IMG/VR virus record: IMGVR_UViG_2799112923_000001 | DNA length: 64,000 nucleotides | Source of the DNA: a virus | Taxonomy: Duplodnaviria; Heunggongvirae; Uroviricota; Caudoviricetes | Direction: 5' to 3' (one strand) | Shown: one piece after another, positions 1-64,000 of the stretch | Numbering within the stretch: position 1 is the stretch's first letter | Layout: every line of letters begins with the position of its first letter | Notes under the pieces: generated by a model | Databases searched by the model: none | What the model was told of the DNA's origin: nothing | The model's input: only the letters and a program-made list of their open reading frames with translations | Position numbers and translations under genes: made by a program

Positions 1-354
1 TTTCCTCGGAGCGAAGCTCAACTCAATGCAGTTATCGGTAGAGGGATAGCCATTTTGCCAAATAGTTCGGTGGCATCGGAATGTAAGAACATCGTAGTTT
101 GGATTAGCAACCCAAACATATAGCCGCTTTGGTAGAATAGAATGTAGCTGGAGTACAGGAAAACCGACCCATAAGTCTATTCGTAAATCCCACAGAAGTT
201 GATACTTATACTTTATACAAAAAAGAAGGTATCTCAAGTTCTAGTTGACCTAACTAGGCTTGAAGTATCCTCTTACCATTACCAAAAAAGAATTCATTAA
301 AAATCATTTTTGAGTTTATCTCAAAAATGATTTTGTTTGCGTTAGCAAACATAC

Positions 355-699
355 TTATTCTAAAAATTCTTCTATTGATTCTTTCTTATATTCTTTGAAT
401 GATATTAAATATGGATCTTCTCTATACACACTCTCAAAAGAAATTAGAGTGCACTTTAAAATATCGTCTGTATTAGAAAGAAATCCATTAAAATGAGTCT
501 GAAAAGAACTTTCTTCTTTTTTAATAGATTTAGTGAAATTAGTTAGATATGGGTCATTTTCTATTGTACTCTCAAATAATAACAACTGAGATTTAAGTTC
601 ATCAGTTGTATTTGATAATGAACCATAAAATGAAGTTTTGATTTGATTATTATTTTCCATATTATTATTGAATAATTGTTTGTTATTTATTATATTCAA
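355..699 (-). CDS. Hypothetical protein with an internal ~37 aa duplication
   Basis: ORF track. Two copies: F-x-G-x-LSNT-x-D-x-LK...FES...DPYL. The only plausible minus-strand gene; start uncertain. Confidence 0.4.
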   Translation of the reverse strand: MNIINNKQLFNNNMENNNQIKTSFYGSLSNTTDELKSQLLLFESTIENDPYLTNFTKSIKKEESSFQTHFNGFLSNTDDILKCTLISFESVYREDPYLISFKEYKKESIEEFLE

Positions 700-727
700 C
701 TTATAAACTCAAAAAGGATAAAAAACT

Positions 728-1567
728 ATGTTATATGAAGAAATGAGAAGTTATTGCTATCGTCATGGCAGATGGGATGAAGAACATAAGTTTGATAAAC
801 GAAGTTCAGGTATCAGTAAAGAAGAATTTAAAGATTTTTTAACCAGTCATAATTTTACTAAAGATAGCTGGGGAACATGGGATAATGGAACGATTAAGAT
901 TAGTTCAATTAACTCAGGTTATAATGAAGGAACAATATATGAAATTGCCCACATACAGTTCAAGAATAGTAAGACTGATGCTTGTTTGAAGTATGAAGGA
1001 AAAAGTTTTGGTGAATACATTTTTGATTTGTATGTAAAGAATTATACAGATTATTATACAAAGGGTATGGATGCTACAAGGTATCAGTTTACCGGTGATT
1101 CAAATTTATGGAAGGAATTTTTCTTTAAAGAATTTGAAATAGCCATAGATAAATTAAATACCAAATGGGCATTGAAACATAAGAAAGATAAAATCGCAGA
1201 TAATCTACAACAGATTGAAAATGAGATAGATTATGCGATTGAAGAAGTAGCAGATGAATTAAAGCAATATAATATCAAGTTAGAAACAACTAACAATGAA
1301 ATTGCGTCAACCACATTAACATACAGATTTTCAAAAGATATTAAAGCCCGAATACATTTACCTTGTATAATCATTCGTAAACTGAAGAATGGTAAAAATA
1401 CAATGTGTTATCGTGATTATAATACTTATGATAATGATTTTTCTGTTTGGAAGAAAGTAAAAGATGGCACAACACCTGACGAAATCAAGCAGTTCATTAA
1501 AGATTATTTTGAACCTTGGTACGGGTTAAAAGATATTTACATTAAGAAACCTGGGTTTGTTGACTAA
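728..1567 (+). CDS. Hypothetical protein
   Basis: 279 aa ORF with AAGGA SD upstream. Confidence 0.8.
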   Translation: MLYEEMRSYCYRHGRWDEEHKFDKRSSGISKEEFKDFLTSHNFTKDSWGTWDNGTIKISSINSGYNEGTIYEIAHIQFKNSKTDACLKYEGKSFGEYIFDLYVKNYTDYYTKGMDATRYQFTGDSNLWKEFFFKEFEIAIDKLNTKWALKHKKDKIADNLQQIENEIDYAIEEVADELKQYNIKLETTNNEIASTTLTYRFSKDIKARIHLPCIIIRKLKNGKNTMCYRDYNTYDNDFSVWKKVKDGTTPDEIKQFIKDYFEPWYGLKDIYIKKPGFVD

Positions 1568-1579
1568 AATTTACATATT

Positions 1580-1644
1580 TGTAAACAAAAATTTACATAA
1601 AAAGGCAGTTGTTATATTGACAACTGCCATATTTTTATCTATAT
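1580..1644 (+). promoter_or_regulatory. Sigma70-type promoter with upstream TGTAAA-N6-TTTACA palindrome
   Basis: Palindrome 1580-1597, TTGACA at 1617, TATATT 17 nt later. Confidence 0.8.
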
Positions 1645-1678
1645 TTACTATGTAAAACAATCAAACAAGAGGTAACAC

Positions 1679-1837
1679 ATGAACGAATATATCCCCGCTG
1701 GCTTTAAGAGTTGGACTGAATACAACCGAGTTCAGGAAAAGAAGGCAAAGAGAAAATACATTCTCCAGGGAATTGCGGGAATGTTGGTTTTCTTTGGTGC
1801 TATTGCTCTTGATGGTATCACCACCCTTTACATGTAA
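1679..1837 (+). CDS. Small membrane protein (52 aa, not in ORF track)
   Basis: AGAGGT SD; MNEYIPAG...ILQGIAGMLVFFGAIALDGITTLYM has a hydrophobic C-terminus. Confidence 0.7.
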   Translation: MNEYIPAGFKSWTEYNRVQEKKAKRKYILQGIAGMLVFFGAIALDGITTLYM

Positions 1838-1851
1838 TGGAGGTACAAACA

Positions 1852-2187
1852 ATGGATAACAATGAAATTTCTTTCCGTTCTATCAAACCTTATTCAATGA
1901 CAGAACTCCGCCGCTATAATCGTACAACTGCTGAACAGAAGCGGAAGGACGAAATTGACGCATATCTCAATAACATCAATTACAAAATCTTTACGGCCTG
2001 GACTGAAAGCGAAGTAGACCGAGTAACTATTGACCTGGATAATAATTTGTACGATAGTTACAAGCTCAAGAAAGAACTCAAAGAATTGGGTTATGAAATT
2101 GAATTACATCGTGAAATTGACAGTTACACCCGTAATCTTGTTCCTGTAACGATGGTGGTAAAATTCCCTGAACAGAAGGAGGCATAA
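1852..2187 (+). CDS. Hypothetical protein
   Basis: GGAGG SD before ATG 1852. Confidence 0.75.
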   Translation: MDNNEISFRSIKPYSMTELRRYNRTTAEQKRKDEIDAYLNNINYKIFTAWTESEVDRVTIDLDNNLYDSYKLKKELKELGYEIELHREIDSYTRNLVPVTMVVKFPEQKEA

Positions 2188-2190
2188 ACT

Positions 2191-2274
2191 ATGGAACAGT
2201 ACATTCTTGACATCGCATTTGTTATTACAGGTTTCGTTATTGGTTATATCGTGAGAGGTATGAAGAATGGCTAA
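2191..2274 (+). CDS. Small membrane peptide (27 aa)
   Basis: AAGGAGG SD; MEQYILDIAFVITGFVIGYIVRGMKNG. Confidence 0.6.
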   Translation: MEQYILDIAFVITGFVIGYIVRGMKNG

Positions 2275-2584
2275 AAGACATCGTAGAACCAAAGCAGAAA
2301 TGATTGCTTACAGGGCACAAAAGGCGGAAAAGAAGGCTCAAAAGTATCTTAACAAGATTAACAAGAAGAAAGAAGAAAATCCGCAGGTTATCGGTATGCG
2401 ACCAGTGAACTATCAGGTCACAGATCCCAATGACCCAAACACATACGATTTTTGTGATTTCGTTGGAACAGAAGAAGAAGTCAATTCTTTTATGAAGAAG
2501 CACCCTGAGTATGATTTTGTTGGTAATGCTCCATATTTGTACGAAGGTAATAAGTTCCGAATCACTTACTGGAAGAAAAAGTAA
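2267..2584 (+). CDS. Hypothetical basic protein
   Basis: ORF track; GAGG SD. Confidence 0.75.
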   Translation: MAKRHRRTKAEMIAYRAQKAEKKAQKYLNKINKKKEENPQVIGMRPVNYQVTDPNDPNTYDFCDFVGTEEEVNSFMKKHPEYDFVGNAPYLYEGNKFRITYWKKK

Positions 2585-2585
2585 A

Positions 2586-3125
2586 ATGTTTACATTATCA
2601 CACCCAATTAAAAGTATTAAAAGGAGTACGAATATGGGTCTGTATAACAAACTATCAAAGATTGAACAACTGATTGAAGCGAACACAAAGATTTCTTATT
2701 GGGCCTGGACAGAAGGTTGGATTTCTGTTGAACAGCTCCCTGATAAGATGCGTGAATGTATGATTCAGTTTGGTTACAAGAAAGACGCTCCACTTTTCGG
2801 TGTTCATGTTCGCTCTCCAGGAAAAAATAATGGTGGTGATACAACTGTTTACGATTTGATTTACATTTCGCCTGGTAAAGATGATAATGCTAAGTGGACC
2901 GATTTGCTCTATAAAGATGTTGATAGGGACTGGCGTTATACTGTTATGTTCAACCACAATAACAATATGACTGAAGAATTGAAAAAAGAAAATGATGGTA
3001 AACTAGAAAAATGTTATAATACATTAAGCAAACTGTTTGCTTTCCTTAACATTTACATTCGCCATCGTGAAGAACTTGTTCAGTTGGTAAACATTGAATA
3101 CGATCAGTTGGAAGATTTAAAATGA
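2586..3125 (+). CDS. Hypothetical protein, paralog of 3888..4409
   Basis: IKRSTNMGLYNKLSKI resembles IKRAFNMGIYGKIQKI. Confidence 0.75.
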   Translation: MFTLSHPIKSIKRSTNMGLYNKLSKIEQLIEANTKISYWAWTEGWISVEQLPDKMRECMIQFGYKKDAPLFGVHVRSPGKNNGGDTTVYDLIYISPGKDDNAKWTDLLYKDVDRDWRYTVMFNHNNNMTEELKKENDGKLEKCYNTLSKLFAFLNIYIRHREELVQLVNIEYDQLEDLK

Positions 3126-3511
3126 AACCTTGGAATAGTGCATACAGAAATAATGTGAAAGAAATTTTAACATGGATAAAGAATAAACAATTATTCCCAA
3201 ATGTTTATCTTGAAGGATATTCAAACGAATGGATTGGATGCGACATTATCTGTAAAATAGGTGCTAGTCATCATATTGTGATCTGGTGTTGTACGGGTGA
3301 ATATACACATGACCGAAAGTCAAGACCATTTTATGTTATTCGTTATGAAAAGAACAATGAATGTAACAGATATGAAGTATTTAATTTAAAACAGATTTAC
3401 AAATTCTTTGAACTATCCAAAGATATTGGTTATAAGAATGCTGGTGAATATATTGACAAACAAACTAAATTAATAAATGAACAATTAAAAATTTCAAAGG
3501 ATTTTGAATGA
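3122..3511 (+). CDS. xxDF-tail family protein
   Basis: Ends ISKDFE. Confidence 0.8.
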   Translation: MKPWNSAYRNNVKEILTWIKNKQLFPNVYLEGYSNEWIGCDIICKIGASHHIVIWCCTGEYTHDRKSRPFYVIRYEKNNECNRYEVFNLKQIYKFFELSKDIGYKNAGEYIDKQTKLINEQLKISKDFE

Positions 3512-3888
3512 AACCTTCAGTCAGTGCTATAAAAGAGAACATAAAATTTGTTCGTGATTTTATGGATAAAGAAAATATCAAATATGATATTACATTCCAA
3601 CATCCAACCAGTTTTATGTGTGAAGTGCGAGGATATTCAGTAACTTTTTGTGTTCACATTGAATTAGAGAAGTATTTTGAAATTCGGAATTCAAAAATAA
3701 AATACAGAATTGGAAGGTGGTGCGGGTGTCCAGGACCATTTTTTGAGTTCACCACAAACAGAAGATGGGAAAGTACATATTTTTTACGAACAATAAAACA
3801 TCTCGGCATAGAAGAAGGTGTTAAGTTTTTTGAGAAATTATCTAAACGAAAAGAGATGATTTCAGCAATAAAAGAGGATTTTGAATAA
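3508..3888 (+). CDS. xxDF-tail family protein
   Basis: Ends IKEDFE. Confidence 0.8.
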   Translation: MKPSVSAIKENIKFVRDFMDKENIKYDITFQHPTSFMCEVRGYSVTFCVHIELEKYFEIRNSKIKYRIGRWCGCPGPFFEFTTNRRWESTYFLRTIKHLGIEEGVKFFEKLSKRKEMISAIKEDFE

Positions 3889-4409
3889 TGTTAGAAACAA
3901 TTAAGAGGGCATTTAATATGGGAATTTATGGAAAAATTCAAAAGATAACAGACTGGTTAGACCAAAAATATAACATTACTAACTGTTGGGTAAATTTTTC
4001 ATACACAGTTAAGAATTTTCCAAAAGACTTTAGGGAGACGTGTTATTATATTGGACTAAAAGATGCGGACACCATTTTTGCCATTAATTACAAATTCACA
4101 AATGGAAAACAGTATACATTGGTCGCATTATCCCCACCAATGGATGAAAAATGTAAGACTGACGATTATAGTGTAATTTTTAAGCGAAACTATTGGCAGT
4201 TCCAAAGTAGATGGTTTGAAACATTTGATGAAAATCTTTATATAAAAGAAAAGAATCCCCATAAGCAGGTGGAAGAACAGATTGAAAATATCTTTATTCA
4301 TTTACAGAATTTTTGCCAAACCATAGAATTACTGACAAAACAGCTCAAAGCCATGCCCACATTACAGAAAATTGAAACAGATTTCACGAAAACAACGGAA
4401 GAAGTGTAA
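3888..4409 (+). CDS. xxDF-tail family protein
   Basis: IETDF near the C-terminus. Confidence 0.8.
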   Translation: MLETIKRAFNMGIYGKIQKITDWLDQKYNITNCWVNFSYTVKNFPKDFRETCYYIGLKDADTIFAINYKFTNGKQYTLVALSPPMDEKCKTDDYSVIFKRNYWQFQSRWFETFDENLYIKEKNPHKQVEEQIENIFIHLQNFCQTIELLTKQLKAMPTLQKIETDFTKTTEEV

Positions 4410-4545
4410 ATTTTTGTAAACATTGGGGTTTGTAAACTTCTTTTTACACAAAAATGTAAGAAAATGGTTGACGAACTGCGTGGAATAAACTATATTTACT
4501 ATGTAAACGAAATTGAGCCATTAACAACAACAAGAGAGGTAAACT

Positions 4546-5319
4546 ATGGCAAAGAACAACAACAACACCAAGATTTCCACCATCAACGCTGAAACTCGTA
4601 CCCACTACGAACCGCTCCCCATCACCGACGAGGAACACGCAGATATCCAGGCTCGCCTGATGAAGCATGGTCTTTGTATCAAGCAGGGTAAGAAGCATGC
4701 CCGTGTGTATCGTTTCAAGGGTTGGAAGAACAAGAAGATGCTCACTAGCCCGGACTTCGTCTATGTTATCCAGGCGGATGACTACCGTGCTAACCCGGAT
4801 GGTGTGATTGCCGAATGTGTTGCGAAGTCCGAACAGGTCTTTACGAAGAAGACCAAGAAGGTCAAGAATGCTGAATATGAACGCAACATGTTCAAGGTAG
4901 AAGAAAAGCTGCTCATGGAACACGGCATCAAGATGCAGTGGAAGGTTTCAAAGCATGCGATTTTCAAGCAGGTGGCTCACATTTGTACAGACCGAAAGGT
5001 TCTTGAGGTTCTTGACGAATACGCAAAGAACAACGGCCCATTTGTAACGAACCATCTCCGTGCCACGAAGGACGGAAAGCACCTGGAAATTTTCCGCAAG
5101 CTGATCCGTATCTTTGAAGAATTTGAAAAGGATGTTCCTGATTACGATTGGCACTCCTTCCGCTATATCACAAAGAATGGCAAGGTAGTGTGTGCCTACT
5201 CTACTGTGGACATGACAAAGATTAAGAATGTGGCATTTGCCCGTGGTATCAACGATAAGTTTGATTTCAACCTGAACATCAACAACTATGTGAACGACGT
5301 TCTCGGAATCACGAAGTAA
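4546..5319 (+). CDS. Hypothetical early protein
   Basis: Own promoter (TTGACG 4468), GAGAGGT SD, terminator-like hairpin downstream. Confidence 0.85.
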   Translation: MAKNNNNTKISTINAETRTHYEPLPITDEEHADIQARLMKHGLCIKQGKKHARVYRFKGWKNKKMLTSPDFVYVIQADDYRANPDGVIAECVAKSEQVFTKKTKKVKNAEYERNMFKVEEKLLMEHGIKMQWKVSKHAIFKQVAHICTDRKVLEVLDEYAKNNGPFVTNHLRATKDGKHLEIFRKLIRIFEEFEKDVPDYDWHSFRYITKNGKVVCAYSTVDMTKIKNVAFARGINDKFDFNLNINNYVNDVLGITK

Positions 5320-5392
5320 ATCCTGCATGCCGGGTTTGGGCGAACTAACTCGCCCATTCCCATTTTTTATTTTCAACTCAAGGAGATAAGTA

Positions 5393-5815
5393 ATGTTTAA
5401 GAAGATTTTGTTTGTAATGATTGTTATGTTGTTCATTGGTTGCGATTTTGATTTTACTAATAAGACTGCGGATATTCCGTCTGGTTCTTCTGTAACCACA
5501 ACTGTTCTTGATACTTCTTCTGTTGTGCCGGATAGTATCGTGGTAAAATTCATTAAGCAGTTCAATGAATTTAACACTGACACCAGTTGTTCTATCGTGG
5601 ATATTGAATCCAGGAATTGTTTCGGACATGAACGAGGCTCATTTACAGATATTTTAGTGAAGTGCTACAGTTTATCTAATTACGAATTTCCACAGAATGT
5701 AGAGGTCTTTTATAAAGAACAGTCTGTAACAGATATGCGACCTGAACATGGTAAGTTAGTAAGAGTATCATTTACACGATATACAAATCAAAAATGTGTT
5801 TATGTGGAGGACTAA
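5393..5815 (+). CDS. Putative lipoprotein
   Basis: MFKKILFVMIVMLFIGC signal peptide with lipobox-like Cys. Confidence 0.65.
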   Translation: MFKKILFVMIVMLFIGCDFDFTNKTADIPSGSSVTTTVLDTSSVVPDSIVVKFIKQFNEFNTDTSCSIVDIESRNCFGHERGSFTDILVKCYSLSNYEFPQNVEVFYKEQSVTDMRPEHGKLVRVSFTRYTNQKCVYVED

Positions 5816-6034
5816 ATGGCACGTGATGTTGAACGATTGGATCCGCTCTATGAATATCTAAAGCAAGTTCATAAGCAGAATTTTCCTGATTGGAGATTTA
5901 TGCAGTTTATGAAAAATTTTATGGATTGGTATGGTGCAGATCCGTTTTATATGGAAGATGACAAGGTCTATGACCGAGTGGAAAAATTTCTTCAGCATTT
6001 GAAAGTACAAAATTCTTTTGTAAAGAAAATTTAA
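5816..6034 (+). CDS. Hypothetical phage protein
   Basis: GGAGG SD; PDWRFMQ motif. Confidence 0.75.
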   Translation: MARDVERLDPLYEYLKQVHKQNFPDWRFMQFMKNFMDWYGADPFYMEDDKVYDRVEKFLQHLKVQNSFVKKI

Positions 6035-6098
6035 TTTGACAAAGAAAAAATAAAATACTATATTAAACTAAAACATTTTAACTAATGAGGTAAAAAAT

Positions 6099-7112
6099 AT
6101 GATTTACGAAAAAGGTCAGGAACCAACAAACATTATTGAAAATTTTGAAGAATGGACTCTTGATGACCCAAATCCAGGCCGTCAGGAATTCTTTGCTGAA
6201 GTCATGTCGGCTCTTGAAAACAACGAATCCGGTTACGCATCATTCTCAGTTGGTGTTCCAATGGACCGTGGTGTTGGTGGCTATTTCACTAACACTCTGG
6301 CACTAGACCAGATCAATTTGCCCCGTATTGCTACTGCGGATTTTGCCACACAAACTATCAAATTCCACGATGAAGAAGTGGATGAAGAATTTATGAAGGA
6401 AAATCCTGATTACGAACCAATTACTGCTGACAGAGCATTTGCGATTTTCGTACACGAAGCATGCCACTTCCTCCATTTCTCCCGTGATGGTGGCGAATTT
6501 ACTAGCCCATTGATGAAGGGCAAGGTTTACACTATGAATGAATTAGTTCATAGTCCAAAAGTCAGACGAGAAGCAGAATTTGAAGCTGGCTATCGTTCTG
6601 TAAAGTATAATGCTATGCTCCGTCTTTACCCAGAGGGTGACCGCACTATTCTTGAAACGAATCTACACAATATGATGAATTACGATAAACCAAATCAGTC
6701 CCGTGAATGGTTTGACAAATATCGTAAGATTGTAGAACCCTGGCTCAAGGACGCCAAGGACGAAAATGGTGATTACATCATTGACGATAAGGGCGAAATC
6801 GTTAAGTCAGGCGAAATTGCGGAAGAACATAAGAAAGATTACGAAAATTTCTTTGATAGTTTGTTCGCAAAGGTAGAAAAGTTTACTGAATGGGCTGATC
6901 CAAAACACGAAATCAAGGGAGTTATGGATTACGAACTTCCCGAAGTAGTCAAGCCTGACCAGGATGTGGAAAAAGAAAAGGCCATTAAGTTGCTCCGTTC
7001 AATGGGCTACAATGTTTCTCTTCCAGGTGAAGATACAGTTGATACCATTGGTGGAACGATTGGCAAGGCCATTGGTGGCATTAAGAATCTTATTACGGGA
7101 GGCAAGCAGTAA
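6099..7112 (+). CDS. HExxH zinc-metallopeptidase-like protein
   Basis: FVHEACHFLH with a downstream E (EAEFEA). Confidence 0.55.
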   Translation: MIYEKGQEPTNIIENFEEWTLDDPNPGRQEFFAEVMSALENNESGYASFSVGVPMDRGVGGYFTNTLALDQINLPRIATADFATQTIKFHDEEVDEEFMKENPDYEPITADRAFAIFVHEACHFLHFSRDGGEFTSPLMKGKVYTMNELVHSPKVRREAEFEAGYRSVKYNAMLRLYPEGDRTILETNLHNMMNYDKPNQSREWFDKYRKIVEPWLKDAKDENGDYIIDDKGEIVKSGEIAEEHKKDYENFFDSLFAKVEKFTEWADPKHEIKGVMDYELPEVVKPDQDVEKEKAIKLLRSMGYNVSLPGEDTVDTIGGTIGKAIGGIKNLITGGKQ

Positions 7113-7366
7113 TGGTATTGACCTTACAAATTATTCTTTTGCTAATTCAGTTAACTGAATTTCTTATTCCAAAATTTATTCCAAAGAAGTTCTTAATTCC
7201 AAATTTCAAAGCACAGATTATTCTATCTTTAGTTTGTTCTGTTGGATTTGGATTTGAACATTCAGTGTTTGGATGCATCATTTATTTTATGGTGTTTGGA
7301 ATAGTCAGTTATCGTTTAAGCAAGGAAATTGAAAAAACCAAGGAGATTGAAAATGAAAATCATTAA
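7112..7366 (+). CDS. Membrane protein
   Basis: Two to three hydrophobic segments. Confidence 0.65.
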   Translation: MVLTLQIILLLIQLTEFLIPKFIPKKFLIPNFKAQIILSLVCSVGFGFEHSVFGCIIYFMVFGIVSYRLSKEIEKTKEIENENH

Positions 7367-8417
7367 GGCCGACCCAACAGTAGAACCATCTATCCAGCTC
7401 GCAAGTAATCTAAACAATTCTATCTTTCTTGCGGGTCCATGTCCACGAAAGGATTATACAAATGATTGGCGAAACAAGGCATTTGAAATTCTTGAAAAGC
7501 TGGGATTTGATGGAAATGTGATTACACCAACGAATGACCGCTTTCCTGAACTGCGTGAAAAGTTTGGTAAGGAAGCACTGCGTATTCAAACAGAATGGGA
7601 AACGATTGCGATGAAGAAGGCATCAGCCATTGTGTTCTGGGTTGATAGGCACATTGAAGCAGGTTTCCCAGCATTCACTACCAACATTGAATTTGGTGAT
7701 TGGTATAACAAGCCAGGTGTATATTGTGGTTTCCCTGATGATGCGGAAAAGAACGATTATCTTAAACTTCGTTTGGAACAAGAAAAGATTGAGTACTGGA
7801 CTGATCTTGAACAAATGCTTACTGCCGTTGTAAACAAACTCAATGGCAAGTCAAATACTTGGTTCACATCTGATACACATTTCTCCCAGCAGAGAACATT
7901 GGAACTTTCTCGCAGACCATTCATTGATGTAAATCAGATGGACCTGACGATGATTTCTAACTGGAATAAGAAAGTTACAATGAATGATATTGTGTTCCAC
8001 GCAGGGGATTTCGGTGATATTTCTACAATGAAGGATATTCTTTCTTGTTTGAATTTCAAAACTCTTTATTTTGTGTTGGGCAATTATGACCGAAAGATTA
8101 AGGACGAAGTAGAAAAGGTTGTTAGTGAATTGCCAGATCGTGAAATTATCATTTCTTCCAAGGCAGAATTTGATTACAACGATAAACATTATTATGTTGT
8201 TCACGAACCTGACGAAGGAACAGAAACTCCTGAATATCCAAAGAACATTGTTTTGTATGGGCATATTCACGGGCGCAGTTTCGCAAAACAGAATGGTTTT
8301 GATTTGGCAACAGATTACCACAATTACACCCCGATTTCTATGGAACAGGTTGCGTGGTTTGCTAATGCTATTCAGTATTGGGATAACAATGTTTTCTGTA
8401 CCAAGGCTAGTGTGTAA
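7353..8417 (+). CDS. Nucleoside 2-deoxyribosyltransferase-like domain fused to a calcineurin-like metallophosphoesterase
   Basis: N-terminus IFLAGP...WE...IVFW...TTNIEFG; C-terminus SDTH, GDFG, GNYD, GHIH. Confidence 0.75.
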   Translation: MKIIKADPTVEPSIQLASNLNNSIFLAGPCPRKDYTNDWRNKAFEILEKLGFDGNVITPTNDRFPELREKFGKEALRIQTEWETIAMKKASAIVFWVDRHIEAGFPAFTTNIEFGDWYNKPGVYCGFPDDAEKNDYLKLRLEQEKIEYWTDLEQMLTAVVNKLNGKSNTWFTSDTHFSQQRTLELSRRPFIDVNQMDLTMISNWNKKVTMNDIVFHAGDFGDISTMKDILSCLNFKTLYFVLGNYDRKIKDEVEKVVSELPDREIIISSKAEFDYNDKHYYVVHEPDEGTETPEYPKNIVLYGHIHGRSFAKQNGFDLATDYHNYTPISMEQVAWFANAIQYWDNNVFCTKASV

Positions 8418-8525
8418 ATAAAATTTTACAATTATTTTTCAATTACCCATTGACAAATACAGTATATAATTCTATATTATACACACAAACAGAAAACAAC
8501 AACAATCCACAAAGGAGTTAATACT

Positions 8526-8798
8526 ATGATTAATATGCTTCACGATGATTTCATTGACCAGGCCCGCCACTACATTCAGGAAATTACTGCTCTCCGTAAG
8601 AGCGGTAAGGCAGTGGAAGCAGCCAAGAAGAATCTTGAATTTGCCCAGTTCAAGGTGGGGTATTATGAACAGTTCGTTGATGAAGACGCTCCGGCATCAA
8701 ACTATTCCAAGATTTACGATGACGAATATAGCAAGGCACTTCGTGGATTGGCAGTAGCCCGAGACGAATGTATGGATTTGGGCATTTACGAAAAGTAA
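8526..8798 (+). CDS. Hypothetical early protein
   Basis: Promoter TTGACA 8450; AAGGAG SD. Confidence 0.8.
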   Translation: MINMLHDDFIDQARHYIQEITALRKSGKAVEAAKKNLEFAQFKVGYYEQFVDEDAPASNYSKIYDDEYSKALRGLAVARDECMDLGIYEK

Positions 8799-9024
8799 AT
8801 TGCTAGACTAATACGTCTCCTGGGCGACCTTGGCACATGCTGGGGTCGCCTTAGTTGTTTTATGGGCAAATGGTATAACCACACCACTAAATCTAACTGG
8901 GGCTTGTACGTCAAATACTGGGCATCCTTGTGTAAACATTCTTTTACAATAATTTTAATCTTTTTTATTGACAACTGAGTTAAATAATGCTATATTATTA
9001 GTGTTAAAAAAAGAGGTAATGAAT

Positions 9025-9264
9025 ATGTTTACAAAAGCAAATGAAATCGCAACACTCACCAAGAAGTTCAACGAAATCAATAAGCAGCAGAAGGGCTCTC
9101 GTTCCTATTGCCAAATTGTAGGATTTGAAGAATTTGATAAGAAGGAAAACGGTGCGACCTGTGCCATTCATTTCCACGAATCCATTCACGGTATGGAACG
9201 TAATAGCAAATTTGAATTTCTTGATGAAAATCATATTGTTCAGTATCTCAAGGCTCACACCTAA
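9025..9264 (+). CDS. Hypothetical early protein
   Basis: Promoter TTGACA 8968; GAGG SD. Confidence 0.7.
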   Translation: MFTKANEIATLTKKFNEINKQQKGSRSYCQIVGFEEFDKKENGATCAIHFHESIHGMERNSKFEFLDENHIVQYLKAHT

Positions 9265-9277
9265 TTTGGAGGCAACA

Positions 9278-9727
9278 ATGTACACAGAAATTTTCCAGAT
9301 GCTCGTTGATAATCACGCACTGATTATTGAACGAATTAACCAACACATTAATACAATGGAAAGTCTGATTAAGATAGCTGAAAATACTCTCAACAATTTC
9401 CGTTGTGGTTGTGTGGTTGCTAATTGCCCTCGTAAACCTGAAGAATTTGAATTTTACATTGACCGAGATTTGAAGTCCATCAAAGAAGCCAATAAGATTA
9501 AAGAAGATTATGTAAATGGAATAATTGAATTGTTTAAGCAGGTTAAGAATGATTACAAATTCATCGCACCTAGTCAGTGGGTGAATTATGTTTACACAGC
9601 ATCTGATGCTCTCAATTTGTACAACATTAAAACCTGCTACCAGCGTTCTTACATTGAAAAGATTGCAGCTCTCCAGACGGAAGTTTGGAACAAAACAGAA
9701 AAGTGGTTCACCATTAACAAGGAGTAA
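9278..9727 (+). CDS. Hypothetical protein
   Basis: GGAGG SD before ATG 9278. Confidence 0.75.
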   Translation: MYTEIFQMLVDNHALIIERINQHINTMESLIKIAENTLNNFRCGCVVANCPRKPEEFEFYIDRDLKSIKEANKIKEDYVNGIIELFKQVKNDYKFIAPSQWVNYVYTASDALNLYNIKTCYQRSYIEKIAALQTEVWNKTEKWFTINKE

Positions 9728-9731
9728 TAAT

Positions 9732-9974
9732 ATGGTATTTGAATTAGCCGCTCGTTTTGACGCAAGAAAGTCTTTCTATGGAAAGGCCCAAGTTGAAGAT
9801 ACAACAGAAGGGGTTTTTCTTTATTCCTATAATCGTAATGTAGCAAAGATTATCGGCGGTCAGCTTATTCTTTGCCCCGATTGGAATTACTCACAAACTA
9901 CTCGCAGACATGTAAAAGAATTTTGTAAGCAGTATGATGTGGAAGAACAGTACAACGAATTAAGGAGAGGTTAA
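9732..9974 (+). CDS. Hypothetical phage protein
   Basis: AAGGAG SD; RKSFYGKA and YSQTTRRHVKEF motifs. Confidence 0.75.
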   Translation: MVFELAARFDARKSFYGKAQVEDTTEGVFLYSYNRNVAKIIGGQLILCPDWNYSQTTRRHVKEFCKQYDVEEQYNELRRG

Positions 9975-9975
9975 T

Positions 9976-10230
9976 ATGTTTGTAGAAATTAAGCAGCACG
10001 AAAAGCCATTAGTTTTGAACATTGACAAGATTGAAGCCATTGTTCCCATTACTGACGATTTGTTCAGGGTTCAATGTGAACGCGGTTCATACGAAGTAAA
10101 CAAGAACGCAGTTAAGATTTTGAAGCAGAAGATGGGATTGATTGGAACACAACAGAATACCCAGATTGAACAATATAACCAGTTGGTTGCTTCATTGGGA
10201 ACTAAGGGACCGCGTATTCAAAAGGCATAA
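9976..10230 (+). CDS. Hypothetical protein
   Basis: ORF track; GAGG SD. Confidence 0.7.
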   Translation: MFVEIKQHEKPLVLNIDKIEAIVPITDDLFRVQCERGSYEVNKNAVKILKQKMGLIGTQQNTQIEQYNQLVASLGTKGPRIQKA

Positions 10231-10231
10231 A

Positions 10232-10486
10232 ATGAGTGATAGAATCAAGAACTATTTGAAGAACCCGGCGAATAAGAATAAACTAATTGAAAAGTTAAAT
10301 GATTATCGCCGAGACCACCCGGAAGAAGCAAAAGATGGTCCTGGAAATGATTTTCTTTTGACTATGTTAATGCATGGTTGGATTGACGAAGACGCACCGA
10401 CACTTGCCCGTTCTATTGATAGTGTGTTGAATAAGAAACCAACGCCTGAACCAACAGAAACGAATGAAAACAACAAAGGAGTTTAA
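10232..10486 (+). CDS. Hypothetical protein
   Basis: ATG 10232 directly after the preceding stop. Confidence 0.7.
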   Translation: MSDRIKNYLKNPANKNKLIEKLNDYRRDHPEEAKDGPGNDFLLTMLMHGWIDEDAPTLARSIDSVLNKKPTPEPTETNENNKGV

Positions 10487-10488
10487 CT

Positions 10489-11172
10489 ATGGGATTTTGG
10501 AACCGAGATAAAGATTACAAACCTTGGGATTGGGACCCGAATAGGGATGACCCGGACAAGAACGGTCGCAACGATGAATTTCGTGAATCCGAAGAAGATA
10601 AACTTTTCCACCAGGAAAAGAGTGAATTTGAATGGAACGAAATTGAAAATCGTATTGGTCCTGAAATGATTAAGAACGGCCTGAAAGACAACAAAGAAAT
10701 TCAGGAAGAATATCAACGCCAGACCTCTGGTATGGCAACTAATCTAATGATGCTCCAGCTCACTAATTGGAAGTTCGCTCACAATAACGAAGCCGCCAAG
10801 CGAATGATTGATGTAGCAAAGAAGTTAGACCCAGATGGACATACATTTGAAAAAATGATGGACAGTTCCAAAGTTATGGAAATTCTCCGTTCTAACAGGC
10901 GTAATGATGATTCTGTGAATATGAGTGCTATGGTTGCTTTTGGTGTGGCTCTCACCGATCACTGCGTGAACAAAGATATTCAGCAGACTATCCTGCGTGA
11001 ATACGAATCACAAAAGAAGTTCTTCAGGGAAAAGGGTGAACTGGAATACACAGCATTCTTAATGGGTGTTGAAACACAAAAGTATTTCGTAGAAGAAATG
11101 TGGCTCAAAGAACAGGTCTATAAAGAAATTGATGAACTGGAAAAGACACCTGTGCCAAAAGATAATAAGTAA
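10489..11172 (+). CDS. Hypothetical protein
   Basis: 227 aa; AAGGAG SD. Confidence 0.8.
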   Translation: MGFWNRDKDYKPWDWDPNRDDPDKNGRNDEFRESEEDKLFHQEKSEFEWNEIENRIGPEMIKNGLKDNKEIQEEYQRQTSGMATNLMMLQLTNWKFAHNNEAAKRMIDVAKKLDPDGHTFEKMMDSSKVMEILRSNRRNDDSVNMSAMVAFGVALTDHCVNKDIQQTILREYESQKKFFREKGELEYTAFLMGVETQKYFVEEMWLKEQVYKEIDELEKTPVPKDNK

Positions 11173-11245
11173 TTCCACAGTTCAAATAAAATAAAAATAT
11201 CCTTCAAGGGGTTGAAATCTTGAAGGATTTTATTATATATACAAT

Positions 11246-11395
11246 ATGATTATGAATAATACACAAATTAGATTGCCTAAACACTATTACTTAATAGCGG
11301 TTAGCGGTGATTATTTTGTGTAAACTGTGAATGTTCATATTGTAGGAAAACAGAAACAAGATTTTCACCGCAACATAAAACTGTTGCGGTTTTTT
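11246..11395 (+). promoter_or_regulatory. Candidate leader peptide and attenuator upstream of the tRNA island
   Basis: 25 aa ORF 11246-11323; terminator ACCGCAACA/TGTTGCGGT plus T-run (11367-11395); GCGGTGA (11304-11310) complementary to TCACCGC (11365-11371). Confidence 0.5.
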
Positions 11396-11431
11396 GTTTA
11401 TATATTTTTACAAAAATTATTCATATTTTGG

Positions 11432-11831
11432 TTGACAAGGGGGTAATGGATTACTATATTATAGTGTGTTAAGAGAATGGTTTGGTTCGTGAAACCAAAT
11501 AGTAGATTGAAAATTGGAATGTGTAAAAAATTTGCGTTTGTTAATACTCGCCTTGGTTGTGGTTGTGAACCACCTGCGGATAGAGATTAACAAATGTAAA
11601 TTACATTTTACAAAAAAAATTCAAAATATGGGTTGACAAACGATAAACAATTAACTATCTTTGTTCACACAAAGAAAATGATTGGTTCGTGAAATCAATT
11701 TGTAGATTGAATGATTTGGAAAATGTAAAAATAAAATTTACAAAAAAATTTACTAAAATGGGTTGACAAACAGAAAATGTTTTACTAAATTTGTGAAACA
11801 CGAATGATTGAAAATCGTTTGAGTAGATTGA
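11432..11831 (+). promoter_or_regulatory. Three tandem sigma70 promoters of the tRNA island, each followed by GTAGATTGA
   Basis: TTGACA at 11432, 11633 and 11763, each with a 17 nt spacer; GTAGATTGA at 11502, 11702 and 11823. Confidence 0.8.
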
Positions 11832-12119
11832 AATTGTGGATTTTATAGTTCAAAACATAGGAACTGACGAAAATCGGACCCGGCTAGAATCGGGTAGATG
11901 GTATGGACCTGAAAAATTAAATTGCAGGATTTCTATGTAATCATTTGAACAAACTACAACAAACTAACAACTGACAGAAATGTTTGTTGTGGGTGTTTGA
12001 ATGGAACAAAAATTTTGAATGAAATGGTTAGATTGCAGCAGTTCTATTAAATCAACAATGTGACCCTTGTTGAGCCAATTTGTTCAAAACAAGAAGGAAC
12101 AACTTGTAAAAACCAAAAT

Positions 12120-12192
12120 GGGTTTGTAACTCAGTTGGTAGAGTAACGCACTTTTAATGCGTGAGTCGGGGGTCCGAGTCCCCCCAAGCCCA
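12120..12192 (+). tRNA. tRNA-Lys(UUU)
   Basis: Cloverleaf; ACGCA-CTTTTAA-TGCGT; T-loop TCCGAGT; no CCA. Confidence 0.9.
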
Positions 12193-12292
12193 CGAACAAA
12201 CTAATGTTCCAAAAGGGAAAAAGCGGGTGGCTCATAGAGCCTAGCCACAAGATGGAAGCCCGCCCACTCAGGTGCGATTTTTGGAATGTTAC

Positions 12293-12366
12293 CGGGATGT
12301 AGTTCAATCTGGTAGAATGGTCGCTTTGGGAGCGAGTGGTTGCAGGTTCAAATCCTGTCATCCCGA
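12293..12366 (+). tRNA. tRNA-Pro(UGG)
   Basis: CGGGATG/CATCCCG acceptor; TTTGGGA loop. Confidence 0.9.
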
Positions 12367-12679
12367 CGAAAGGTTTAAGATTTGGAAACCGTTAACCTTT
12401 AAAAATGGGTAGGATATGATGGTAGTCCTTTTAACACTGACATCCATTAATTGTTATGTTGTTTAAATTAGGAAAGCAGGGATGCGATAACCTGCACGAT
12501 TAACCAACATCGTTAGTTCATTTGTAGTTAGAACAAATTAAACAACTGACTATGGGATATAAACTATCTTGAAGGCCAAAAGATATTATCCCCGAGTAGA
12601 TAGGCGAAACCGGTTCGTAATAAACAAGGCTCTCGCCACGATTTTAATAGTTTGTGATGATACAAACAACAGAACTTAT

Positions 12680-12763
12680 TGGTAGGTACCCGAGTGGTAG
12701 CAGGGGGGAGACTGTTAATCTCTTGTCGCAAGACCGCCGCAGGTTCGAATCCTGCCCTATCAG
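12680..12763 (+). tRNA. tRNA-Asn(GUU) with long variable arm
   Basis: GGAGA-CTGTTAA-TCTCT; variable hairpin GTC-GCAA-GAC; G73. Confidence 0.85.
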
Positions 12764-13105
12764 CTAAAAGAATGAATGGTTAGTAGTACAAATGAACTCA
12801 ATGTAGTAATACTGAGTGCTTAGTACACTCTCCAATAAACCGGAGAGAGATGTTAATGTGACTGTTATGGGTCATTGGTTTAACCTAACTGAGTGTTTAA
12901 CAAAATCACATTTGGTAGTAAAAGGTACAAACTACGCCTGCGCAGATGCCGGGAGTTGCCAACATCCTAAATTGGTAATGTGGTGAATGAATACAAACTA
13001 AACTGGATGATGTTGTATTCTACGAACAATATAATTACCAGTAGTCAATTATGTTGCGAGGCACTTTTTTCCATAGTATGCGTCAAAATGGAACAAATTT
13101 TATAT

Positions 13106-13190
13106 GCTAGTTTCGGATAGTGGTCAATTCCTGGAGACTGTAAATCTCCCGCCCTCTGGGCTTTCGGTGGTTCAAATCCACCAGCTAGCA
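13106..13190 (+). tRNA. tRNA-Tyr(GUA)
   Basis: GGAGA-CTGTAAA-TCTCC; long variable arm. Confidence 0.9.
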
Positions 13191-13226
13191 CTAATACAGA
13201 ATTTTGAAGAATGGTGATGTGAAACA

Positions 13227-13302
13227 GTCCCCATACGCAAGTGGCTAAAGCGGCTCCCTGAACGAGGGAGTGAATTCATGGGTTCAAATCCCATTGGAGA
13301 TT
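13227..13302 (+). tRNA. Atypical tRNA-like gene (nominal anticodon AAC with G33, or degenerate)
   Basis: D arm and T arm (ATGGG-TTCAAAT-CCCAT) intact; CTCCC-TGAACGA-GGGAG; acceptor mismatch. Confidence 0.5.
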
Positions 13303-13566
13303 GAAGTAGCATTGAACAAATCAGGCCTCATACGCAATTTGTTCTAACCAAACTTCATCGGGTGAATAGATGATTGAAAATCCTAGGTAATCATTCAGTC
13401 ACAATTCACCCACCGGTTTTGAAGAAAACTAAATCAACAGGTGGTGTTATACTATTAATTTGTTGTAAACATAGTTGATTCCCACCCGCCCGTCTAAAAA
13501 GATGAATGTGAAGGCCTCCGGCGATGCTCCGATAAACGCATTGTGATTTAGAACAACATTTTTTTC

Positions 13567-13640
13567 GCACCCGTGGCTCAACTGGATAGAGCAACGCACT
13601 TCTAATGCGTAGGTTGTAGGTCCGAGTCCTACCGGGTGTA
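13567..13640 (+). tRNA. tRNA-Arg(UCU)
   Basis: ACGCA-CTTCTAA-TGCGT; T-loop TCCGAGT. Confidence 0.9.
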
Positions 13641-13650
13641 CTAAATTTAC

Positions 13651-13723
13651 TGGGGTATAGCCAAGCTGGTAAGGCAGGGGCCTTTGAAGCCTTTATTCGG
13701 GAGTTCAAATCTCTCTACCCCAA
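13651..13723 (+). tRNA. tRNA-Gln(UUG)
   Basis: TGGGGTA/TACCCCA acceptor; CTTTGAA loop. Confidence 0.9.
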
Positions 13724-13836
13724 CGAAATCAGTTGATGAATGCATCTCAATGTTTAGAAACACAGAACGCATGGTGGAAATCCTGCAAGCAGAAGTTGTG
13801 ACTGCGATAATAAATTAAATAACAACAAATTCTTTC

Positions 13837-13910
13837 CCATCCTTAGTTCAACTGGTTAGAGCGCGGCTCTTATAAGGCTGAAGTTCTAGGTTCAAATCCT
13901 AGAGGGTGGA
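13837..13910 (+). tRNA. tRNA-Ile(UAU)
   Basis: CGGCT-CTTATAA-GGCTG; A73. Confidence 0.85.
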
Positions 13911-13957
13911 CTACCGCTTTTCGCCATAGTACGGGTCAAAATGGCAAAATGTGAAAG

Positions 13958-14461
13958 TAGTTCAAAAGCGATTAGCACCACGCAAATACAAGGTTTGTAT
14001 TGGATGCAAGTTTGACAAGCGTTTCGCTAGTGGTAAGAACGAGTTGCTTCCGAAGATTGGCAGAATCAGCTATGTAAGGCTGTTTAGGAAGTGTAAAATG
14101 CAAGTGTTATGTAGTACACGGACCACGCAAGGTAAATGACCTTATGCTATGCCCACGATAGTCTTTCACTCACAAAGTAGATATATGTGAAAAATACCAA
14201 GTGGTTTACCAATTTGCCTCTATCTACAAAATTGGAAAATCTTTAATGGTTATAGACGAAACTGACCAATGTAAAATAGTTATATGCTCCTTGATAAAGT
14301 GGAATTTATTTTGGATAAAGTATATTATAAAATCTATTTGAATAATACAATAGTTAGACGTTTAGCAGTGAAAAGTTAGACAGAGTAATGATGGCTCGTT
14401 AAGCCCTATCCGAGGGTGTAGTTGAATGGCACACTGGTAAGAACAAAAACTAAATGAACTA
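13958..14461 (+). ncRNA. Candidate ~500 nt structured ncRNA
   Basis: No credible ORF; TAGTTCA/TGAACTA terminal pairing; lies between tRNAs. Confidence 0.35.
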
Positions 14462-14479
14462 AACAAAACATCATACTAT

Positions 14480-14563
14480 GGCCTGGTGATGAAATTGGTA
14501 AACATAGGGGACTTAAAATCCCCCGGTGGTAACACCTTGTGGGTTCAAGTCCCACCTTGGCTA
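14480..14563 (+). tRNA. tRNA-Leu(UAA)
   Basis: GGGGA-CTTAAAA-TCCCC; long variable arm. Confidence 0.9.
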
Positions 14564-14591
14564 CGAACAAAATAATTGGAGATTATTAACT

Positions 14592-14801
14592 ATGATTAAT
14601 ACTGGTTGGGTTCCAGGTTATCTACAAACTACTGGCAGAATGTTACATGAGAGTGGCAAACGCGGTGGTGGTTGTGGTGGACCGAAGAAAGACGATGACG
14701 ATGATGACGAAGATATTAGCATTGTAAAGATTTTACTTTTTTTGTTATTATTCTTTGGTATTGTTGGATTATTCTTTTTCTTGCTTTGTGTTATGTTTTA
14801 A
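14592..14801 (+). CDS. Small membrane protein inside the tRNA island
   Basis: GGAG SD; acidic stretch followed by a C-terminal TM helix. Confidence 0.65.
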   Translation: MINTGWVPGYLQTTGRMLHESGKRGGGCGGPKKDDDDDDEDISIVKILLFLLLFFGIVGLFFFLLCVMF

Positions 14802-14840
14802 TTGTGAAGTTTAGCAAAAACAAAATTCATAAATAAACCA

Positions 14841-14869
14841 TTGACAAACATAAAACAAAAAACTATAAT
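14841..14869 (+). promoter_or_regulatory. Consensus sigma70 promoter
   Basis: TTGACA-17-TATAAT. Confidence 0.85.
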
Positions 14870-14917
14870 TGAATATGTAAACGATACGAATTTAGACGGA
14901 TAGTCAATTTCTTTCGG

Positions 14918-14991
14918 GCCTCATTGATGTAGTGTTAGCATGAAATGTTTCCGACCTTTTCGCCTGAGTTAGATTCTCAGATGAGGCTCCA
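14918..14991 (+). tRNA. Degenerate tRNA-Gly(UCC), CCA encoded
   Basis: GCCTCAT/ATGAGGC-T-CCA; TTTCCGA loop; D-loop lacks GG; T-loop TTAGATT. Confidence 0.7.
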
Positions 14992-15094
14992 AAAAGAAAA
15001 AAGAATTTTGGTTTCCAATTTTTCCTTAAAAATTGGTGGTGGTCGCTTGGAATTTTGTTAGTTTATCCATGACCAAAACAAAACTAACAACCAT

Positions 15095-15179
15095 CCTCCG
15101 ATGGCGGAACTTGGTAGACGCGCTGGACTCAAAATCCAGTTCTCGCAAGAGAGTGTGAGTTCAATTCTCACTTGGAGGA
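15095..15179 (+). tRNA. tRNA-Leu(CAA)
   Basis: CTGGA-CTCAAAA-TCCAG; long variable arm. Confidence 0.9.
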
Positions 15180-15399
15180 CTAATACCAAAGTAAAATAGA
15201 GAACTGTGATTTAAAAGTATCAGGTAGTTTGTAGTACTGACCTTAACAAAAACTAGGAAATTTGAAGAGTCATTGGCTTAACCAATGTGGAGCGATACCC
15301 CTGATAAGGGTTCCCGCAAGCTGTGTAGTGCTTTGAACTACACACAAATTTAGAAGGAGAAAATGGTTTGTTAATTTACCACAAATAAATTAACACCAT

Positions 15400-15472
15400 G
15401 CCTGGTTAGCACAGCTGGTAGTGCAGCGGCTTTGTAATCCGCAGGTCGGGGGTTCGGGTCCCTCACCAGGCG
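15400..15472 (+). tRNA. tRNA-Thr(UGU)
   Basis: GCCTGGT/ACCAGGC acceptor; TTTGTAA loop. Confidence 0.85.
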
Positions 15473-15484
15473 TAATAAATAAAC

Positions 15485-15926
15485 AGATTGAGAAATCAAT
15501 CAAGCGAAATCTTTAGCCTAATACAAATCTAATCTGGTTTGAAGGCACTATGGATGCACTGAAAAGGTGTTTGAAGTAGGTATGAGATAATCGCAAAAAC
15601 ATAGGGTAAACTGCGTAACTATTAGTTAGAGGTTTATATGTTTGTGGAATTTTGAGATACCCAGGGTTCCACAGGCTACGAAACAGATGTGGCGTCTGAG
15701 TTCAAATATAAGTCGCTAAAGCCGAAATAGTGAGAGTTTTATCGGATGACAGATATGCTATTTTTGGCACAGATTGCCGATATGTGTGTAAATCCACACC
15801 AGTGACTTGTAGCATTGAAAGGGGTAGCTGCCGAGTAAATGTGTTGCTGTGACCTAATAATGTTTGGTTATTTCATTAAAGGTAAACCCCAGTCCTTTAA
15901 GTTTCGTTTTATTGATTTTTCAATCT
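15485..15926 (+). ncRNA. Candidate ~440 nt structured ncRNA
   Basis: 16 bp terminal stem 15485-15500/15911-15926; no ORF. Confidence 0.55.
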
Positions 15927-16193
15927 TGAACAAGATAATCCAGGAAACGGAGGTTTGTTATCTCATAGCGACGCACTGCTATCTGTAAGATAATGAGCGG
16001 GCACGAAATGGAAGCGCTGACACTCTAAGCTCTGTTAGACATGGACTGATAATTAATATATCTTGTTAGGGTACCTAAATGTCCGAGAGTACCTGCCATT
16101 TAAACAAAAACATACTTGGTTGTCCTACGAACCTTCACGATTTTTGAAATCGTAAAGGAATGAGAGTTTGTATGTTCTCTCATAAGATTTTAT

Positions 16194-16267
16194 CGCGGGG
16201 TGTAAGCAGTTGGTAGCTGGCAAGGCCCATAACCTTGAGGTCGCGGGTTCAAGTCCCGCCCCCGCTA
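16194..16267 (+). tRNA. tRNA-Met(CAU), initiator-like
   Basis: CGCGGGG start with a 1:72 mismatch; CAAGG-CCCATAA-CCTTG. Confidence 0.85.
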
Positions 16268-16737
16268 GAATTTGTCCACAAAGAAAAATGCGGTCAGAAC
16301 GCATTGGACCTTTTCCTGGTGAGAGCCTCGTAACTAGGACTGTAGCAAACGAGGCAACGAATTTAACGCGGCACAATTATTCTTTTTGCGAATTTGTTTA
16401 AAACAAACACAGATTCCACCATAAGAAGAAATAATTTCGTACAAACGCAAATAATCCTAATGACGTCTAATGGAACGATTGTGAGTGCGGCGACCAATTA
16501 ACTAATGGCTGATAGACGATAAATAAAATGAAGATATGAATATGGTTGCGGGTTGAGTCTAGATATTCCTTCTAGAATTATTCATTTCTCGGAAGTGACG
16601 AATCGGTATTCTTCCGGGCCATTATTTTGAAATTTAAACGTCTCCTAGGCGGTTATTGGTTCTTTACAATTTTCTCCACTAATCAAAAGAAAATCTATTT
16701 TTTGTTTGTTGTTACCTCCTTGGGTTGTGGTTGACCC

Positions 16738-16772
16738 AATGCTCACTAGCGAATGTTAGTGAGCATTTTTTG
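16738..16772 (+). terminator. Intrinsic terminator of the tRNA island
   Basis: ATGCTCACTAGC/GTTAGTGAGCAT plus T-run. Confidence 0.8.
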
Positions 16773-16958
16773 TAAGTACTGGTGCCATACTGACCAGTTT
16801 TTATTTAATTGGTATAGTTTACTATCCAACACAGAAATCGCCTTATAACGCAAGTACTGACGAATACTGTGTAAACAAACTTTTACAAAGAAATAGTTGC
16901 CAACCTGTATATTAGTTACTATATTATGGTTGTTAAAAATTAAAAGAGAGGTAAAAAT

Positions 16959-17150
16959 ATGAAGAAAGTTTATGTTCTCACATACAACACTATGGATAAG
17001 CCTGAACGTCGCATGATTTGGGGTGTTTATGGCTCAAAGGCAACAGATAAGGAAAACCACGATGAAGCAGAAAAGGCTCGTCAGGGCATTATCAAGCAGT
17101 ATGGTTCATTCCTAGCAGATACAGAAATTGATGAACAAGAAGTAAGGTAA
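16959..17150 (+). CDS. Hypothetical early protein
   Basis: Promoter TTGCCA 16897; GAGAGGT SD. Confidence 0.75.
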   Translation: MKKVYVLTYNTMDKPERRMIWGVYGSKATDKENHDEAEKARQGIIKQYGSFLADTEIDEQEVR

Positions 17151-17717
17151 ATGGATTATAAACAATCTATCGGTGCCGTTGTTAGGCATTTTTACGAACA
17201 CCATACTGATGTATGGTGTTTTTGTCCTGGTTTCCCTAATAATTACAAAGAAATGAAGTTATCCGAATTTGGTGAAACTGATGAAGAAATTGCGAACAAG
17301 ATAATAGACCAGTTACATGAAACTAAACTAGAATTTGAAATGTTCAGTTCCGACAACAGTCATCCAGGTGGTTCATTTTATGGGCCGTCATTGTATATTG
17401 AAAATGGTTATACTCCATTCCCAGATGGTGGAAAACCTAAATGGATTACTGGTACATTGAAAATGATACAACAAGTTCCAATGTTAAGGTATTATGGTGA
17501 TGATAAACGAATTTTCCAGTTAGGAAGTAAACCTGTAAATTTTTATTTCACACAACAGTTTAAAGGGCAAAACGATTTTGATAATTATTTGAAGTATTTG
17601 AAGAAAACAGAAGAAATAATCAAACACAACAAAGAATATCAAGATAGATTTGAAATTGATAAGAAATATGTAAAAGCCCAAGACCTGGAACAAGCAATTC
17701 AAACTGATTTTGATTAA
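17151..17717 (+). CDS. xxDF-tail family protein
   Basis: Ends IQTDFD. Confidence 0.8.
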   Translation: MDYKQSIGAVVRHFYEHHTDVWCFCPGFPNNYKEMKLSEFGETDEEIANKIIDQLHETKLEFEMFSSDNSHPGGSFYGPSLYIENGYTPFPDGGKPKWITGTLKMIQQVPMLRYYGDDKRIFQLGSKPVNFYFTQQFKGQNDFDNYLKYLKKTEEIIKHNKEYQDRFEIDKKYVKAQDLEQAIQTDFD

Positions 17718-17862
17718 CACAGTTCGCCACCAAACAAAATGATTATTGTGGCTATTGAAAAATTATAAATAATAAACTATATTATAACTACTAAAATGGT
17801 TTACATTTAGCCCCCTGAGCAATTTGTGTATGGGATTGGTTAAATGGTTTGCCTTAAAATCT

Positions 17863-17985
17863 ACCACCCGTGGTGTAATGGTAGCACGGTAGGATATAAT
17901 AGAGATAAATTATTATTGATTTTTATAATAGAGTTATATAATAATAATTGGAATCAGGTGGGTGGTTCAAATCCCCCGGGGTGGT
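17863..17985 (+). pseudogene. tRNA-like element with the anticodon arm replaced by an AT-rich insert
   Basis: ACCACCC/GGGTGGT acceptor, GTG-TAATGGTAG-CAC D arm, GGTTCAAATCC T arm, ~60 nt AT-rich middle. Confidence 0.6.
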
Positions 17986-17998
17986 CTAAATTAGAATT

Positions 17999-18166
17999 TG
18001 GGTATAGTTCCCTGCACACAGTTCTAGAATGCGTGTTCAAGAAGCCCGCAGTAAGACCTCTGTGAAAGGTTTGGTGAGTTATCCTTGTCGCAAGGCACGA
18101 AGATTTGAAAGGGAATAAATGGATTAGATAGCAACTCAACTATCGCCGGGCGCAGTCCAATACCCA
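17999..18166 (+). ncRNA. Candidate ~170 nt structured ncRNA
   Basis: TGGGTAT/ATACCCA, CTGC/GCAG and GCCCG/CGGGC nested pairings. Confidence 0.4.
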
Positions 18167-18193
18167 TCACATTTAATACAAAGGAAAAACAAG

Positions 18194-18349
18194 ATGAAAA
18201 AGAAGAAAGTAGTTATTGAGAAAGAAACACAGGAACAGAAAGAAGCTCGTTGGAAGAAGAATTTGAAGATGGCACGAAGTTTTGCTAAACAAGCAGGTGT
18301 AAAGAAAGAAAAGAAAGTAGAAAAGCAATCGGAAAAATACGATTACTAA
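18194..18349 (+). CDS. Small basic protein (51 aa, not in ORF track)
   Basis: AAGGA SD; Lys-rich. Confidence 0.65.
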   Translation: MKKKKVVIEKETQEQKEARWKKNLKMARSFAKQAGVKKEKKVEKQSEKYDY

Positions 18350-18357
18350 CTACAGTT

Positions 18358-18440
18358 GGAGGATTAGCCTAATTGGTAAGGCAGCAGATTACTAATCTGC
18401 CGCGGGAAACCGCTTGGGGGTTCAAGTCCCTCATCCTCCG
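18358..18440 (+). tRNA. tRNA-Ser(ACU)
   Basis: GGAGGAT/ATCCTCC-G73; GCAGA-TTACTAA-TCTGC; long variable arm. Confidence 0.85.
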
Positions 18441-18457
18441 TTAATTGAGAACAAACT

Positions 18458-19252
18458 ATGAAAATTTATCCAAACTTAGCTGTTGAAGAATCAAACACAT
18501 CAATACAATATGCTCGTCAGTATGCAGCATATACCAGAGACGAAATTTTAGACTGGGTTAATCTAAAATGTTTGAGAGCATGTGAGAAACCTGATGAAAG
18601 AATAATTTGTGTAAGAACTGGTATTCAATGTGATAAAAGAATACAGAAGTATTTAACATTTGTATTCTATAATTACTCTGATAAAGAATATCTTTTATCC
18701 AAAATAGATACAAGAGATTGCTGGTATCAGGACCATAACAACGGTTGGATGTTCTCATATTATACTTGGGGAGATGCCTGCACATTTTTTAGAGATATGG
18801 GTTTATCCCTTGATGACCTGTATGCTAAATATGAAAAGAAATTTGAGAATACTATTGCTGAATACGATAAGTATATCAAAGATAAAATAGAGCAGCAGAA
18901 AATCTACGACATTGACACCGACGATTTTGAAGGTGAATTGCTATTTATGGCCGAGAAATATGGTTATAAATTTGAATCTGAGTTCGCTAGTAATGTGCCA
19001 ACTAAAAAGAATTATCATTTTACACACCCAACAACAGGTGCTTCAATAGATTACTATGTTAAACAGGTAAAGAAATATAATTATGTTTGTTGGGAGGTAT
19101 CTGCTAGTACTCCCTGGACTAAAGAATACTACTCAGTTTATGTGGATAGTTTTGAAGCCATTAAACGAATATCAGAGGGCTATATGATGATGTTCGCCCA
19201 ACCATTTATAGAAACAGATTGGCGAAATTTGCCCACATTCAAAGAAAAGTAA
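18458..19252 (+). CDS. Hypothetical protein (internal IDTDDFE)
   Basis: 264 aa ORF. Confidence 0.8.
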   Translation: MKIYPNLAVEESNTSIQYARQYAAYTRDEILDWVNLKCLRACEKPDERIICVRTGIQCDKRIQKYLTFVFYNYSDKEYLLSKIDTRDCWYQDHNNGWMFSYYTWGDACTFFRDMGLSLDDLYAKYEKKFENTIAEYDKYIKDKIEQQKIYDIDTDDFEGELLFMAEKYGYKFESEFASNVPTKKNYHFTHPTTGASIDYYVKQVKKYNYVCWEVSASTPWTKEYYSVYVDSFEAIKRISEGYMMMFAQPFIETDWRNLPTFKEK

Positions 19253-19337
19253 ACAAAAATTTACACAGTTTTATGAAAATCCTATTGACAATCAATAGGA
19301 TTTTTTCTATATTATATGGTATAAAAGAGAGGTAACT

Positions 19338-19550
19338 ATGGCAACAATTACAAATGTTAAAATGATTGATGTTCGTGCTTTGGATGTGTTTATGGTTCTT
19401 ACATCTGATACGAATGAATACAACTATGGAAATTGGTCGGCAAAGAAGTTGATTGAACTCTATGCTGCCGAAATCAACAAAGATTTTCAAAATAAGAAAA
19501 CACCTGAACAGGTTGCTAAGCATATCGTTAAACTCTATATGAAGGACTAA
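19338..19550 (+). CDS. Hypothetical early protein
   Basis: Promoter TTGACA 19285; GAGAGGT SD. Confidence 0.75.
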   Translation: MATITNVKMIDVRALDVFMVLTSDTNEYNYGNWSAKKLIELYAAEINKDFQNKKTPEQVAKHIVKLYMKD

Positions 19551-19553
19551 TTT

Positions 19554-19796
19554 ATGTGTAAGATTTGCGACCATATTGCTACAACTCGTTCCCCAATTCA
19601 AATCACCGCTCAATGGACTGCTACCCAGCATTCATCCACCATTACAACCGACCTTTCTAAATGCCAAATTGGTGTGTTCAATGAAGAAACTGGTGATTAT
19701 GATATGGTAGAATGGAAGGTTTGCCCGGTATGTGGCAAGCAGTTGAAGATTGAACCATGTAAAACAATGGAAGATATTGTAAAGAGGGAAGGCTAA
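19554..19796 (+). CDS. Small Zn-binding protein
   Basis: CKIC and CPVCG. Confidence 0.7.
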   Translation: MCKICDHIATTRSPIQITAQWTATQHSSTITTDLSKCQIGVFNEETGDYDMVEWKVCPVCGKQLKIEPCKTMEDIVKREG

Positions 19797-20170
19797 TGTA
19801 TAAAAGTTCTCGTAGCGAAAACCAACTCCAGTTTGATGTAACGAATGTGAAGCTCGGACAGCTCCCAGGTGTGTTTGATACAGTCACCAACGAAGGAGCA
19901 TTTTTCAAGAATTTCTCTGATGATTGGGCAAATGGATATTGGGAAGATGGCTGGGATGTTGAACCGACCAAGGTAGCTGGTACTTGGTTTGACTATTTGC
20001 GTAAGAAAACTGAAGCATGGATTAACCCTGCTTATGATACATTTGATACTGACGATGATTTTGTTTGTAGAACTGTGTATCCCGAAAACCAAAAGCGAGA
20101 TGTAGCAGTTTCTGTAATTTTTGATAACACTAACGATATTGTAGTCGGTTGGTTTATTGACGCCGACTAA
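19796..20170 (+). CDS. Hypothetical protein
   Basis: ORF track; stop/start coupled. Confidence 0.75.
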   Translation: MYKSSRSENQLQFDVTNVKLGQLPGVFDTVTNEGAFFKNFSDDWANGYWEDGWDVEPTKVAGTWFDYLRKKTEAWINPAYDTFDTDDDFVCRTVYPENQKRDVAVSVIFDNTNDIVVGWFIDAD

Positions 20171-20184
20171 AGGAATAAAAAACT

Positions 20185-20334
20185 ATGGTAAATGCTTATT
20201 TGGGTATCTTTCTTAAAGATGGTGAACGAAAGACTGTAAAGTATTTGGCAGATGATATTGAAACTGCTGAAAAAGAATTAAAAGAAATCGCAACAACACA
20301 GGGTTCTATCCTGGAAGATGTTATGGAGGTCTAA
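20185..20334 (+). CDS. Small hypothetical protein (49 aa)
   Basis: AAGGA SD; fills the gap and is coupled to the next gene. Confidence 0.6.
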   Translation: MVNAYLGIFLKDGERKTVKYLADDIETAEKELKEIATTQGSILEDVMEV

Positions 20335-20753
20335 TGATTTTAATAACTAAGTCCGAAATTGACGAATTGTGTGCTTGCTATAATCTCACAATGACTAACA
20401 ACAAACCATTTAATACATTGGTAGGGTTTGCTGTTCCTGACGATGAACATTTCTATCTCGTTATCTCACACCCAGCATTACAAAATGATAAGGAAGAAGT
20501 TGTGTGTTTGAATAAAACATATAATAATTGCTATCGGGTAACTCGTTTGTTTGATAAATTTGAAGAAAAAGACGATTATGGCCGAGACACACGAACTTTA
20601 GGACCGAGAGAAAGAAACATTTTTAGACAAACTCTATTTTCTTACACAGAATTAAAGCTTCGCCTAAACAAATTGAGTGGTGAACTTAATGATTATGTTC
20701 GCAATAAAGTAACGAACAAGAATTTAGCAGAAATTAACAGTGATTTTGAATAA
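20334..20753 (+). CDS. xxDF-tail family protein
   Basis: Ends INSDFE. Confidence 0.8.
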   Translation: MILITKSEIDELCACYNLTMTNNKPFNTLVGFAVPDDEHFYLVISHPALQNDKEEVVCLNKTYNNCYRVTRLFDKFEEKDDYGRDTRTLGPRERNIFRQTLFSYTELKLRLNKLSGELNDYVRNKVTNKNLAEINSDFE

Positions 20754-20767
20754 AGGAGAAATAAACT

Positions 20768-21718
20768 ATGGCAGTTAAAACTATTCACACATTTAAGCAG
20801 TTATGCGAACGTATCATTATGAATGGTCCTGAAGACCAGAACTATTACAGTGATGAAGCACAACCAGATGTAGTTTACATTTCAAAGGAACTCAATGATG
20901 GAGCGAATGACATTAAGTTGTGGTATTCTGTAACCGGCAACGGTCGCCCAGTATATCTCGGGTACACTGGTTTGTGTTATTTCCCAAATGGCTCTCTCGT
21001 TGTGGATGATGTAAAGCCAACGATTAAGCCAAAGCCACAGTGGGATTATCCAATGAGCCATAAGCAAATTTTGGATTTGGCAAATTCTCGTTTGGCTAAG
21101 TATGGTTTATCAATGGAAAATTTCAGTTCCCAGTGGAATGATAAACATAAGAACTCAAAGATTTTAAAGTTGGAAAAGATTCCTGGTTGTAAGAAACGAT
21201 TCTGCTATGACCAGCCCCGATATTGTTCTGTTTGTAGCATTTCTTATGAAACTTCACCAAAGCAGGTTTTCTTTGGTTGTAATCTTGACGATGTGGATAG
21301 TGATTTTATGAAAGAAGGCAGACTGCAAGCTTCTTCTACCTATATCAAGATTCCATTGGCATTTAGACTAATTGAAGAAGATTACGCAATCTACTATGAC
21401 AACAATAAGGACCACGAATGGAAGAAGTATGGTTCTGTTGCGTATAATTTGGATTTGGTAGTTTGTAGAACACCTGAAGAAATCAATGCTTGGTTTGACA
21501 AGTTTGACGCATATTATTCTCGTCTCCAGGAACAGGCAAAGATTACATCCGAAGTATTTGATTATGTTAAGACTAATGGTAAACCATATAAGGACATTAT
21601 GAAAACATATACAAAGCGAACTCAGCAATACAAGGATGCTCGTAAGAACTACGAAGATATGATTTTAGGACAAATTAAGAGAATTACAGCTCTTGACAAA
21701 ATTAACAATGACTTCTAA
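20768..21718 (+). CDS. xxDF-tail family protein, paralog of the next gene
   Basis: Ends INNDF. Confidence 0.85.
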   Translation: MAVKTIHTFKQLCERIIMNGPEDQNYYSDEAQPDVVYISKELNDGANDIKLWYSVTGNGRPVYLGYTGLCYFPNGSLVVDDVKPTIKPKPQWDYPMSHKQILDLANSRLAKYGLSMENFSSQWNDKHKNSKILKLEKIPGCKKRFCYDQPRYCSVCSISYETSPKQVFFGCNLDDVDSDFMKEGRLQASSTYIKIPLAFRLIEEDYAIYYDNNKDHEWKKYGSVAYNLDLVVCRTPEEINAWFDKFDAYYSRLQEQAKITSEVFDYVKTNGKPYKDIMKTYTKRTQQYKDARKNYEDMILGQIKRITALDKINNDF

Positions 21719-21733
21719 AAGGAGAATAAACTA

Positions 21734-22492
21734 TTGCCAGCAAGTAATACTATTCAACAGCTCATTCAGCTCGCACAGTCTTTCCAAAATTCTATCACAT
21801 CGGGTCAACCAGTCAATCTCAACCAGGTCTTTGGGTCACCTAGCCAGCAGAAAACATTCAATATGAACATCGCAGACATTGAAGCTCTCGCTAATGCTCG
21901 TCTAGCAAAGAATAGTTTGGCTCTCAAGTCCTATCACGAAGACCCAGATTGGGATTTCAAGTGTGTTAAGGGAGAGGATATTCCAAATTTCACAAAGAGA
22001 TTCTGTTATTTCCGAGAAGGCTTTGCTGGAGAATGTTTGTGTGGTCTTTCTATGCAATCGGGTAAGCCAGCTCTCATTTGTGCTGACATTAATGACATTG
22101 ATAGTGATTTTATGAGCGAAGGTAATCTCCAGGCCTCATCTACCTATATCAAACACCCTCTAGCATTTCATTTGTTTAGATTTGGTGACCTGATGCATTT
22201 TGACCAGGGCTTGTGTTTTGGTGTTCCTGTAGAAGTTCTCGCCACTGAAGACGAAATTAACGCATGGTTTGATAAGTTTGATTCTATCTATCCTCGTCTC
22301 CAGGCTCAAAATACTATGGTTGCCGAGGTCTATAAGAATGTTAAAGAACTTGGTAAGCCATACAAAGATATTATGAAAACTTATCAAAAGCGAACAAATG
22401 AATACAAGGAAGCCCGTAAGAACTATGAAGAAATGATTTTAAATCAAATCAAGCGAATTACGGCTGTGGACCAGATTAACAACGATTTCTAA
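21734..22492 (+). CDS. xxDF-tail family protein, tandem paralog
   Basis: TTG start; shares DSDFM-x-EG-x-LQASSTYIK and C-terminus; ends INNDF. Confidence 0.85.
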   Translation: MPASNTIQQLIQLAQSFQNSITSGQPVNLNQVFGSPSQQKTFNMNIADIEALANARLAKNSLALKSYHEDPDWDFKCVKGEDIPNFTKRFCYFREGFAGECLCGLSMQSGKPALICADINDIDSDFMSEGNLQASSTYIKHPLAFHLFRFGDLMHFDQGLCFGVPVEVLATEDEINAWFDKFDSIYPRLQAQNTMVAEVYKNVKELGKPYKDIMKTYQKRTNEYKEARKNYEEMILNQIKRITAVDQINNDF

Positions 22493-22505
22493 GGAGAAAC
22501 TTATT

Positions 22506-22940
22506 ATGGCATATTCTGTTGGTGATTTTAAGAAAATGATGAAAGATGCGTATAAAACCGCATTTGGTTATCGCGGTGCCACCGGTTTTAATATCTATCG
22601 CAGATATGCCGGTAATAAGTTCCGTTATTGTAGTGAATGTGAAGTTAACGAACTAAATGCTCCAGGTGGTTTCACTCATTGGATTCCTAAGGCTAATCCC
22701 ACAGATCCAAAGAAAGTAAAATACATTGGTTTTTGGTTCGGTGTGTATATTACAGATGCTACCGGAACTAGAATGGATTTACATTATATTCATTTTATGT
22801 ACGAAGATACTACTATCCTTGGTGTATGTTATGAAGATTTTGATAATCCACAAACACAGCTTCAAATTAATAGTGGTATCACACCTACCACAACTCCAAT
22901 GAATGTTCAGTTAAACGATTTCATACAGGCTTTTAAGTAA
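22506..22940 (+). CDS. Hypothetical protein
   Basis: AAGGAG SD. Confidence 0.75.
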   Translation: MAYSVGDFKKMMKDAYKTAFGYRGATGFNIYRRYAGNKFRYCSECEVNELNAPGGFTHWIPKANPTDPKKVKYIGFWFGVYITDATGTRMDLHYIHFMYEDTTILGVCYEDFDNPQTQLQINSGITPTTTPMNVQLNDFIQAFK

Positions 22941-23245
22941 TGAACTTATTCCAAATTAAAAATCTACTAGAGAAAGACGCAGATCTAATTAAGACCTTGG
23001 ATAGCAATTCAAGTTTCCGATTTGATTGCAAACTAGAATATGAATACCAGGGACATGGTATTCTCTCAGTAGATGGTGGTTGGGTTCAGGTTGCCGGTCT
23101 AAACATTTATATGGAATATCTCAGTAAGAAAGACCTTCTTTCTAGGATAGAGATAGGAAAAGAGAGAATCCGTAATCTTATTAGAGAGAATAAAGAAAGA
23201 CTTGTTGAAATTCATTTAAAACAAATGAATATGGATTTTGAATGA
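22940..23245 (+). CDS. xxDF-tail family protein
   Basis: Ends MNMDFE. Confidence 0.75.
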   Translation: MNLFQIKNLLEKDADLIKTLDSNSSFRFDCKLEYEYQGHGILSVDGGWVQVAGLNIYMEYLSKKDLLSRIEIGKERIRNLIRENKERLVEIHLKQMNMDFE

Positions 23246-23562
23246 TTTTTGAACATATTGCTGATATAGAAAAATTGTTAAAGAAATATGGATTTTCTTT
23301 GAACCGATACCATGATTCTGTAATCACTCGTTGGAATTTGTATTATAATAATTCCGGCGGAAGTATTGCTGAGTTATGGAAGAATAATAAATTGGGTCAG
23401 TATAAAATACGATATGAACAGAGTGCAGGAAATGTGCCAGCATATTCTATGGAATTATGCGATGATGAAAAATTTGAACAGTATCTAATAGATTATATTA
23501 GAGAAAGAAAAGAAGCCAATGTAAGAATTAAATTATCCGATATAAAAAAGGATTTTGAATGA
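23242..23562 (+). CDS. xxDF-tail family protein
   Basis: Ends IKKDFE. Confidence 0.75.
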   Translation: MIFEHIADIEKLLKKYGFSLNRYHDSVITRWNLYYNNSGGSIAELWKNNKLGQYKIRYEQSAGNVPAYSMELCDDEKFEQYLIDYIRERKEANVRIKLSDIKKDFE

Positions 23563-23846
23563 CTTTTGAAAGATTTAAAGAAATGGTAAAACAAGACCCT
23601 ACAATTATTGTAGTTATAGATACACCTAAAAAATTTGTTTGTAACTACAATGAGAGAGAATTGTTATCTTCTAATGGTGCAGTTGTTCTCTCGTTTAATA
23701 TGAATATGCGTTATGAGTATATGAGTGAAGAAATGGCTAAGTTCGTTATCCAAAATGGTAAAGATTATGTTAATCATTATATTAAATGGGATAAAGAACT
23801 TAGAGAAACTGAAAGATTAGAAGAAATACAGAAGGATTTTGTATGA
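23559..23846 (+). CDS. xxDF-tail family protein
   Basis: Ends IQKDFV. Confidence 0.75.
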   Translation: MTFERFKEMVKQDPTIIVVIDTPKKFVCNYNERELLSSNGAVVLSFNMNMRYEYMSEEMAKFVIQNGKDYVNHYIKWDKELRETERLEEIQKDFV

Positions 23847-24154
23847 TTACTCTTGACCGAATTAGAGAACTATGTTTACAGTTTGGTTATAAACCATTTG
23901 ATAGAGAACCAAACGAATACCATATTGGAGAGTCTTCAGTATTTAAAGTATTACCAAATGAAACTAGCAAAAATGTAGTTTACTGGGACACGATGTATAC
24001 TTTGGGTACAAGATACTCTAATACAGATTTGACTGAAGAAAAAGTAATTGAAATGATTAAAGAAAATCTAAAATGTGTTCAAAAACACGAAGAAATGAGA
24101 AAGAAAAAATTAGAACACAGAATGTTGAGCAGTATTCAAGAGGATTTTAGATGA
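23843..24154 (+). CDS. xxDF-tail family protein
   Basis: Ends IQEDFR. Confidence 0.75.
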   Translation: MITLDRIRELCLQFGYKPFDREPNEYHIGESSVFKVLPNETSKNVVYWDTMYTLGTRYSNTDLTEEKVIEMIKENLKCVQKHEEMRKKKLEHRMLSSIQEDFR

Positions 24155-24552
24155 TTACTTTGTGCCAAATTAAAGCATTACAGAGAGAATTTGATTTAAC
24201 CTATACTGAAGAATTTGGCTATATCACTATAGGCTCTAAACATCCAGCATGGGAACTAAAGCATGGGCAAATGGCATTAGCACAGTTCTCTTATTGGGAA
24301 TGTGAAAAACAATACAATTTAATCTATCTCGCTGCCGTAATTCACAAAACACCGAATGAATTTATTCTATTACCCGCTGGCTATGATAAAGATGGAACAA
24401 ATGTTGCCTCTATCCATGCTCCACCTCTCTCTTACGAACAACTGCGTATTCACCTTAAATCTCTCCTTGAAGATTTTGATTATCTCTCCCTCTATAAGAA
24501 ACAACTAAAATTACAACAAAATATCTCTAATATCTCTCATGATTTTAAATAA
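24151..24552 (+). CDS. xxDF-tail family protein
   Basis: Ends ISHDFK. Confidence 0.75.
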   Translation: MITLCQIKALQREFDLTYTEEFGYITIGSKHPAWELKHGQMALAQFSYWECEKQYNLIYLAAVIHKTPNEFILLPAGYDKDGTNVASIHAPPLSYEQLRIHLKSLLEDFDYLSLYKKQLKLQQNISNISHDFK

Positions 24553-24868
24553 AGACTCTCTCATACAATTATTAACCCAAAATGGGTGTGAGTATTGCTC
24601 CTGCCCACCTTCTCTCACTTACAAAGATTATAGATTTCTATCCTTTAATCATTGGTTTTATGATACAGATACAGATTTTAGATTACATACACATCTAACT
24701 AAAACACTCATGACTAATCATGGGTTAAGATGTAAGTATACAAATACCTCTCCTGAATTTATTCTCTATCATTTAGAGAAATTCAAAATGTGGGTAGATA
24801 GGCTCTCTCTCAAAGAAAAACAAGAAAAACTTACTAATATGATTGGCAAAATTCAAGAGGACTTCTAA
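24539..24868 (+). CDS. xxDF-tail family protein
   Basis: Ends IQEDF. Confidence 0.75.
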   Translation: MILNKDSLIQLLTQNGCEYCSCPPSLTYKDYRFLSFNHWFYDTDTDFRLHTHLTKTLMTNHGLRCKYTNTSPEFILYHLEKFKMWVDRLSLKEKQEKLTNMIGKIQEDF

Positions 24869-25323
24869 TGAACTTAACTTTGGAAGAAATAGAACATATT
24901 TGTAGTAGATATAATCTACAGTTTATCCAAACAAGTCCAACAGAACATCAATTATTTCTTCGCTCTGATATATTTGGGGCATATTCTTATCCTGAATTGG
25001 GAGGTTATATCTTACCTGTAGCCGATTTTAAAATGACCGCCGACATCCATTCCAAATATGCTCTATACAATACTTATAATGCTTTTCTTATGAGAGACTT
25101 CCAAACAATACCACCTTATATCTGTTTATTCCGAGCCATCACACCCGCTGAAAAATCTCATGGTGATATTATCTTTCTTAATACCCAATTCACTTATATC
25201 CCAGATTCTATACAGTTTATGAATTATATCCATTGGATATTAGATACTATCCCGGAAGCATCCAAATATCTCAAACAATATAAACAAAATAAACTTTTTG
25301 AACAAATACAAAAGGATTTTTAA
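24868..25323 (+). CDS. xxDF-tail family protein
   Basis: Ends IQKDF. Confidence 0.75.
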   Translation: MNLTLEEIEHICSRYNLQFIQTSPTEHQLFLRSDIFGAYSYPELGGYILPVADFKMTADIHSKYALYNTYNAFLMRDFQTIPPYICLFRAITPAEKSHGDIIFLNTQFTYIPDSIQFMNYIHWILDTIPEASKYLKQYKQNKLFEQIQKDF

Positions 25324-25658
25324 TGCTTATCCCTTATTCTAAATTAGAGAATGTAAGAACTTTGTTCACGAATTTAGGTATTAAAGATACCAATTATGGT
25401 GTATTTGAAGAATTTTATATCTCCCGCCCACACTTGGCTAATTTAGTAATAGCCGAATTACATAAAGATGTTCCCGGCTTCGCTATCTTACTCTTTAAAA
25501 TCTATATCAAAGATAATAACCTGTATAATGATAGAAATGATAGAATCCTAATAGATAATATCCCAGATCTAATCTCTACCCTTGACAATTATTCTTTAAT
25601 TCTTAAACAATACGAACAAATACTAGAAATTAAAAAGATTAAGAAGGATTTCCTATGA
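25323..25658 (+). CDS. xxDF-tail family protein
   Basis: Ends IKKDFL. Confidence 0.75.
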   Translation: MLIPYSKLENVRTLFTNLGIKDTNYGVFEEFYISRPHLANLVIAELHKDVPGFAILLFKIYIKDNNLYNDRNDRILIDNIPDLISTLDNYSLILKQYEQILEIKKIKKDFL

Positions 25659-26035
25659 ATCGTTATAGATTAAAAGACATTTATTCTCTATGTGGTCTTT
25701 TTCCTAATGACTTCAAGGTTTATAAAAACTCTACCTCTTATGGTATTACATCTCTCAAACTGAACACTATTATTATAGCATTTCAACAAGTATCTAATAC
25801 ACGATATGAAATTCATGCTATAACAAACTGTTTTATGTTTTCTAATGGTGGTATCGCACCTTGTGATTCTAATAGAATGGTATCCGATATATTTACTGAC
25901 TATGTGTTTAAGAATGTACCAAACAAATTATCCGATTATTTAAGATATTTTCGTGATAATTTCCAATATGTAGAAAAAGCATATAAAGAATACTTATATG
26001 CCAAAAAACTAAACAATATATCTGAGGATTTTTAA
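25655..26035 (+). CDS. xxDF-tail family protein
   Basis: Ends ISEDF. Confidence 0.75.
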   Translation: MNRYRLKDIYSLCGLFPNDFKVYKNSTSYGITSLKLNTIIIAFQQVSNTRYEIHAITNCFMFSNGGIAPCDSNRMVSDIFTDYVFKNVPNKLSDYLRYFRDNFQYVEKAYKEYLYAKKLNNISEDF

Positions 26036-26211
26036 TAAGAATGAAATTATCCCTATATGGTATTTATTAGCAAAAAACTGTGGTGAAACCACGAAATTTG
26101 CTATTGAACCAGTGTTTGACCCACTTTGCACGGTTTGTTGCAGTAAATAAAAAAATTTTTTGAAAAAAGAATATATTTACAAGTAAAGGATAAATTTATA
26201 TATTATTGGCT

Positions 26212-26679
26212 ATGGCAAAGTTATTAGGAATACAGTATTTGGATTATGATATAGCCAATAAGTATGTTGACATGTACAACAACATCGTAAAGGCTAATCA
26301 GGATTTTGAAAGTGAAAAGAAGGAAATAGAATTAGATTCATTTTGTAGCATTTACAATAAGTTTAGTAAGGAATGGAGTGATTTAATTTATTTAATCAGT
26401 TATGAAGAAGATGGTGAATATCATAATTTAATCAGTTATGTAGATAATGATGATGGATATAGAAGTTATGTAAAAACCATAGAATTAGCAGGATTAGGTC
26501 AACCATTATTAAAGCAGTTTGAATATGATGTAGATATATCAAGATATGTAAGTGGACAAAATGAAATAAATTATGATATTTTGATACAGTATGAGGGTAA
26601 GAATATATTTGAATGTTACACAGATAACAGTGATAATTATTATCCAGTAGGGAATATAGAATATCATGGATTTCAATAA
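26212..26679 (+). CDS. Hypothetical protein
   Basis: ORF track; start uncertain. Confidence 0.7.
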   Translation: MAKLLGIQYLDYDIANKYVDMYNNIVKANQDFESEKKEIELDSFCSIYNKFSKEWSDLIYLISYEEDGEYHNLISYVDNDDGYRSYVKTIELAGLGQPLLKQFEYDVDISRYVSGQNEINYDILIQYEGKNIFECYTDNSDNYYPVGNIEYHGFQ

Positions 26680-26974
26680 TTTAATAGAAAAAGAACAGTT
26701 ATTGTATGCTCAAGGGTTTTATTATTTTGAGAAGGGTAGTCCATTAATCATGTATGAAAACTGCAATCAGTTTATGATATATGTTCGTCGGCATATACAA
26801 CTACTAGAAAATAATAAGATTGGTGATGGTGATTTTGATATAATGTTCAGGGAATCCGCAGATTTAGAACAACGAATACAAGCATTACGAATAGAATGGA
26901 ATAATATAGTATTATACTTTAAACAACTAAAAATGGAAAAACAACTACAACAACTGGAGAAAGATTTTGAATAA
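26666..26974 (+). CDS. xxDF-tail family protein
   Basis: Ends LEKDFE. Confidence 0.75.
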   Translation: MDFNNLIEKEQLLYAQGFYYFEKGSPLIMYENCNQFMIYVRRHIQLLENNKIGDGDFDIMFRESADLEQRIQALRIEWNNIVLYFKQLKMEKQLQQLEKDFE

Positions 26975-27482
26975 ATACGGATTAGATATATCAAACACCA
27001 AAAAGACAGTAATGGATAATATAGCCAAGATTGAAGCAGTTAATGCAGATTTTAATAAAATTGAAAATCCATTTACTAAAACTTCATTATTCATAGAAGG
27101 TAGCCTTGGTATGAATGGTAAGATTGATGGAAGACCCAAGGTATATTCCGAATTGATTATTAGGGATTTTAGTTATAAGTTACACATGAGATTTATATTC
27201 CGATACAGTTTAGCAAGAAAGAATTGGAAGTTTGGTGATTTTGAAATAAATTATAGTAGAAATTGGTGGAATGAAAAGCCAGGAGATGAACAATATAGGG
27301 CATTATGGCAAAAGGTTAAAGATTTTGATTTTGAAGGATTATTTAAGAAAAAGAATTTAGAAGAATGTTGGAATATATTGGCTGAATGTATTACCGGTGT
27401 GAATGGTGAAGAAGAATTAAGTCTATTCTATAAAAATCTTATAAATGTTAGTGCCACAGATAAAATCAAAGGAGATTTCTAA
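26967..27482 (+). CDS. xxDF-tail family protein
   Basis: Ends IKGDF. Confidence 0.75.
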   Translation: MNKYGLDISNTKKTVMDNIAKIEAVNADFNKIENPFTKTSLFIEGSLGMNGKIDGRPKVYSELIIRDFSYKLHMRFIFRYSLARKNWKFGDFEINYSRNWWNEKPGDEQYRALWQKVKDFDFEGLFKKKNLEECWNILAECITGVNGEEELSLFYKNLINVSATDKIKGDF

Positions 27483-28039
27483 TGACTTGGGATGACGCAG
27501 TAGAAGCATTTGCCAAATATGATATAGATATTAAAAAATATCGTAATGGTAAATTGAAATTCAAGGATATTAAACTCACAAAGCAGTATTTTAAGAGAAG
27601 ACCGGAATATCCAGTATTTGAGTATAATGAAGCCACTTATAATGGAACATTAACCAAGAATAATTTTTATATTGATTATAACACAAATGCTAAGGGTGAT
27701 TTCTTATATTATCAACCAGCAGATTTTGGTGACTTATCAGATTGGGAAATGGATGATTTTTTGAAGTCAAAGGGTAATCCTACACGATATTTTAGAACAT
27801 GGCATGGAAAGAAGATTGCTATAAATGGAAAAGAACAATTAGAATGGGCTTTGAAGGATTTCTTTAATAGATTGGAAGTTATGAATAAACTGACTACAAA
27901 TGAAGATTTGTTGCAGATTAAGAAGGATTTCCAAGAACAGACTAATGAATTAGAAAGAATTACCCAGAACATAAAGAATTTAAAGACTAAATACAAACAT
28001 ATATTTAAAACACAAGCCGGTATAAATGCCGATTTTTAA
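27482..28039 (+). CDS. xxDF-tail family protein
   Basis: Ends INADF. Confidence 0.8.
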   Translation: MTWDDAVEAFAKYDIDIKKYRNGKLKFKDIKLTKQYFKRRPEYPVFEYNEATYNGTLTKNNFYIDYNTNAKGDFLYYQPADFGDLSDWEMDDFLKSKGNPTRYFRTWHGKKIAINGKEQLEWALKDFFNRLEVMNKLTTNEDLLQIKKDFQEQTNELERITQNIKNLKTKYKHIFKTQAGINADF

Positions 28040-28050
28040 GGAGAAATAAT

Positions 28051-28233
28051 ATGGAAGATATAAAGGAAAAACTACTAATCGCAGTTCAAGACGGTGCTAT
28101 TGATGGAGCAGATGTGGTTGAAAAACTATTAGCATACATTGATGGTGATACGGTACAGGATATTGTGGATTCCGAAGGTTGGGATGAAGCATGTGGGATT
28201 GGTATTAGTGATTCTAGTGATGACGAATACTAA
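28051..28233 (+). CDS. Small acidic protein
   Basis: AAGGAG SD. Confidence 0.7.
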   Translation: MEDIKEKLLIAVQDGAIDGADVVEKLLAYIDGDTVQDIVDSEGWDEACGIGISDSSDDEY

Positions 28234-28323
28234 TGTAAAGAAAATTTTACATAGAATGGGTTGACAAAACCCATTCTTTTTTCTATAATATAGTGTAGAA
28301 CTTCAAAATAAGGACAAAAAACT

Positions 28324-28800
28324 ATGCAAAATACTATGAGATTTATTCCACTTAACGATATTCTTGAATTGCTTACTGGTAAGTCAACGGGATTTCCTAG
28401 TTCTTTTTATGAACAAGTAGACCCAGATTTGCGACCAACTAATAAGGTTCCAGCGGAAAAGGCTAATGCTTGTTGGGCAAATGGTACACCAGTGTATCAA
28501 GAACCCAAGTGGAATGGTGATAAGGCATTTGAATTGGCAAATGACATTAAGGCTCGTAGAGCAAAGATTGAAGAAATCAAGGCAGCTCAACAGGCAGAAT
28601 TGGAACGTGAACAGAAAGCATTGGAAGAAGCCGAAAAGCAGTATCACAATGAACTCTCCCATATCCGATATGTTGGTGATGACAAGCAGTTGGAACTTTT
28701 GATTCCCCGCGAAAAGATGTTCCAGTTGGTTAAGGGATTGACAGATGTAATTAACGGGAATAAGGAAGCAAAGTCTTATAAGGTCAAGATTACTCTTTAA
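28324..28800 (+). CDS. Hypothetical protein
   Basis: Promoter TTGACA 28261 / TATAAT. Confidence 0.8.
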   Translation: MQNTMRFIPLNDILELLTGKSTGFPSSFYEQVDPDLRPTNKVPAEKANACWANGTPVYQEPKWNGDKAFELANDIKARRAKIEEIKAAQQAELEREQKALEEAEKQYHNELSHIRYVGDDKQLELLIPREKMFQLVKGLTDVINGNKEAKSYKVKITL

Positions 28801-28919
28801 TCTTGACTTTTTATGCAGTTCTTAATGAAACAAAATAAATAGGTGAAAACATTGACAAGTGTAAACTAATAATTTACATTTACAATGTTGAACAATTTAA
28901 CTATATGGAGAAAAAAACT

Positions 28920-29558
28920 ATGAATACAAATTCAACAAAATCCGCCTCTAAGGCACCAATGAGCAACCGTGAAATTCTCGGTATGAAGCTAAAGAACATT
29001 GTTTCTACTAACAAGCAGTCCATTGAAAAGGTTGGCGACAACGCCTGGCGTTTCAAGGACATTGAGGTAGATAACAAGGTAAATGATTATCTTGTTCGTT
29101 TGGAAGCCAAGACTGGTAAGTCAGGCAAGACATTCAAGAAGCGTAATCTTTATCGTATCGTTGATGGTGCGGAACAGAAGGTTGAATTGGGTGAATTTAA
29201 GAAGGAATATCTTTATAAGATTGTTTCCGGTTTGACTAGCACCGCAGTTCCTCGTGAAAAGCTCGCAAAGTGGGATGCTGATTCCGGTCATAAGATTTGT
29301 GAATACATCAAGACCCACCAGGACGAATTTAAGACTGTTGATGGTGTAACCACAGGTAAGATTCCCGAAATTGGTGAAATCAAGTACATTGCTGGTCATC
29401 TCAAGGCTATGAAGAATGGACACAAGCGTTTGTTTGGTCGCAAGCTCTATGTGAATGGCGAAATCCACTCCGAAGGTGGTAGTTTGCATCGCATTGACCG
29501 TGCTATCAACGCAAAGAAGCGTGGTCGCAAGCCTGCCGTCAAGACTGAAAGTAAGTAA
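28920..29558 (+). CDS. Basic hypothetical protein, possibly nucleic-acid binding
   Basis: GGAG SD; Lys/Arg-rich; KKRGRKP tail. Confidence 0.8.
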   Translation: MNTNSTKSASKAPMSNREILGMKLKNIVSTNKQSIEKVGDNAWRFKDIEVDNKVNDYLVRLEAKTGKSGKTFKKRNLYRIVDGAEQKVELGEFKKEYLYKIVSGLTSTAVPREKLAKWDADSGHKICEYIKTHQDEFKTVDGVTTGKIPEIGEIKYIAGHLKAMKNGHKRLFGRKLYVNGEIHSEGGSLHRIDRAINAKKRGRKPAVKTESK

Positions 29559-29638
29559 TTACAGAGCCGCTAACCCCGGTTGGGTTAAAGGGTAGTAGAA
29601 AAACACTACTACCCTTTTTTTCTTTCAAAGGATTTAAT

Positions 29639-30094
29639 ATGATTGTAGAATATAATGGTGATAAGTTCCAAGTAATGTTCTTTCATAAGAATAAAGAATG
29701 TAAGTGTGAAATTTGGTTAATGAGTAATCTTCCAACCAATGAATTAGAATATGTGCATCAAAAGTCTAAAATTCGTGGTTGTGAATCAAAGAAACACCCA
29801 GATACCATTTCTAAATTGTTATTAGCAAAGACAGTAGCCAAGTGTGCTGATGAAGATAATTACATTTATGCGTATGGTCGTGCATTATCCTTGAAACGAG
29901 CCTTACGAGTACTTATTGATGAATCTTACAATACTACCAGTGTGGAACATGTAGACCGAATTATCCAGTTCAATAATGAAATGTTCAAGAAATTCATGCA
30001 TGAATTGAAGGTACAATGCCCACACGGGGTAGAAGCCGCAGAGAAGTTACAGTCTGTTAAGGGCTATAATTTAAACGAAGATAATATGTGTTAG
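29639..30094 (+). CDS. Hypothetical phage protein
   Basis: AKCADEDNY...GRALSLKRAL. Confidence 0.75.
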   Translation: MIVEYNGDKFQVMFFHKNKECKCEIWLMSNLPTNELEYVHQKSKIRGCESKKHPDTISKLLLAKTVAKCADEDNYIYAYGRALSLKRALRVLIDESYNTTSVEHVDRIIQFNNEMFKKFMHELKVQCPHGVEAAEKLQSVKGYNLNEDNMC

Positions 30095-30234
30095 ACATTC
30101 CCACACGGGAATCTCCGTCATGAACCGGTGCTGCAGATGTGCTGCTCGCCGGTTCTTTTTATGTAAACATTATTTTACACAGTTTTGGGCTAAAACCCAT
30201 TGACAAACCATAATGAATATACTATATTTGTTTA

Positions 30235-30860
30235 TGTGATTGAGAGAATTGGTGGTTCGCTCTTAAAATCAACCAACAACGAAACCACATCACTTAAGGA
30301 GATTAGTATGAAGGAAGATAGTCCGCCGCTCAATTAATTATGGTCATTAGTTTCCGGGTCGCAATAGGATGCGGGACCAAACGCCGGGCGGAAACGAGTG
30401 GGATAGCAACCCTACCATAGTACACAAAGATACACGAGTTTGGCACGGTGCCCTTCGCAAAGGCACCACTGGAGTTCTTTGGTCTATCTTAACATGGATT
30501 AGGATATACCACAGAACTTGAGAATGATTGCGTGTCTGATCGTTCAAGTATAGGACTCCGCAGTGAGCGGCAATATCTGGGGTAGAGCCAGACAAGACTA
30601 AAACGCAAACATTCAAGGGATTACATAGCAGTGGACGCACCAATATGATAATCCCAGCGCTCTTGAATCTCGTAGCATAACTCTAGTGCAGCAGAATACC
30701 AAGCTGACGATGGTGGTGAGAATCCCCCGAGATTTATCTTTGAATCGCATAGCCGGTAGCCCGGTGTGGAATGTTGGAAATCCACGATAAACCAACAAAA
30801 ATTTTTGATTGTTGTTACCTCCTTAACCGCTCCCTGAGATTACATCAACGGGAGCATTTT
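30235..30860 (+). ncRNA. Candidate ~600 nt ncRNA transcription unit
   Basis: Own promoter (TTGACA 30200, TATATT 30223) and terminator (30829-30860); raised GC, hairpins, no long + strand ORF. Confidence 0.6.
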
Positions 30861-30959
30861 TGTATATTAAATTTTACATAAAAATACTCAGTTTACTATT
30901 GACAAATAACGCAGTTTAAACTATATTTGTATATGTAAAACAAAACAAGAGGTAACACT

Positions 30960-31421
30960 ATGATTAACAACACCGCTCTCTACAATCTCGCCAACTATGA
31001 AACCATCCATGCTGAATGGGATAAAGATGTTAAAGAATGCCGAGACCTTTGTATAGAAAAGACTTGCCCCGTTCTTTATAAACTTCTTGAAGCAGTATAT
31101 AATAAGAATGGTGGTGCCGACTATCATGATTACGATATGTGGGACTCCGAATTTGACCGAGTTCATCGTGAAAACTGGGTAACTCCCGTTATCCAGCTCA
31201 ACAATGAAATGTTTAGCAAGAGCCATAACCCGAAGGTGAATCACCTTGTGGAAGCAGGTTTGAATGGACTTCGTGGTTATCTCACTATTCCGCCTGAAGA
31301 TGACCAGGACCGCTATGAAATTCTTGAATACATTGAACGCATGCAGCCTATTATGGAAAACTATAAGGTTGCTATGAATGATTTGAAGAAGCGAATGGAA
31401 ACTGCTTTGAAGAACATTTAA
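30960..31421 (+). CDS. Hypothetical early protein
   Basis: Promoter at ~30899; AGAGGT SD. Confidence 0.8.
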   Translation: MINNTALYNLANYETIHAEWDKDVKECRDLCIEKTCPVLYKLLEAVYNKNGGADYHDYDMWDSEFDRVHRENWVTPVIQLNNEMFSKSHNPKVNHLVEAGLNGLRGYLTIPPEDDQDRYEILEYIERMQPIMENYKVAMNDLKKRMETALKNI

Positions 31422-31432
31422 GGGAGAACAAA

Positions 31433-31879
31433 ATGAATAAACTTCAATTACTAATTAAAGCATATAACAATAACATTAAGTATATGCGTGAACTATGGAT
31501 TAACTTTTTAAATGCCTCAACAGGCATGGAATTTATTGATAAGTCAACTCTGTATCGTGATTTGGTTGAAGGTAGAGCCGCAGATAATCTTTGGTTTATG
31601 ATGTCTAATGAATATGATAAGGTTCGTGAAGAATGGAAAAAAGAATGGTGGAAACTGTATAATTCTTGTTGTTCCTACAAGGCACCCGATGAAGTATATA
31701 AGATACCTATAAATTTCGTTGGTAAGAATACAGAAGAAGAACAGATTGAGTTCTTTATCAAAACAATAGAATTCTTTGAACGATGGATTAACAAACTTAA
31801 AGAATTGACTACTCAACATTCTATTATTGTAAAATCTACATTACATACTTTAGATATGGCACTATTGACAAAAGGTTAA
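31433..31879 (+). CDS. Hypothetical protein
   Basis: GGGAG SD. Confidence 0.75.
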   Translation: MNKLQLLIKAYNNNIKYMRELWINFLNASTGMEFIDKSTLYRDLVEGRAADNLWFMMSNEYDKVREEWKKEWWKLYNSCCSYKAPDEVYKIPINFVGKNTEEEQIEFFIKTIEFFERWINKLKELTTQHSIIVKSTLHTLDMALLTKG

Positions 31880-31915
31880 ACATTAACTATATTATTTCTA
31901 AAAAGAGGTTATTAT

Positions 31916-32374
31916 ATGACGATTTATTTTGATATGGATGGTGTTCTTTGTGATTTTGAACATCGTTGTGATGAACTTGATTGTTGGAAGCCTGACATTC
32001 ACAAGTGTAACTGGAAGAAAATGGAAGAAATCGGTAAATCTTTTTGGGCCGATATGAATCCTATCCAACATGGATTAGACCTTATTAATCAAGTGGCTAA
32101 ACTCGGTTATGATGTTGGTATCTTTTCTGCAGTTCATCTTGATTGTGGTAAGCAGGGTAAGAGAGAATGGTTGGCAAAGTATCTCCCCAATATCCCCAAG
32201 AAGAACATTATCATTGTAAGAAATGGTAATATGAAACATAAGTTTGCCGTTAAGGACTCTATTCTAGTAGATGATAAGCCCGAGAATGTAGCCAATTATA
32301 AGATGGTTGGTGAAAAAGCTGTGCTATTTACCAAAGATACGCAACTCAATGATATATTAGATGTTATTGGCTAA
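31916..32374 (+). CDS. HAD-family 5'(3')-deoxyribonucleotidase-like protein
   Basis: IYFDMDGVL, KREWL, LVDDK. Confidence 0.85.
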   Translation: MTIYFDMDGVLCDFEHRCDELDCWKPDIHKCNWKKMEEIGKSFWADMNPIQHGLDLINQVAKLGYDVGIFSAVHLDCGKQGKREWLAKYLPNIPKKNIIIVRNGNMKHKFAVKDSILVDDKPENVANYKMVGEKAVLFTKDTQLNDILDVIG

Positions 32375-32462
32375 GTACTTGGCAGTAATTGACGTACACT
32401 GCCCAGTCACCCATTAACTAATACATTCTCATTATCTAACCTTATATGCCCAGGAAATATAC

Positions 32463-32801
32463 ATGACTGCTAAAGAAACGTATCAATATCTTATACAGAA
32501 ATACGATTTAAAAGAATTTGATGCATTAGGTATAGCTGTACCTAAATCTAATCAAATTCAATTCTCAGGCTATCTTATTTCCTTTGATAATGATGAAAAT
32601 AATATCAAAGTAGCACAAGATATTGATTACGAACAAGCTCATGTTTATTTCTGTTATTCTTATACCTATAAACCCGATGATATGAATATCATTGAAAAAC
32701 AAATTGATTATGTTATAGAACGAGTTAATCATAAAGAAAAACTCCTTAAACAACTTAGTAATGATAAACAAATAGAAGAATTAAATAAGGACTTCTCATG
32801 A
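32463..32801 (+). CDS. xxDF-tail family protein
   Basis: Ends LNKDFS. Confidence 0.75.
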   Translation: MTAKETYQYLIQKYDLKEFDALGIAVPKSNQIQFSGYLISFDNDENNIKVAQDIDYEQAHVYFCYSYTYKPDDMNIIEKQIDYVIERVNHKEKLLKQLSNDKQIEELNKDFS

Positions 32802-33136
32802 TAGAAAAGATTAAAGAACTATTACTTAAATATGATGCCGAATATGATGAACATTATGGTTATTATATCTTCCCTACTACCTATGAAACTAATGGAGCCT
32901 TACTCTGGTTCTATCAAGAACAAACAGTTCAAATAGCCGAAACCGTATATCAACAAGATTATTGTGTTATTTCCTATGCAGGTGTAACTTCTTATGACCT
33001 ATATCAAGATAATATCCTTGATATTATTAATAAACAATTAAATCTACTTCAAAAACAATTCTATGATTCTCTTAAAGAAATTAAGAATCATCAAATGAAA
33101 ACTAAAATAAAAGCCGCTAATTCCGATTTTAAATAA
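32798..33136 (+). CDS. xxDF-tail family protein
   Basis: Ends ANSDFK. Confidence 0.75.
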   Translation: MIEKIKELLLKYDAEYDEHYGYYIFPTTYETNGALLWFYQEQTVQIAETVYQQDYCVISYAGVTSYDLYQDNILDIINKQLNLLQKQFYDSLKEIKNHQMKTKIKAANSDFK

Positions 33137-33139
33137 CGA

Positions 33140-33690
33140 TTACCTCTCTATGGGACCTGGTCTTTGACTATGGTCCCTCTCTTTTTATAGTCCTCTTCAG
33201 TCATGCAGTTTAACACCCAAAAAACTGTATGTCAAGAATTCCAACATATATTATGGCTAGAAACATGTCAAAACTGGGACACCCAAAATAGCCCAAAAAT
33301 GACCCATTTTCGCCCATATTTGGTCGCAGGATTGTTTTAAATTTTTCCTAAAATTTGTATTAAGAGGCATATATGGGTATATGGCTATGGGTGGTAGCAC
33401 CCAAGCTCTATCAACTGTGGGCGGCGGCTCCTTCTCATAGTCAGTAAAAAAATAAGGACTTTTCCCAAAAAACCCAGTCTGCAGGGAATGGTCGGTCGGA
33501 ATCTCCACAGTTCTCTATTTTTCCTATATGGTATATCTCAAAAAAAATCTGCGCTTCTAAAAACACATATTTTCTGTGGGAAATGGTCAGTTGGAAATAT
33601 GGGATAAGTATATAAAAGTTTACATATATGGGCTAGAAAAAAATACAGCGCTGCAAAAATTTGGTATTTTTCTGTGGAAATAGTCAGTTA
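33140..33690. other. Non-coding region with degenerate direct repeats; candidate replication origin
   Basis: Three CTG-YRGRAAT-RGTCRGT-like repeats (~33479, ~33574, ~33672); C-rich to G-rich skew switch. Confidence 0.4.
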
Positions 33691-33783
33691 TGTAAACAAA
33701 CATTTACATATAATTTACAGTTCTATATTGACAAAATGGGTAAAAATTACTATATTAATAGTATAAAAATAAGAGAGGTAACA

Positions 33784-34449
33784 ATGGCTACTAGAACATA
33801 TCACGAAACAGAATACACCAACACGATTGATGAAGTTAAGAAACATTTTAAGAAGGTATGTAAGAAAGAAGGATGGTTGGTATCATTCTTTGTTTGGAGT
33901 AAGGGTGAGATTGATTTCAAAGATACTATGATGGATGTTGATATTGTAACTGATATTAAAGACCAAAATGGTAGATATATTGGAGTTAGTTTCTGTTATC
34001 AGCCGAATGGTAGTAAATCCTATTTTAAATTCCATGACGAAATGAAGAAAGGTTTATGTAATTATGGAAACGAATTTAGTTTTACATTGGGTAAGAAGTT
34101 CAACATGATGGATGAAAATGTTGGAACGATTCTTCGTGAATACATTGAAAAGCGAGTTGGTCAGGTTGAATTGAAGATTAAGCAGCGGAAGATTGACAAT
34201 GAATTGAATAAGATTGATAATGGAGATTTCATTGGTAAACTGGAAGAATTTGGTGAAGTTTGGATTGATGATAAGAAGATTAACAATTACAGTGTTGCGA
34301 ATTGCGATATTGAAAAGGTGAAAGATATTTGGAAGGTTCGCATTTGTGGTTTGGGTTATGCGTATTACAAATGTAAAGATTTGGATGAAGTTTATGGTTT
34401 GATTAAATGGTATAAGAGTATGCCGGTTAAGATGTGTGGTAAGTTCTAA
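33784..34449 (+). CDS. Hypothetical early protein (internal IDNGDF)
   Basis: Promoter TTGACA 33728; GAGAGGT SD. Confidence 0.8.
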   Translation: MATRTYHETEYTNTIDEVKKHFKKVCKKEGWLVSFFVWSKGEIDFKDTMMDVDIVTDIKDQNGRYIGVSFCYQPNGSKSYFKFHDEMKKGLCNYGNEFSFTLGKKFNMMDENVGTILREYIEKRVGQVELKIKQRKIDNELNKIDNGDFIGKLEEFGEVWIDDKKINNYSVANCDIEKVKDIWKVRICGLGYAYYKCKDLDEVYGLIKWYKSMPVKMCGKF

Positions 34450-34907
34450 TGGGAAAAGTTTATAAGAAACAATTTAAACGATTTATGTTGGCACTAAACA
34501 AGGTGTTAGCAGGAGAGAACGCATATCACCGGGTTAGTAAAGATTGTAATGAATATGAAAGTTATACGTTCCGGTATTATTGGGAAGAAAACCACGAATG
34601 GGATGGTGGGCATTTTAACCAGGTTGAATATAAATGTTGGTATGATGCGGATAGGGGAACATTAAATATTCAGTATGAATTTTGGTGGAAGGTCAAATGG
34701 AAAGAATTTATATTTTACAGAGAAATTCCAGTAAATTATATTCTGTTTGACGAAAAGAAGTTTTTGAATATGATATTTCCGTTTACTAACAGAACTGATT
34801 ATCCTAATCAAATGGAAACTGAATTTGATTTCCAGTTGGATTCTTGGATTAAGAAGCAGGTAATGGAACAGGAAATGATGAATTCTATTGATAAGGATTT
34901 TAACTAA
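34449..34907 (+). CDS. xxDF-tail family protein
   Basis: Ends IDKDFN. Confidence 0.75.
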   Translation: MGKVYKKQFKRFMLALNKVLAGENAYHRVSKDCNEYESYTFRYYWEENHEWDGGHFNQVEYKCWYDADRGTLNIQYEFWWKVKWKEFIFYREIPVNYILFDEKKFLNMIFPFTNRTDYPNQMETEFDFQLDSWIKKQVMEQEMMNSIDKDFN

Positions 34908-35068
34908 TGATTAGAACTGTGTTTATTGTGCCACAAGAAGGTGAAACAGTAGAACAAGCATTTGACAGACAGTACCCATATAACAAAGAAAAGAATAATT
35001 TTGGTGATATGTTTGGTGCGGTTTATGTTGTAGAATGTAGATGGATTAAATCAAATGAAACACGATGA
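34907..35068 (+). CDS. Small hypothetical protein (53 aa)
   Basis: Coupled to the upstream stop; fills the gap. Confidence 0.55.
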   Translation: MIRTVFIVPQEGETVEQAFDRQYPYNKEKNNFGDMFGAVYVVECRWIKSNETR

Positions 35069-35903
35069 ATTAGTACATTTGTTAGAAACCAAATATGGTT
35101 TGAAAACTCACCTTCTCACAAGGGAAGATGGTAGTTGCGAATTTAATTTTGAAAGAAAATATATTGCTAAGGCTCATTGTAGTTTTGCTAGATTTTATAG
35201 AAAAATAGACAACAGCCCAGTATGGGAATTTCATTGTGAAGTATGTAGAAATACTAATCCAGATGCGATTGAAGCCAGTGTTACTATTGGTTATTTAAAA
35301 TGGAGTTGGGATGAAATAGATGGCGAGATTGATATTACAGAAGAAGATATAGATTTACGCTGGGAACTGTTGAATAAAAGTTATGACGAATTTTTAGATA
35401 GAATTTCTAAATTGACCCATATCGGTCAATTTGAAGTGACCCATAAAGAAAAACAGAAAATTTATTCAGCAATTAAGTTGTATGATTATATGGTAGAAAA
35501 TCCTGACAATGTAATCGCAAAGAAATATATCAAAGATTTATTGGTTAATCACCCAATGGAAGATGCGGTTTATATTTACACTTATGTTATTGAACCATTG
35601 AGAACAAAATTTTGTTCAACCACATTTATGAGAACCATTATTCTTGCCGGCGATGTAGAAGATATTCATGCTGAAGGTATGAAAATGAAGAAACTATTTA
35701 CAAACATTATACAATGGTCGGTAGATTATGCAGGTTATGTTATGATAAATGGTGAAAAATTTGAATGTGATTATCAGCCGAAAGAAGTTAAAGAGTACAT
35801 TCTTAAACATTCAAATGAATTTGAAGAACCAGATTACAATAAGATAATGAAAGAATATCAACAGAAACTAATGTTAAACCAAATAGAAAAGGAGTTTGAA
35901 TAA
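35055..35903 (+). CDS. xxDF-tail family protein (EF variant)
   Basis: Ends IEKEFE. Confidence 0.8.
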   Translation: MKHDELVHLLETKYGLKTHLLTREDGSCEFNFERKYIAKAHCSFARFYRKIDNSPVWEFHCEVCRNTNPDAIEASVTIGYLKWSWDEIDGEIDITEEDIDLRWELLNKSYDEFLDRISKLTHIGQFEVTHKEKQKIYSAIKLYDYMVENPDNVIAKKYIKDLLVNHPMEDAVYIYTYVIEPLRTKFCSTTFMRTIILAGDVEDIHAEGMKMKKLFTNIIQWSVDYAGYVMINGEKFECDYQPKEVKEYILKHSNEFEEPDYNKIMKEYQQKLMLNQIEKEFE

Positions 35904-36259
35904 TGGAATACATCAAATGCGAAAAAATGTTTAGACGCAGTCATACCGGTGTACGAACATACTGGAGTTTGGTATGTGAAGCTCTCTATCGTTTCGGAGA
36001 TATGACGAAAAACGAAGTAATTGAAAAGATTGGTTATTGTAGCAGTCAGTCTCAGGTGTGGTCAAGTTTGAAACATTATAGTTTGGTTGAACGAGTTCCG
36101 GGAACGTGGAAACTCCGTTTGACTGTTTATGGTAAAAGACATTTTAAGAATTTGGCTGAATCCGAAGGGATTGATATTGAACACAAACTAGAAGGTGAAG
36201 CCTGGCGAAAGCTCTGTATGAACCAAATGGAAATACATGAAATGAAGAAGGATTTTTAG
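35903..36259 (+). CDS. xxDF-tail family protein with a winged-helix-like N-terminus
   Basis: GDMTKNEVIEKIG...LVER...LRLTVYG; ends MKKDF. Confidence 0.75.
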   Translation: MEYIKCEKMFRRSHTGVRTYWSLVCEALYRFGDMTKNEVIEKIGYCSSQSQVWSSLKHYSLVERVPGTWKLRLTVYGKRHFKNLAESEGIDIEHKLEGEAWRKLCMNQMEIHEMKKDF

Positions 36260-36582
36260 TGAAATTTCGTGATACAAATGATGTTGTGGATTTTTTGAAA
36301 AAGACTTATCCACAACTAACAACAGATGGTGCAAATTTTTTCTATAATAATATCCTGGTATGTAATAAAGGGATTTATAAAGTTACATTTTATACACCGA
36401 TAATTGGACCTGCCTATCGTGGGATTACATATACGATGGGTAAGGAAGTTTCAATGCCTGTTAGTGAAGAATTTATACGAAAGAAGATAAACAAATTCAT
36501 GAGCAGTTATGTGTATTGTGAAAGAATGTTAAAACTCCAATTACAGAATAAACTCTTAAAAGAATTAAAGGAAGATTTCTAA
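36259..36582 (+). CDS. xxDF-tail family protein
   Basis: Ends LKEDF. Confidence 0.75.
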   Translation: MKFRDTNDVVDFLKKTYPQLTTDGANFFYNNILVCNKGIYKVTFYTPIIGPAYRGITYTMGKEVSMPVSEEFIRKKINKFMSSYVYCERMLKLQLQNKLLKELKEDF

Positions 36583-36914
36583 TGAAGCCTCTTGTAAAAG
36601 ATAATGATATAACAGAAGTCTTGAAATATGTTTGCAGTCTTACTGGATTGTATTATCAGGAAGAAACAAACGATTATTATGAACGTGCATATTACGATTA
36701 CACACCACCGACTACACGAATTGCTATTGTGAATGATGGTACACCCCAGTTAAAAGTCAACTTTAAATTGGGTAATGAAGATTTGGTTTACAAATATGAC
36801 TGTTCGGATTGGTCTGTTAATGAACTTGTTGCTCAGATTGGTGCATATCAAAAACAAGTTAAAGCCTATTATGAAGATATTGAATTGAATAAAATAAAAG
36901 AAGATTTCAAATGA
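36582..36914 (+). CDS. xxDF-tail family protein
   Basis: Ends IKEDFK. Confidence 0.75.
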   Translation: MKPLVKDNDITEVLKYVCSLTGLYYQEETNDYYERAYYDYTPPTTRIAIVNDGTPQLKVNFKLGNEDLVYKYDCSDWSVNELVAQIGAYQKQVKAYYEDIELNKIKEDFK

Positions 36915-37234
36915 CTTTTGCTGAAATGAACAAATTAGCACATGAACTCGGTTGTAGGGTTATGACCCACATGGATGATAAAGGGAATTTCTTATTCAGG
37001 ATTTGTTATGACAGTATCTGTTGTGTATCAGACCACAATTTTTTGATTTATAAATTTGTTGGTAAAACAATAACATATACTTCTAACATTCTTGTAAAAG
37101 AAAAGGAACCTTATTCTTTGGATTATACAATTACAGAACACGATTTTAGATTGGCTGTTACTTCGTTAATCATAGCAACAAAAGAATATCAAGAATATGT
37201 TAAACTGAAACAGGCTAACGAGGATTTTGAATGA
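36911..37234 (+). CDS. xxDF-tail family protein
   Basis: Ends ANEDFE. Confidence 0.75.
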   Translation: MTFAEMNKLAHELGCRVMTHMDDKGNFLFRICYDSICCVSDHNFLIYKFVGKTITYTSNILVKEKEPYSLDYTITEHDFRLAVTSLIIATKEYQEYVKLKQANEDFE

Positions 37235-37581
37235 TTAAAATGGATGGAAGTGATTTTATCACAGTAGGCGAACAATATGGATTAAAACCATATTGGGAAG
37301 ATGATTGTTGGTATTTGTTATTAGAAGATGGAAAACATTATATCGCATATTGTGTTGAAGATGATGATAAGAAAATAAAAACTTTCGTTTGTGCGAAAGA
37401 TTTTAAGTACATTAAAGATATAGATACAGTTATCGCCAACAACATTGAAATTATTAAAGACGATGACGAATTTTTAGCCAGTTTAAAGAAAGCATTAGCC
37501 TTATATAAAAAGGCTATATTACAGCATAAGATAGATTTAAACAATAAAGAACTGGAAAAGATTAAGAAGGATTTCCAATGA
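37231..37581 (+). CDS. xxDF-tail family protein
   Basis: Ends IKKDFQ. Confidence 0.75.
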   Translation: MIKMDGSDFITVGEQYGLKPYWEDDCWYLLLEDGKHYIAYCVEDDDKKIKTFVCAKDFKYIKDIDTVIANNIEIIKDDDEFLASLKKALALYKKAILQHKIDLNNKELEKIKKDFQ

Positions 37582-37898
37582 AAACAGAGGACATTATAAA
37601 AATTGCGAAAATGCACGGTTGTGATATTGAGGGTTATGGCTATCAAAACGCATTTTACAAAATGACTTTCAATAATCGTATTCTTGCTTCAGTTTCAGTT
37701 TCAAGTCATGTTTATTTTTATGATTGGAGATATTACGATAATGATTTGATAAATAGTGCTTCAATTAGACTGATTAAATCTGGTGAAATTGAGATTACAG
37801 AAGCAGAACTGAACAAATGGTTTAATTATAATATTAAAGTATTAAAAGCCGAAAGGTCATTTAACCAGATAAAAGAAATACAAAAAGATTTCACATAG
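37578..37898 (+). CDS. xxDF-tail family protein
   Basis: Ends IQKDFT. Confidence 0.75.
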   Translation: MKTEDIIKIAKMHGCDIEGYGYQNAFYKMTFNNRILASVSVSSHVYFYDWRYYDNDLINSASIRLIKSGEIEITEAELNKWFNYNIKVLKAERSFNQIKEIQKDFT

Positions 37899-37935
37899 AA
37901 TTGCGAACCAACCTTAAAAAATCTATATTAGATTT

Positions 37936-38274
37936 ATGAATTTGACCCATATTAAAGATATATGTAAGAAACACGATTTAATTGAAGATCAGTTTACAAA
38001 TTCAATTTTATTGTATATGAAGAAAGAGTACTGCCAAGATTGCCCTGGGCAGATACCAGATTCTAATTGTGAAATTTTTGATATACGAAAGAAAAATGAT
38101 GAATGGGAAGTTTGGAGTTTTTTAGATAAAATATCAAATGAAGGAACTAGAATTTATACTATGTGTTTTGGAGCAGAAATTGATATGGATGAAATTTGTG
38201 TAAAGATTGACAAACGAATTAAAGAACTTCGTGAGATAAACAATTTAAACAAAATAGAAAATGACTTTAAATGA
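37936..38274 (+). CDS. xxDF-tail family protein
   Basis: Ends IENDFK. Confidence 0.75.
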   Translation: MNLTHIKDICKKHDLIEDQFTNSILLYMKKEYCQDCPGQIPDSNCEIFDIRKKNDEWEVWSFLDKISNEGTRIYTMCFGAEIDMDEICVKIDKRIKELREINNLNKIENDFK

Positions 38275-38602
38275 GAAAGAATTTATAGCATTGGGTGAAA
38301 AATATGGATTAAAAATCCATTCCAAAGCTCATTTAAATAAAAGTCTTTATTATTGGTATGATTTCCCAGGTGAATGTAATGGTGAATTCTTTTTTATTGA
38401 ATATGAAGTTCAAAATGGTATGGTAATGTATGCCGAATCTTTCAGTTGGAATCCATACGCAAAGAGAATAATTGGGTCTAAACTAAAAGAAAACCCAATG
38501 ACAGTAGAAGAACTTGAAAAAGTTATAGTTAAATCTATTAAACTATACAAAGAAAAAGTAGCCAAATATGAACTGAGAAAGGTTAAAAAAGATTTTGCTT
38601 AA
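38261..38602 (+). CDS. xxDF-tail family protein
   Basis: Ends VKKDFA. Confidence 0.75.
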   Translation: MTLNEKEFIALGEKYGLKIHSKAHLNKSLYYWYDFPGECNGEFFFIEYEVQNGMVMYAESFSWNPYAKRIIGSKLKENPMTVEELEKVIVKSIKLYKEKVAKYELRKVKKDFA

Positions 38603-39017
38603 ATTAGAACAAATACATCATATATTGGTGGATGAATATGGCCTGATGTATCAAAAGAGCGAATACTCAGACCAGCATTTGTATTATATTGATTCACGAA
38701 TTTTTGCGGAAAATCAAAAAGAACAGTTAGAAACTGAACGAGGTAATTTTCTAGTGTTCCAAGGATTTAATTCTAAAACTCCAAAGAAAGATTCATTTAT
38801 CCTAATCTTTAATGTGTTAGCCGAAGAACTTGGAAAATACTATTTGGATTGTTGGGGTGGAACATTTGATAATTGTGAAACGAATAGTGAAGGTCAAAAC
38901 TGGATTGATGTTTTGACTGAAAACGAATTACGAAAAATGGTTGCTAATACTATACACTCAGTTAAAATGGTAGAAAACGAAAATGAACTTAAAAAAATTG
39001 AATCTGACTTTGGATAA
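38595..39017 (+). CDS. xxDF-tail family protein
   Basis: Ends IESDFG. Confidence 0.75.
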   Translation: MLKLEQIHHILVDEYGLMYQKSEYSDQHLYYIDSRIFAENQKEQLETERGNFLVFQGFNSKTPKKDSFILIFNVLAEELGKYYLDCWGGTFDNCETNSEGQNWIDVLTENELRKMVANTIHSVKMVENENELKKIESDFG

Positions 39018-39384
39018 TTTAGATGATTACAATGAAGAGGCTCGTTTAAGAATAGTTCGTGCGATTGCTGCTAAATATGGTTTTCAAGAACGAGTAATAG
39101 AAGTAGATAGTGATAATCTATTTAATGTTGGAGATACTTGGTGTTTCTATATGAGTGGTGTTGATTGTGAACATTATCACTGGATTATGAGATATGATAT
39201 TAAGCAGACCAATGTTGAAATTGTATCTTCATTGAAAATTTCTAACAACATAATTTTCCCAGATAAAATTTTACAATTATCTTGTTTTGACAATATAGAC
39301 CAAACTATAAGGAATGTTCTAAAATTAAAAAGAAAATTTCAAGAACAGGTGGCTAAAAACAAACTTCAAGAGGATTTCAAATGA
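38983..39384 (+). CDS. xxDF-tail family protein
   Basis: Ends LQEDFK; start may be TTG 39010. Confidence 0.75.
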   Translation: MNLKKLNLTLDNLDDYNEEARLRIVRAIAAKYGFQERVIEVDSDNLFNVGDTWCFYMSGVDCEHYHWIMRYDIKQTNVEIVSSLKISNNIIFPDKILQLSCFDNIDQTIRNVLKLKRKFQEQVAKNKLQEDFK

Positions 39385-39947
39385 ACGAAAATTGTTTAAA
39401 AATAAACTATGACTATGCCAAGAAAATAGATGCCATATTAAAGAAATATGGTATTGAATACAGTTATACCGATTTCATTAAAAAAATAGAAAAGAAATAC
39501 AATGATATGAATGAACTTAAAGACTATGATGAAGACCTATATATTACTTGGGATGACTGTAAGAAATGGAAAGAAAAATACAAATCATTGAAGTGCTTTA
39601 GAACTGAAAAATCAGATTATGAAAGAGCCATTATTGGAATGGAAGGGATTTTCATTCGTGACATTTATGTACCAAAAGACCCAGCATTTAATGTATATAA
39701 TAAAGAGATTGAATGGAGTATTGAATATCCTGATACATTGGAAGAAATTGACCAGTATCTAAATACCATTCAAGAAAATTTAGATGCCATTTTAAAGTTT
39801 CGTAATAATAAAGATTTCCAATCTTTAAAAAAGCAGATGGAAAAAGAAGAAAAAGATTTCAAACATATTATGGATGAACATAATAATAAACTTGAAAAAA
39901 TCCGAAAACAAATGGAAAAAGTATTTGAAGCTCAAAATGATTTCTAA
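39381..39947 (+). CDS. xxDF-tail family protein
   Basis: Ends AQNDF. Confidence 0.75.
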   Translation: MNENCLKINYDYAKKIDAILKKYGIEYSYTDFIKKIEKKYNDMNELKDYDEDLYITWDDCKKWKEKYKSLKCFRTEKSDYERAIIGMEGIFIRDIYVPKDPAFNVYNKEIEWSIEYPDTLEEIDQYLNTIQENLDAILKFRNNKDFQSLKKQMEKEEKDFKHIMDEHNNKLEKIRKQMEKVFEAQNDF

Positions 39948-39977
39948 TAAATATAATCCTATTATGGAGAATGTGAT

Positions 39978-40592
39978 ATGAAATACGAAAAGTTAAATAG
40001 AATCCCAGCAAAAAGAACAATTTGGCCCGAAAATACTGTAGTAGATTTTGAAGCATACGAAACAAAATCTGCTGACGCAGCCTTTGACGAATTGGTTAAA
40101 TGGTATACCGATGCTAAAAATTTATCCGAAAAGTTAGCAAAAGAACTTTCCGATACCAAAGAGATTTTGGCAAAGACCATTCAAGAAAATTCAAAAGCAG
40201 TTTCGGATGCTACAACTGAAGCAGTACAGAATAAGGCAGAAGCAGATAAGTTGTCCTGGAAAAATCAAGAATTGGAAAATCAGTTGAATGAAACCAAGAA
40301 AACATTGAATGAAACCAATGCTCGTTTGGTTGCTACTCAAACTGACTTTAATGCTATGGTAAACCGAATTAACAATAGCACAGACCAAAACAACAATTTG
40401 CAGGAACAGATAAAAGATTTATTGGATGAAAATACCAAGCTCAAGAATGATTTGGTAGCCCAGCAAAATACTAACAAGGCATTAGACGAAAACTATAATA
40501 AGGCATTGAACCAACTCGCAGAAGTAGAGAAAACTATGGGGAGCATTACTGAGTTAATTTCATTCTATAAAGAATGGAAGAAAAACTCATAA
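39978..40592 (+). CDS. Coiled-coil protein
   Basis: Long heptad-like N/Q/E/K/L-rich region. Confidence 0.8.
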   Translation: MKYEKLNRIPAKRTIWPENTVVDFEAYETKSADAAFDELVKWYTDAKNLSEKLAKELSDTKEILAKTIQENSKAVSDATTEAVQNKAEADKLSWKNQELENQLNETKKTLNETNARLVATQTDFNAMVNRINNSTDQNNNLQEQIKDLLDENTKLKNDLVAQQNTNKALDENYNKALNQLAEVEKTMGSITELISFYKEWKKNS

Positions 40593-40601
40593 TGAATACT
40601 A

Positions 40602-41024
40602 ATGAGAAAAGACGTACAAAATTTCATTGACAGAGTTTTTACAAGAAATTTCCGTTTTTTGGATGTTAATCTAAAATGTGCTGATTTGGAAAACATAACT
40701 CTAATTTATGTTCACAAAGAACTTTGTTTTAATGGCGAGAGTAAAAGAAGAGGATTTTATTTTCTTCCAAACTATAATTCTAAATCTAAAGCTGGTGAAT
40801 ACTTAGTTAGTATTTGGAGACGCAAGAAAAAACAAATTAAGAGAATGTATGTTAAGATACTGAAAAAGCACAAATGTAGAGATATAAGATTTTGTAAACT
40901 CAATCCCAAGCATTGTGAAAACTCATTAGCAGCTATGAAAGAAGTGGATTATATGCTAGGGAAAATGTACAAACAACATTTAGCAGAAACTAACTTAACT
41001 AAAGTCAATGAAGATTTTGTATGA
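40602..41024 (+). CDS. xxDF-tail family protein
   Basis: Ends VNEDFV. Confidence 0.75.
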   Translation: MRKDVQNFIDRVFTRNFRFLDVNLKCADLENITLIYVHKELCFNGESKRRGFYFLPNYNSKSKAGEYLVSIWRRKKKQIKRMYVKILKKHKCRDIRFCKLNPKHCENSLAAMKEVDYMLGKMYKQHLAETNLTKVNEDFV

Positions 41025-41398
41025 GAAAAGAAATTAAAGACTATTTAAATCAAAAACTGGATAAAGACAATAAAATCTATTTTAGAAATCTATTTCTAAA
41101 GTATCATAATGTAGATGGTAGATATAATAAAGGATTTACCATCTTTCTTGATGGCAGAACAGAATCAGCTAGGTCTCTTTATCGTGATAAAAATAACCAT
41201 AAAATCATTGACAGAATGATTAAGAAAGCCGAAAAGAAACTCAATTTTAAGGGTACAATTTCCTGGAAAAAAGCCCGAATTAGTGATTTTGAGAGTATTT
41301 GGGGTGTAGCTGGCAAAATTGACGATTTAATTGACATTAGATACAAACGAATAAAAGAGCGAGAATTGCTTAATAAAGCGAATGACGATTTTGTATAA
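41021..41398 (+). CDS. xxDF-tail family protein
   Basis: Ends ANDDFV. Confidence 0.75.
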   Translation: MRKEIKDYLNQKLDKDNKIYFRNLFLKYHNVDGRYNKGFTIFLDGRTESARSLYRDKNNHKIIDRMIKKAEKKLNFKGTISWKKARISDFESIWGVAGKIDDLIDIRYKRIKERELLNKANDDFV

Positions 41399-41401
41399 AT
41401 A
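41394..41401 (+). promoter_or_regulatory. T4-like late promoter TATAAATA
   Basis: Also at 45051, 51708, 58020 and 62937; CATAAATA at 44669, 46063 and 63811; AATAAATA at 49291 and 61472; all just upstream of genes. Confidence 0.7.
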
Positions 41402-41431
41402 CTATAAACAAATTAGTTTATAGGAGTTTAT

Positions 41432-42367
41432 ATGATTAACGAAAGTTTGTTATCAGATATAGATTGGATGGTTGACGAATACATTGAAAACAACCCAAAA
41501 GGTGATACCCAAGGTTGTTGGTTTTATGTATCAAAGCAGTTGGGTAAATTTGACGATTTAGACCAAGAAAGAGCTGCATTTAAGGCTGTTAAATCTGCTT
41601 ATTTGACAAAGATTGGCAGAGCTGACGAATTAGAAGAAGCTATGAAAATCGTCAAGGCTTTTGGTTATAAGATAATCAAAGAAGCTGAAGGTGATGATAC
41701 CGTTGGTGATGAACCTGAAGAAGTTGAAGATGAACCAACTGAAGACCCATTGGAAGATGAATCTGACGAAATCAAGACAATGGTTCATGAACTTGCCGAC
41801 TACACAGGTAATGATTATGCCGATGCTGAAGTTGATTACAATGAAGGTCCAGGTTCATTAGCTGTTCAAGTTACATTTGGTAATGAAGAATACTATTGCT
41901 ATGAATCCTATGACGATGCTGAAGAAGCTGCCAAGGAAGATTGTAAAGAATTGTTTGACGATATTGGAACAGAAGGTATTCGTTTTGAAAACATTGGTGG
42001 CATTGAAAATTTCGTAGATACTGGTTGGTTTGAAGATGCTAGACGAGAAAGTGCCGAATCTTATGTTTATGATATTCACGATAGCGAACCAGATAGATAC
42101 GAAGAAGAATTTGGTGACATGGATGTAGATGACGCAGTTGAAAAATACCTTGACGATGACGGCTATGAAAATGACCCAGTTCAATGGTACATTGACAACT
42201 TCGGTAAGAGCGAATTAAACGAAATAATCAAGAAGAATAACTTGATTGACGAAGATAAACTTGCCGAAGCAATCGTAGACGCAGATGGTCCTGCTAATTC
42301 TTTGGCTCGTTATGATGGTGATGAAATTTCACTTGATTGCGGATATTACTGCTATCGTACAAACTAA
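41432..42367 (+). CDS. Acidic late protein, candidate virion protein
   Basis: Late promoter; internal LEEAMKIVKAFGY motif. Confidence 0.8.
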   Translation: MINESLLSDIDWMVDEYIENNPKGDTQGCWFYVSKQLGKFDDLDQERAAFKAVKSAYLTKIGRADELEEAMKIVKAFGYKIIKEAEGDDTVGDEPEEVEDEPTEDPLEDESDEIKTMVHELADYTGNDYADAEVDYNEGPGSLAVQVTFGNEEYYCYESYDDAEEAAKEDCKELFDDIGTEGIRFENIGGIENFVDTGWFEDARRESAESYVYDIHDSEPDRYEEEFGDMDVDDAVEKYLDDDGYENDPVQWYIDNFGKSELNEIIKKNNLIDEDKLAEAIVDADGPANSLARYDGDEISLDCGYYCYRTN

Positions 42368-42450
42368 TTAAATCTTACATATAAATTTTTAGAAGTTCCC
42401 AAAACCAAAAATTTTGGGAACTTTTTTTGTATATTGCTATATTTTAGATT

Positions 42451-42798
42451 ATGGAAAAATATAAATTCAATTTAACACAATTACTGCTAAAATTCAATAT
42501 GATGGGCTTTGATTGCCTAAATTTGGATTTTAAGAAAGACGATTGGAACGAATTATTTTATAATAGTTCTATGTGGTCTAAATCTGATAAACGCAACAAA
42601 TACTACTATGATTTAACTTTAAAGGTTAAATTGGTGGGTGATAGCATAGTCCTTAGATACCCAGGTAGTGATACTGTTTTAAAGACAGATTTTGACAATT
42701 TGATTGATGTTATAGATACAGGTAGATTTGAAACACTTATACATAAAAAGCAAGCGATTGATGATAAAATTCAAGAAGCAAAAACAGATTTTGAATAA
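42451..42798 (+). CDS. xxDF-tail family protein
   Basis: Ends AKTDFE. Confidence 0.75.
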   Translation: MEKYKFNLTQLLLKFNMMGFDCLNLDFKKDDWNELFYNSSMWSKSDKRNKYYYDLTLKVKLVGDSIVLRYPGSDTVLKTDFDNLIDVIDTGRFETLIHKKQAIDDKIQEAKTDFE

Positions 42799-42806
42799 GG
42801 AAAAAT

Positions 42807-44636
42807 ATGCAGTCAAATAAAAAAGATTTACTTGAATTGATGAAATGTAAACCATATCTAACAACAGACGATATGAAATCATTGAAGTTAAAGCCTGAAA
42901 CTCTAAAAGACTTTTGTGACGAATTTGGTTTCAAAATCAGTATGTTAAAGTATGGCAACGAAGAATATAGATTCTTTAACAAAGATGGTGTAATGGTTAA
43001 AGACTACACCAAACTAGAAGTTACAGACAATGGTTATTGGAAGTTCTCCACACAAACTAGATGTCAGGAAGATTTGGATAAACTATACAAACGAATTTGT
43101 GCTGATGCTAGAAAGCGTGGATTGGTAAAGAATGATATTGGTGTATGCCACGAAAAGATTGAAGATTATAGATTGACCCAATACACCGAAGAAGCTCGTT
43201 TCCCTGATTTCACATTCAAACAGAAATACAAAAGACCAAAAGAAAGAAATGCTAAGTCATGGAATTATTGGGATAACTGGCGAGATATGCCAGAGTTTAT
43301 CTTTGACTTCAAGCCATATTCTTACACAAAAATACAAATGTATTTCAAGAAATCCGACTATACTCTTGAACAACTAATGGAAATTTTTGAACAAAGTTTT
43401 GGTATTAGTCCTGAAGATTGCTGGTACCCAATTCAAAAATGGCAAGAACATACCAAGCATCGTATTCGTTGGTTGGGTGGTGAACATCCTCGTTATCCAA
43501 TTTTCGTTGTATCCCGTGGAAGAAGTGGCGAATTTAAAAACCACATTTCTCACCAGCTCACAAAGATGCAGGTGAACCATTACATTGTTGTAGAAGATTG
43601 GGATTACGATAACTATGTAAATAGTAAACTCAATGAAAGTCCATATTGTACCATTCTACAAATGGATATGAGTTATAAAGATAAGTACGATGTTATTAAC
43701 CCTAATTTGGGTGGTGCGAAGATAGATTTTAGAAATGGTAAGCAAGTTACCGGTCCTGGTGCAGCACGAAATTGGGCAGCCGATTATGCCAAAAACACAT
43801 TGAAACAAAATTGGTGTTGGATTTTGGATGACAATACAGACCAGTTCACCCGATATTGGAGAGGACGCCGAGTTATTTCCCACTCACCCGAAATCTTCAG
43901 TTCTTGTGAACGATTTGTTGACCGCTACACCAACATTGGATTGGCTGGCTTGAACTATGAATGTTTCGCTATTGGTGGCGAACATATCCCACCTATCATT
44001 ATTAACACTCGTATCTATTCTTATGGTTTGTGGAATTTGAATTGCCCATACATTATGCAGCGTGGAAGATACAATGAAGATACCATTCAGTCTCTTGACA
44101 TTCTATCCCACGGTTGGTGTACTGTTCAATTCTCTTGTATGTTGGCAGATAAGATGCACACACAGGCCGTAAAGGGTGGTAATACAGAAGTATTCTACTC
44201 AAAAGATTTGGGTGGTACAATTCCTAAATCCCAGCTCCTAGTTGAAACATACCCACAGTATGCTACAATGATTTACAAGTTTGAACGAATCCACCACCAG
44301 GTAGATTATAGTTCATTCAAGCAGGAACTACAATATAAGCCTGAATATGAGTATCTAAAAGACGAGGAACGAAACATTCCTAATGAACATGGTGCTTATT
44401 GTATTCGTATTCCATACGATAACTTTGATTGGTTAAGAAACGATGAATACGATAATCGTGAATATCTTGAAAAACATTTCCCAAAGGGTTGTGCCGAAGA
44501 TATTACCAATAGTAGATTGTATTTGGATTATCCTGATATGGAAGATTACGATAAATGCCCATATAACTCGCCAAAACACGAAGAAATGGCGAAAAAATTC
44601 AAAGAACACGATTCATTGGAAGGCTACTATCTATAA
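42807..44636 (+). CDS. GT-A fold glycosyltransferase (GREB1/TET-associated type), probable DNA modification
   Basis: YPIFVVSRGR, GPGAARN, WILDDN, GRYNEDT, KGGNT. Confidence 0.7.
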   Translation: MQSNKKDLLELMKCKPYLTTDDMKSLKLKPETLKDFCDEFGFKISMLKYGNEEYRFFNKDGVMVKDYTKLEVTDNGYWKFSTQTRCQEDLDKLYKRICADARKRGLVKNDIGVCHEKIEDYRLTQYTEEARFPDFTFKQKYKRPKERNAKSWNYWDNWRDMPEFIFDFKPYSYTKIQMYFKKSDYTLEQLMEIFEQSFGISPEDCWYPIQKWQEHTKHRIRWLGGEHPRYPIFVVSRGRSGEFKNHISHQLTKMQVNHYIVVEDWDYDNYVNSKLNESPYCTILQMDMSYKDKYDVINPNLGGAKIDFRNGKQVTGPGAARNWAADYAKNTLKQNWCWILDDNTDQFTRYWRGRRVISHSPEIFSSCERFVDRYTNIGLAGLNYECFAIGGEHIPPIIINTRIYSYGLWNLNCPYIMQRGRYNEDTIQSLDILSHGWCTVQFSCMLADKMHTQAVKGGNTEVFYSKDLGGTIPKSQLLVETYPQYATMIYKFERIHHQVDYSSFKQELQYKPEYEYLKDEERNIPNEHGAYCIRIPYDNFDWLRNDEYDNREYLEKHFPKGCAEDITNSRLYLDYPDMEDYDKCPYNSPKHEEMAKKFKEHDSLEGYYL

Positions 44637-44695
44637 CGAATTTTGGTCCCTATCAAGGGACCATTTTTCATAAATAGTATATAAGGAGAATTTGT

Positions 44696-45055
44696 ATGGA
44701 GTTAAATGAGGCAAAAGAAATCCTAAAATCAAAAGGGTATTTGTGCGAAAGCGATGCCAACTATGATATAGATATGGAAACTGCTAAAAGAAAGTTTGAA
44801 CAACTCAAAGTTTCTTACGAAGGAATGGCTAATATGGCAGGAATTATAGCCAGTTTAGCAAAAGAAATGGGTGTAGAATCATTTTTGGATTTCAAAGAAG
44901 ATTTTGATGGTTCGTTCTATTTGACAGTAACTGTTAAAGATAACACATTTAAAATCTATGGTAGTGGATTAGTTTATTTGAATGACGAAGAACCTGAATC
45001 CATGTCTGCTCACGATATAGCCAAAAAAATTAAATTTATTGAAGAAGTAGTATAA
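44696..45055 (+). CDS. Late protein with LxEA..L...GY N-terminal motif
   Basis: MELNEAKEILKSKGY; late promoter. Confidence 0.75.
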   Translation: MELNEAKEILKSKGYLCESDANYDIDMETAKRKFEQLKVSYEGMANMAGIIASLAKEMGVESFLDFKEDFDGSFYLTVTVKDNTFKIYGSGLVYLNDEEPESMSAHDIAKKIKFIEEVV

Positions 45056-45091
45056 ATACTATAAAACATAGAATTTTATAAGGAGTATAAT

Positions 45092-46012
45092 ATGAAATTT
45101 AATGAAGCTAGAGAATTGCTATTGGATGAAGGCTATCGCATTATTGGCGAAGATTTTGAAGATGGCGCTGAATTTGGTGATGTTCCTGCCGATTTGCCAG
45201 TAGAAGGCGAAGAAGTTGGTGAATTGGATAGCGACATTTACGGTGCTATTGAACAAGGTCTTGGTGACGAAGGTTTTGACCCACAAGAAACCGCCGACAT
45301 TATGACTAATTTCACCGACAAGATTAACGAACTTGTTGAAAAGGGTGTAGATGCCGCTGATATCGTAAAGGTTCTCGCATACGAAAATTGCCCAACCGAA
45401 GGTGATGACCTTGAAGAAGAAATTCCAGCAGACGATGGCGAAGATTTGACAGACGTTCCTGTTGACGAAGCATATATGACCGAAGGCAAATCAAAGGCTA
45501 AATCCGACAAATTCGCTCATAAAGAAAAAGTAGCATACAAGAAAAAGAAACAGTCTTGCTGCGAAGATGATGACGATGAAGATTTAGACGAAAACTACGA
45601 TTTGTACGAAGGTAAATCTAAACCAAAGTCCGATAAGTTCGCCCATAAAGAAAAGGTTGCCGGTAAGAAACCAAAGGGTTGCTGTGGCAAGAAGGGTTGT
45701 AAAGATTGCGAAGATGACGAATTAGACGAATCCTTGGAAGATGATTATCCTGAAACATTCCGCAGACCAAATAATGTTCAGCAGGGAACTGATAACTGGG
45801 ACGATTTCAAAGACGATTTCCGTGCCAAATCTTTGTTCTTGAAGAAGGCTTTAACTCCACAGTTCGTATCTGGTATAATCAAAGATACTGATTTTGAAAC
45901 AGACGATAAAGAAATTAAGGCTTATGCTTTCACTATCATTGAAGATGTTTTCGGAACAAAGAATCCTGTAGTAAATCTTCAGGCAAGAATCCGTAAACAT
46001 TTCGTTGGTTAA
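45092..46012 (+). CDS. Acidic late protein with internal repeat, candidate head internal protein
   Basis: MKFNEARELLLDEGY; two copies of EGKSK-x-KSDKFAHKEKVA. Confidence 0.8.
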   Translation: MKFNEARELLLDEGYRIIGEDFEDGAEFGDVPADLPVEGEEVGELDSDIYGAIEQGLGDEGFDPQETADIMTNFTDKINELVEKGVDAADIVKVLAYENCPTEGDDLEEEIPADDGEDLTDVPVDEAYMTEGKSKAKSDKFAHKEKVAYKKKKQSCCEDDDDEDLDENYDLYEGKSKPKSDKFAHKEKVAGKKPKGCCGKKGCKDCEDDELDESLEDDYPETFRRPNNVQQGTDNWDDFKDDFRAKSLFLKKALTPQFVSGIIKDTDFETDDKEIKAYAFTIIEDVFGTKNPVVNLQARIRKHFVG

Positions 46013-46089
46013 TAATAAACTAACATTCAATAATTCAAAGACCGCCAAAAGCGGTCTTTTTTCATAAATAGTATATAAGGAGAATTTAT

Positions 46090-46359
46090 ATGCAATTACG
46101 AGAAGCTATTGAAAAATTGAAAAATTTTGGATATAAAGTTCTTAATGAAGAAATGTATGAAAAAGAATATATGGAACAATTAAGAACTCGTATTCTAAAT
46201 TTTGCGAAAGAAGTGGATTTTACAGTAGACCCTGAACTATTGGAAACTGTAATGTTTGAAGCATACAGTCACGATATGGATTTAGACCAGGCATTTAAAG
46301 CTGTATGGAAAGCAGTTTATGTTGAAGATGGTGCTTCTACAGTAGTGGAGATTGAATAA
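46090..46359 (+). CDS. Late protein with LxEA..L...GY N-terminal motif
   Basis: MQLREAIEKLKNFGY. Confidence 0.75.
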   Translation: MQLREAIEKLKNFGYKVLNEEMYEKEYMEQLRTRILNFAKEVDFTVDPELLETVMFEAYSHDMDLDQAFKAVWKAVYVEDGASTVVEIE

Positions 46360-47141
46360 TGTTAGACGAAGCAAAAAAAGCAGAATTACCAGAAGTTAAA
46401 TTCACCACAAAGTTTTTGGAAACTGAATTTAAAAGATTTAACAAATTATATTTCAATGGCAAATTAAAGCCAATTACATTAACTTGGTCTAGTCATTTAA
46501 AAGCATTGGGTAGATGTGTATCTCAGTTTAATACACTCAAACAACAAATTATTACTCTTGAAATCATTTTGAATAGAAATGAATTGACTGACTATGCGGC
46601 TTTTAGAAACACTTTCGTTCACGAAATGTGCCATTATTTTCACAATGCTTCCATTACAAAAGAACAAATAAAAGCTGCTAATAAAGTTGGTTATGCTTTG
46701 AGCCGCAAATGGTGTAATGCTCTTGGATGGGGAACTGATGGACTTGGACATAGTGGTGTTTGGGAAGCAAAAGCAAACGAATTAAACAAGAAGTTTAAAG
46801 AACTCCACATACAAAGAATTGGTGGTAAGAATGCTGTTGCTAACAGAACTGCTACTGGTAGAATTAAGAAATCCGCTATTAAAGCAGCAGAAGGTAATCA
46901 CGCAGTAATGATTTCTCGTTGGAAAACATATTTTACATTCCTTACAGATGAAGAATTAAAAGCTGCTAAAAAAGATAGCCTTGTAAAAGAAATCTATGAA
47001 TTTGAATATGACCCAACTAAAGTAGCTGAATATGGATTGAAGGTATGTTCAGCATATACTAGAGGCTACAAACAGAAATTCTTTAACTATTTGTGTAAAG
47101 AAGGTGTAATTAAGAAATATACAAAGAAACAAATTAAGTAA
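46359..47141 (+). CDS. SprT-like zinc metalloprotease
   Basis: FNKLYFNGKL, NTFVHEMCH, GHSGVW. Confidence 0.8.
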   Translation: MLDEAKKAELPEVKFTTKFLETEFKRFNKLYFNGKLKPITLTWSSHLKALGRCVSQFNTLKQQIITLEIILNRNELTDYAAFRNTFVHEMCHYFHNASITKEQIKAANKVGYALSRKWCNALGWGTDGLGHSGVWEAKANELNKKFKELHIQRIGGKNAVANRTATGRIKKSAIKAAEGNHAVMISRWKTYFTFLTDEELKAAKKDSLVKEIYEFEYDPTKVAEYGLKVCSAYTRGYKQKFFNYLCKEGVIKKYTKKQIK

Positions 47142-47143
47142 TC

Positions 47144-48394
47144 ATGAAAATAGATTGGTCAAGATTTAACGAAGAAGTACAAAAGGGTGTAGACCTTTGT
47201 AAACAAATTAACGAATACGGCTACGAGGCATATATTGTTGGTGGCTGTGTTCGTGATATTGTTTTGTGGTATAAAGCCGGTTCCAAGGGCGACCCAAAGG
47301 TTCATGATGTAGATATTGCTACCAATATGCCCATTGACGAATTGTACGATAATTTCAAATGTACATCCAACAATGGTGAAGCCCACGGTACTATTCTTGT
47401 TCTACACGATGGCGAAGCATTTGAAGTAACACAGTTCCGTACTGATGGTGATTATAGTGATGGCAGACACCCCGATAGTGTTCAATTCACAAAATCATTC
47501 AAAGACGATACGGCTAGACGAGATTTTACTATCAATGCTATGGGTATTGATGCTGATGGTAACTTGATTGACTATCACGGTGGTGAAAAAGACCTTGATG
47601 CTGGTGTGTTAAGAACTGTTGGAAATGCTAATCAAAGATTTAGTGAAGATGCCCTTCGTATCATTCGTGCTATGCGTTTCGCAGCTAGATTTGGAATGAA
47701 GATTGACGATGAAACTATGGAAGGTATAACCAATGTAAAGGGTAATTTGGATAAAATAGCCAAAGAAAGAATTGGGGCAGAATTAACAAAGACCGCAGAA
47801 TATGGTAAGAAACCATTTGCCGATGTTATTGGTTTGTTAATGAAGTCAGGTGCCAATGAAGTAATTGACCCCGAAATGTTGGTTAATTGGAAAATGGCTA
47901 AGGACCTAACTAGAAAATATGCCGGCATGGATATTGACGAAAAAGACCCAAAAGTTCTTTTCGCTCTAATGTTTTATGATTGCGACAATTTACCAAACTG
48001 TATCAAACTTTTTAGAATGGAAAATGATTTGTTAAAAACATTACAGTATGTTTATACAAATTTGAATTTCGTCAATAATCTTTATGGTGATTTGAATAAG
48101 ACATTAAACATATATACCCATAAAGATTTTGAAATCCTAAACGCAGTTAACTATATCATATCTGGCGAAGCCATTAATAAAAAAGAAAGAAAAGTTTTAG
48201 ATGACCTTGTGAATAATGTATTACCTGATAGTAAGATATTGAGTAATGCTATTATAGATTGTGGTGTTAAAGGTCAACAGTTTGGTTTAATGTTAAATAA
48301 ACTCAAAAATTGGTATTATGGTGCTTATCTTTATCAACATAAGAAACCATCCCAAGATGATATAGAGGACTTCGTTGAAAACGAAATGAGGTGA
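47144..48394 (+). CDS. cca: tRNA nucleotidyltransferase (CCA-adding enzyme, class II)
   Basis: VGGCVRD, DVD, RRDFTINAM, EDALRIIRAMRFAAR. Confidence 0.92.
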   Translation: MKIDWSRFNEEVQKGVDLCKQINEYGYEAYIVGGCVRDIVLWYKAGSKGDPKVHDVDIATNMPIDELYDNFKCTSNNGEAHGTILVLHDGEAFEVTQFRTDGDYSDGRHPDSVQFTKSFKDDTARRDFTINAMGIDADGNLIDYHGGEKDLDAGVLRTVGNANQRFSEDALRIIRAMRFAARFGMKIDDETMEGITNVKGNLDKIAKERIGAELTKTAEYGKKPFADVIGLLMKSGANEVIDPEMLVNWKMAKDLTRKYAGMDIDEKDPKVLFALMFYDCDNLPNCIKLFRMENDLLKTLQYVYTNLNFVNNLYGDLNKTLNIYTHKDFEILNAVNYIISGEAINKKERKVLDDLVNNVLPDSKILSNAIIDCGVKGQQFGLMLNKLKNWYYGAYLYQHKKPSQDDIEDFVENEMR

Positions 48395-48398
48395 GATT

Positions 48399-49292
48399 AT
48401 GTTTTTTAAGAATGAAATGTTAAGGGGAGCGGGCGAATCCATTCCCATGACTGAAGAAGAAATCAAAGAATATATTAAATGTAAAAAGAGTATATTCCAT
48501 TTCGCAAAATACTTTACAATTATTGGTCCTGCAGGCGAAGAAAAGATGTGTTTGCGACCATATCAGGAAAAGATTGTAAAGACCATTTGTGCGAAAATCC
48601 CAGATAAGAATAACAGAATTATTATGATGGGACGTCAAACTGGTAAGACTACTATTGCGACCTTGTATATTCTTTGGTATGCTTTATTCCATAAGTCAAA
48701 GACTATTGCTGTTCTAGCAAACAAGGCTTCCCAGGCAGAAGAAATTTTGCTTCGTATTAAGAACGCATACATTAAGTTGCCAATGTGGTTACAACAGGGA
48801 TTGGTTAAGTGGAACAATGGTGAAATTACTATGGAAAACGAAACAAAGATTTTCACTGGTGCTAGTTCTAGTTCATCTGTTCGTGGTAAATCTATTGACC
48901 TTCTCCTTGTGGACGAATTTGCGTTCATTGATGACAATATGGCTGAAAAGTTTATGCAGTCTGTTTTCCCAACACAAGCTGCTAAAAAAGATGCTATGAT
49001 GATTTTGATTTCAACTCCAAAGGGAATGAACCATTTCTACAACATTTGGACTAAGGCCGTTTCGGGTAAGAACTCATTTATTCCATGTAAAATCCAATGG
49101 TTTGAAGTTGAAGGTAGAGATGAGGCATGGCTTCAAAAACAAATTAGAGATAATGGTGAGCAGTTCGTAAACCAAGAATATAAATGTTTAACTGGTGATG
49201 CGAGAGTTACTGTGGAATATGATAATGGTTTGGTTCAAGAAATGACTTTGGAAGAATTATACTTGTTAGAACAGGAACAATTAGCAAGTTAA
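48399..49292 (+). CDS. terL: Large terminase, N-terminal ATPase half (T4 gp17-like), fused to a split-intein N fragment
   Basis: RPYQ, GRQTGKTT Walker A, LLLVDEFAF Walker B, ISTPKG; ends QEYK|CLTGD... Confidence 0.9.
   Translation: MFFKNEMLRGAGESIPMTEEEIKEYIKCKKSIFHFAKYFTIIGPAGEEKMCLRPYQEKIVKTICAKIPDKNNRIIMMGRQTGKTTIATLYILWYALFHKSKTIAVLANKASQAEEILLRIKNAYIKLPMWLQQGLVKWNNGEITMENETKIFTGASSSSSVRGKSIDLLLVDEFAFIDDNMAEKFMQSVFPTQAAKKDAMMILISTPKGMNHFYNIWTKAVSGKNSFIPCKIQWFEVEGRDEAWLQKQIRDNGEQFVNQEYKCLTGDARVTVEYDNGLVQEMTLEELYLLEQEQLAS
49185..49289 (+). mobile_element. Atypically short (35 aa) split-intein N fragment
   Basis: CLTGDARVTVEYDNGLVQEMTLEELY: intein block A at the TerL QEYx|C site, then stop. 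Confidence 0.8.
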
Positions 49293-49302
49293 TAAATACA
49301 AT

Positions 49303-50211
49303 ATGGCAAATAATGAAGAAAATGAAAATAAGCCACATCCAAGACCACCTTGGGTGAATAACGGGCACCATTCACCAGCACAGGCTATGACACCTCCGCC
49401 ACATCACTGGCGTCCAGGTCCACCAAATTATTGCTGTGATGGCGACCGCTTTATGGCAGACCATGAAATACAGAATGTGCCACAACTAATTGCTTATATT
49501 AAAGGTCAATTAGGTTCTCCAGTCATTTGTGTAGAAGTTAGTGATGCTCAATTATTGGATATAATTAGAGATACTGTACAATATATTTGGAGATACTATT
49601 ACAAAGAAGGTAATTATCGTGATTATCTTTGTATGGAATTGCTACCTGGTAAAACACATTATAAGATTTGCCAGGAACTTGAATCTGTTGTAGATTTCCA
49701 AACTGCTAGTTGGTTGGGAAACATTAACGAATTATTCACAGTTCCACACAATGTTTTATACGATACTGTACAGGGAATGAACTCATTTAACTATAACGGA
49801 ATGTGCTATGGCGATTCTAGTTATGGTGATGTAATGGGTAACTTCAATGCTCAATTAGTTTGGTTGAAACAGGTCAAATTTGATTTGGGACAAAGTTTCC
49901 AAGTTAGTTATAATGCCAAAGAGAAAGTATTACATGTTTGGGGTTCGCCACAAAAACCTGTTCATGGTTTAATGGAAGTAGTCAAAAGACAAAGTTCATT
50001 TAAGGTCTTTAATGATTATTGGTTCAAAGAATTGGTAGTATGTAAAGCAGGTATGATTTGGACTAACTCATTAAGAAAGTATTCATTGAGTATTGCTGGT
50101 GGTGGTCAGTTAAATGCTGACTCATTGTATAGTTCATATAAAGAAAGATACGATGCTGCTATTGAAAGAATTGACAAAGAAAGTCCACACGGTTTCATTT
50201 ACATAGGATAA
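49303..50211 (+). CDS. Neck protein (T4 gp13-like)
   Basis: IKGQLGSPVICVEVSDAQL; LRKY...GGGQLNA. Confidence 0.85.
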   Translation: MANNEENENKPHPRPPWVNNGHHSPAQAMTPPPHHWRPGPPNYCCDGDRFMADHEIQNVPQLIAYIKGQLGSPVICVEVSDAQLLDIIRDTVQYIWRYYYKEGNYRDYLCMELLPGKTHYKICQELESVVDFQTASWLGNINELFTVPHNVLYDTVQGMNSFNYNGMCYGDSSYGDVMGNFNAQLVWLKQVKFDLGQSFQVSYNAKEKVLHVWGSPQKPVHGLMEVVKRQSSFKVFNDYWFKELVVCKAGMIWTNSLRKYSLSIAGGGQLNADSLYSSYKERYDAAIERIDKESPHGFIYIG

Positions 50212-50214
50212 TAA

Positions 50215-50526
50215 ATGAACAACATAACATACAGACCAAACTATCTTAAAGAAGAAAATACCGAGGGATTCCAAGAGTATGACCTTGGTAGTATTGACTT
50301 CGGGAACTATGATTTTGGAACAACCAAATCATATATGGTACACTATTATGAAGTTGGTCGCCCTGATATCATTTCACAGAACATTTATGGCACATCAAAC
50401 CTATGGTGGTTTGTAATGTGGTATAATGGTGTATCTGATGTTTGGAATGATTTAAGAGATGGTATGATGTTGCGTTATCCACAGTATGAAATGGTGATAC
50501 AAGCATTTAAATTATATGGAAAATAA
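50215..50526 (+). CDS. Baseplate wedge protein (T4 gp53-like)
   Basis: RPDIISQNIYGTSNLWWFVMWYN. Confidence 0.75.
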   Translation: MNNITYRPNYLKEENTEGFQEYDLGSIDFGNYDFGTTKSYMVHYYEVGRPDIISQNIYGTSNLWWFVMWYNGVSDVWNDLRDGMMLRYPQYEMVIQAFKLYGK

Positions 50527-50535
50527 GGAGTTAAA

Positions 50536-51642
50536 ATGTTATTAGAAGAAGCAAAAAAGATTTTAAATAATCGTGGCTTTTTACTAGAAGATGAAAAATC
50601 TAATACAAAGTCATTGGTGTTTAAATTTTGGAAAACTAGAAAAGAAGGTAAAACATTATCAAATGAAGAAGCAGAACAATTATTAAATGCTCCTGATTTT
50701 GATACAGTAGTTGACCCCAAATACCAAAATTTCATAAAGTCTAGTTTGAATAAAGTATTGGGTAATGCTCCAGTAAAGACTGCTACAAAGAAACAGCCTA
50801 AAGGATTATTTGGTTCTGTTGAAATGTATGGCAAACCAAATTTCGCAGTATTGGATGTACCAGTAAACACTGAAACAAATGCTAAGGAAGAAAAACAAGA
50901 AGAATTAAAAGAAATCGTTAATAAGTATATTGCCGAATATAATAACATAAAAGATAGATTTAAGGCATTAAGCTCCGAAAGTATAACTGATGATAATTTG
51001 GGCGAATATAACAAATTGGTATATGATGCTTATTTAAATTCTTTTAATGAAAACGCCTTCCAAGAATTAAGACCTTATTTCATACATGTTACTCCAATCT
51101 ATACTGCTAGAGGTCATGAATTTTTATTTAATCATACCACAGATGTACAATATCAAAAAGTTTGTGATAAACTAAAGAAGTATAAATTGAAATATGACGA
51201 TTATGTGAAAATAAAAGAATTATTGCTAACTACTCTTACAGACATGAATTATAATGTTAAAACAGAAGGTATTAATTTTGTTGTTAAAGGCGAACATTGT
51301 TCAGTAAAAATCTTTACACCAACTTGTAAAGATAAAACAAGAACTGTAATGGAATTGAAATTAGATAGTGGTGTACAGTTTGATGTTGAAAACTATATTG
51401 TAGATACATTTGGTGAAGATGCTCTATACAAAAAAGATTATGCTGTATTTACTTTCGCTCGTTTGAGAGCCGCTATTGACTATATGGATGAAATATACGA
51501 TGGCTTGAAAGCACAAAAAGATAAAGACGATAAAAAGAAAGCTGAAGATTTTAAGAAATGGTATGACAGTTTGAGTGATATTGCCAGAGACCAGTATAAC
51601 TATTATCGTGAACACCCAAATGGAAACTGGTCAGGAGACTAA
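50536..51642 (+). CDS. Late protein with LxEA..L...GF N-terminal motif
   Basis: MLLEEAKKILNNRGF. Confidence 0.8.
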   Translation: MLLEEAKKILNNRGFLLEDEKSNTKSLVFKFWKTRKEGKTLSNEEAEQLLNAPDFDTVVDPKYQNFIKSSLNKVLGNAPVKTATKKQPKGLFGSVEMYGKPNFAVLDVPVNTETNAKEEKQEELKEIVNKYIAEYNNIKDRFKALSSESITDDNLGEYNKLVYDAYLNSFNENAFQELRPYFIHVTPIYTARGHEFLFNHTTDVQYQKVCDKLKKYKLKYDDYVKIKELLLTTLTDMNYNVKTEGINFVVKGEHCSVKIFTPTCKDKTRTVMELKLDSGVQFDVENYIVDTFGEDALYKKDYAVFTFARLRAAIDYMDEIYDGLKAQKDKDDKKKAEDFKKWYDSLSDIARDQYNYYREHPNGNWSGD

Positions 51643-51751
51643 TAAATCACAGTTCTTAAAAATGAGAAATCGCCCACACCGGGCGATTTTTTGTTATATT
51701 TGATTTGTATAAATATATTCCAAATAAATTAAACATTATTAAAGGAAAAAT

Positions 51752-53650
51752 ATGGCAGAACATAATTATGGTGCGGATAGCATAGATTTTTTAAAAGGGC
51801 TAGAAACAGTTAGAAAAAGACCTGGTATGTACATTGGTGCGGTATCAGGCGACCCATCCGATGGTTTGTATCGTTTGTTTAGAGAAGCATTAGACAACTC
51901 CATTGACGAATATCTAGCAGGGTATAACAAACAAATTTATGTTTTTTATGATTCAAAAACAAAGAGAATTACAGTAGTAGATAATGGGCGAGGTATTCCA
52001 GTTGGTTGGAATGAAAAGGCTCAAATGGATTCTCTAACACTTGTATTCACTCAATTACACGCAGGTGGTAAGTTTGACAAACAGAACTATGCCACATCTT
52101 CAGGCTTGAATGGTATCGGTCAAAAGGCTATTGCGGCTTTGAGTAAGACATTACAAGTATGGTCTAACAACAGTAAAGATAATTGGTTCTACACACAAAC
52201 ATTTGAAAAGGGTGTAGCCACAAGTGATGTTACTCGTTGTAGATTGCCTGAAGAATATAAATCTTTGATTAAGAAGAAGGGCACCGTTGTTACTTGGATT
52301 CCTGACGAAACCATCTTTACAGATAGTATTGAATTGGATTTGCCACGATTGAAAAGAGAAATCAAAGATATTCAATATCTTTGCCCTGGCTTACATATTC
52401 ACACAAACATTGATGGTGAAGAAACCGAATATTTCAGTGAAAAGGGTTTGGAAGAATTAGTATGCCCAGACAATAATTCGGATAATTTGTTCACATACAA
52501 GGACGATTACACAGAAGTTGCACTCAATTTCACAAAGAAAGATGGCAATACATTTAGAAGTTTCGTCAATGTATGTTATACAAATTTGGGTGGTACACAT
52601 TTGAATGGTTTGAAGAAAGCCATTTGTAATGTAGTAAAAGAAAACTCAAAGAAGAAAATTTTGAACGATGATATTATGGAAGGTATCGTTGGTGCTATTC
52701 ACCACAAGATGGCTGAACCACAGTATCAGGGACAAACAAAGAACGAATTAACAAATACTCCAGTAGAAAAAGAAATCATTGAAAAACTCTCTGCTCCATT
52801 AGCAAAGTATTTCCGTAAGAATAAAGAACTCTTAAATCGCATAATTACCTATGCTGAAAAGATGTTGGAACAGAAAGAAAAGATGAAGGCTTCCAAAGAC
52901 TTATTGAAGGGATTGAAAACACTAAATGCAGGTAGTAGATACATTAGTGATAAATTCTTGGATGCTGATAGACGCAAACACAAGAACCCTAAAGATTTGG
53001 AAATGTTCATTGTAGAAGGTGATTCTGCTGGTGGTCACTTCAAGAACGCAAGAGAATCATTCCAGGGTGAATTGAAACTTCGTGGTAAGATTATTAACGC
53101 AGCTAAAGCAACACCTGAAGAATTGTTTGGTAAGACAACAAAGAAGGGCGAAGCCAAATGCGAAGGCAACAGAGAAATCAAAGACCTCGTAGCAGCATTG
53201 GGTTGTGGTATTCAAGACGATTACGATGAAAGTAAATTGAGATTTGGAAAAGTAATTCTATTGACTGATGCTGATACTGATGGCGGTCACATTTCCAATT
53301 TGATTACTGCTTTCTTTATTAACTATATGCCTGACTTGATTAAGAACGGACACTTGTATATCATTGATGCTCCATTGTTCGTAGCAAATGGTTCAAAAAC
53401 AAAGGTCTATGGAATGACACGAAAAGAAGTAGACCAAAAAATGAAAACAGCCAAATGTAATGATTACACAGTTACTCGTTTAAAGGGTTGGGGTGAATGT
53501 TCATCAGACCAATTATCCGATTTGTGTTTAAATCCAAATTCTCGTAAACTCATTCAATTACAATGGAATGATTTAACTGAGAAAGCATGTGAAAATACTA
53601 TGGGTGAAGATACTGCATTCCGTAAAGAATTGTTGGGAATTTCAAAGTAA
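51752..53650 (+). CDS. gyrB: Type IIA DNA topoisomerase ATPase/TOPRIM subunit (GyrB/ParE-like)
   Basis: VRKRPGMYIG, DNGRGIP, LHAGGKF, EGDSA, LRGKI, DADTDG. Confidence 0.92.
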   Translation: MAEHNYGADSIDFLKGLETVRKRPGMYIGAVSGDPSDGLYRLFREALDNSIDEYLAGYNKQIYVFYDSKTKRITVVDNGRGIPVGWNEKAQMDSLTLVFTQLHAGGKFDKQNYATSSGLNGIGQKAIAALSKTLQVWSNNSKDNWFYTQTFEKGVATSDVTRCRLPEEYKSLIKKKGTVVTWIPDETIFTDSIELDLPRLKREIKDIQYLCPGLHIHTNIDGEETEYFSEKGLEELVCPDNNSDNLFTYKDDYTEVALNFTKKDGNTFRSFVNVCYTNLGGTHLNGLKKAICNVVKENSKKKILNDDIMEGIVGAIHHKMAEPQYQGQTKNELTNTPVEKEIIEKLSAPLAKYFRKNKELLNRIITYAEKMLEQKEKMKASKDLLKGLKTLNAGSRYISDKFLDADRRKHKNPKDLEMFIVEGDSAGGHFKNARESFQGELKLRGKIINAAKATPEELFGKTTKKGEAKCEGNREIKDLVAALGCGIQDDYDESKLRFGKVILLTDADTDGGHISNLITAFFINYMPDLIKNGHLYIIDAPLFVANGSKTKVYGMTRKEVDQKMKTAKCNDYTVTRLKGWGECSSDQLSDLCLNPNSRKLIQLQWNDLTEKACENTMGEDTAFRKELLGISK

Positions 53651-54132
53651 TGAAATTTGATACTGTTATAAGTAATCCACCATATACGAATACGAATAAG
53701 TTTTGTAGAGTTATCAAACAGATAGAATGTGATAACAATATAATTCTTGTTCCACTTTCGTCTATGCGTGATGTTACTTATAAATCAGCTGACTGGGTAG
53801 ATTTTCCTGAAATCGGTATTGGAAACATTCACATTATAGATTTGAAAGGAAATATAAATGAATACTTTTCACACAATATGGCACCGTTTTGGTCTAGTGA
53901 TGAAAAAGACGAATGTTTCATTGAATACTTTCATGCGAAAAAGATTGTAGAAAAATCTGACTCACGAATGAGAATTAAAACTGAATGGAAAGACCGAGTT
54001 CAAAAATTCATAGAATGTTTTGCTAAATCTAGTTTGTATAAAATCTATGATGGTAAAGTTTATACAAAATGTTTTCAAAGAGATGGTATAAACAAACTGT
54101 GGGAATTATATTGTTCAGGTCAATTAAAATAA
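53650..54132 (+). CDS. Short NPPY-containing amino-methyltransferase-like protein
   Basis: FDTVISNPPY; no SAM-binding motif I visible. Confidence 0.5.
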   Translation: MKFDTVISNPPYTNTNKFCRVIKQIECDNNIILVPLSSMRDVTYKSADWVDFPEIGIGNIHIIDLKGNINEYFSHNMAPFWSSDEKDECFIEYFHAKKIVEKSDSRMRIKTEWKDRVQKFIECFAKSSLYKIYDGKVYTKCFQRDGINKLWELYCSGQLK

Positions 54133-54256
54133 AAAATTAAATTCCGGGAGTAAAATCTCGGAATTTTTTATTATATTTAAAATATGAATGATAGTGATGC
54201 AGCAAAAATAGCAATAGTGATTTCTATAATAATAATTATCCTAATGTTGAGATGTT

Positions 54257-54688
54257 ATGGATTTTAATAAGAAAGTAGACCAGTTTAAAATTGTATTAAG
54301 TAGTAAAATGAATAAAAGGGAAGATTATTTTAATCCTATCTATGAAGATTACGATAGTGATTCGGATAGTTATTCCATAAAATTTTCTGTTTGCCCAACA
54401 TTCGGTTATGAAATTTCAACATTTGATGTGAAATTCACAGTAATGTATGATTTAATTTATTCAGGAAATATAGGTATTCCAATTCAATTTAGTTCTATCG
54501 GTCCAATGCGTAAAAGGTTTACAAAAAGTTACATTGAGAACTATACAGAAACTAACGAAATTTTGAAAGATTTTATAGAAATTCACAAAGAATGGATGGA
54601 TATAAAAAACGAAAAAAATAAAGAACTCAAAATGAAGAAATTGGAAAGTTTTATTAAAATCCACGAAATTGAAGCGGATTTTAACTAA
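54257..54688 (+). CDS. xxDF-tail family protein
   Basis: Ends IEADFN. Confidence 0.75.
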   Translation: MDFNKKVDQFKIVLSSKMNKREDYFNPIYEDYDSDSDSYSIKFSVCPTFGYEISTFDVKFTVMYDLIYSGNIGIPIQFSSIGPMRKRFTKSYIENYTETNEILKDFIEIHKEWMDIKNEKNKELKMKKLESFIKIHEIEADFN

Positions 54689-54786
54689 TGTAAACTATTA
54701 TTTACACAGTTTTAACAAAAAACCATTGACAGTTTCAATGGTTTTTTCTATATTTAATTATGTAAAAGATAACAAAAGAGGTAACT

Positions 54787-55266
54787 ATGAATCTTCAGCA
54801 AGTAAACCATTTCATTATGACTAACACCAACATTGAAACTCTTGACCTTATCATTCAGGAAGCCAAAGAACGAATCCATAAGCTGGCTAACAAGAAGAAT
54901 AAGAAGGTAGTCAAGCCGAAGAAGTGTTTGATTAAGTTTGTAGAAAAGAAAGAAGAAAATGTTTGGGATAAGATGACGGACAAGCAGAAGATTGCCCATA
55001 TCAAGAATCTTATGAATAATGGTAGTGGTAAGAAGAACCCGCTCACCGGTAACAAACTTTTTAATGACGCAGAAGAAATTGGTGATATTGGCGACCGATT
55101 TATGAAGGTTGTTAATCGTCTTGAAAACCACTGGTACAATGACGATTGTGGTCCTTCTGCCGCATTTGACGATTTCATTATTTCTTACCAGGATGACATT
55201 ATGAAGGACATTCTCAATGGTAGTAAGATTAACGAAATGGTGAAAGAATATAAGGAATGTATGTAA
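54787..55266 (+). CDS. Hypothetical early protein
   Basis: Promoter TTGACA 54726; AGAGGT SD. Confidence 0.8.
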   Translation: MNLQQVNHFIMTNTNIETLDLIIQEAKERIHKLANKKNKKVVKPKKCLIKFVEKKEENVWDKMTDKQKIAHIKNLMNNGSGKKNPLTGNKLFNDAEEIGDIGDRFMKVVNRLENHWYNDDCGPSAAFDDFIISYQDDIMKDILNGSKINEMVKEYKECM

Positions 55267-55709
55267 TGATTGAATGGCCGCATTTTTTCAATAAGACAGC
55301 ACTATTAAATGAGTTGCCCATATATGCGGCATTCTTTACAGAAATTGATTCAACTGATAATTTCTCCACAAAGTCAAGTTATAAAACACAACAAATAACT
55401 AGCAGAACATGGTATTATAGTTTGTTTGGAAATGCTTTTTTGGGTGGTAAACCAGTATTCGTTTATTCACCAACAGAAGTAGTTCTTTACGATTATAGCA
55501 ACCTTGCCAAAACAGAAATTACTAATGAGAATTTGGATAAATTTGCTGATAGTTATGGTGTTATTATCCACGATTTGACAAAAGAAAACCTGAGTGTTTC
55601 TACGATTAAAGAAATACTAGCAAACAACGCAAAAGCAGCTATCCAAGCAGAAAAGATATTAAAACAAATTGAAGCACTAAAAGCAGTAAACGAAGATTTT
55701 GATGATTAA
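55266..55709 (+). CDS. xxDF-tail family protein
   Basis: Ends VNEDFDD. Confidence 0.75.
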   Translation: MIEWPHFFNKTALLNELPIYAAFFTEIDSTDNFSTKSSYKTQQITSRTWYYSLFGNAFLGGKPVFVYSPTEVVLYDYSNLAKTEITNENLDKFADSYGVIIHDLTKENLSVSTIKEILANNAKAAIQAEKILKQIEALKAVNEDFDD

Positions 55710-55726
55710 ATAAAGGAAGATTTTGT

Positions 55727-56119
55727 ATGACATATCAAGAATTTATTAAGCCCATTATTGAATTGGCAGAGAAATATGGTTGGCAAAAAGAAACCTCAAC
55801 CAATAATGGTACTGACATGTATTGTATCAATACTGGTAAGACCAGATCATTATTCTATTTCTATCCAGGCGAACTAAATCGTGGAAATGTTTTAGTATGG
55901 GGCCGAGCCAGGGGTTTGCAGGAATATGTTGGTGTGAAAGGTTACCATTTTGTTTCAAAATGTGATGAAGATATAAGTTTGGTTTCTTATGACGAATTTA
56001 ACATTGAACTATTTGAAAATTGGATTAAAAACCAAACAGAAGTAGTGGCTCGTCATGACAAGTATCTTAAGGACAAAGAAATTAAACGCAACGAAAAGAA
56101 GGCTAATCAAGATTTCTAA
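55727..56119 (+). CDS. xxDF-tail family protein
   Basis: Ends ANQDF. Confidence 0.75.
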   Translation: MTYQEFIKPIIELAEKYGWQKETSTNNGTDMYCINTGKTRSLFYFYPGELNRGNVLVWGRARGLQEYVGVKGYHFVSKCDEDISLVSYDEFNIELFENWIKNQTEVVARHDKYLKDKEIKRNEKKANQDF

Positions 56120-56496
56120 TGGTAGATTACGAAAAAACATTATCGGACATAAGAAAATCCAATGAAGCCATTGATGAACTATTCTTACATTTTGGCGAGA
56201 AATATGGATTAAAAACTTATGGTATTCATGGAGATATGTGGTATCCCCAGATTAGAAGTGATACAATGCAAGAATACAGCAGAAACAAAGACCATAACTA
56301 TTTCGCAATTTGGTGTAGTGCTACTGATTCATTTTTTTATTCATATCGTTTAGGAAAAAGCGATGCTTATAAGAACAGAATTTGGGGAGATAATCAGGTA
56401 AAAGATTTGGATAAAATAATTGCTGGTTTTGTTCAAAGATTAAAAGAATGTAAAGAGCAAGAAAATTTGGATAAACTAGAAGAGGATTTCAAATGA
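56119..56496 (+). CDS. xxDF-tail family protein (QIR subfamily)
   Basis: Ends LEEDFK. Confidence 0.75.
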   Translation: MVDYEKTLSDIRKSNEAIDELFLHFGEKYGLKTYGIHGDMWYPQIRSDTMQEYSRNKDHNYFAIWCSATDSFFYSYRLGKSDAYKNRIWGDNQVKDLDKIIAGFVQRLKECKEQENLDKLEEDFK

Positions 56497-56633
56497 TAGA
56501 CGAAGATTTTTGGGAAGGAAAAGAACTACCTGAAGATTGGTGGAATTGTCCTGAGATTTTAGAAAAACTTTTTAATGAGATGATGGCGAGAGATAAAATC
56601 AAAGAGGATTTTAACGATGAAGAAACTGAGTGA
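56493..56633 (+). CDS. Minimal xxDF-tail protein (46 aa, not in ORF track)
   Basis: MIDEDFW...DKIKEDFNDEETE. Confidence 0.55.
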   Translation: MIDEDFWEGKELPEDWWNCPEILEKLFNEMMARDKIKEDFNDEETE

Positions 56634-56979
56634 TTATTATGGTTCACCGGTTGAAATTGAAGATTTGTTTGAATCTATCGCAGCCAAGCATGGATTGTAT
56701 TTTTATAAAAAGCAAGAGTTCTTACCCACTCAAATACGAACAAATTCTATTTCCGAAATTTTAAATAATCCATTTGATAATGGTGATTTTTATGTAGTAA
56801 TTGGGTATAGTAAAAAATTTAGACTTTCATATAGAATTGGAAAACTATGTGAAAATGTTGATTTGGATGAAAATTTAACAATAGGTCAGTTTGAAGAAAT
56901 TATCAATGTTCTTCTTATAAAATATAAAGAAGCAAAGATTGAACACAAACTAGAAAACATTAAGGAAGATTTTGAATGA
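56617..56979 (+). CDS. xxDF-tail family protein (QIR subfamily)
   Basis: Ends IKEDFE. Confidence 0.75.
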   Translation: MKKLSDYYGSPVEIEDLFESIAAKHGLYFYKKQEFLPTQIRTNSISEILNNPFDNGDFYVVIGYSKKFRLSYRIGKLCENVDLDENLTIGQFEEIINVLLIKYKEAKIEHKLENIKEDFE

Positions 56980-57341
56980 TTGATGGAAAAGCAATACTAA
57001 AAGATATATCACCTTCAAACGATTTAACTAGACAATTATTGCTACAGTTAAGTGACCTATTTGGGTTATATCATTTTGGTATTACCAATATGTTTTTACA
57101 TGATACCCAAATTAGAAGTGATGATTTGAATGAAACAAACCCACTGAATTTTTTTAGGGTTTATGCTTCGGCTCATGTATTTTATTATGAATATAATTTT
57201 GGAAATGGTCATCATAGTAATAAGATTGAAGAAAGTTGTACAGTAGACGAATTAACTAATATGATTGGTGAATTTGTTTTACAGTATAAAACAAATAAAA
57301 TGAATTTTGAACTACACACCATTAAAGAGGATTTTAAATGA
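56976..57341 (+). CDS. xxDF-tail family protein (QIR subfamily)
   Basis: Ends IKEDFK. Confidence 0.75.
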   Translation: MIDGKAILKDISPSNDLTRQLLLQLSDLFGLYHFGITNMFLHDTQIRSDDLNETNPLNFFRVYASAHVFYYEYNFGNGHHSNKIEESCTVDELTNMIGEFVLQYKTNKMNFELHTIKEDFK

Positions 57342-57586
57342 CACTTAATATAACAGATTATATCTTGCTTTATGACCCGGAATTTATGTTATACATTAAA
57401 GAGCAGGGGTTATCTAATTTGTTAGATGATATTGGTGCTAATAAATCTATATTATTGAAGTATCGTAAAGAATATGATATGAAATTGGAAATCAATAAAG
57501 ATTTTGATATTCCAATAAACGAACCTACAAAAATAACAAAGTTTAAAGAACGATATTATAAGGCCAAAAATGATAGTACAAAATAG
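57338..57586 (+). CDS. Hypothetical protein (internal INKDFD)
   Basis: ORF track. Confidence 0.65.
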   Translation: MTLNITDYILLYDPEFMLYIKEQGLSNLLDDIGANKSILLKYRKEYDMKLEINKDFDIPINEPTKITKFKERYYKAKNDSTK

Positions 57587-57962
57587 TCCAATATATTTGC
57601 CATACACAGAATTAAAAAAGTACCAACAGTTATTAAAAGATTATGGGTATGAATTAGGTATAGATTATAATAAAAATGAATACTATTACTATGACCGAAA
57701 ATTGTATGCCATGATTGACCATAAAAGTTGGGGTTTTTGTGTAAATATCGTTCCTTTATGTTTTGACAAAAAACATCGTTTACAAGTTATCACATATACT
57801 GAAAAAACGATTATTTCTAACAAAGAATTTACTTCTTTTAAGTGTTACTGCGACTATGTAGAAAATGAAACTGATTGTATAAAGAAAATTATAAACCAAA
57901 TTGGACTATTAAAGAAAGAAAAAAATTACAGAGAAATAGAAAAGATAAAATTTGATTTCTAA
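57570..57962 (+). CDS. xxDF-tail family protein
   Basis: Ends IKFDF. Confidence 0.75.
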   Translation: MIVQNSPIYLPYTELKKYQQLLKDYGYELGIDYNKNEYYYYDRKLYAMIDHKSWGFCVNIVPLCFDKKHRLQVITYTEKTIISNKEFTSFKCYCDYVENETDCIKKIINQIGLLKKEKNYREIEKIKFDF

Positions 57963-58059
57963 GTTTCAAAAATAAATAAAATCCGGGTTGACCGGATTTT
58001 TTTGTTATATTTTATGTGTTATAAATAGTTGGTAAAATTTTTTACATTAGCGAGATAAT

Positions 58060-59533
58060 ATGAAAAAGAAAACCGAGATAGATAATTTTTTTGAAAATGA
58101 ATCAGATGGAAAAACATTAGGAACAGATCAAATGCTCCATAAGAATATGGAGGTTTACCGGATTAGATGTTTTGGAAGATAGAGCATTAGCGGATTATCG
58201 TGATGGTTTAAAGCCAGCACAAAGACGCCTAATGTGGACTGCCAAAGAACTAAAAGCAACATGGGATAATAAGACAGTTAAATCCGCAAGAATTACCGGT
58301 GATTGTATGGGTAAATATCACCCACACGGTTCCGCTTATGGTTCTTTGGTAACAATGGCAACGAGTGAATATCCAATTATTCATGGACAAGGTAACTGGG
58401 GTTCATTAACAGATGGTCCTGCTGCCGATAGATATACAGAAGCCAAGATTTCTCAAATTGGTATGAAGATGTTGGAATGTATGGATGTTGCAGACTACAT
58501 TCCAAACTATACAGGTGAATTTAAAGAACCTATTGTATTGACTACACGATTACCAAATTTCTTTATTAACGAATGTGCTGGTATTGCCGTTGGTTTGAAT
58601 TGTAATATTCCAGCTCACAATTTGAAAGAAGTTGTTGAAGCCATGAAGGTTGTAGTCAAGAAGGGCAAACAAACTAAAATCAAAGATATTATGAAGTATC
58701 TTAAAGGACCTGATTACAAGTATGGTGGTAAAATTCTTTCTACACCAGAAGAAATTCAACAGGTCTATGAAAAGGGTGAAGGAACAATTAAGTACGAATG
58801 TGATTACACATTAGTCAAAGACAAGAAAAATGTTTTGTTGACTGTTACTGGTTATTGCCCAGGTTTCTCACCAAATACATTCATTACCAAAATGATTTCA
58901 ATGATTGACGATGGTACTGTATTGTATGTAAATGATAGTTCTACAAAGAATGAACCTTGTAAACTAGAAGTCTCTATTAAGAATGAAGCCGATTTTGAAT
59001 CCAAAATCCACAAGCATTTGATTAAAAGCGAAACATACAGATACTATGCTATTGAACGCACAAAGTCCAAGGATATTACCAAGGATGTTGACACCACAGT
59101 CATTATTCCAAATATGATTGAGTTAATGAACAAGTGGATTGATTGGCGAAAAGAAGTTGAAACCAAAATGTGCGAAGTAGAGAAGAATATCTACGAGGAC
59201 AAGAAACAAAAAATGAATTGGCGATTGATTGCTTCCCAAAATCTTAAAGTAGTTGTTAAGGGATTGGAAGAAAAAGACCCAGTAAAATATATTGCCGAAA
59301 ATATGCCTGGTATCAAGGGTAAAACATTTGCTATGGATGCCGCTAAATACATTTGCGACCAAAAAGTGATTAGTTTACAGAAAATTGACCAGGATAAAAT
59401 CAAGAAAGATATTACCGATTTCGGAAACCATATTAAATCATTGGAAAATGATATTGCCCATATTGAAAATGTGGTGCTTCGTGAATTGGATAATCTTAAA
59501 CCATTCTACAAAGAAAGAATGTTGAAGGTATAA
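58060..59533 (+). CDS. gyrA: Type IIA DNA topoisomerase breakage-reunion subunit (GyrA/ParC-like), +1 frameshift near 58158
   Basis: RALADYRDGLKPAQRR, YHPHG, AADRYTE; the N-terminus from ATG 58060 is in a different frame. Confidence 0.9.
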
Positions 59534-59534
59534 T

Positions 59535-60293
59535 ATGAAAGAATCAAAAATAACAATGGAAGAATTGTATAGCATTGAAGGATTTAGTTGGAAAATTCAA
59601 CTTGCTTTGATTGACTTGCTTTGTAGATGTATTGAACCAACAAATGCGGTTGAATTGGGAACTTGGCATGGAAGAAGTGCCGTAATCTTTTCAAAGTATA
59701 TCAATGACAAACAAGGTTTGTTTTGGGGTGTAGAACCAGAACACACTAGAGCAGATATTACACGAAAGAATTGTGAAAATGTTTGCCCAAATGGTAAGAT
59801 TTACATTGAAAAGAACATTTCCAATTATTCCGATTTGAATACAAAGGTTATTCCATTTGTGGATATTGTTCATATTGATGGTGAACATAGTTTTAATGCC
59901 GTTTATCACGATTTAGATTTGGTTAAGAAGTTTATTCTTAAAGAAGGATTGATTATTCTTGACGATTTCTATTTTGATATGTACCCACAAATTACTCAAT
60001 CAGCATATAAATGGTTAGACGATAATCCTGAGTATGTTTTATTGGCTGTTGGTTTCTGTAAAGGAATAATTTGTAATAAAATGTTCTATAAGAAATATGC
60101 CGATATGATACTTGACCCATCTTTCATTGACGAATTGAAGAAATATGATACTGGTGTTGAGTTTTTGACCGTCACTAGAACTTCTCCATTTATGGATTGC
60201 CCAACATTGGGTATTTGTACCAATGTTTCCAAAGACCCTTATATTGGAAATGAATGTGGCGATGGAAAAATTGAAAAAATAACAAAGATGTAA
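59535..60293 (+). CDS. Class I SAM-dependent methyltransferase
   Basis: VELGTWHGRS, VHIDGEH, ILDD. Confidence 0.8.
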   Translation: MKESKITMEELYSIEGFSWKIQLALIDLLCRCIEPTNAVELGTWHGRSAVIFSKYINDKQGLFWGVEPEHTRADITRKNCENVCPNGKIYIEKNISNYSDLNTKVIPFVDIVHIDGEHSFNAVYHDLDLVKKFILKEGLIILDDFYFDMYPQITQSAYKWLDDNPEYVLLAVGFCKGIICNKMFYKKYADMILDPSFIDELKKYDTGVEFLTVTRTSPFMDCPTLGICTNVSKDPYIGNECGDGKIEKITKM

Positions 60294-60294
60294 T

Positions 60295-61473
60295 ATGACT
60301 AACAAGAATACTTTAATAAATTTTCTTTGTGATATAGTTAAAACAGACAAAATCATTAGTTTTAATGCTAATGATTTTGAACTATATAAAGTTTTGGAAA
60401 ATAAATCCAATTCATTACAGATAATTGAAGAAGATAAAGCAGCTGCTGATAGAGCATTTAAACAAGTGCCATTCAACAAATGCCAAATCTATACAATTCC
60501 ATTGTATTATTCTAATATGAGTGAATTAGGATATTATGAATTGGTTTATATTTCCGATTTGAACCAAACTTATCTTGCTTTAAAGAAATTCCAAAACAAT
60601 GTAACCCATTCAGGGTTCATTGTTGTTAATCATTTTATGGAAAATCTTAAAGTAACACAGGAAATCTTTAAATGGCTTGAAAAGAACCCCGATTATACTC
60701 TTTTATCATCAGGGTTTAATGTAGCAGTTCTTTGTAGAAACGAATTTGTTAATTATTATCGTAGAGAATTGATAAATCGTCATAGTAAAGAACTTTCTAC
60801 TATCAAATCATTTATTAAAGACGAGTATTCTAATGTGTTAGAATTTGATACAGTAGGATTTAATTATATTCATACTGATAAAGATTATGATTTGAAAATT
60901 CCTACACAAATAGTTCCATATATTCTACAAGTTATACAACCAAATTCAATAGTTGACATTGGTTGTGGATATGGTGCGTTCTTAAAAGCATTTAAGAACA
61001 ATGGTATTAAAGAAGTACTCGGCATAGATTGTGAAAAATGTAAAGATAATCTATTAGAACCAAATGAATTTAGAATAGAAAATCTTGAAAACGAACTTAC
61101 ATTTGATAAACGATATGATACTGCTATCTGTTTGGAAGTAGCAGAACATATTGACGAACAATATGCTGATAATTTGATTAAAACATTAACCAATGCCAGT
61201 AATTGTATAATCTTTTCAGCCGCTGCCCCAGGTCAAAGATGTATCGGTCATGTTAATTGCCAATGGCCTTCATATTGGAAAAAGAAATTTGAAAATGTTG
61301 GCTATACAATGATTGATGTGTTAAGACCTAAAATGTGGAATGATAATTCTATTCCTTGGTGGTATAGGCAGAATATGTTTATGGTTATAAAAGCAGACCA
61401 AAACGAACAATACGATGACCCTATCTATACTGACATTCAAGATAAATTACATCCTGACTCATTGAATAGTTAA
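60295..61473 (+). CDS. Class I SAM-dependent methyltransferase with a degenerate N-terminal MTase-like domain
   Basis: VDIGCGYG, CLEVAEHI, GHVNCQW; N-terminal half resembles the upstream gene. Confidence 0.8.
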   Translation: MTNKNTLINFLCDIVKTDKIISFNANDFELYKVLENKSNSLQIIEEDKAAADRAFKQVPFNKCQIYTIPLYYSNMSELGYYELVYISDLNQTYLALKKFQNNVTHSGFIVVNHFMENLKVTQEIFKWLEKNPDYTLLSSGFNVAVLCRNEFVNYYRRELINRHSKELSTIKSFIKDEYSNVLEFDTVGFNYIHTDKDYDLKIPTQIVPYILQVIQPNSIVDIGCGYGAFLKAFKNNGIKEVLGIDCEKCKDNLLEPNEFRIENLENELTFDKRYDTAICLEVAEHIDEQYADNLIKTLTNASNCIIFSAAAPGQRCIGHVNCQWPSYWKKKFENVGYTMIDVLRPKMWNDNSIPWWYRQNMFMVIKADQNEQYDDPIYTDIQDKLHPDSLNS

Positions 61474-61483
61474 TAAATACAAT

Positions 61484-62941
61484 ATGAGTAATTGGACCGA
61501 AAATAATCCACAAAATATCAGTAATCCTAAATATGACCCATCTACCCATCAGTTCAAAAAGGGTTGGATTGATGGTCATCCTAGAGGTGGCTACCCAGCT
61601 AACTATTTCTTTGCTGATTCTATCAGAGCAGCAATGATTGGGTTTGGTAATTTCTTTAATGACCTATTTGTAATTCGCTACGATGAAAAAGGTGAACCAA
61701 TTAAACAGATTCAGGTCCCATTAAAGTACGGTCCAAGAATGAAATCACACGATTTTCGTGTTGAACAAGAAAGTGGTAAGAAATACTATATCCAATTACC
61801 AAATATGACATATCGTAAGACCGGTATGGCATTTGCTAGTGAAAGATATTCCGGTGCCGGTGAGTCAAGAGGATTCTACAACAAATACTTTGAAGTAAAT
61901 GGTGTGGACTATTTGATGGCAAACAAGTTTTGGGCCGATGTTCACCCAGTTCCATATAACATAACAATTAGTATGGAAGCCAAATGTGAGCATATATCCG
62001 ATGCTAACCAAATTGAAGAACAAGTCCTATCAAGATTTGCCCCTGAAGCATATTTTGATTTGAAGGAGTTTTGGTTCATAAACAAACGCCGTTCTATCAA
62101 GATGAAATTGGATAGTATCTCGGAAGAATTGACCCAGGATTTTGGTGAAGAAGATAAAAGAGAAATAACTGTATCATTTGAGTTCACCATTGAAGCCTGG
62201 TTGTATAAGACCATTAAAGATACCTATATCATTGACGAAATCATTACCCAGTTGGGTGTAAATGGTGATAAGAATTATTGGAATGAAAAAATGATGGGTA
62301 ACTATACTGGTAATTTCAAAGAAAGACACGATTTGGATTATCAATTCGGTACCAAAATCGGTCGTGTTTCTGCTTTGTTGCCATTTGAGAAACAACCAGA
62401 ACCAAAAACAACAGATTATGGTATTCATTACGAATACAAATACGAAGAATTGCCAGATATCACCAATTATCCAACGGGAAGTAAACTTTTATTAACACAG
62501 GATATATACAACGATAAAACTTCTGCCGTTTGGAATGGGTATAACCAGGTTTTGACGTCCCTGAGCAGTACTGCCCCAGTTGCTTGGAATGATAAAACCT
62601 ACGATGCTCTACATAGAGATGGCGCAGTGCTCAAGTACTGGCAAGTGACTGCCAATAGCGGTGATATTCTTAATCCAACCATGTCGGGTGATAGAATTTA
62701 CCAGATTTGGTATGACCCAAATTATGTAATTAAGCCAGGCGAATTAAATCCTGACGGAACTGTTAAAACACCTGGAGAATTTGGTGGAACATTCATTAAA
62801 GAATTTGAAAACCTAAAAGGATTTGGAGATTTTAGTGATAACTTGTTCTTTGGAACGAAAGATGCTCAAATTGGTAGCACAGTTGTTAAAGATGCTCCTT
62901 GGGTTTCTCAAGTTTCAACAGAAAATAACGAAATTATATAA
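61484..62941 (+). CDS. Tail sheath stabiliser/terminator (T4 gp15-like)
   Basis: SIRAAMIGFGNFFNDL, QVPLKYGP, PVPYNI, QIEEQVLSRFAP. Confidence 0.8.
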   Translation: MSNWTENNPQNISNPKYDPSTHQFKKGWIDGHPRGGYPANYFFADSIRAAMIGFGNFFNDLFVIRYDEKGEPIKQIQVPLKYGPRMKSHDFRVEQESGKKYYIQLPNMTYRKTGMAFASERYSGAGESRGFYNKYFEVNGVDYLMANKFWADVHPVPYNITISMEAKCEHISDANQIEEQVLSRFAPEAYFDLKEFWFINKRRSIKMKLDSISEELTQDFGEEDKREITVSFEFTIEAWLYKTIKDTYIIDEIITQLGVNGDKNYWNEKMMGNYTGNFKERHDLDYQFGTKIGRVSALLPFEKQPEPKTTDYGIHYEYKYEELPDITNYPTGSKLLLTQDIYNDKTSAVWNGYNQVLTSLSSTAPVAWNDKTYDALHRDGAVLKYWQVTANSGDILNPTMSGDRIYQIWYDPNYVIKPGELNPDGTVKTPGEFGGTFIKEFENLKGFGDFSDNLFFGTKDAQIGSTVVKDAPWVSQVSTENNEII

Positions 62942-62969
62942 ATACTATATAAAATGGAGTTTTTGAATT

Positions 62970-63809
62970 ATGGAAAATAGACAATCACAATTTATAACAA
63001 AGATTTTACAAATCTTTACTAATACTGGGTTTGGTGTTGAAAAATTTGACGATGGCACTTATGATATTATTGACAGATCCATAATTGGTAAAGCAAAAAT
63101 TGGTTCTATCAAGATTTTGGGTAGTGGCGAAATATCCATTAAGTTAGGTGGTGAATCTAAAAATCGTGGAAAGTTTGCTGCTTTGATGAAAAAGACCTCA
63201 TTCAAAGCAAAACCAACAAACAATGTTGCCACAGTAGCAGCTATTGTTAAGAATATGCTCATTGAGTATAAGAAGGCAAAGAAAGAAATCTATAAGGAAT
63301 CTTACGAACAGTATACAGTTCCACAAATCACAAGAGATACATTGGAAGGAGCCATTGATTCCTATTTAACCAAAGTAGCATTGTTAAAAGAGTCTACCGA
63401 TATAGAAGAAAACTATGCTGACTTGCTAACATTTGTTGCCGACAAACTTTCTTTGACAGAAGATGCTTGCGAAGCCAAATATGGCGATATTCTTGATTTG
63501 ACTTTGAATTATGACGAAACTAAATTTAACAAGGCTATGGATAAATTGTTTGAAGAAACCGAATTGAAGAATGAGTTTAGAACCTTCTTACACGAAAACA
63601 AAGAAAATGATTTGATGGCTGAAATCAAAGCTGATAAAGCCTTGAAAGCACTTAGAAATACCGATTACTACAAGAATTTAGACGAAAATGACAAATATCG
63701 TAAATTGTGGAAATACATTGTTGGTACACACGGTTCAAAGTTTTCAATGAGCGAAGACTTGGAAGATATTTGTAAAACCTTGGCTCATGAAGATGACGAA
63801 AACTTTTAA
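62970..63809 (+). CDS. Hypothetical late protein
   Basis: Late promoter at 62937. Confidence 0.75.
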   Translation: MENRQSQFITKILQIFTNTGFGVEKFDDGTYDIIDRSIIGKAKIGSIKILGSGEISIKLGGESKNRGKFAALMKKTSFKAKPTNNVATVAAIVKNMLIEYKKAKKEIYKESYEQYTVPQITRDTLEGAIDSYLTKVALLKESTDIEENYADLLTFVADKLSLTEDACEAKYGDILDLTLNYDETKFNKAMDKLFEETELKNEFRTFLHENKENDLMAEIKADKALKALRNTDYYKNLDENDKYRKLWKYIVGTHGSKFSMSEDLEDICKTLAHEDDENF

Positions 63810-63843
63810 TCATAAATAAAATAAAAATTTAGGAGTAAATACA

Positions 63844-64000
63844 ATGGATTTCAAAAATTATTATCACAACAAATTGAACGAAGAAGGTGTTACAATGGAT
63901 GGTTTGGATGCTGATGCTCCAAAGCCACAACAGCCACAACAGCAACAGGCTCCACAGGGTAAGAGCGGTATCCTTAGCAATTATGTTAATGGTACTTCTT
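63844..64000 (+). CDS. Partial late protein running off the window edge
   Basis: AGGAG SD; MDFKNYYHNKLNEEG... Confidence 0.65.
   Translation, partial: MDFKNYYHNKLNEEGVTMDGLDADAPKPQQPQQQQAPQGKSGILSNYVNGTS

Follow-up and report, generated by a model that had tools for sequence, protein, structure and literature searches.

Why should dozens of small proteins of one phage, with N-terminal parts that differ from gene to gene, end in the same short helix? The window, a 64,000-nucleotide stretch of IMG/VR record IMGVR_UViG_2799112923_000001, comes from an uncultured, T4-like jumbo phage of the rumen with a genome of ~410 kb. Its host is probably Fibrobacter, a main fibre digester of the rumen. A sequence-only reading had proposed that about 45 mostly unrelated proteins share a C-terminal helix ending in [I/L/V/A/M]-x-x-D-F, as variable heads on a constant tail.

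The tail motif and its early arrays

In the window, 42 plus-strand ORFs end in [ILMAV]-x-x-D-F followed by 0-2 residues, where 1.7 would be expected from the frequency of the DF dipeptide (P ~1e-46). Four further ORFs carry variants of the tail (3888, 35055, 56493 and 57338), so the count of about 45 was right. The proposed ending was confirmed, but the motif is longer than first described and reaches back over 16 residues, K-x6-[KR]-[LI]-x2-[ILMAV]-x2-D-F, with a Lys 14 residues before the Asp (38/42 window tails) and Leu/Ile at -6 (32/42). Among 337 non-redundant tails, K-14 is present in 94%, K/R-7 in 85%, D in 98% and F in 100%. The mean net charge of the tails over 22 residues is +1.3. 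As had been claimed, the tail is absent from core genes (topoisomerase II, terminase, tail and neck genes). Matches to the tail profile are almost confined to C-termini (29/30, 30/30, 33/33 and 13/13). Phe is the last residue in 12/42 window tails and in 74/126 tails of one relative, and the tail is in some cases followed by a further 1-10 residues or by an entire domain. A two-head fusion protein has a single tail, at its terminus, and in a head-tail-wHTH fusion protein the tail is internal.

The arrays sit behind perfect sigma70-type early promoters, which are putative, having been predicted by consensus scan, and the nearest upstream promoter is of this early type for 42/44 tail genes. All features mapped here are on the plus strand. 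A promoter at 1617..1645 (TTGACA-17-TATATT) heads the 1.7-4.4 kb operon, where two tail ORFs (3122..3888; 3122-3511 and 3508-3888) precede a variant with seven extra residues after the tail (3888..4409), which scored 17.1 bits by a profile whose training set lay outside the window. The promoter at 16897..16925 lies upstream of 16959 and of 17151, an isolated 188-aa tail ORF lacking a coupled downstream gene (17151..17717). Another (19285..19313) heads the 19.3-28 kb array. This comprises three uncoupled tail ORFs, each followed by a gene with its own Shine-Dalgarno sequence (SD) (20334..22492; 20334-20753, 20768-21718 and 21734-22492, the latter two being paralogues), nine coupled ones (22940..26035; starts 22940, 23242, 23559, 23843, 24151, 24539, 24868, 25323 and 25655) and three more (26666..28039; starts 26666, 26967 and 27482), of which 27482 additionally holds an internal tail-like copy.

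Further along, a promoter at 31865..31893 lies upstream of 31916-33136, with tail ORFs at 32463-32801 and 32798-33136 (32463..33136). That at 33728..33756 heads the 33.8-41.4 kb array, which holds a tail ORF of 152 aa (34449..34907), a 282-aa ORF with an E-F tail variant (35055..35903; 13.9 bits), a tail ORF with a winged helix-turn-helix head (35903..36259), ten tail ORFs (36259..39947; starts 36259, 36582, 36911, 37231, 37578, 37936, 38261, 38595, 38983 and 39381) and two more (40602..41398; 40602-41024 and 41021-41398). A tail-to-tail joint (36908 to 37557) was seen in one run; its short side spans only 29 bases and it is not relied on. An uncoupled tail ORF at 42451..42798 occupies a slot conserved in relatives, one of which has an M-F variant, and another (54257..54688) lies downstream of the topoisomerase II large-subunit gene. 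The last promoter (54726..54754) heads the 54.8-58.0 kb array, with a tail ORF whose head belongs to the most conserved family (55257..55709), tail ORFs starting at 55727, 56119, 56617, 56976 and 57570 (55727..57962), and variants in which the tail is followed by 6 aa (56493-56633) or is internal (57338-57586). In four studies, metatranscriptome contigs span the arrays; since contigs cannot show transcription, they are not counted as support. A role as virion cargo was rejected, the tail genes being placed behind early and not late promoters.

Protein-level selection and the ribosome-binding overlay

The sequence-only reading had argued for selection on the protein and not for an artefact of overlapping ribosome-binding sites, and its proposed comparison of codon positions bears this out. 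Between orthologue pairs, which are not independent of each other, silent and replacement changes number 30 and 7 at K-14, 23 and 11 at D, and 41 and 0 at F, while neighbouring positions change mostly by replacement. Conservation is thus not of the nucleotide-level kind limited to coupled junctions. The tail is also kept in uncoupled genes, including the six cases that had been named (20753, 22492, 28039, 42798, 17717 and 33136), which were confirmed on sequence.

At coupled junctions the DNA of the tail also provides the following gene with its ribosome-binding site, a feature that the first reading missed. The codon before Asp ends in AG at 16/25 coupled against 1/17 uncoupled junctions of the window (p=2.7e-4), further counts being 47/96 against 22/114 and 61/98 against 3/28, and the rare GAG codon is used for 8/13 Glu at -1. 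The free codon before Asp is thus adjusted so that AGGA arises as the SD of the following gene, and each unit thereby becomes a plug-in cassette whose gain or loss does not silence the gene next to it. A deletion scar at 55710..55730 is all that remains of a tail gene, its final six codons and its stop, and now serves as the SD of 55727; in strain L032 that gene is intact (111 aa).

The AG|GA tuning, the GAG usage and the scar are what would be expected if the motif were a DNA or RNA element that gives coupled cassettes a ribosome-binding site and a handle for recombination, with the protein reading incidental. However, K-14 sits 42 nt upstream of the SD, the Phe codon is TTY without exception and in no case TTR, the AGGAT that encodes Asp is a poorer SD than AGGAG (Glu) would be, and the motif persists in uncoupled genes with third positions varying freely. 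As the sole cause of the tail such an element is largely refuted, and we give it the smallest chance of all the explanations considered. The SD overlay is real but secondary to selection on the protein.

Heads, paralogy and relatives

The design of variable heads on a constant tail is upheld, with several folds among the heads and heads swapped between relatives. The claim that the heads are mostly unrelated holds in that several folds are distinct, but a sizeable subset are remote homologues sharing a helix/beta-meander fold, and one alpha/beta family perhaps makes up a third to half of the set. The model of 38261-38602 consists of a helix, a six-strand meander and a long C-terminal helix; in the modelled alpha/beta protein this helix is continuous over residues 82-112 (pLDDT 85-96). 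Other head types include winged helix, helical hairpins and three membrane-anchored heads. No head has a curated-level match in Pfam, PHROGs, NCBIfam or PADLOC, none matched a known enzymatic or anti-defence family, no homologue of 38261 was found in cultured phages, and searches of PDB sequences with full-length and tail profiles gave no matches. Fold searches with the alpha/beta head returned middling, generic matches (YjbR, CyaY, MotA-C, type III chaperone and Rhs immunity; best Z 7.2) and no significant match in BFVD, so that no function follows for it.

This partial kinship raises the question of whether a single paralogue family has expanded and the tail is simply its conserved C-terminus, required for each protein to fold, grafted occasionally and lacking a common partner. 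With a cut-off of >=8 bits, a head-only profile from another lineage picks out 7/43 heads of the window, compared with 9/444 controls and 0/43 shuffles, and a full-length profile matches at least 165 clusters. In tail-less relatives, single-copy orthologues of 55257 keep K-14/I-6/I-3 and lack D-F, as a precursor would. Part of the set is thus one paralogue family, and shared ancestry explains some of the tails. However, the fixed residues face away from the stripe that packs on the head, heads of the winged-helix, hairpin and membrane types have kept the tail, and in the winged-helix model the tail is of low confidence (pLDDT 44-56). As a full account, paralogy is improbable.

Among close relatives the tail is constant and the heads are rapidly exchanged: core genes are 80-92% identical, whereas heads in matching slots are mostly unalignable. 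One close relative has the tail on 127/421 ORFs, and 185 tail proteins fall into 98 head clusters, so that variable heads, a constant C-terminal module and expanded copy number occur together. A more distant, complete relative of 415 kb, with a GyrA-like subunit 65% identical and the same Fibrobacter-type xylanase, lacks the DF tail and has three different tails instead, an observation that weighs against the docking reading set out below and fits a lineage-specific partner better than a universal host hub.

A probable docking helix and its alternatives

On balance, the tail is probably a side-on docking helix for one partner protein. In this view a long C-terminal alpha-helix protrudes from the head, and its end, the tail, would dock onto a conserved partner early in infection. 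The fixed residues share one face of the helix (hydrophobic at -6, -3 and +1, flanked by K-14, K/R-7 and D0), which a single partner may read, and the head is likely packed against the opposite face (-22, -19, -15 and -12). A chain needs no more than one tail, and the tail tolerates extensions. We consider a host protein, probably of Fibrobacter, about twice as likely a partner as a phage protein. The heads may be diversifying binders for host takeover or counter-defence that the tail brings to the hub, a step that we infer, since no head belongs to a known enzymatic or anti-defence family. That this hub is one machine of the host, for instance an AAA+ protease/unfoldase, through which host defence proteins are neutralised or destroyed, is doubtful. 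A MoxR AAA+/vWA pair adjoins a tail array in two relatives; it is also present in relatives without the DF tail, so that its occurrence is not specific to the tail. Besides this pair, an early protein conserved within the clade and specific to it (4546-5319) is a candidate for the partner.

The same exposed surface could instead serve self-association, members forming homo- or hetero-oligomers as antiparallel coiled coils in which K-14 pairs with the partner's D0, with no external hub. The long amphipathic helix has a solvent-exposed hydrophobic stripe beyond the head, and K and D lie 14 residues apart on the same face. However, K-14 is kept when D is replaced (7/8 M-F and 3/3 E-F tails), charges covary only within a helix (i,i+3/4), an antiparallel register giving no signal, and an axis at -7 would set K/R against K/R; oligomerisation is therefore unlikely. 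A turnover or chaperone tag timing the lifetime of early proteins, and not anchoring a functional complex, would suit a hydrophobic, Phe-ended tail that is found on early genes only and suffices in one copy per chain. Free-carboxyl degrons, however, are not known to tolerate C-terminal extensions of the kind seen here, which argues against them, and the constant Lys 15 residues upstream implies that the epitope spans 16 residues and is folded. A degron is, accordingly, slightly less probable again than oligomerisation.

Mimicry of the C-terminal helix of SmpB, with the tail binding the ribosomal mRNA channel and tethering heads to ribosomes, was suggested by one SmpB lineage (4 loci), the sole non-phage family matched in frame by the strict tail pattern in a metagenome collection, with agreement at K-14, R-7, L-6, I-3 and D-F. 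A pattern of this strictness should still catch a few families by chance, and only one lineage is concerned. The D-K-R and R-D/E positions of SmpB (-20 to -18 and -12/-11) are not conserved in the phage tails, whose net charge is low, the tail profile hit none of the SmpB chains in the PDB, and neither tmRNA nor SmpB was found in the phage fragments examined. This explanation is very improbable.

Comparison with known systems also narrows the field. The sliding clamp, one of the hubs suggested at the outset, is unlikely because DNA polymerase and DNA-modifying enzymes of the clade end in a separate clamp-binding motif, L-[DENT]-[DE]-F-F, whereas the DF tail has no second Phe and is carried by small early ORFs and not by the polymerase. 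In the T4 family, gp43, gp33 and gp55 have clamp-binding C-termini (PMC2988020). Like the DF tail these are interchangeable C-terminal epitopes on unrelated phage proteins that can work internally, joined to one hub in T4 and putatively so here. The T4 epitope is short, hydrophobic-acidic, on a flexible linker and confined to three core proteins, its carriers being DNA polymerase and late-transcription or DNA-tracking proteins, whereas the DF tail forms a helix of 16 residues and is found on ~30% of genes, every one of them accessory and early. T7 gp4 and bacterial SSB-Ct have acidic C-terminal tails that dock via a C-terminal Phe after Asp. T7 gp2.5 likewise has an acidic C-terminal tail (PMC12339929). 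These share with the DF tail the Phe after Asp at the C-terminus, but they are disordered, strongly acidic and strictly terminal, whereas the DF tail is helical, slightly basic and tolerant of extensions. SspB XB-type tails and C-terminal degrons also tie a protein to an AAA+ protease by a C-terminal peptide, but no sequence resemblance to the DF tail tested positive. Poxvirus ankyrin-repeat proteins join one head fold to a eukaryotic ubiquitin ligase hub through a C-terminal PRANC/F-box-like domain. The DF-tail set resembles them in expanded genes, variable heads and a constant C-terminal module, and may by analogy plug into a host machine, but it has several folds and acts in a bacterial cell. 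A literature search, with most subscription journals outside its coverage, found no description of such a system or of its phage.

Most jumbo-phage genes are small early ORFs without known function, and a shared handle on ~30% of genes offers one experimental entry point to them. Identifying what a 16-residue peptide binds would give >100 genes per genome a common role, and could reveal a modular route of counter-defence or targeted degradation in a probable Fibrobacter phage. If the host-machine reading were true, about a third of the genes would be a plug-in library, a bacterial-virus counterpart of poxvirus ANK/F-box proteins, and sister lineages would have swapped both tails and hubs. The different tails of sister lineages suggest a general design rule in large phages and not a one-off.

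Extent of the tail and two layers of selection

In the window, the C-terminus of 42 ORFs reads hydrophobic-x-x-D-F with 0-2 residues after it, where 1.7 such ORFs would be expected, and four further ORFs carry variants, which bears out the sequence-only reading of one tail on many small ORFs. The D-F end that it described stands but its length does not, as alignment anchored on the Asp (position 0) extends the motif upstream to a Lys at -14 (38/42 tails), with Leu or Ile at -6 in 32/42. Among 337 non-redundant tails of the clade, conservation reaches 94% for K-14, 85% for K/R-7, 83% for hydrophobic -6, 100% for hydrophobic -3, 98% for D and 100% for F, the last three figures being partly fixed by the way in which tails were picked for the set and that for K-14 much less so. 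A tail profile built from sequences other than the window's finds almost exclusively C-termini in four tail-bearing records, and in three relatives it finds next to nothing.

The tail is real and is selected as protein, as had been proposed: silent changes prevail over replacements at K-14 (30/7), D (23/11) and F (41/0) in 101 orthologue pairs, which have common ancestry and heads averaging 54% identity, and the motif is kept at genes without a translationally coupled neighbour. Neighbouring positions in these pairs show mostly replacement changes, and where D is replaced it is by Met, which some lineages have as a variant.

A nucleotide-level layer exists as well, as AG tuning at coupled junctions, but it is not the sole cause, since uncoupled tails persist. 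An AG completes the codon before the Asp at 16/25 window junctions that are coupled and at 1/17 that are not (p=2.7e-4), which is replicated in another lineage (61/98 versus 3/28), and a Glu codon in this place is the otherwise rare GAG in 8/13 cases. With the Asp codon this creates AGGA, 6-9 nt upstream of the next start codon. A deletion scar at 55710-55730 retains only the last codons of a tail gene that a 96%-identical strain still has in full (111 aa); these remnants act as the Shine-Dalgarno sequence of the ORF at 55727. Tail DNA thus doubles as a ribosome-binding site, and cassettes can therefore be gained or lost cleanly. That the tail is purely a Shine-Dalgarno element, as the concentration of AG-ending codons and AGGA at coupled junctions might suggest, is scarcely credible, because a ribosome-binding site leaves K-14, the invariant Phe and the uncoupled cases unexplained.

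Variable heads and the putative docking helix

The heads had been called mostly unrelated, which is half right: clearly different folds occur, but many heads start with a helix followed by a Y/F-G-L turn and beta strands. The structure model of 38261 (pLDDT 90) has a single helix, a meander of six strands and, at the C-terminus, a helix of 31 residues, and a fold search with it returned generic matches only (Z up to 7.2). A head-only profile from another lineage reaches at least 8 bits in 7/43 window heads versus 9/444 controls, which suggests head kinship, the evidence being modest because helix-Gly turns are widespread in protein structures. The 35903 head is a winged helix (Foldseek probability 1.0, E about 0.01), a relative has heads that are short helical hairpins and others that are anchored in the membrane, and no head has a curated family match. 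The full-length profile matches at least 165 clusters at 50% identity, with D-F at most 3 residues from the C-terminus in 135 of the 149 examined. With the tail kept on different folds, its being a fold element of one protein family is quite improbable, for all the recurring head architecture.

On a helical wheel, a proximal hydrophobic stripe (-22, -19, -15, -12) lies opposite a distal one (-10, -6, -3, +1), beside which K-14, K/R-7 and D0 line up. It is the proximal stripe that is likely to pack against the head; the distal face, which bears the fixed residues, is free. The Phe is often followed by further residues, in the extreme by a whole domain, and a protein in which two heads are fused retains a single terminal tail; both fit a helix that docks side-on, one per chain. 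With moderate confidence, the most likely mechanism is a putative docking helix read by one partner. Self-association is unlikely, as self-pairing through K and D fits less well with the retention of K-14 in M-F and E-F tails and with the lack of any antiparallel charge register in the tails. A turnover tag is distinctly unlikely, the extensions after the Phe making a poorer fit for a free-carboxyl degron.

Candidate partners and expression

The sliding clamp, one hub suggested by the sequence-only reading, is an unlikely partner, since the clade's polymerase and DNA-modifying enzymes have their own terminal motif, L-[DENT]-[DE]-F-F, the counterpart of T4's clamp-binding C-terminal epitope (PMC2988020). 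Such C-termini occur in two relatives, G013 (at 1548, 9431, 32934, 35049 and 35731) and G005 (at 16470), on the polymerase, two probable DNA methyltransferases, a glycosyltransferase and two small proteins. A MoxR-type AAA+ ATPase and DUF2201/vWA gene pair adjoins a tail array in two relatives, lying in G005 between the array and a tRNA cluster (L049:16676-19532), and is also present in tail-less relatives. In one SmpB lineage (L291:355-810, L310, L322, L324) the terminal helix fits the strict tail pattern; however, the phage tails are missing the SmpB signature residues, and mimicry of that helix at the ribosome is very improbable. A candidate phage-coded partner of the tail is the product of an early gene (4546-5319, 257 aa) that has a promoter to itself; it has no family match, is 73-75% conserved within the tail-bearing clade and has no homologue found in the tail-less relatives examined.

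A near-perfect TTGACA-17-TATATT promoter precedes each array, and this type is the nearest upstream promoter for 42/44 tail genes; late-type TATAAATA sites lie ahead of structural genes. Mostly behind late-type promoters, ORFs with unlike bodies (44696, 45092, 46090 and 50536, with many more in relatives) share the N-terminal segment M-x-L-x-E-A-x-x-I-L-x-x-x-G-Y-x-x-x-E. T4 internal proteins carry a capsid-targeting leader cleaved by a protease, and by analogy this segment may be such a leader.

Relatives, probable host and likely origin of the tail

The window belongs to a T4-like jumbo phage, as its terminase, neck and tail genes and its topoisomerase II subunits (51752 and 58172) show, and has 14 called tRNAs; Val(AAC), Ile(TAT) and Ser(ACT) anticodons (13226-13303, 13837-13911, 18357-18441) are unusual for a bacterial system. 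No close cultured phage was found (best match 36%). The relatives are rumen virus contigs, and those with letter-identical window proteins reach 409,734 bp. The host is probably Fibrobacter, judging from relatives, because the GH10 xylanase of tail-bearing G013 (L259:3028-4809) is 74% identical, between two phage lineages, to that of the complete 415-kb relative G001 (IMGVR_UViG_3300028832_000001; L069:18010-19815); both enzymes are of Fibrobacter type, and the nearest bacterial clusters of the latter enzyme are Fibrobacterota. Phage-family contigs binned within Bacilli, Methanobrevibacter and Rickettsiales MAGs (L113, JAZLKX010000052.1; L114, JAFQXD010000042.1; L112) probably reflect misbinning.

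Relatives with core genes 80-92% identical carry other heads with the same tail at the same slots, and a 210-kb fragment of one holds 127 tails in 421 ORFs. A 53-aa ORF between two tail genes (34907-35054) is absent from contigs of two metatranscriptome runs, a clean strain-level deletion. Arrays are missing from the 266-kb contig of a relative that is more distant; this contig has two stand-alone genes that keep K-14, I-6 and I-3 but not D-F, one of which has the tail family's head and an adjacent clamp loader, and these are likely the precursor of the tail family. The D-F tail is absent from G001, which has three other shared C-terminal tails on small proteins (at 10.7-13.8, 338-353 and 380-402 kb): EVEFMDI on 14, PKGILKIP-like on 16 and LLDDxMxYEI on 5. 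A 248-kb relative has no such tails. In another lineage (36% GC), small ORFs surrounding clamp and clamp-loader genes end in a helical L-x-x-L-[ED] tail (L212:457-3212 and 9465-10678).

Docking through a constant module is known from poxvirus adaptors, and the tail would follow the same principle. The T4 clamp epitopes (PMC2988020) share it as well; the literature searched held no case of the principle applied to about a third of one phage's genes. The analysis adds, as new points, the distinction between Shine-Dalgarno and protein layers, the deletion scar, the likely precursor genes, the other tails present in a sister lineage and the ruling out of the clamp motif.

Follow-up and report, generated by a model that had tools for sequence, protein, structure and literature searches.

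The analyzed stretch of DNA (64,000 nt, referred to as the window) belongs to a rumen phage contig of 229 kb with a GC content of 34%. Terminase, neck, and tail genes of the T4-like kind are present in the phage, and its DNA was detected in gut sequencing runs from cattle and sheep. On the plus strand, an open reading frame (ORF) of 25 codons (11246–11323; ATG at 11246, TAA ending at 11323) is followed by an intrinsic terminator (11367–11395), as described in the first-pass annotation. The codons up to about the 16th form the stall-sensitive zone. Upstream of this leader lies a gene for a 227-aa protein, and downstream fourteen tRNA genes are located at 12120–18441. For tRNA cluster 2 (12120–16266, plus strand), 13 tRNA genes are listed, i.e. 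Lys-UUU, Pro-UGG, Asn-GUU, Tyr-GUA, an odd Val-AAC, Arg-UCU, Gln-UUG, Ile-UAU, Leu-UAA, Gly-UCC, Leu-CAA, Thr-UGU, and Met-CAU. No strong plus-strand terminator was found before 16766; tRNA-Ser(ACU) (18357–18441, plus strand) lies beyond the terminator at this position and is therefore probably outside the attenuated transcript. Another cluster (cluster 1) with its own leader (leader 1) is located 2.4–4.3 kb ahead of the window start; it has 19 genes according to ARAGORN (in L159), which missed Phe-like and Ile(GAU)-like genes.

Related loci fall into four clades: the window type (L140–L142, L157, L171), the L127 type (L127–L138), the G001 type (G001, G002, L166), and L164. As there are four clades only and these are linked by descent, conservation counts are given as support and not as a formal test. 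In all four clades the leader is located directly 5′ of the same tRNA cluster. In two more distant phages (L169 and L170; marker protein about 50–58% identical) no tRNA cluster was found near the marker gene. An alignment row with erroneous coordinates (L167chk) was disregarded. Among GenBank phages, no DNA similar to the window was found, and a search of viral contigs with the 227-aa protein gave no match. Bacterial and archaeal genomes contained one true copy of the leader, located on a phage-like contig that had been assigned to a Rickettsiales metagenome-assembled genome (L157; CAMVHP010000032.1). Its leader and tRNA cluster are nearly identical to those of the window, and the contig is probably a mis-binned phage fragment. 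The other three bacterial or archaeal matches were without leader-like context, and no host counterpart was found there. A scan with a 14-mer terminator pattern yielded only chance matches. Contigs from RNA libraries of four studies cover the region; they are possibly DNA, with unreadable strand, ends, and level, and were not counted as evidence. Two of them span the terminator (X19, 11331–12011; X20, 11262–11585), one terminates at 11407 (X17), and a joint of 11288 to 11377 among them probably represents a diverged relative.

The tRNA regions showed several further peculiarities. The tRNA called Val(AAC) (13226–13303) has G33, a weak acceptor stem, and an Rfam score of only 34 bits, which is low; it is present in the two nearest clades and was not found in G001, G002, L164, and L166. 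A34 anticodons, which are rare in bacteria, occur in Ser(ACU) (window 18357–18441), Gly(ACC), and Ala(AGC) (L159 6262–6335 and 6775–6848). tRNA-Leu(UAA) is interrupted in L164 (16490–16826) and in L166, where tRNA-Lys is interrupted as well (L166 loci at 14767–15053, 16700–17030, and 17532–17723); L166 also has two group I intron-like matches under the Rfam gathering score. In L166, cluster 1 is also reduced to five tRNAs (7709–8272). Leader 1 of this contig has lost one Asp codon as well as the Trp codon; it contains GGC, with Gly(GCC) standing in for Gly(ACC), but it retains several codons whose tRNAs are gone from the cluster. At window positions 17864–17986, a tRNA-like shell in which the anticodon arm is replaced by a long AT-rich insert is conserved in G001, G002, and L166. 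Elsewhere in the window, an Rfam cow-rumen-2 RNA scores over the gathering threshold at about 91–195 (L159 9364–9468; L166 8485–8589), and a TET-associated glycosyltransferase domain (PF20691) at 42807–44636 points to DNA base modification.

Frame, start, and stop of the leader ORF are conserved in 13 more copies from the four clades, in which it comprises 24–25 codons and stays open throughout. Indels within it are 3 or 6 nt long and keep the frame, and synonymous changes were seen; in L138, for example, codons 10 and 16 have exchanged TTG and TTA. The first-pass annotation had proposed that the 3′ end of the ORF can pair with the 5′ arm of the terminator; this pairing is present and longer than described. 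It connects an antiterminator 5′ arm (segment 2, 11300–11319, plus strand; 7-bp core at 11304–11310) with a 3′ arm (segment 3, 11356–11374, plus strand; core at 11365–11371) overlapping the terminator 5′ arm. The free energy of this duplex is −22.5 kcal/mol compared to a mean of −8.6 kcal/mol for shuffled ORF ends, and none of 2000 shuffles was equal; across the clades, values lie between −19 and −22.5 kcal/mol, with p ≤ 0.002 for each clade. The terminator (3:4; plus strand) has a 9-bp stem at 11367–11390 with −13.0 kcal/mol and a T-run. A third helix, the protector hairpin 1:2 (11260–11322, plus strand), is part of the minimum-energy fold and would hold the antiterminator 5′ arm when the ribosome is absent; an equivalent hairpin forms on folding in four clades.

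Folding of both conformers thus yielded mutually exclusive 1:2, 2:3, and 3:4 helices in the classical layout. The ribosome-free RNA is predicted to form the terminator together with the long 5′ hairpin (−37 kcal/mol). When the ribosomal P site is at codons 1–15, the nascent RNA folds into the antiterminator (−23 to −27 kcal/mol), which is lost once the P site reaches codon 16–17, assuming that about 13 nt are covered 3′ of the P-site codon. The switch point is at codon 14–16 in each of the four clades, so that a stall by about codon 15–16 is predicted to give read-through, and otherwise termination. At equilibrium, folding in L127, G001, G002, and L166 favors the terminator, and therefore switching must be co-transcriptional. 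All seven positions of the antiterminator core pair in four clades, and three of the seven pairs show double changes. Every clade also retains the first nine pairs of the terminator stem, which in L164 carry double changes. This covariation in both competing helices supports the proposed geometry of ribosome-mediated attenuation. Over 11200–11400, no Rfam match was obtained at E ≤ 1, and thus no T-box or metabolite riboswitch was recognized. With classical attenuators the element shares the open short ORF, the terminator, the exclusive antiterminator, the placement of control codons, and the match between codons and controlled genes; it differs in not being located between the sole promoter of an operon and its genes, since sigma70-type promoters lie downstream of the terminator. 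Judged from these sequence features, the element is very likely a real ribosome-dependent attenuator.

The codons of the leader match the tRNAs of cluster 2 at the level of isoacceptors. The tRNAs named in the first-pass annotation all exist, AAT and TAT being read by G:U wobble instead of an exact match. CCT, which had been considered to match Pro only by amino acid, could be read by tRNA-Pro(UGG) at 12293, as a UGG anticodon reads CCT by family-box wobble. The annotation had left out the misfits ATT (codons 2 and 8) and CAC (codon 13; retained in three clades), which are decoded by tRNAs of the other cluster; also, the stall-sensitive zone barely reaches ATA (codon 17) and does not include AGC (codon 20). 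Codons 2–17 hit eight of the nine cluster-specific codon boxes (p = 0.0014 against windows of phage genes; p = 0.012 against base shuffles; p = 0.012–0.07 against AT-matched controls), and 12 of the 15 sensor codons belong to the cluster set (p = 0.03 against AT-matched non-coding frames). The caveat that AT-rich DNA favors these codons consequently matters for the window taken alone; it is removed by the relatives.

Within the same genome, this leader uses AAA, CAA, AGA, and TTR, while leader 1 uses AAG, CAG, CGN, and CTN, matching its own cluster. For the families split between the clusters (Lys, Gln, Arg, Leu, Ser), the ratio of cluster-1 to cluster-2 codons is 9:2 in leader 1 and 0:6 in this leader (Fisher p = 0.002), and the same comparison in G001/G002 gave 8:1 and 1:7 (p = 0.003). 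In L164, the most distant of the clades, which was recovered only after the codon classes had been fixed, the peptide is reordered (KLQNRPTNKQYYLNI) and contains no His, yet 15 of 15 sensor codons belong to the set (binomial 1e-6; none of 1393 AT-matched frames was as good), and hence codons and not the peptide are conserved. No tRNA-Pro was found at the L164 locus, though the L164 leader carries CCC. Codons also track tRNA relocations in the relatives: In L164, where tRNA-Ser(ACU) has changed over to cluster 1, leader 1 contains AGT/AGC and the cluster-2 leader does not; in G001/G002, the Asn tRNA is found solely in cluster 2, and leader 1 is without an Asn codon. The covariation of the helices, the contrast to leader 1, and the same codon set in a different peptide in L164 support the suggested multi-codon sensor, and we consider it likely that the attenuator senses the cluster-2 codon set.

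Directly upstream of the leader, the box TATATATA (11234–11241, plus strand), followed by CAAT and then the ATG, is a candidate late-type promoter matching the T4 late consensus TATAAATA at seven of eight positions, i.e. with one change. In T4 late promoters, TATAAATA is located at −13 to −6 (PMC1524935), which would place +1 within one base of the leader ATG. Both leaders of the genome, which are unrelated in sequence, are preceded by a (T/C)ATA(T/C)ATA box in four clades. A longer box motif has 5–6 matches per 105–110 kb in G001 and G002, exclusively on one strand, and the reversed control motif had none in these contigs (105–110 kb each). The arrangement of box, CAAT, and ATG is also found before the head-tail adaptor and tail-sheath-stabilizer genes (49290 and 61471); at its fifth position, the box carries T or C ahead of the leaders and A ahead of these late genes, a difference that leaves its class tentative. 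We infer that transcription from a late-type promoter yields a leaderless RNA with the ATG at about +1, and on balance we lean towards the attenuator being driven by this promoter.

Alternatively, the main input to the same attenuator might be polymerases reading through from the early operon upstream, or a weak host promoter; we regard this as unlikely. A hairpin with a T-rich tail (11199–11232, plus strand), which probably terminates transcription of the upstream 227-aa gene, is confined to the window clade and its nearest sister clade (L127–L138 keep the stem with altered sequence) and would speak against read-through there; its absence before the leader in G001, L166, and L164 speaks for this alternative, and it is also absent in L146. 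TACAAT at 11240 resembles a −10 hexamer with a second ATG 7 nt further on, but neither a conserved −35 element nor a Shine-Dalgarno sequence precedes the leader ATG, and G001/G002 have one ATG only, immediately 3′ of the box. Supply from the late-type promoter thus remains our preferred reading of the entry to the attenuator.

Two other explanations dispense with codon-specific control of the tRNA genes. The leader could be a general translation sensor or a sensor of nascent-peptide arrest (at the RLPKH stretch), the codon match resulting incidentally from AT richness and from constraints on the hairpins. Any early stall would indeed antiterminate, the window by itself reaches only the p = 0.03 against AT-matched frames, and NTQIRLPKHY is almost invariant in three clades, including the His codon without a cluster-2 tRNA. 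A conserved arrest motif as in SecM, TnaC, or ErmCL is nevertheless not found, as the motif is replaced and the His gone in L164 while codon set and RNA switch are kept; moreover, leader 1 uses the complementary codon set in the same AT-rich genome, and Ser codons follow the location of tRNA-Ser(ACU). We therefore consider this explanation improbable. It is even less probable that the locus is a constitutive small RNA or small-peptide gene (e.g. a type I toxin) with its own terminator and unrelated to the tRNAs, despite the strong folding of the unit alone (z = −6.25) and the separate promoters of the tRNAs. A conserved, covarying antiterminator would be purposeless in such a gene; L164 does not conserve the peptide, whose first 13 residues are polar and basic, the Rfam search was negative, and the location before cluster 2 is constant in all clades. 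Thus, a codon-sensing attenuator is the reading followed below.

As the first-pass annotation had cautioned, three sigma70-type promoters lie downstream of the terminator on the plus strand (11432–11460, 11633–11661, and 11763–11791). The first of these bypasses the switch and has a counterpart in every clade, each clade having one to three such promoters 3′ of the terminator; an additional one at 14841 serves the distal tRNAs. In cluster 1, the promoters are all upstream of leader 1. Because of the conserved promoters past the terminator, the switch cannot be the master control of cluster 2. Accordingly, the idea that it raises phage tRNA transcription holds for transcripts starting upstream, which would most likely originate at the late-type promoter, but not for those from the downstream promoters. 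Genes directly behind sigma70-type promoters have a median cluster-2 codon share of 0.28 (n = 6, one promoter being probably false) compared to 0.58 (p = 0.001), a result that is tied to GC3, and five of the six contain at most one ATA; a stricter promoter pattern captured just two promoter-proximal genes (p = 0.05). This avoidance in six genes suggests that the host decodes cluster-2 codons poorly, and consequently their tRNAs would be needed early and unconditionally, with the switch adding more later.

Some further elements were noticed in the context of these promoters. A late-like box, CATAAATA, lies directly 5′ of a perfect sigma70 promoter preceding tRNA-Gly (14828–14869) and forms a second entry for the distal tRNAs. 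Downstream of each of the three promoters behind the terminator, there is a short hairpin with a GTAGATTGAA motif (11472–11512, 11672–11712, and 11800–11835); this pair is retained in four clades and might signal antitermination or processing. A long imperfect hairpin located between promoters 1 and 2 (11528–11600, −26.9 kcal/mol) is conserved in close relatives; it had no Rfam match and may resemble a twister ribozyme. A 257-aa gene at 4546–5319 with a GC3 of 0.62 and a cluster-2 codon share of 0.01 is conserved in many rumen phages, had no Pfam or PHROG family, and is probably a very early, host-adapted gene.

From the ORF, the three exclusive helices, their conservation, and the codon match, we infer that the leader is translated, that its promoter is used, and that it has a regulatory function. 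We consider it rather probable that a ribosome-dependent attenuator gauges the decoding of a whole codon set and thereby controls read-through into the cognate tRNA genes. Polymerase would start at the late-type promoter box, giving a leaderless RNA that begins at or beside the ATG. A ribosome reaching the stop codon would cover segment 2, the terminator would form, and an RNA of about 150 nt would end at about 11395. Upon shortage of charged tRNA for any of AAA, CAA, AGA, TTA/TTG, ACA, CCN, TAY, or AAY, the ribosome would wait before about codon 16, the 2:3 helix would form, and transcription would enter cluster 2. Newly made tRNAs would relieve the stall, closing a negative feedback loop. 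The host-type promoters past the terminator would provide an ungated early supply, and the switch would set only the late top-up. The first-pass annotation had named scarce or cleaved host tRNAs as the trigger; ordinary undersupply of AT-rich codons fits at least as well as cleavage. It is also quite possible, without our calling it probable, that two complementary codon-level sensors, one per tRNA cluster, cover almost the whole genetic code, with tRNAs for AT-rich codons made unconditionally early and topped up late on stalls, including those after attack by host tRNA-cleaving defences.

trpL and hisL are classical leader-peptide attenuators, and thrL and ilvL of enterobacteria are multivalent ones. 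The phage leader resembles these four in the short ORF, the control codons 5′ of segment 2, the exclusive 1:2, 2:3, and 3:4 helices, and the U-run terminator. It differs in that its target is tRNA genes, in that it is located in a phage and is bypassed by downstream promoters, and in its eight or nine codon boxes, mostly occurring once each and specific at the isoacceptor level, instead of runs for one to three amino acids. Attenuators of aminoacyl-tRNA synthetase genes (pheST; trpS and leuS in Streptomyces) likewise feed back from charged-tRNA supply onto the translation apparatus; they sense one amino acid and their product is a synthetase, whereas the phage target is tRNA. The anatomy of attenuators including trpS and leuS has been described for Streptomyces (PMC1262725), where the upstream leader codons of ilvB turned out to be non-regulatory on mutation, so that leader anatomy is not proof of regulation. 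Leaderless sensor ORFs are known from the polycysteine attenuators of mycobacteria (10.1101/834739), which are likewise short and sensitive to stalling; unlike the proposed phage leader, they control translation initiation of the downstream gene, respond to one amino acid, and reside in a host genome. Phage tRNA regions counter tRNA-cleaving defences (PMC10264068; T5 tRNA-Tyr, PMC11555353). Such regions are also clusters behind strong promoters that in principle can replace depleted host tRNAs; rescue was tied to promoter strength in a study whose text does not mention attenuation (PMC11555353). In the literature searched, which covered few subscription papers, attenuation is known for amino-acid genes, and no description of an attenuator of tRNA genes was found.

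Why phages carry tRNA genes, i.e. for codon compensation or for replacing destroyed host tRNA, has been debated for 50 years (PMC10264068). The leader described here would be the phage's own record of the codons it monitors, and thereby of the tRNAs that become limiting, and a reporter of 150 nt would bring the question within reach of a test. The genome may hold both answers, with one cluster for AT-rich codons under ungated early supply and another whose promoters are all upstream of its attenuator. If true, tRNA genes and a late phage promoter would join the known settings of attenuation.

Follow-up and report, generated by a model that had tools for sequence, protein, structure and literature searches.

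Two copies of a 16-nt tract on the + strand of a 64,000-nt stretch of phage DNA (the window) appear to belong to a family-wide anti-ribosome-binding-site (anti-RBS) tail that probably represses early translation, in cis on mRNAs and likely in trans from the non-coding copies, a reading of the sequence that we hold with moderate confidence. The window derives from a T4-like jumbo phage from the rumen. This phage is uncultured; its host is hinted to be Fibrobacter, and a relative's NrdD, an ACP search and the ESM Atlas identified no host.

The copies lie at 16706–16721 and 30809–30824, each shortly upstream of an intrinsic terminator, as given in a preliminary description of this DNA. The 16-mer has no further occurrence in the window, where base composition predicts about 5e-5, and CCTCCT is found on the + strand at these two sites only. 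The motif GTTACCTC occurs seven times, against a mean of 1.0 in shuffled sequences (0 of 100 shuffles reach 7). Two of these copies are on the + strand and five on the − strand; the latter correspond, as had been proposed, to the RBSs of the ORFs at 1679, 19338, 30960, 33784 and 54787, all of which are preceded by a TTGACA-17-TATATT promoter. The transcripts were earlier thought to end in the motif; it does stand just before the terminators but is not itself the 3' end, the stems starting 4 and 16 nt later. On the minus strand a properly spaced ATG is absent after both copies, in agreement with the preliminary description, and a promoter is absent within 400 nt; translation of the tract from that strand was rejected on these grounds. 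A minus-strand start codon lies near 87 of the 107 IMG/VR matches to the 16-mer, and these are for the most part ordinary RBSs of unrelated phages. Among 234 IMG/VR matches to the core, a clear terminator follows immediately in only three, all from the family of the window phage. A match in L504 was discarded as due to chance. Protein-based scans of IMG/VR with two neighbouring genes gave no matches.

Copy A lies within a conserved 3' trailer of a tRNA array, element A (16655–16772, +; about 120 nt), which is a candidate trans-acting sRNA. It consists, in order, of a hairpin with a C/U-rich loop, the single-stranded seed (16706–16721, +; invariant in 7 aligned sequences, with an opening cost of 1–2 kcal/mol), a small hairpin and the intrinsic terminator of the array (16738–16772, +), which has a 13-bp stem, with compensatory changes, and a T run. 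The element is kept in about 20 related loci, mostly directly 3' of tRNA-Met, with pairing preserved at all variable stem positions, while the roughly 380 nt that precede it vary or are missing. The tRNA-Met(CAT) gene of the window (16195–16266, +), which adjoins the seed in relatives, would upon 3' processing free the trailer carrying seed A. Three tandem putative sigma70-type promoters of the array (11432–11791, +) and a fourth (14841–14869, +) are consensus matches only. In the distant locus L510 the order of seed, hairpin and terminator after tRNA-Met is kept with different sequences and hairpins; retention of seed A there in a unit that has no cognate RBS favours action in trans. A second C/U loop in element A is likewise conserved and has a preference for non-early GGAGAA sites, and the exact 22-nt complement of A is present in no GTDB genome. 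Comparison with Rfam gave 25.3 bits for NmsRb (cut-off 52) and 20.6 of 50 for VrrA, both below the gathering score, and membership in the NmsR family was rejected. Neither ARAGORN nor Rfam supported a tmRNA, ROOL, GOLLD or ribozyme identity for element A or the unit carrying copy C.

That unit, unit C (predicted at 30235–30862, +; about 630 nt), is modular and mostly non-coding, running from promoter to terminator with no long ORF. Its putative sigma70-type promoter (30200–30228, +) matches 11 of 12 consensus bases. The intrinsic terminator (30829–30862, +), overlooked by a simple terminator scan, folds at −12.6 kcal/mol, carries a compensatory double change in strain L251 and resembles one directly after the homolog of gene 29639 in G001. 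Unit C has a fold z-score of −2.45 and is conserved in close strains; it is missing from the syntenic site of G001–G003 and has no match among GenBank phages. Its only Rfam signal is a weak tRNA one, from a tRNA-like element (30666–30735, +; 26.7 bits, below the gathering score of 29) with a homolog in G002. Processing of this element would free a trailer of about 125 nt containing seed C (30809–30826, +), which is invariant in 11 close strains despite variable flanks and costs 0.6–1.7 kcal/mol to open in the trailer, compared with 4.4–6.8 in the whole unit, where it is less accessible. Unit C also carries an RBS, TTAAGGAG (30294–30301), and a 9-codon ORF, MKEDSPPLN (30308–30337), which together (30294–30337, +) are invariant in close strains. 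The cis pairing of CTCCTTAA with TTAAGGAG that was first offered as an alternative is real but weaker, at −10.8 kcal/mol versus −13 to −17 in trans; the flank of the C tract lengthens it to 8 bp, and its probability in the whole-transcript fold is 0.59.

Rumen metatranscriptome contigs cover the regions of both A and C and show neither ends nor strand. The RNA contigs from X19 and X20 appear to derive from a single data set; the contig from these two halts at 16718, inside seed A, while an X17 contig crosses the terminator, and neither is taken as evidence of an RNA end. Depth was left out.

The seed combines features of trans-acting sRNAs: an accessible single strand between hairpins, an end at a terminator, conservation and complementarity to the RBSs of other transcripts. 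In ranking sigma70-proximal RBSs of the window phage over its other RBSs, it reaches an AUC of 0.86, compared with 0.74 for a plain anti-SD and 0.69 for the 16S tail; the value for the seed in G002 is 0.78. Predicted target RBSs, all on the + strand, are those of genes 1679 (1669–1681; duplex −14.2 kcal/mol), 19338 (19329–19340; −14.9), 30960 (30949–30962; −13.6), 33784 (33775–33786; −17.2, the best site on the whole + strand) and 54787 (54778–54789; −12.8). Against our reading, some window sites other than RBSs give pairing as good as that of the early RBSs. Because an A precedes GAGGU in early RBSs, pairing of the CCUU at the end of A and C requires a bulge there; AAGGAGGU is the better fit, and host mRNAs could be the target. 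The preliminary description envisaged trans-acting RNAs that either occlude early RBSs or mimic the 16S tail. Class-specific complementarity and tract/RBS covariation uphold occlusion, of the phage's own early RBSs. Mimicry does not survive: the tract has neither GAUC nor helix 45 and is not terminal. In place of GAUCACCUCCUU after helix 45 with a free 3' end, it has only ACCUCCUU in common with the 16S tail, followed in A and C by 40–50 nt of hairpins; other copies in the family end in ACCUCA or ACCUCG, and CCUU is missing from them.

The tract is widespread among relatives. All ten exact 13-mers found in about 300 kb (the window phage and three relatives) lie at most 35 nt upstream of a terminator; they span 5–6 unrelated contexts, lie in tRNA trailers and 3' UTRs of early mRNAs, and compare with 0.012 predicted by composition. 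Both window copies are on non-coding transcripts, as first described, but the motif is not limited to such RNAs. Most copies in relatives are in mRNA 3' UTRs and several are complementary to their own RBS, indicating that cis fold-back belongs to the system and is not merely an alternative to it. The 3' tract is complementary to the SD of the same transcript in the relatives' mRNA copies B, F and G and the VWA series, partially (8 bp) in C, and not in A, D, E or H. As a match to tracts B, F and G, their own RBS ranks among the top 6–11% of early RBSs, and whole-transcript folds, where tested, gave own-RBS pairing of 1.0 for B and 0.83 for F. Counting against our reading, copies D, E, B', H and C show no preference for their own RBS. 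A variant third tract, H (ATTACCTCTCT; 33139–33149, +), lies between a stop codon and a terminator at 33152, is kept in 11 close loci and fits best AGAGAGGTAA-type RBSs of other units, its top partners being 4546, 16959 and 33784. A fourth is found on a contig from the window phage, which shares with the window an identical 728 protein; this tract is situated about 5.3 kb upstream of the window. In a distant relative, a standalone promoter-to-terminator unit of about 95 nt best matches the adjacent early RBS. A possible anti-AAGGAAA tract after an AAA ATPase gene gave weak energies, in G001 from a wrongly chosen start, and was not taken as evidence. Across the family, the seed stays conserved amid differing flanks, terminators and upstream genes.

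Covariation was seen at the DUF2201/VWA early gene: in four lineages that share 62–66% protein identity, the tract downstream of it varies in step with the gene's own RBS. Among 24 permutations the true pairing ranks first, in a test on four lineages with tracts chosen by eye (1 in 24) and one tract behind the next gene; it concerns mRNA copies, not A or C. In L510 the tract even loses ACCUC, with CCCUC facing GAGGA.

These data have led us to propose a model in which the tail is a single-stranded tract, rich in U/G and C, that closely precedes the terminator of host-polymerase (sigma70) transcripts and would pair with the SD and spacer typical of phage early genes (AAGAGGUAAC..AUG). Position, conservation, complementarity and covariation were computed; transcription, processing, trans pairing, repression and timing are what we infer. 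On mRNAs, the finished 3' end would fold back onto its own RBS and limit translation. The window copies, which follow a tRNA or tRNA-like element on predicted non-coding transcripts, would probably be freed as terminator-protected trailers of about 120 nt and, by pairing in trans with the RBSs of early genes, keep the 30S subunit from loading and speed decay. The outcome would be a delayed brake on early expression; regulator and targets are of the same promoter class, so that its timing is left unexplained. We know of no RNA chaperone in the host. In vivo, distal anti-SD tracts have been found to lower both the translation and the stability of mRNA (PMC12697547; icaR, PMC3868564).

A and C might instead act in trans mainly against host mRNAs with AAGGAGGUAAC-type RBSs, causing host shut-off, phage early genes matching by having copied the host's strongest RBS. 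A lambda sRNA that regulates host mRNAs provides precedent (10.1101/2024.10.31.621285), bulge-free pairing of CCUU is limited to AAGGAGGU, a rarity among phage RBSs, the second C/U loop of A prefers non-early sites, and seed A is fixed across lineages whose early RBSs vary. However, the mRNA copies follow the phage's own RBS, no GTDB genome has the 22-nt complement of A and phage early genes would be hit regardless; we regard this explanation as rather unlikely. Action in cis only, with C folding onto the RBS of the 9-codon ORF and A being a 3'-end module that has no trans target, would account for the matches in B, F, G and the VWA series and for the 8-bp pair in C (probability 0.59). It is distinctly unlikely given that seed A is invariant although tRNA arrays have no conserved cognate RBS, that C retains the UUGUUGUUA part, not needed for the mini-ORF RBS, and that for H, D and E the better fit is to other units.

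Chaperones typically bind U-rich single strands next to terminators. The tract keeps a constant position before terminators, ACCUCCUU equals the anti-SD and, weakly, one RNA contig stops at 16718. It could be a signal for protein binding or for 3'-end processing or stability, or else a decoy of the 16S tail, with incidental RBS pairing. We consider this improbable: the tract changes with its partner RBS, up to the loss of ACCUC in L510, outperforms the 16S tail in singling out early RBSs and, as noted, lacks GAUC, helix 45 and a terminal position. Finally, the tracts may be relics, either inverted promoter/RBS cassettes spread by recombination in the manner of PeSLs or minus-strand RBSs of lost genes. 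Early promoter-RBS cassettes are indeed repeated at 72–86% identity, T4-type phages are known to shuffle PeSLs (PMC2839356) and most IMG/VR matches have a minus-strand start codon nearby (87 of 107). An origin of this kind is very improbable, as family copies have neither a properly spaced start codon nor a minus-strand promoter and the seed is conserved despite differing surroundings.

The proposed tails resemble several known systems in part. Copies B, F, G and the VWA series are like the icaR 3'-UTR/5'-UTR interaction of Staphylococcus aureus (PMC3868564) and long-range anti-SD pairing in B. subtilis (PMC12697547), in which a far-downstream anti-SD pairs with the SD of the same mRNA, blocks initiation and promotes decay, an icaR-type duplex being a substrate for RNase III; unlike these, the phage tract recurs on many unrelated transcripts in very short terminator-adjacent 3' UTRs, covers the SD-AUG spacer too and occurs on non-coding RNAs. 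The Neisseria sibling sRNAs NgncR_162/163 (NmsR; 10.1101/2022.05.24.492095) have the same layout of hairpin, single-stranded C/U seed, hairpin and terminator, occur as multiple sibling copies and mask the RBS of several mRNAs, as predicted here; in contrast, the RNAs described here come from a T4-like phage, are probably excised from a tRNA trailer and would be directed at the phage's own class of genes. The GcvB R1 seed (PMC7769764), like the phage seed, is G/U-rich and pairs with C/A-rich translation-initiation sequences, yet it targets enhancers upstream of the SD, whereas the phage seed is an anti-SD plus the complement of the downstream spacer; the two show no homology. T4 RegB (PMC9409239) and RegA (PMC3014915) also inactivate phage mRNAs class-wide at initiation regions; they are proteins, whereas the phage tails would recognise targets by RNA base pairing. 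PeSL cassettes of T4-type phages (PMC2839356, PMC4122927) repeat a sigma70 promoter, stem-loop and SD, an arrangement through which early genes come to have one RBS in common. Their SD is in sense at the 3' edge, and the portions of these papers available to us describe no antisense tract before a terminator. The phage tract does not join promoter, stem-loop and sense SD in one unit; it is antisense and upstream of the terminator. Another anti-SD trans-acting sRNA is S. aureus RsaE.

Early-gene shut-off in T4 depends on proteins. The RegB endoribonuclease cuts the SD of T4 early mRNAs, easing the early-to-late transition (PMC9409239), and repression by tails would be its RNA counterpart. Descriptions of regulatory RNAs encoded by phages are few (10.1101/2024.10.31.621285), and a literature search found the arrangement of anti-RBS tails in phages nowhere described. 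More tentatively, a T4-like jumbo phage may shut off its early class by RNA alone, a shared RBS signature being read by the tails of many transcripts, which would act in cis when on mRNAs and in trans when part of processed tRNA trailers; this would couple tRNA-array output to an early-to-late switch replacing a RegB-type nuclease. Bacterial genes are selected to avoid long-range anti-SD repression (PMC12697547), of which the tails, if real, would be a natural, repeated use. If true, an anti-RBS code of this kind, both distributed and class-specific, would offer phages a new means of timing their gene expression.

The 16-mer occurs at exactly two places in the window, 16706-16721 (copy A) and 30809-30824 (copy C), where ~5e-5 copies are expected, and a terminator lies downstream of both, in agreement with the preliminary description. 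The complementarity to promoter-proximal ribosome-binding sites (RBSs) reported there was also confirmed: the 16-mer's core is complementary to the RBS at all five genes named (ORFs at 1679, 19338, 30960, 33784 and 54787), each with a TTGACA-17-TATATT promoter directly 5'. Minus-strand use was rightly discounted, as neither copy has a properly spaced start codon, or a promoter within 400 nt, on that strand. The 16-mer is a real element.

It belongs to a wider set of tracts. In the window phage and three relatives (~300 kb), all ten exact copies of TTGTTGTTACCTC stand ≤35 nt upstream of a terminator. Of 234 matches in IMG/VR to this core or its variant, only three, all of them family members, have a clear terminator immediately 3'. 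Copies B and B' lie in the 3' UTRs of early operons whose last genes differ, D and E in two early units of one gene each, encoded on the opposite strand, and G in the related locus L344. Variant tract F follows the early DUF2201/VWA gene and is present also in a contig of the window phage, and variant H lies at 33139. The adjacent region 33160-33720, ORF-free, of odd composition, with convergent promoter-like sites and conserved in relatives, is possibly a replication origin.

By its markers (topoisomerase II subunits, tail sheath stabiliser, T4-like terminase and 14 tRNAs) the window phage is identified as a T4-like jumbo phage. Most sequencing runs containing it are bovine and sheep gut metagenomes, and its relatives sit on 370-420 kb contigs. 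The CCA enzyme of one relative is located on a contig of 466 kb assigned by binning to a Fibrobacter MAG; it likewise has the CTATATT style of -10 box and, next to tRNA-Ser, a homologous small gene. That Fibrobacter is the host is hinted at by this binning alone. Window 91-195 is a cow-rumen-2 RNA (Rfam RF02947, 103 bits), an orphan motif that is here carried by a jumbo phage. Across 3122-57962, a K-x-D-F tail of similar form is seen at the end of dozens of small proteins, its codons doubling as the next gene's SD.

AAGAGGU followed by an A/C-rich spacer is common to sigma70-proximal (early) genes, whereas most late genes use AGGAG. As a discriminator of early RBSs from the rest, the seed reaches an AUC of 0.86 in the window phage and 0.78 in the related phage G002, better than the plain anti-SD or the 16S tail, with p-values that overstate the evidence because these RBSs share ancestry. 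The alternative that the seed mimics the 16S tail, raised previously, failed the mimic test. Covariation at the VWA gene is a stronger test than the AUC ranking: the window phage has RBS GAGGUACAA and tract UUGUACCUC, L508 has UAUGAGGUA and UACCUCAUA, L509/L270 have AACGAGGU and ACCUCGUU, and L510 has CAAUGAGGAUUAA and UUAACCCUCAUUG; the true assignment ranks best among 24 permutations of these tracts, which were picked by eye and of which that of L509/L270 has its terminator after the next gene.

Tracts B and G closely match their own RBS, unlike D, E, B', H and C; the system is therefore not purely cis-acting. The cis pair proposed earlier for the 30 kb unit, between the C tract and the mini-ORF RBS, holds up but is modest. 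In a distant relative, a standalone promoter-to-terminator unit of ~95 nt (L267:5085-5235) has a free stretch that best matches the neighbouring early RBS; the unit's sequence complements both the RBS and the start codon of the gene that follows, and its minus strand could also be read as a 14-codon ORF. Other distant relatives have a hairpin with a large U/G-rich loop 3' of an early AAA ATPase gene (L270:2965-3040 and L509:9262-9330), possibly another anti-leader element.

Copy A lies in a tRNA-Met trailer (element A). In relatives, a 120-nt block matching window 16655-16772 stands almost directly 3' of tRNA-Met, and the 380 nt separating the two in the window are variable modules, including a possible H-type pseudoknot at 16313-16356. 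The element runs from a 6-bp hairpin with a C/U loop through the seed and a second hairpin to the terminator, with pairing kept at every variable stem position among the only seven related sequences counted, and the seed is nearly free in predicted folds. In L510, a phage with a 66% identical VWA protein, the same seed stands 3' of tRNA-Met and is followed in turn by a different hairpin and terminator. What is conserved in element A is the seed. The tRNA-array transcripts contain no conserved RBS as its partner. L100:227-330 and L133 carry a ~100-nt structured insertion between the two halves of the element. Elsewhere, three tandem sigma70 promoters at 11465-11830, each followed by a AGTAGATTGAA-like box (also at 12030 and 15486), are reminiscent of an rRNA-operon leader with its antitermination box, and a ~450-nt non-coding block at 15474-15922, ~68% conserved in L085 and L088 and without an Rfam match, is a candidate large structured RNA.

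Unit C (~630 nt) extends from a sigma70 promoter at 30200 to a terminator at 30829 and contains, besides the seed, a 9-codon ORF, a number of hairpin modules and, at 30666-30735, a tRNA-like element scoring 26.7 bits. It is kept in close strains, where the seed is invariant, and is missing at the same site in the related phages G001-G003. Like A, the C seed is in a trailer, here of ~125 nt, 3' of a tRNA-like structure. The tRNA-like element has a mismatched anticodon stem and a loop centred on ACC; it is conserved in the relative G002 (homolog in L505), where it stands directly 3' of a promoter. A promoter-driven non-coding region at 17795-18165, whose long hairpin ends in a tRNA-like T-loop, is ~78% conserved in L085, L088 and L100 and densely covered in two RNA assemblies. 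Rumen metatranscriptome contigs cover both copy regions, without strand, ends or level and with DNA carry-over possible.

Position, conservation, class-specific complementarity and covariation of the tracts are directly in evidence, and the tracts probably base-pair, in cis or in trans, with early RBSs of the phage itself; action in trans is modestly favored for copies A and C. The principal loose end concerns the terminal CCUU. Because it fits AAGGAGGU better than the phage AAGAGGU, host mRNAs are possible targets of A and C. Pairing with phage early RBSs would work as in icaR-type fold-back and anti-SD sibling sRNAs, and the G/U extension of the tract resembles that of GcvB; the tract RNAs belong to no Rfam family. 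Distal anti-SD tracts bind the RBS, stop translation and accelerate decay (PMC12697547; PMC3868564). The mRNA tails may limit protein yield per finished early transcript, and the tRNA trailers A and C would accumulate as stable RNAs that act in trans to repress RBSs of the same class. Such trailer repression would fill the role that RegB has in T4 (PMC9409239).
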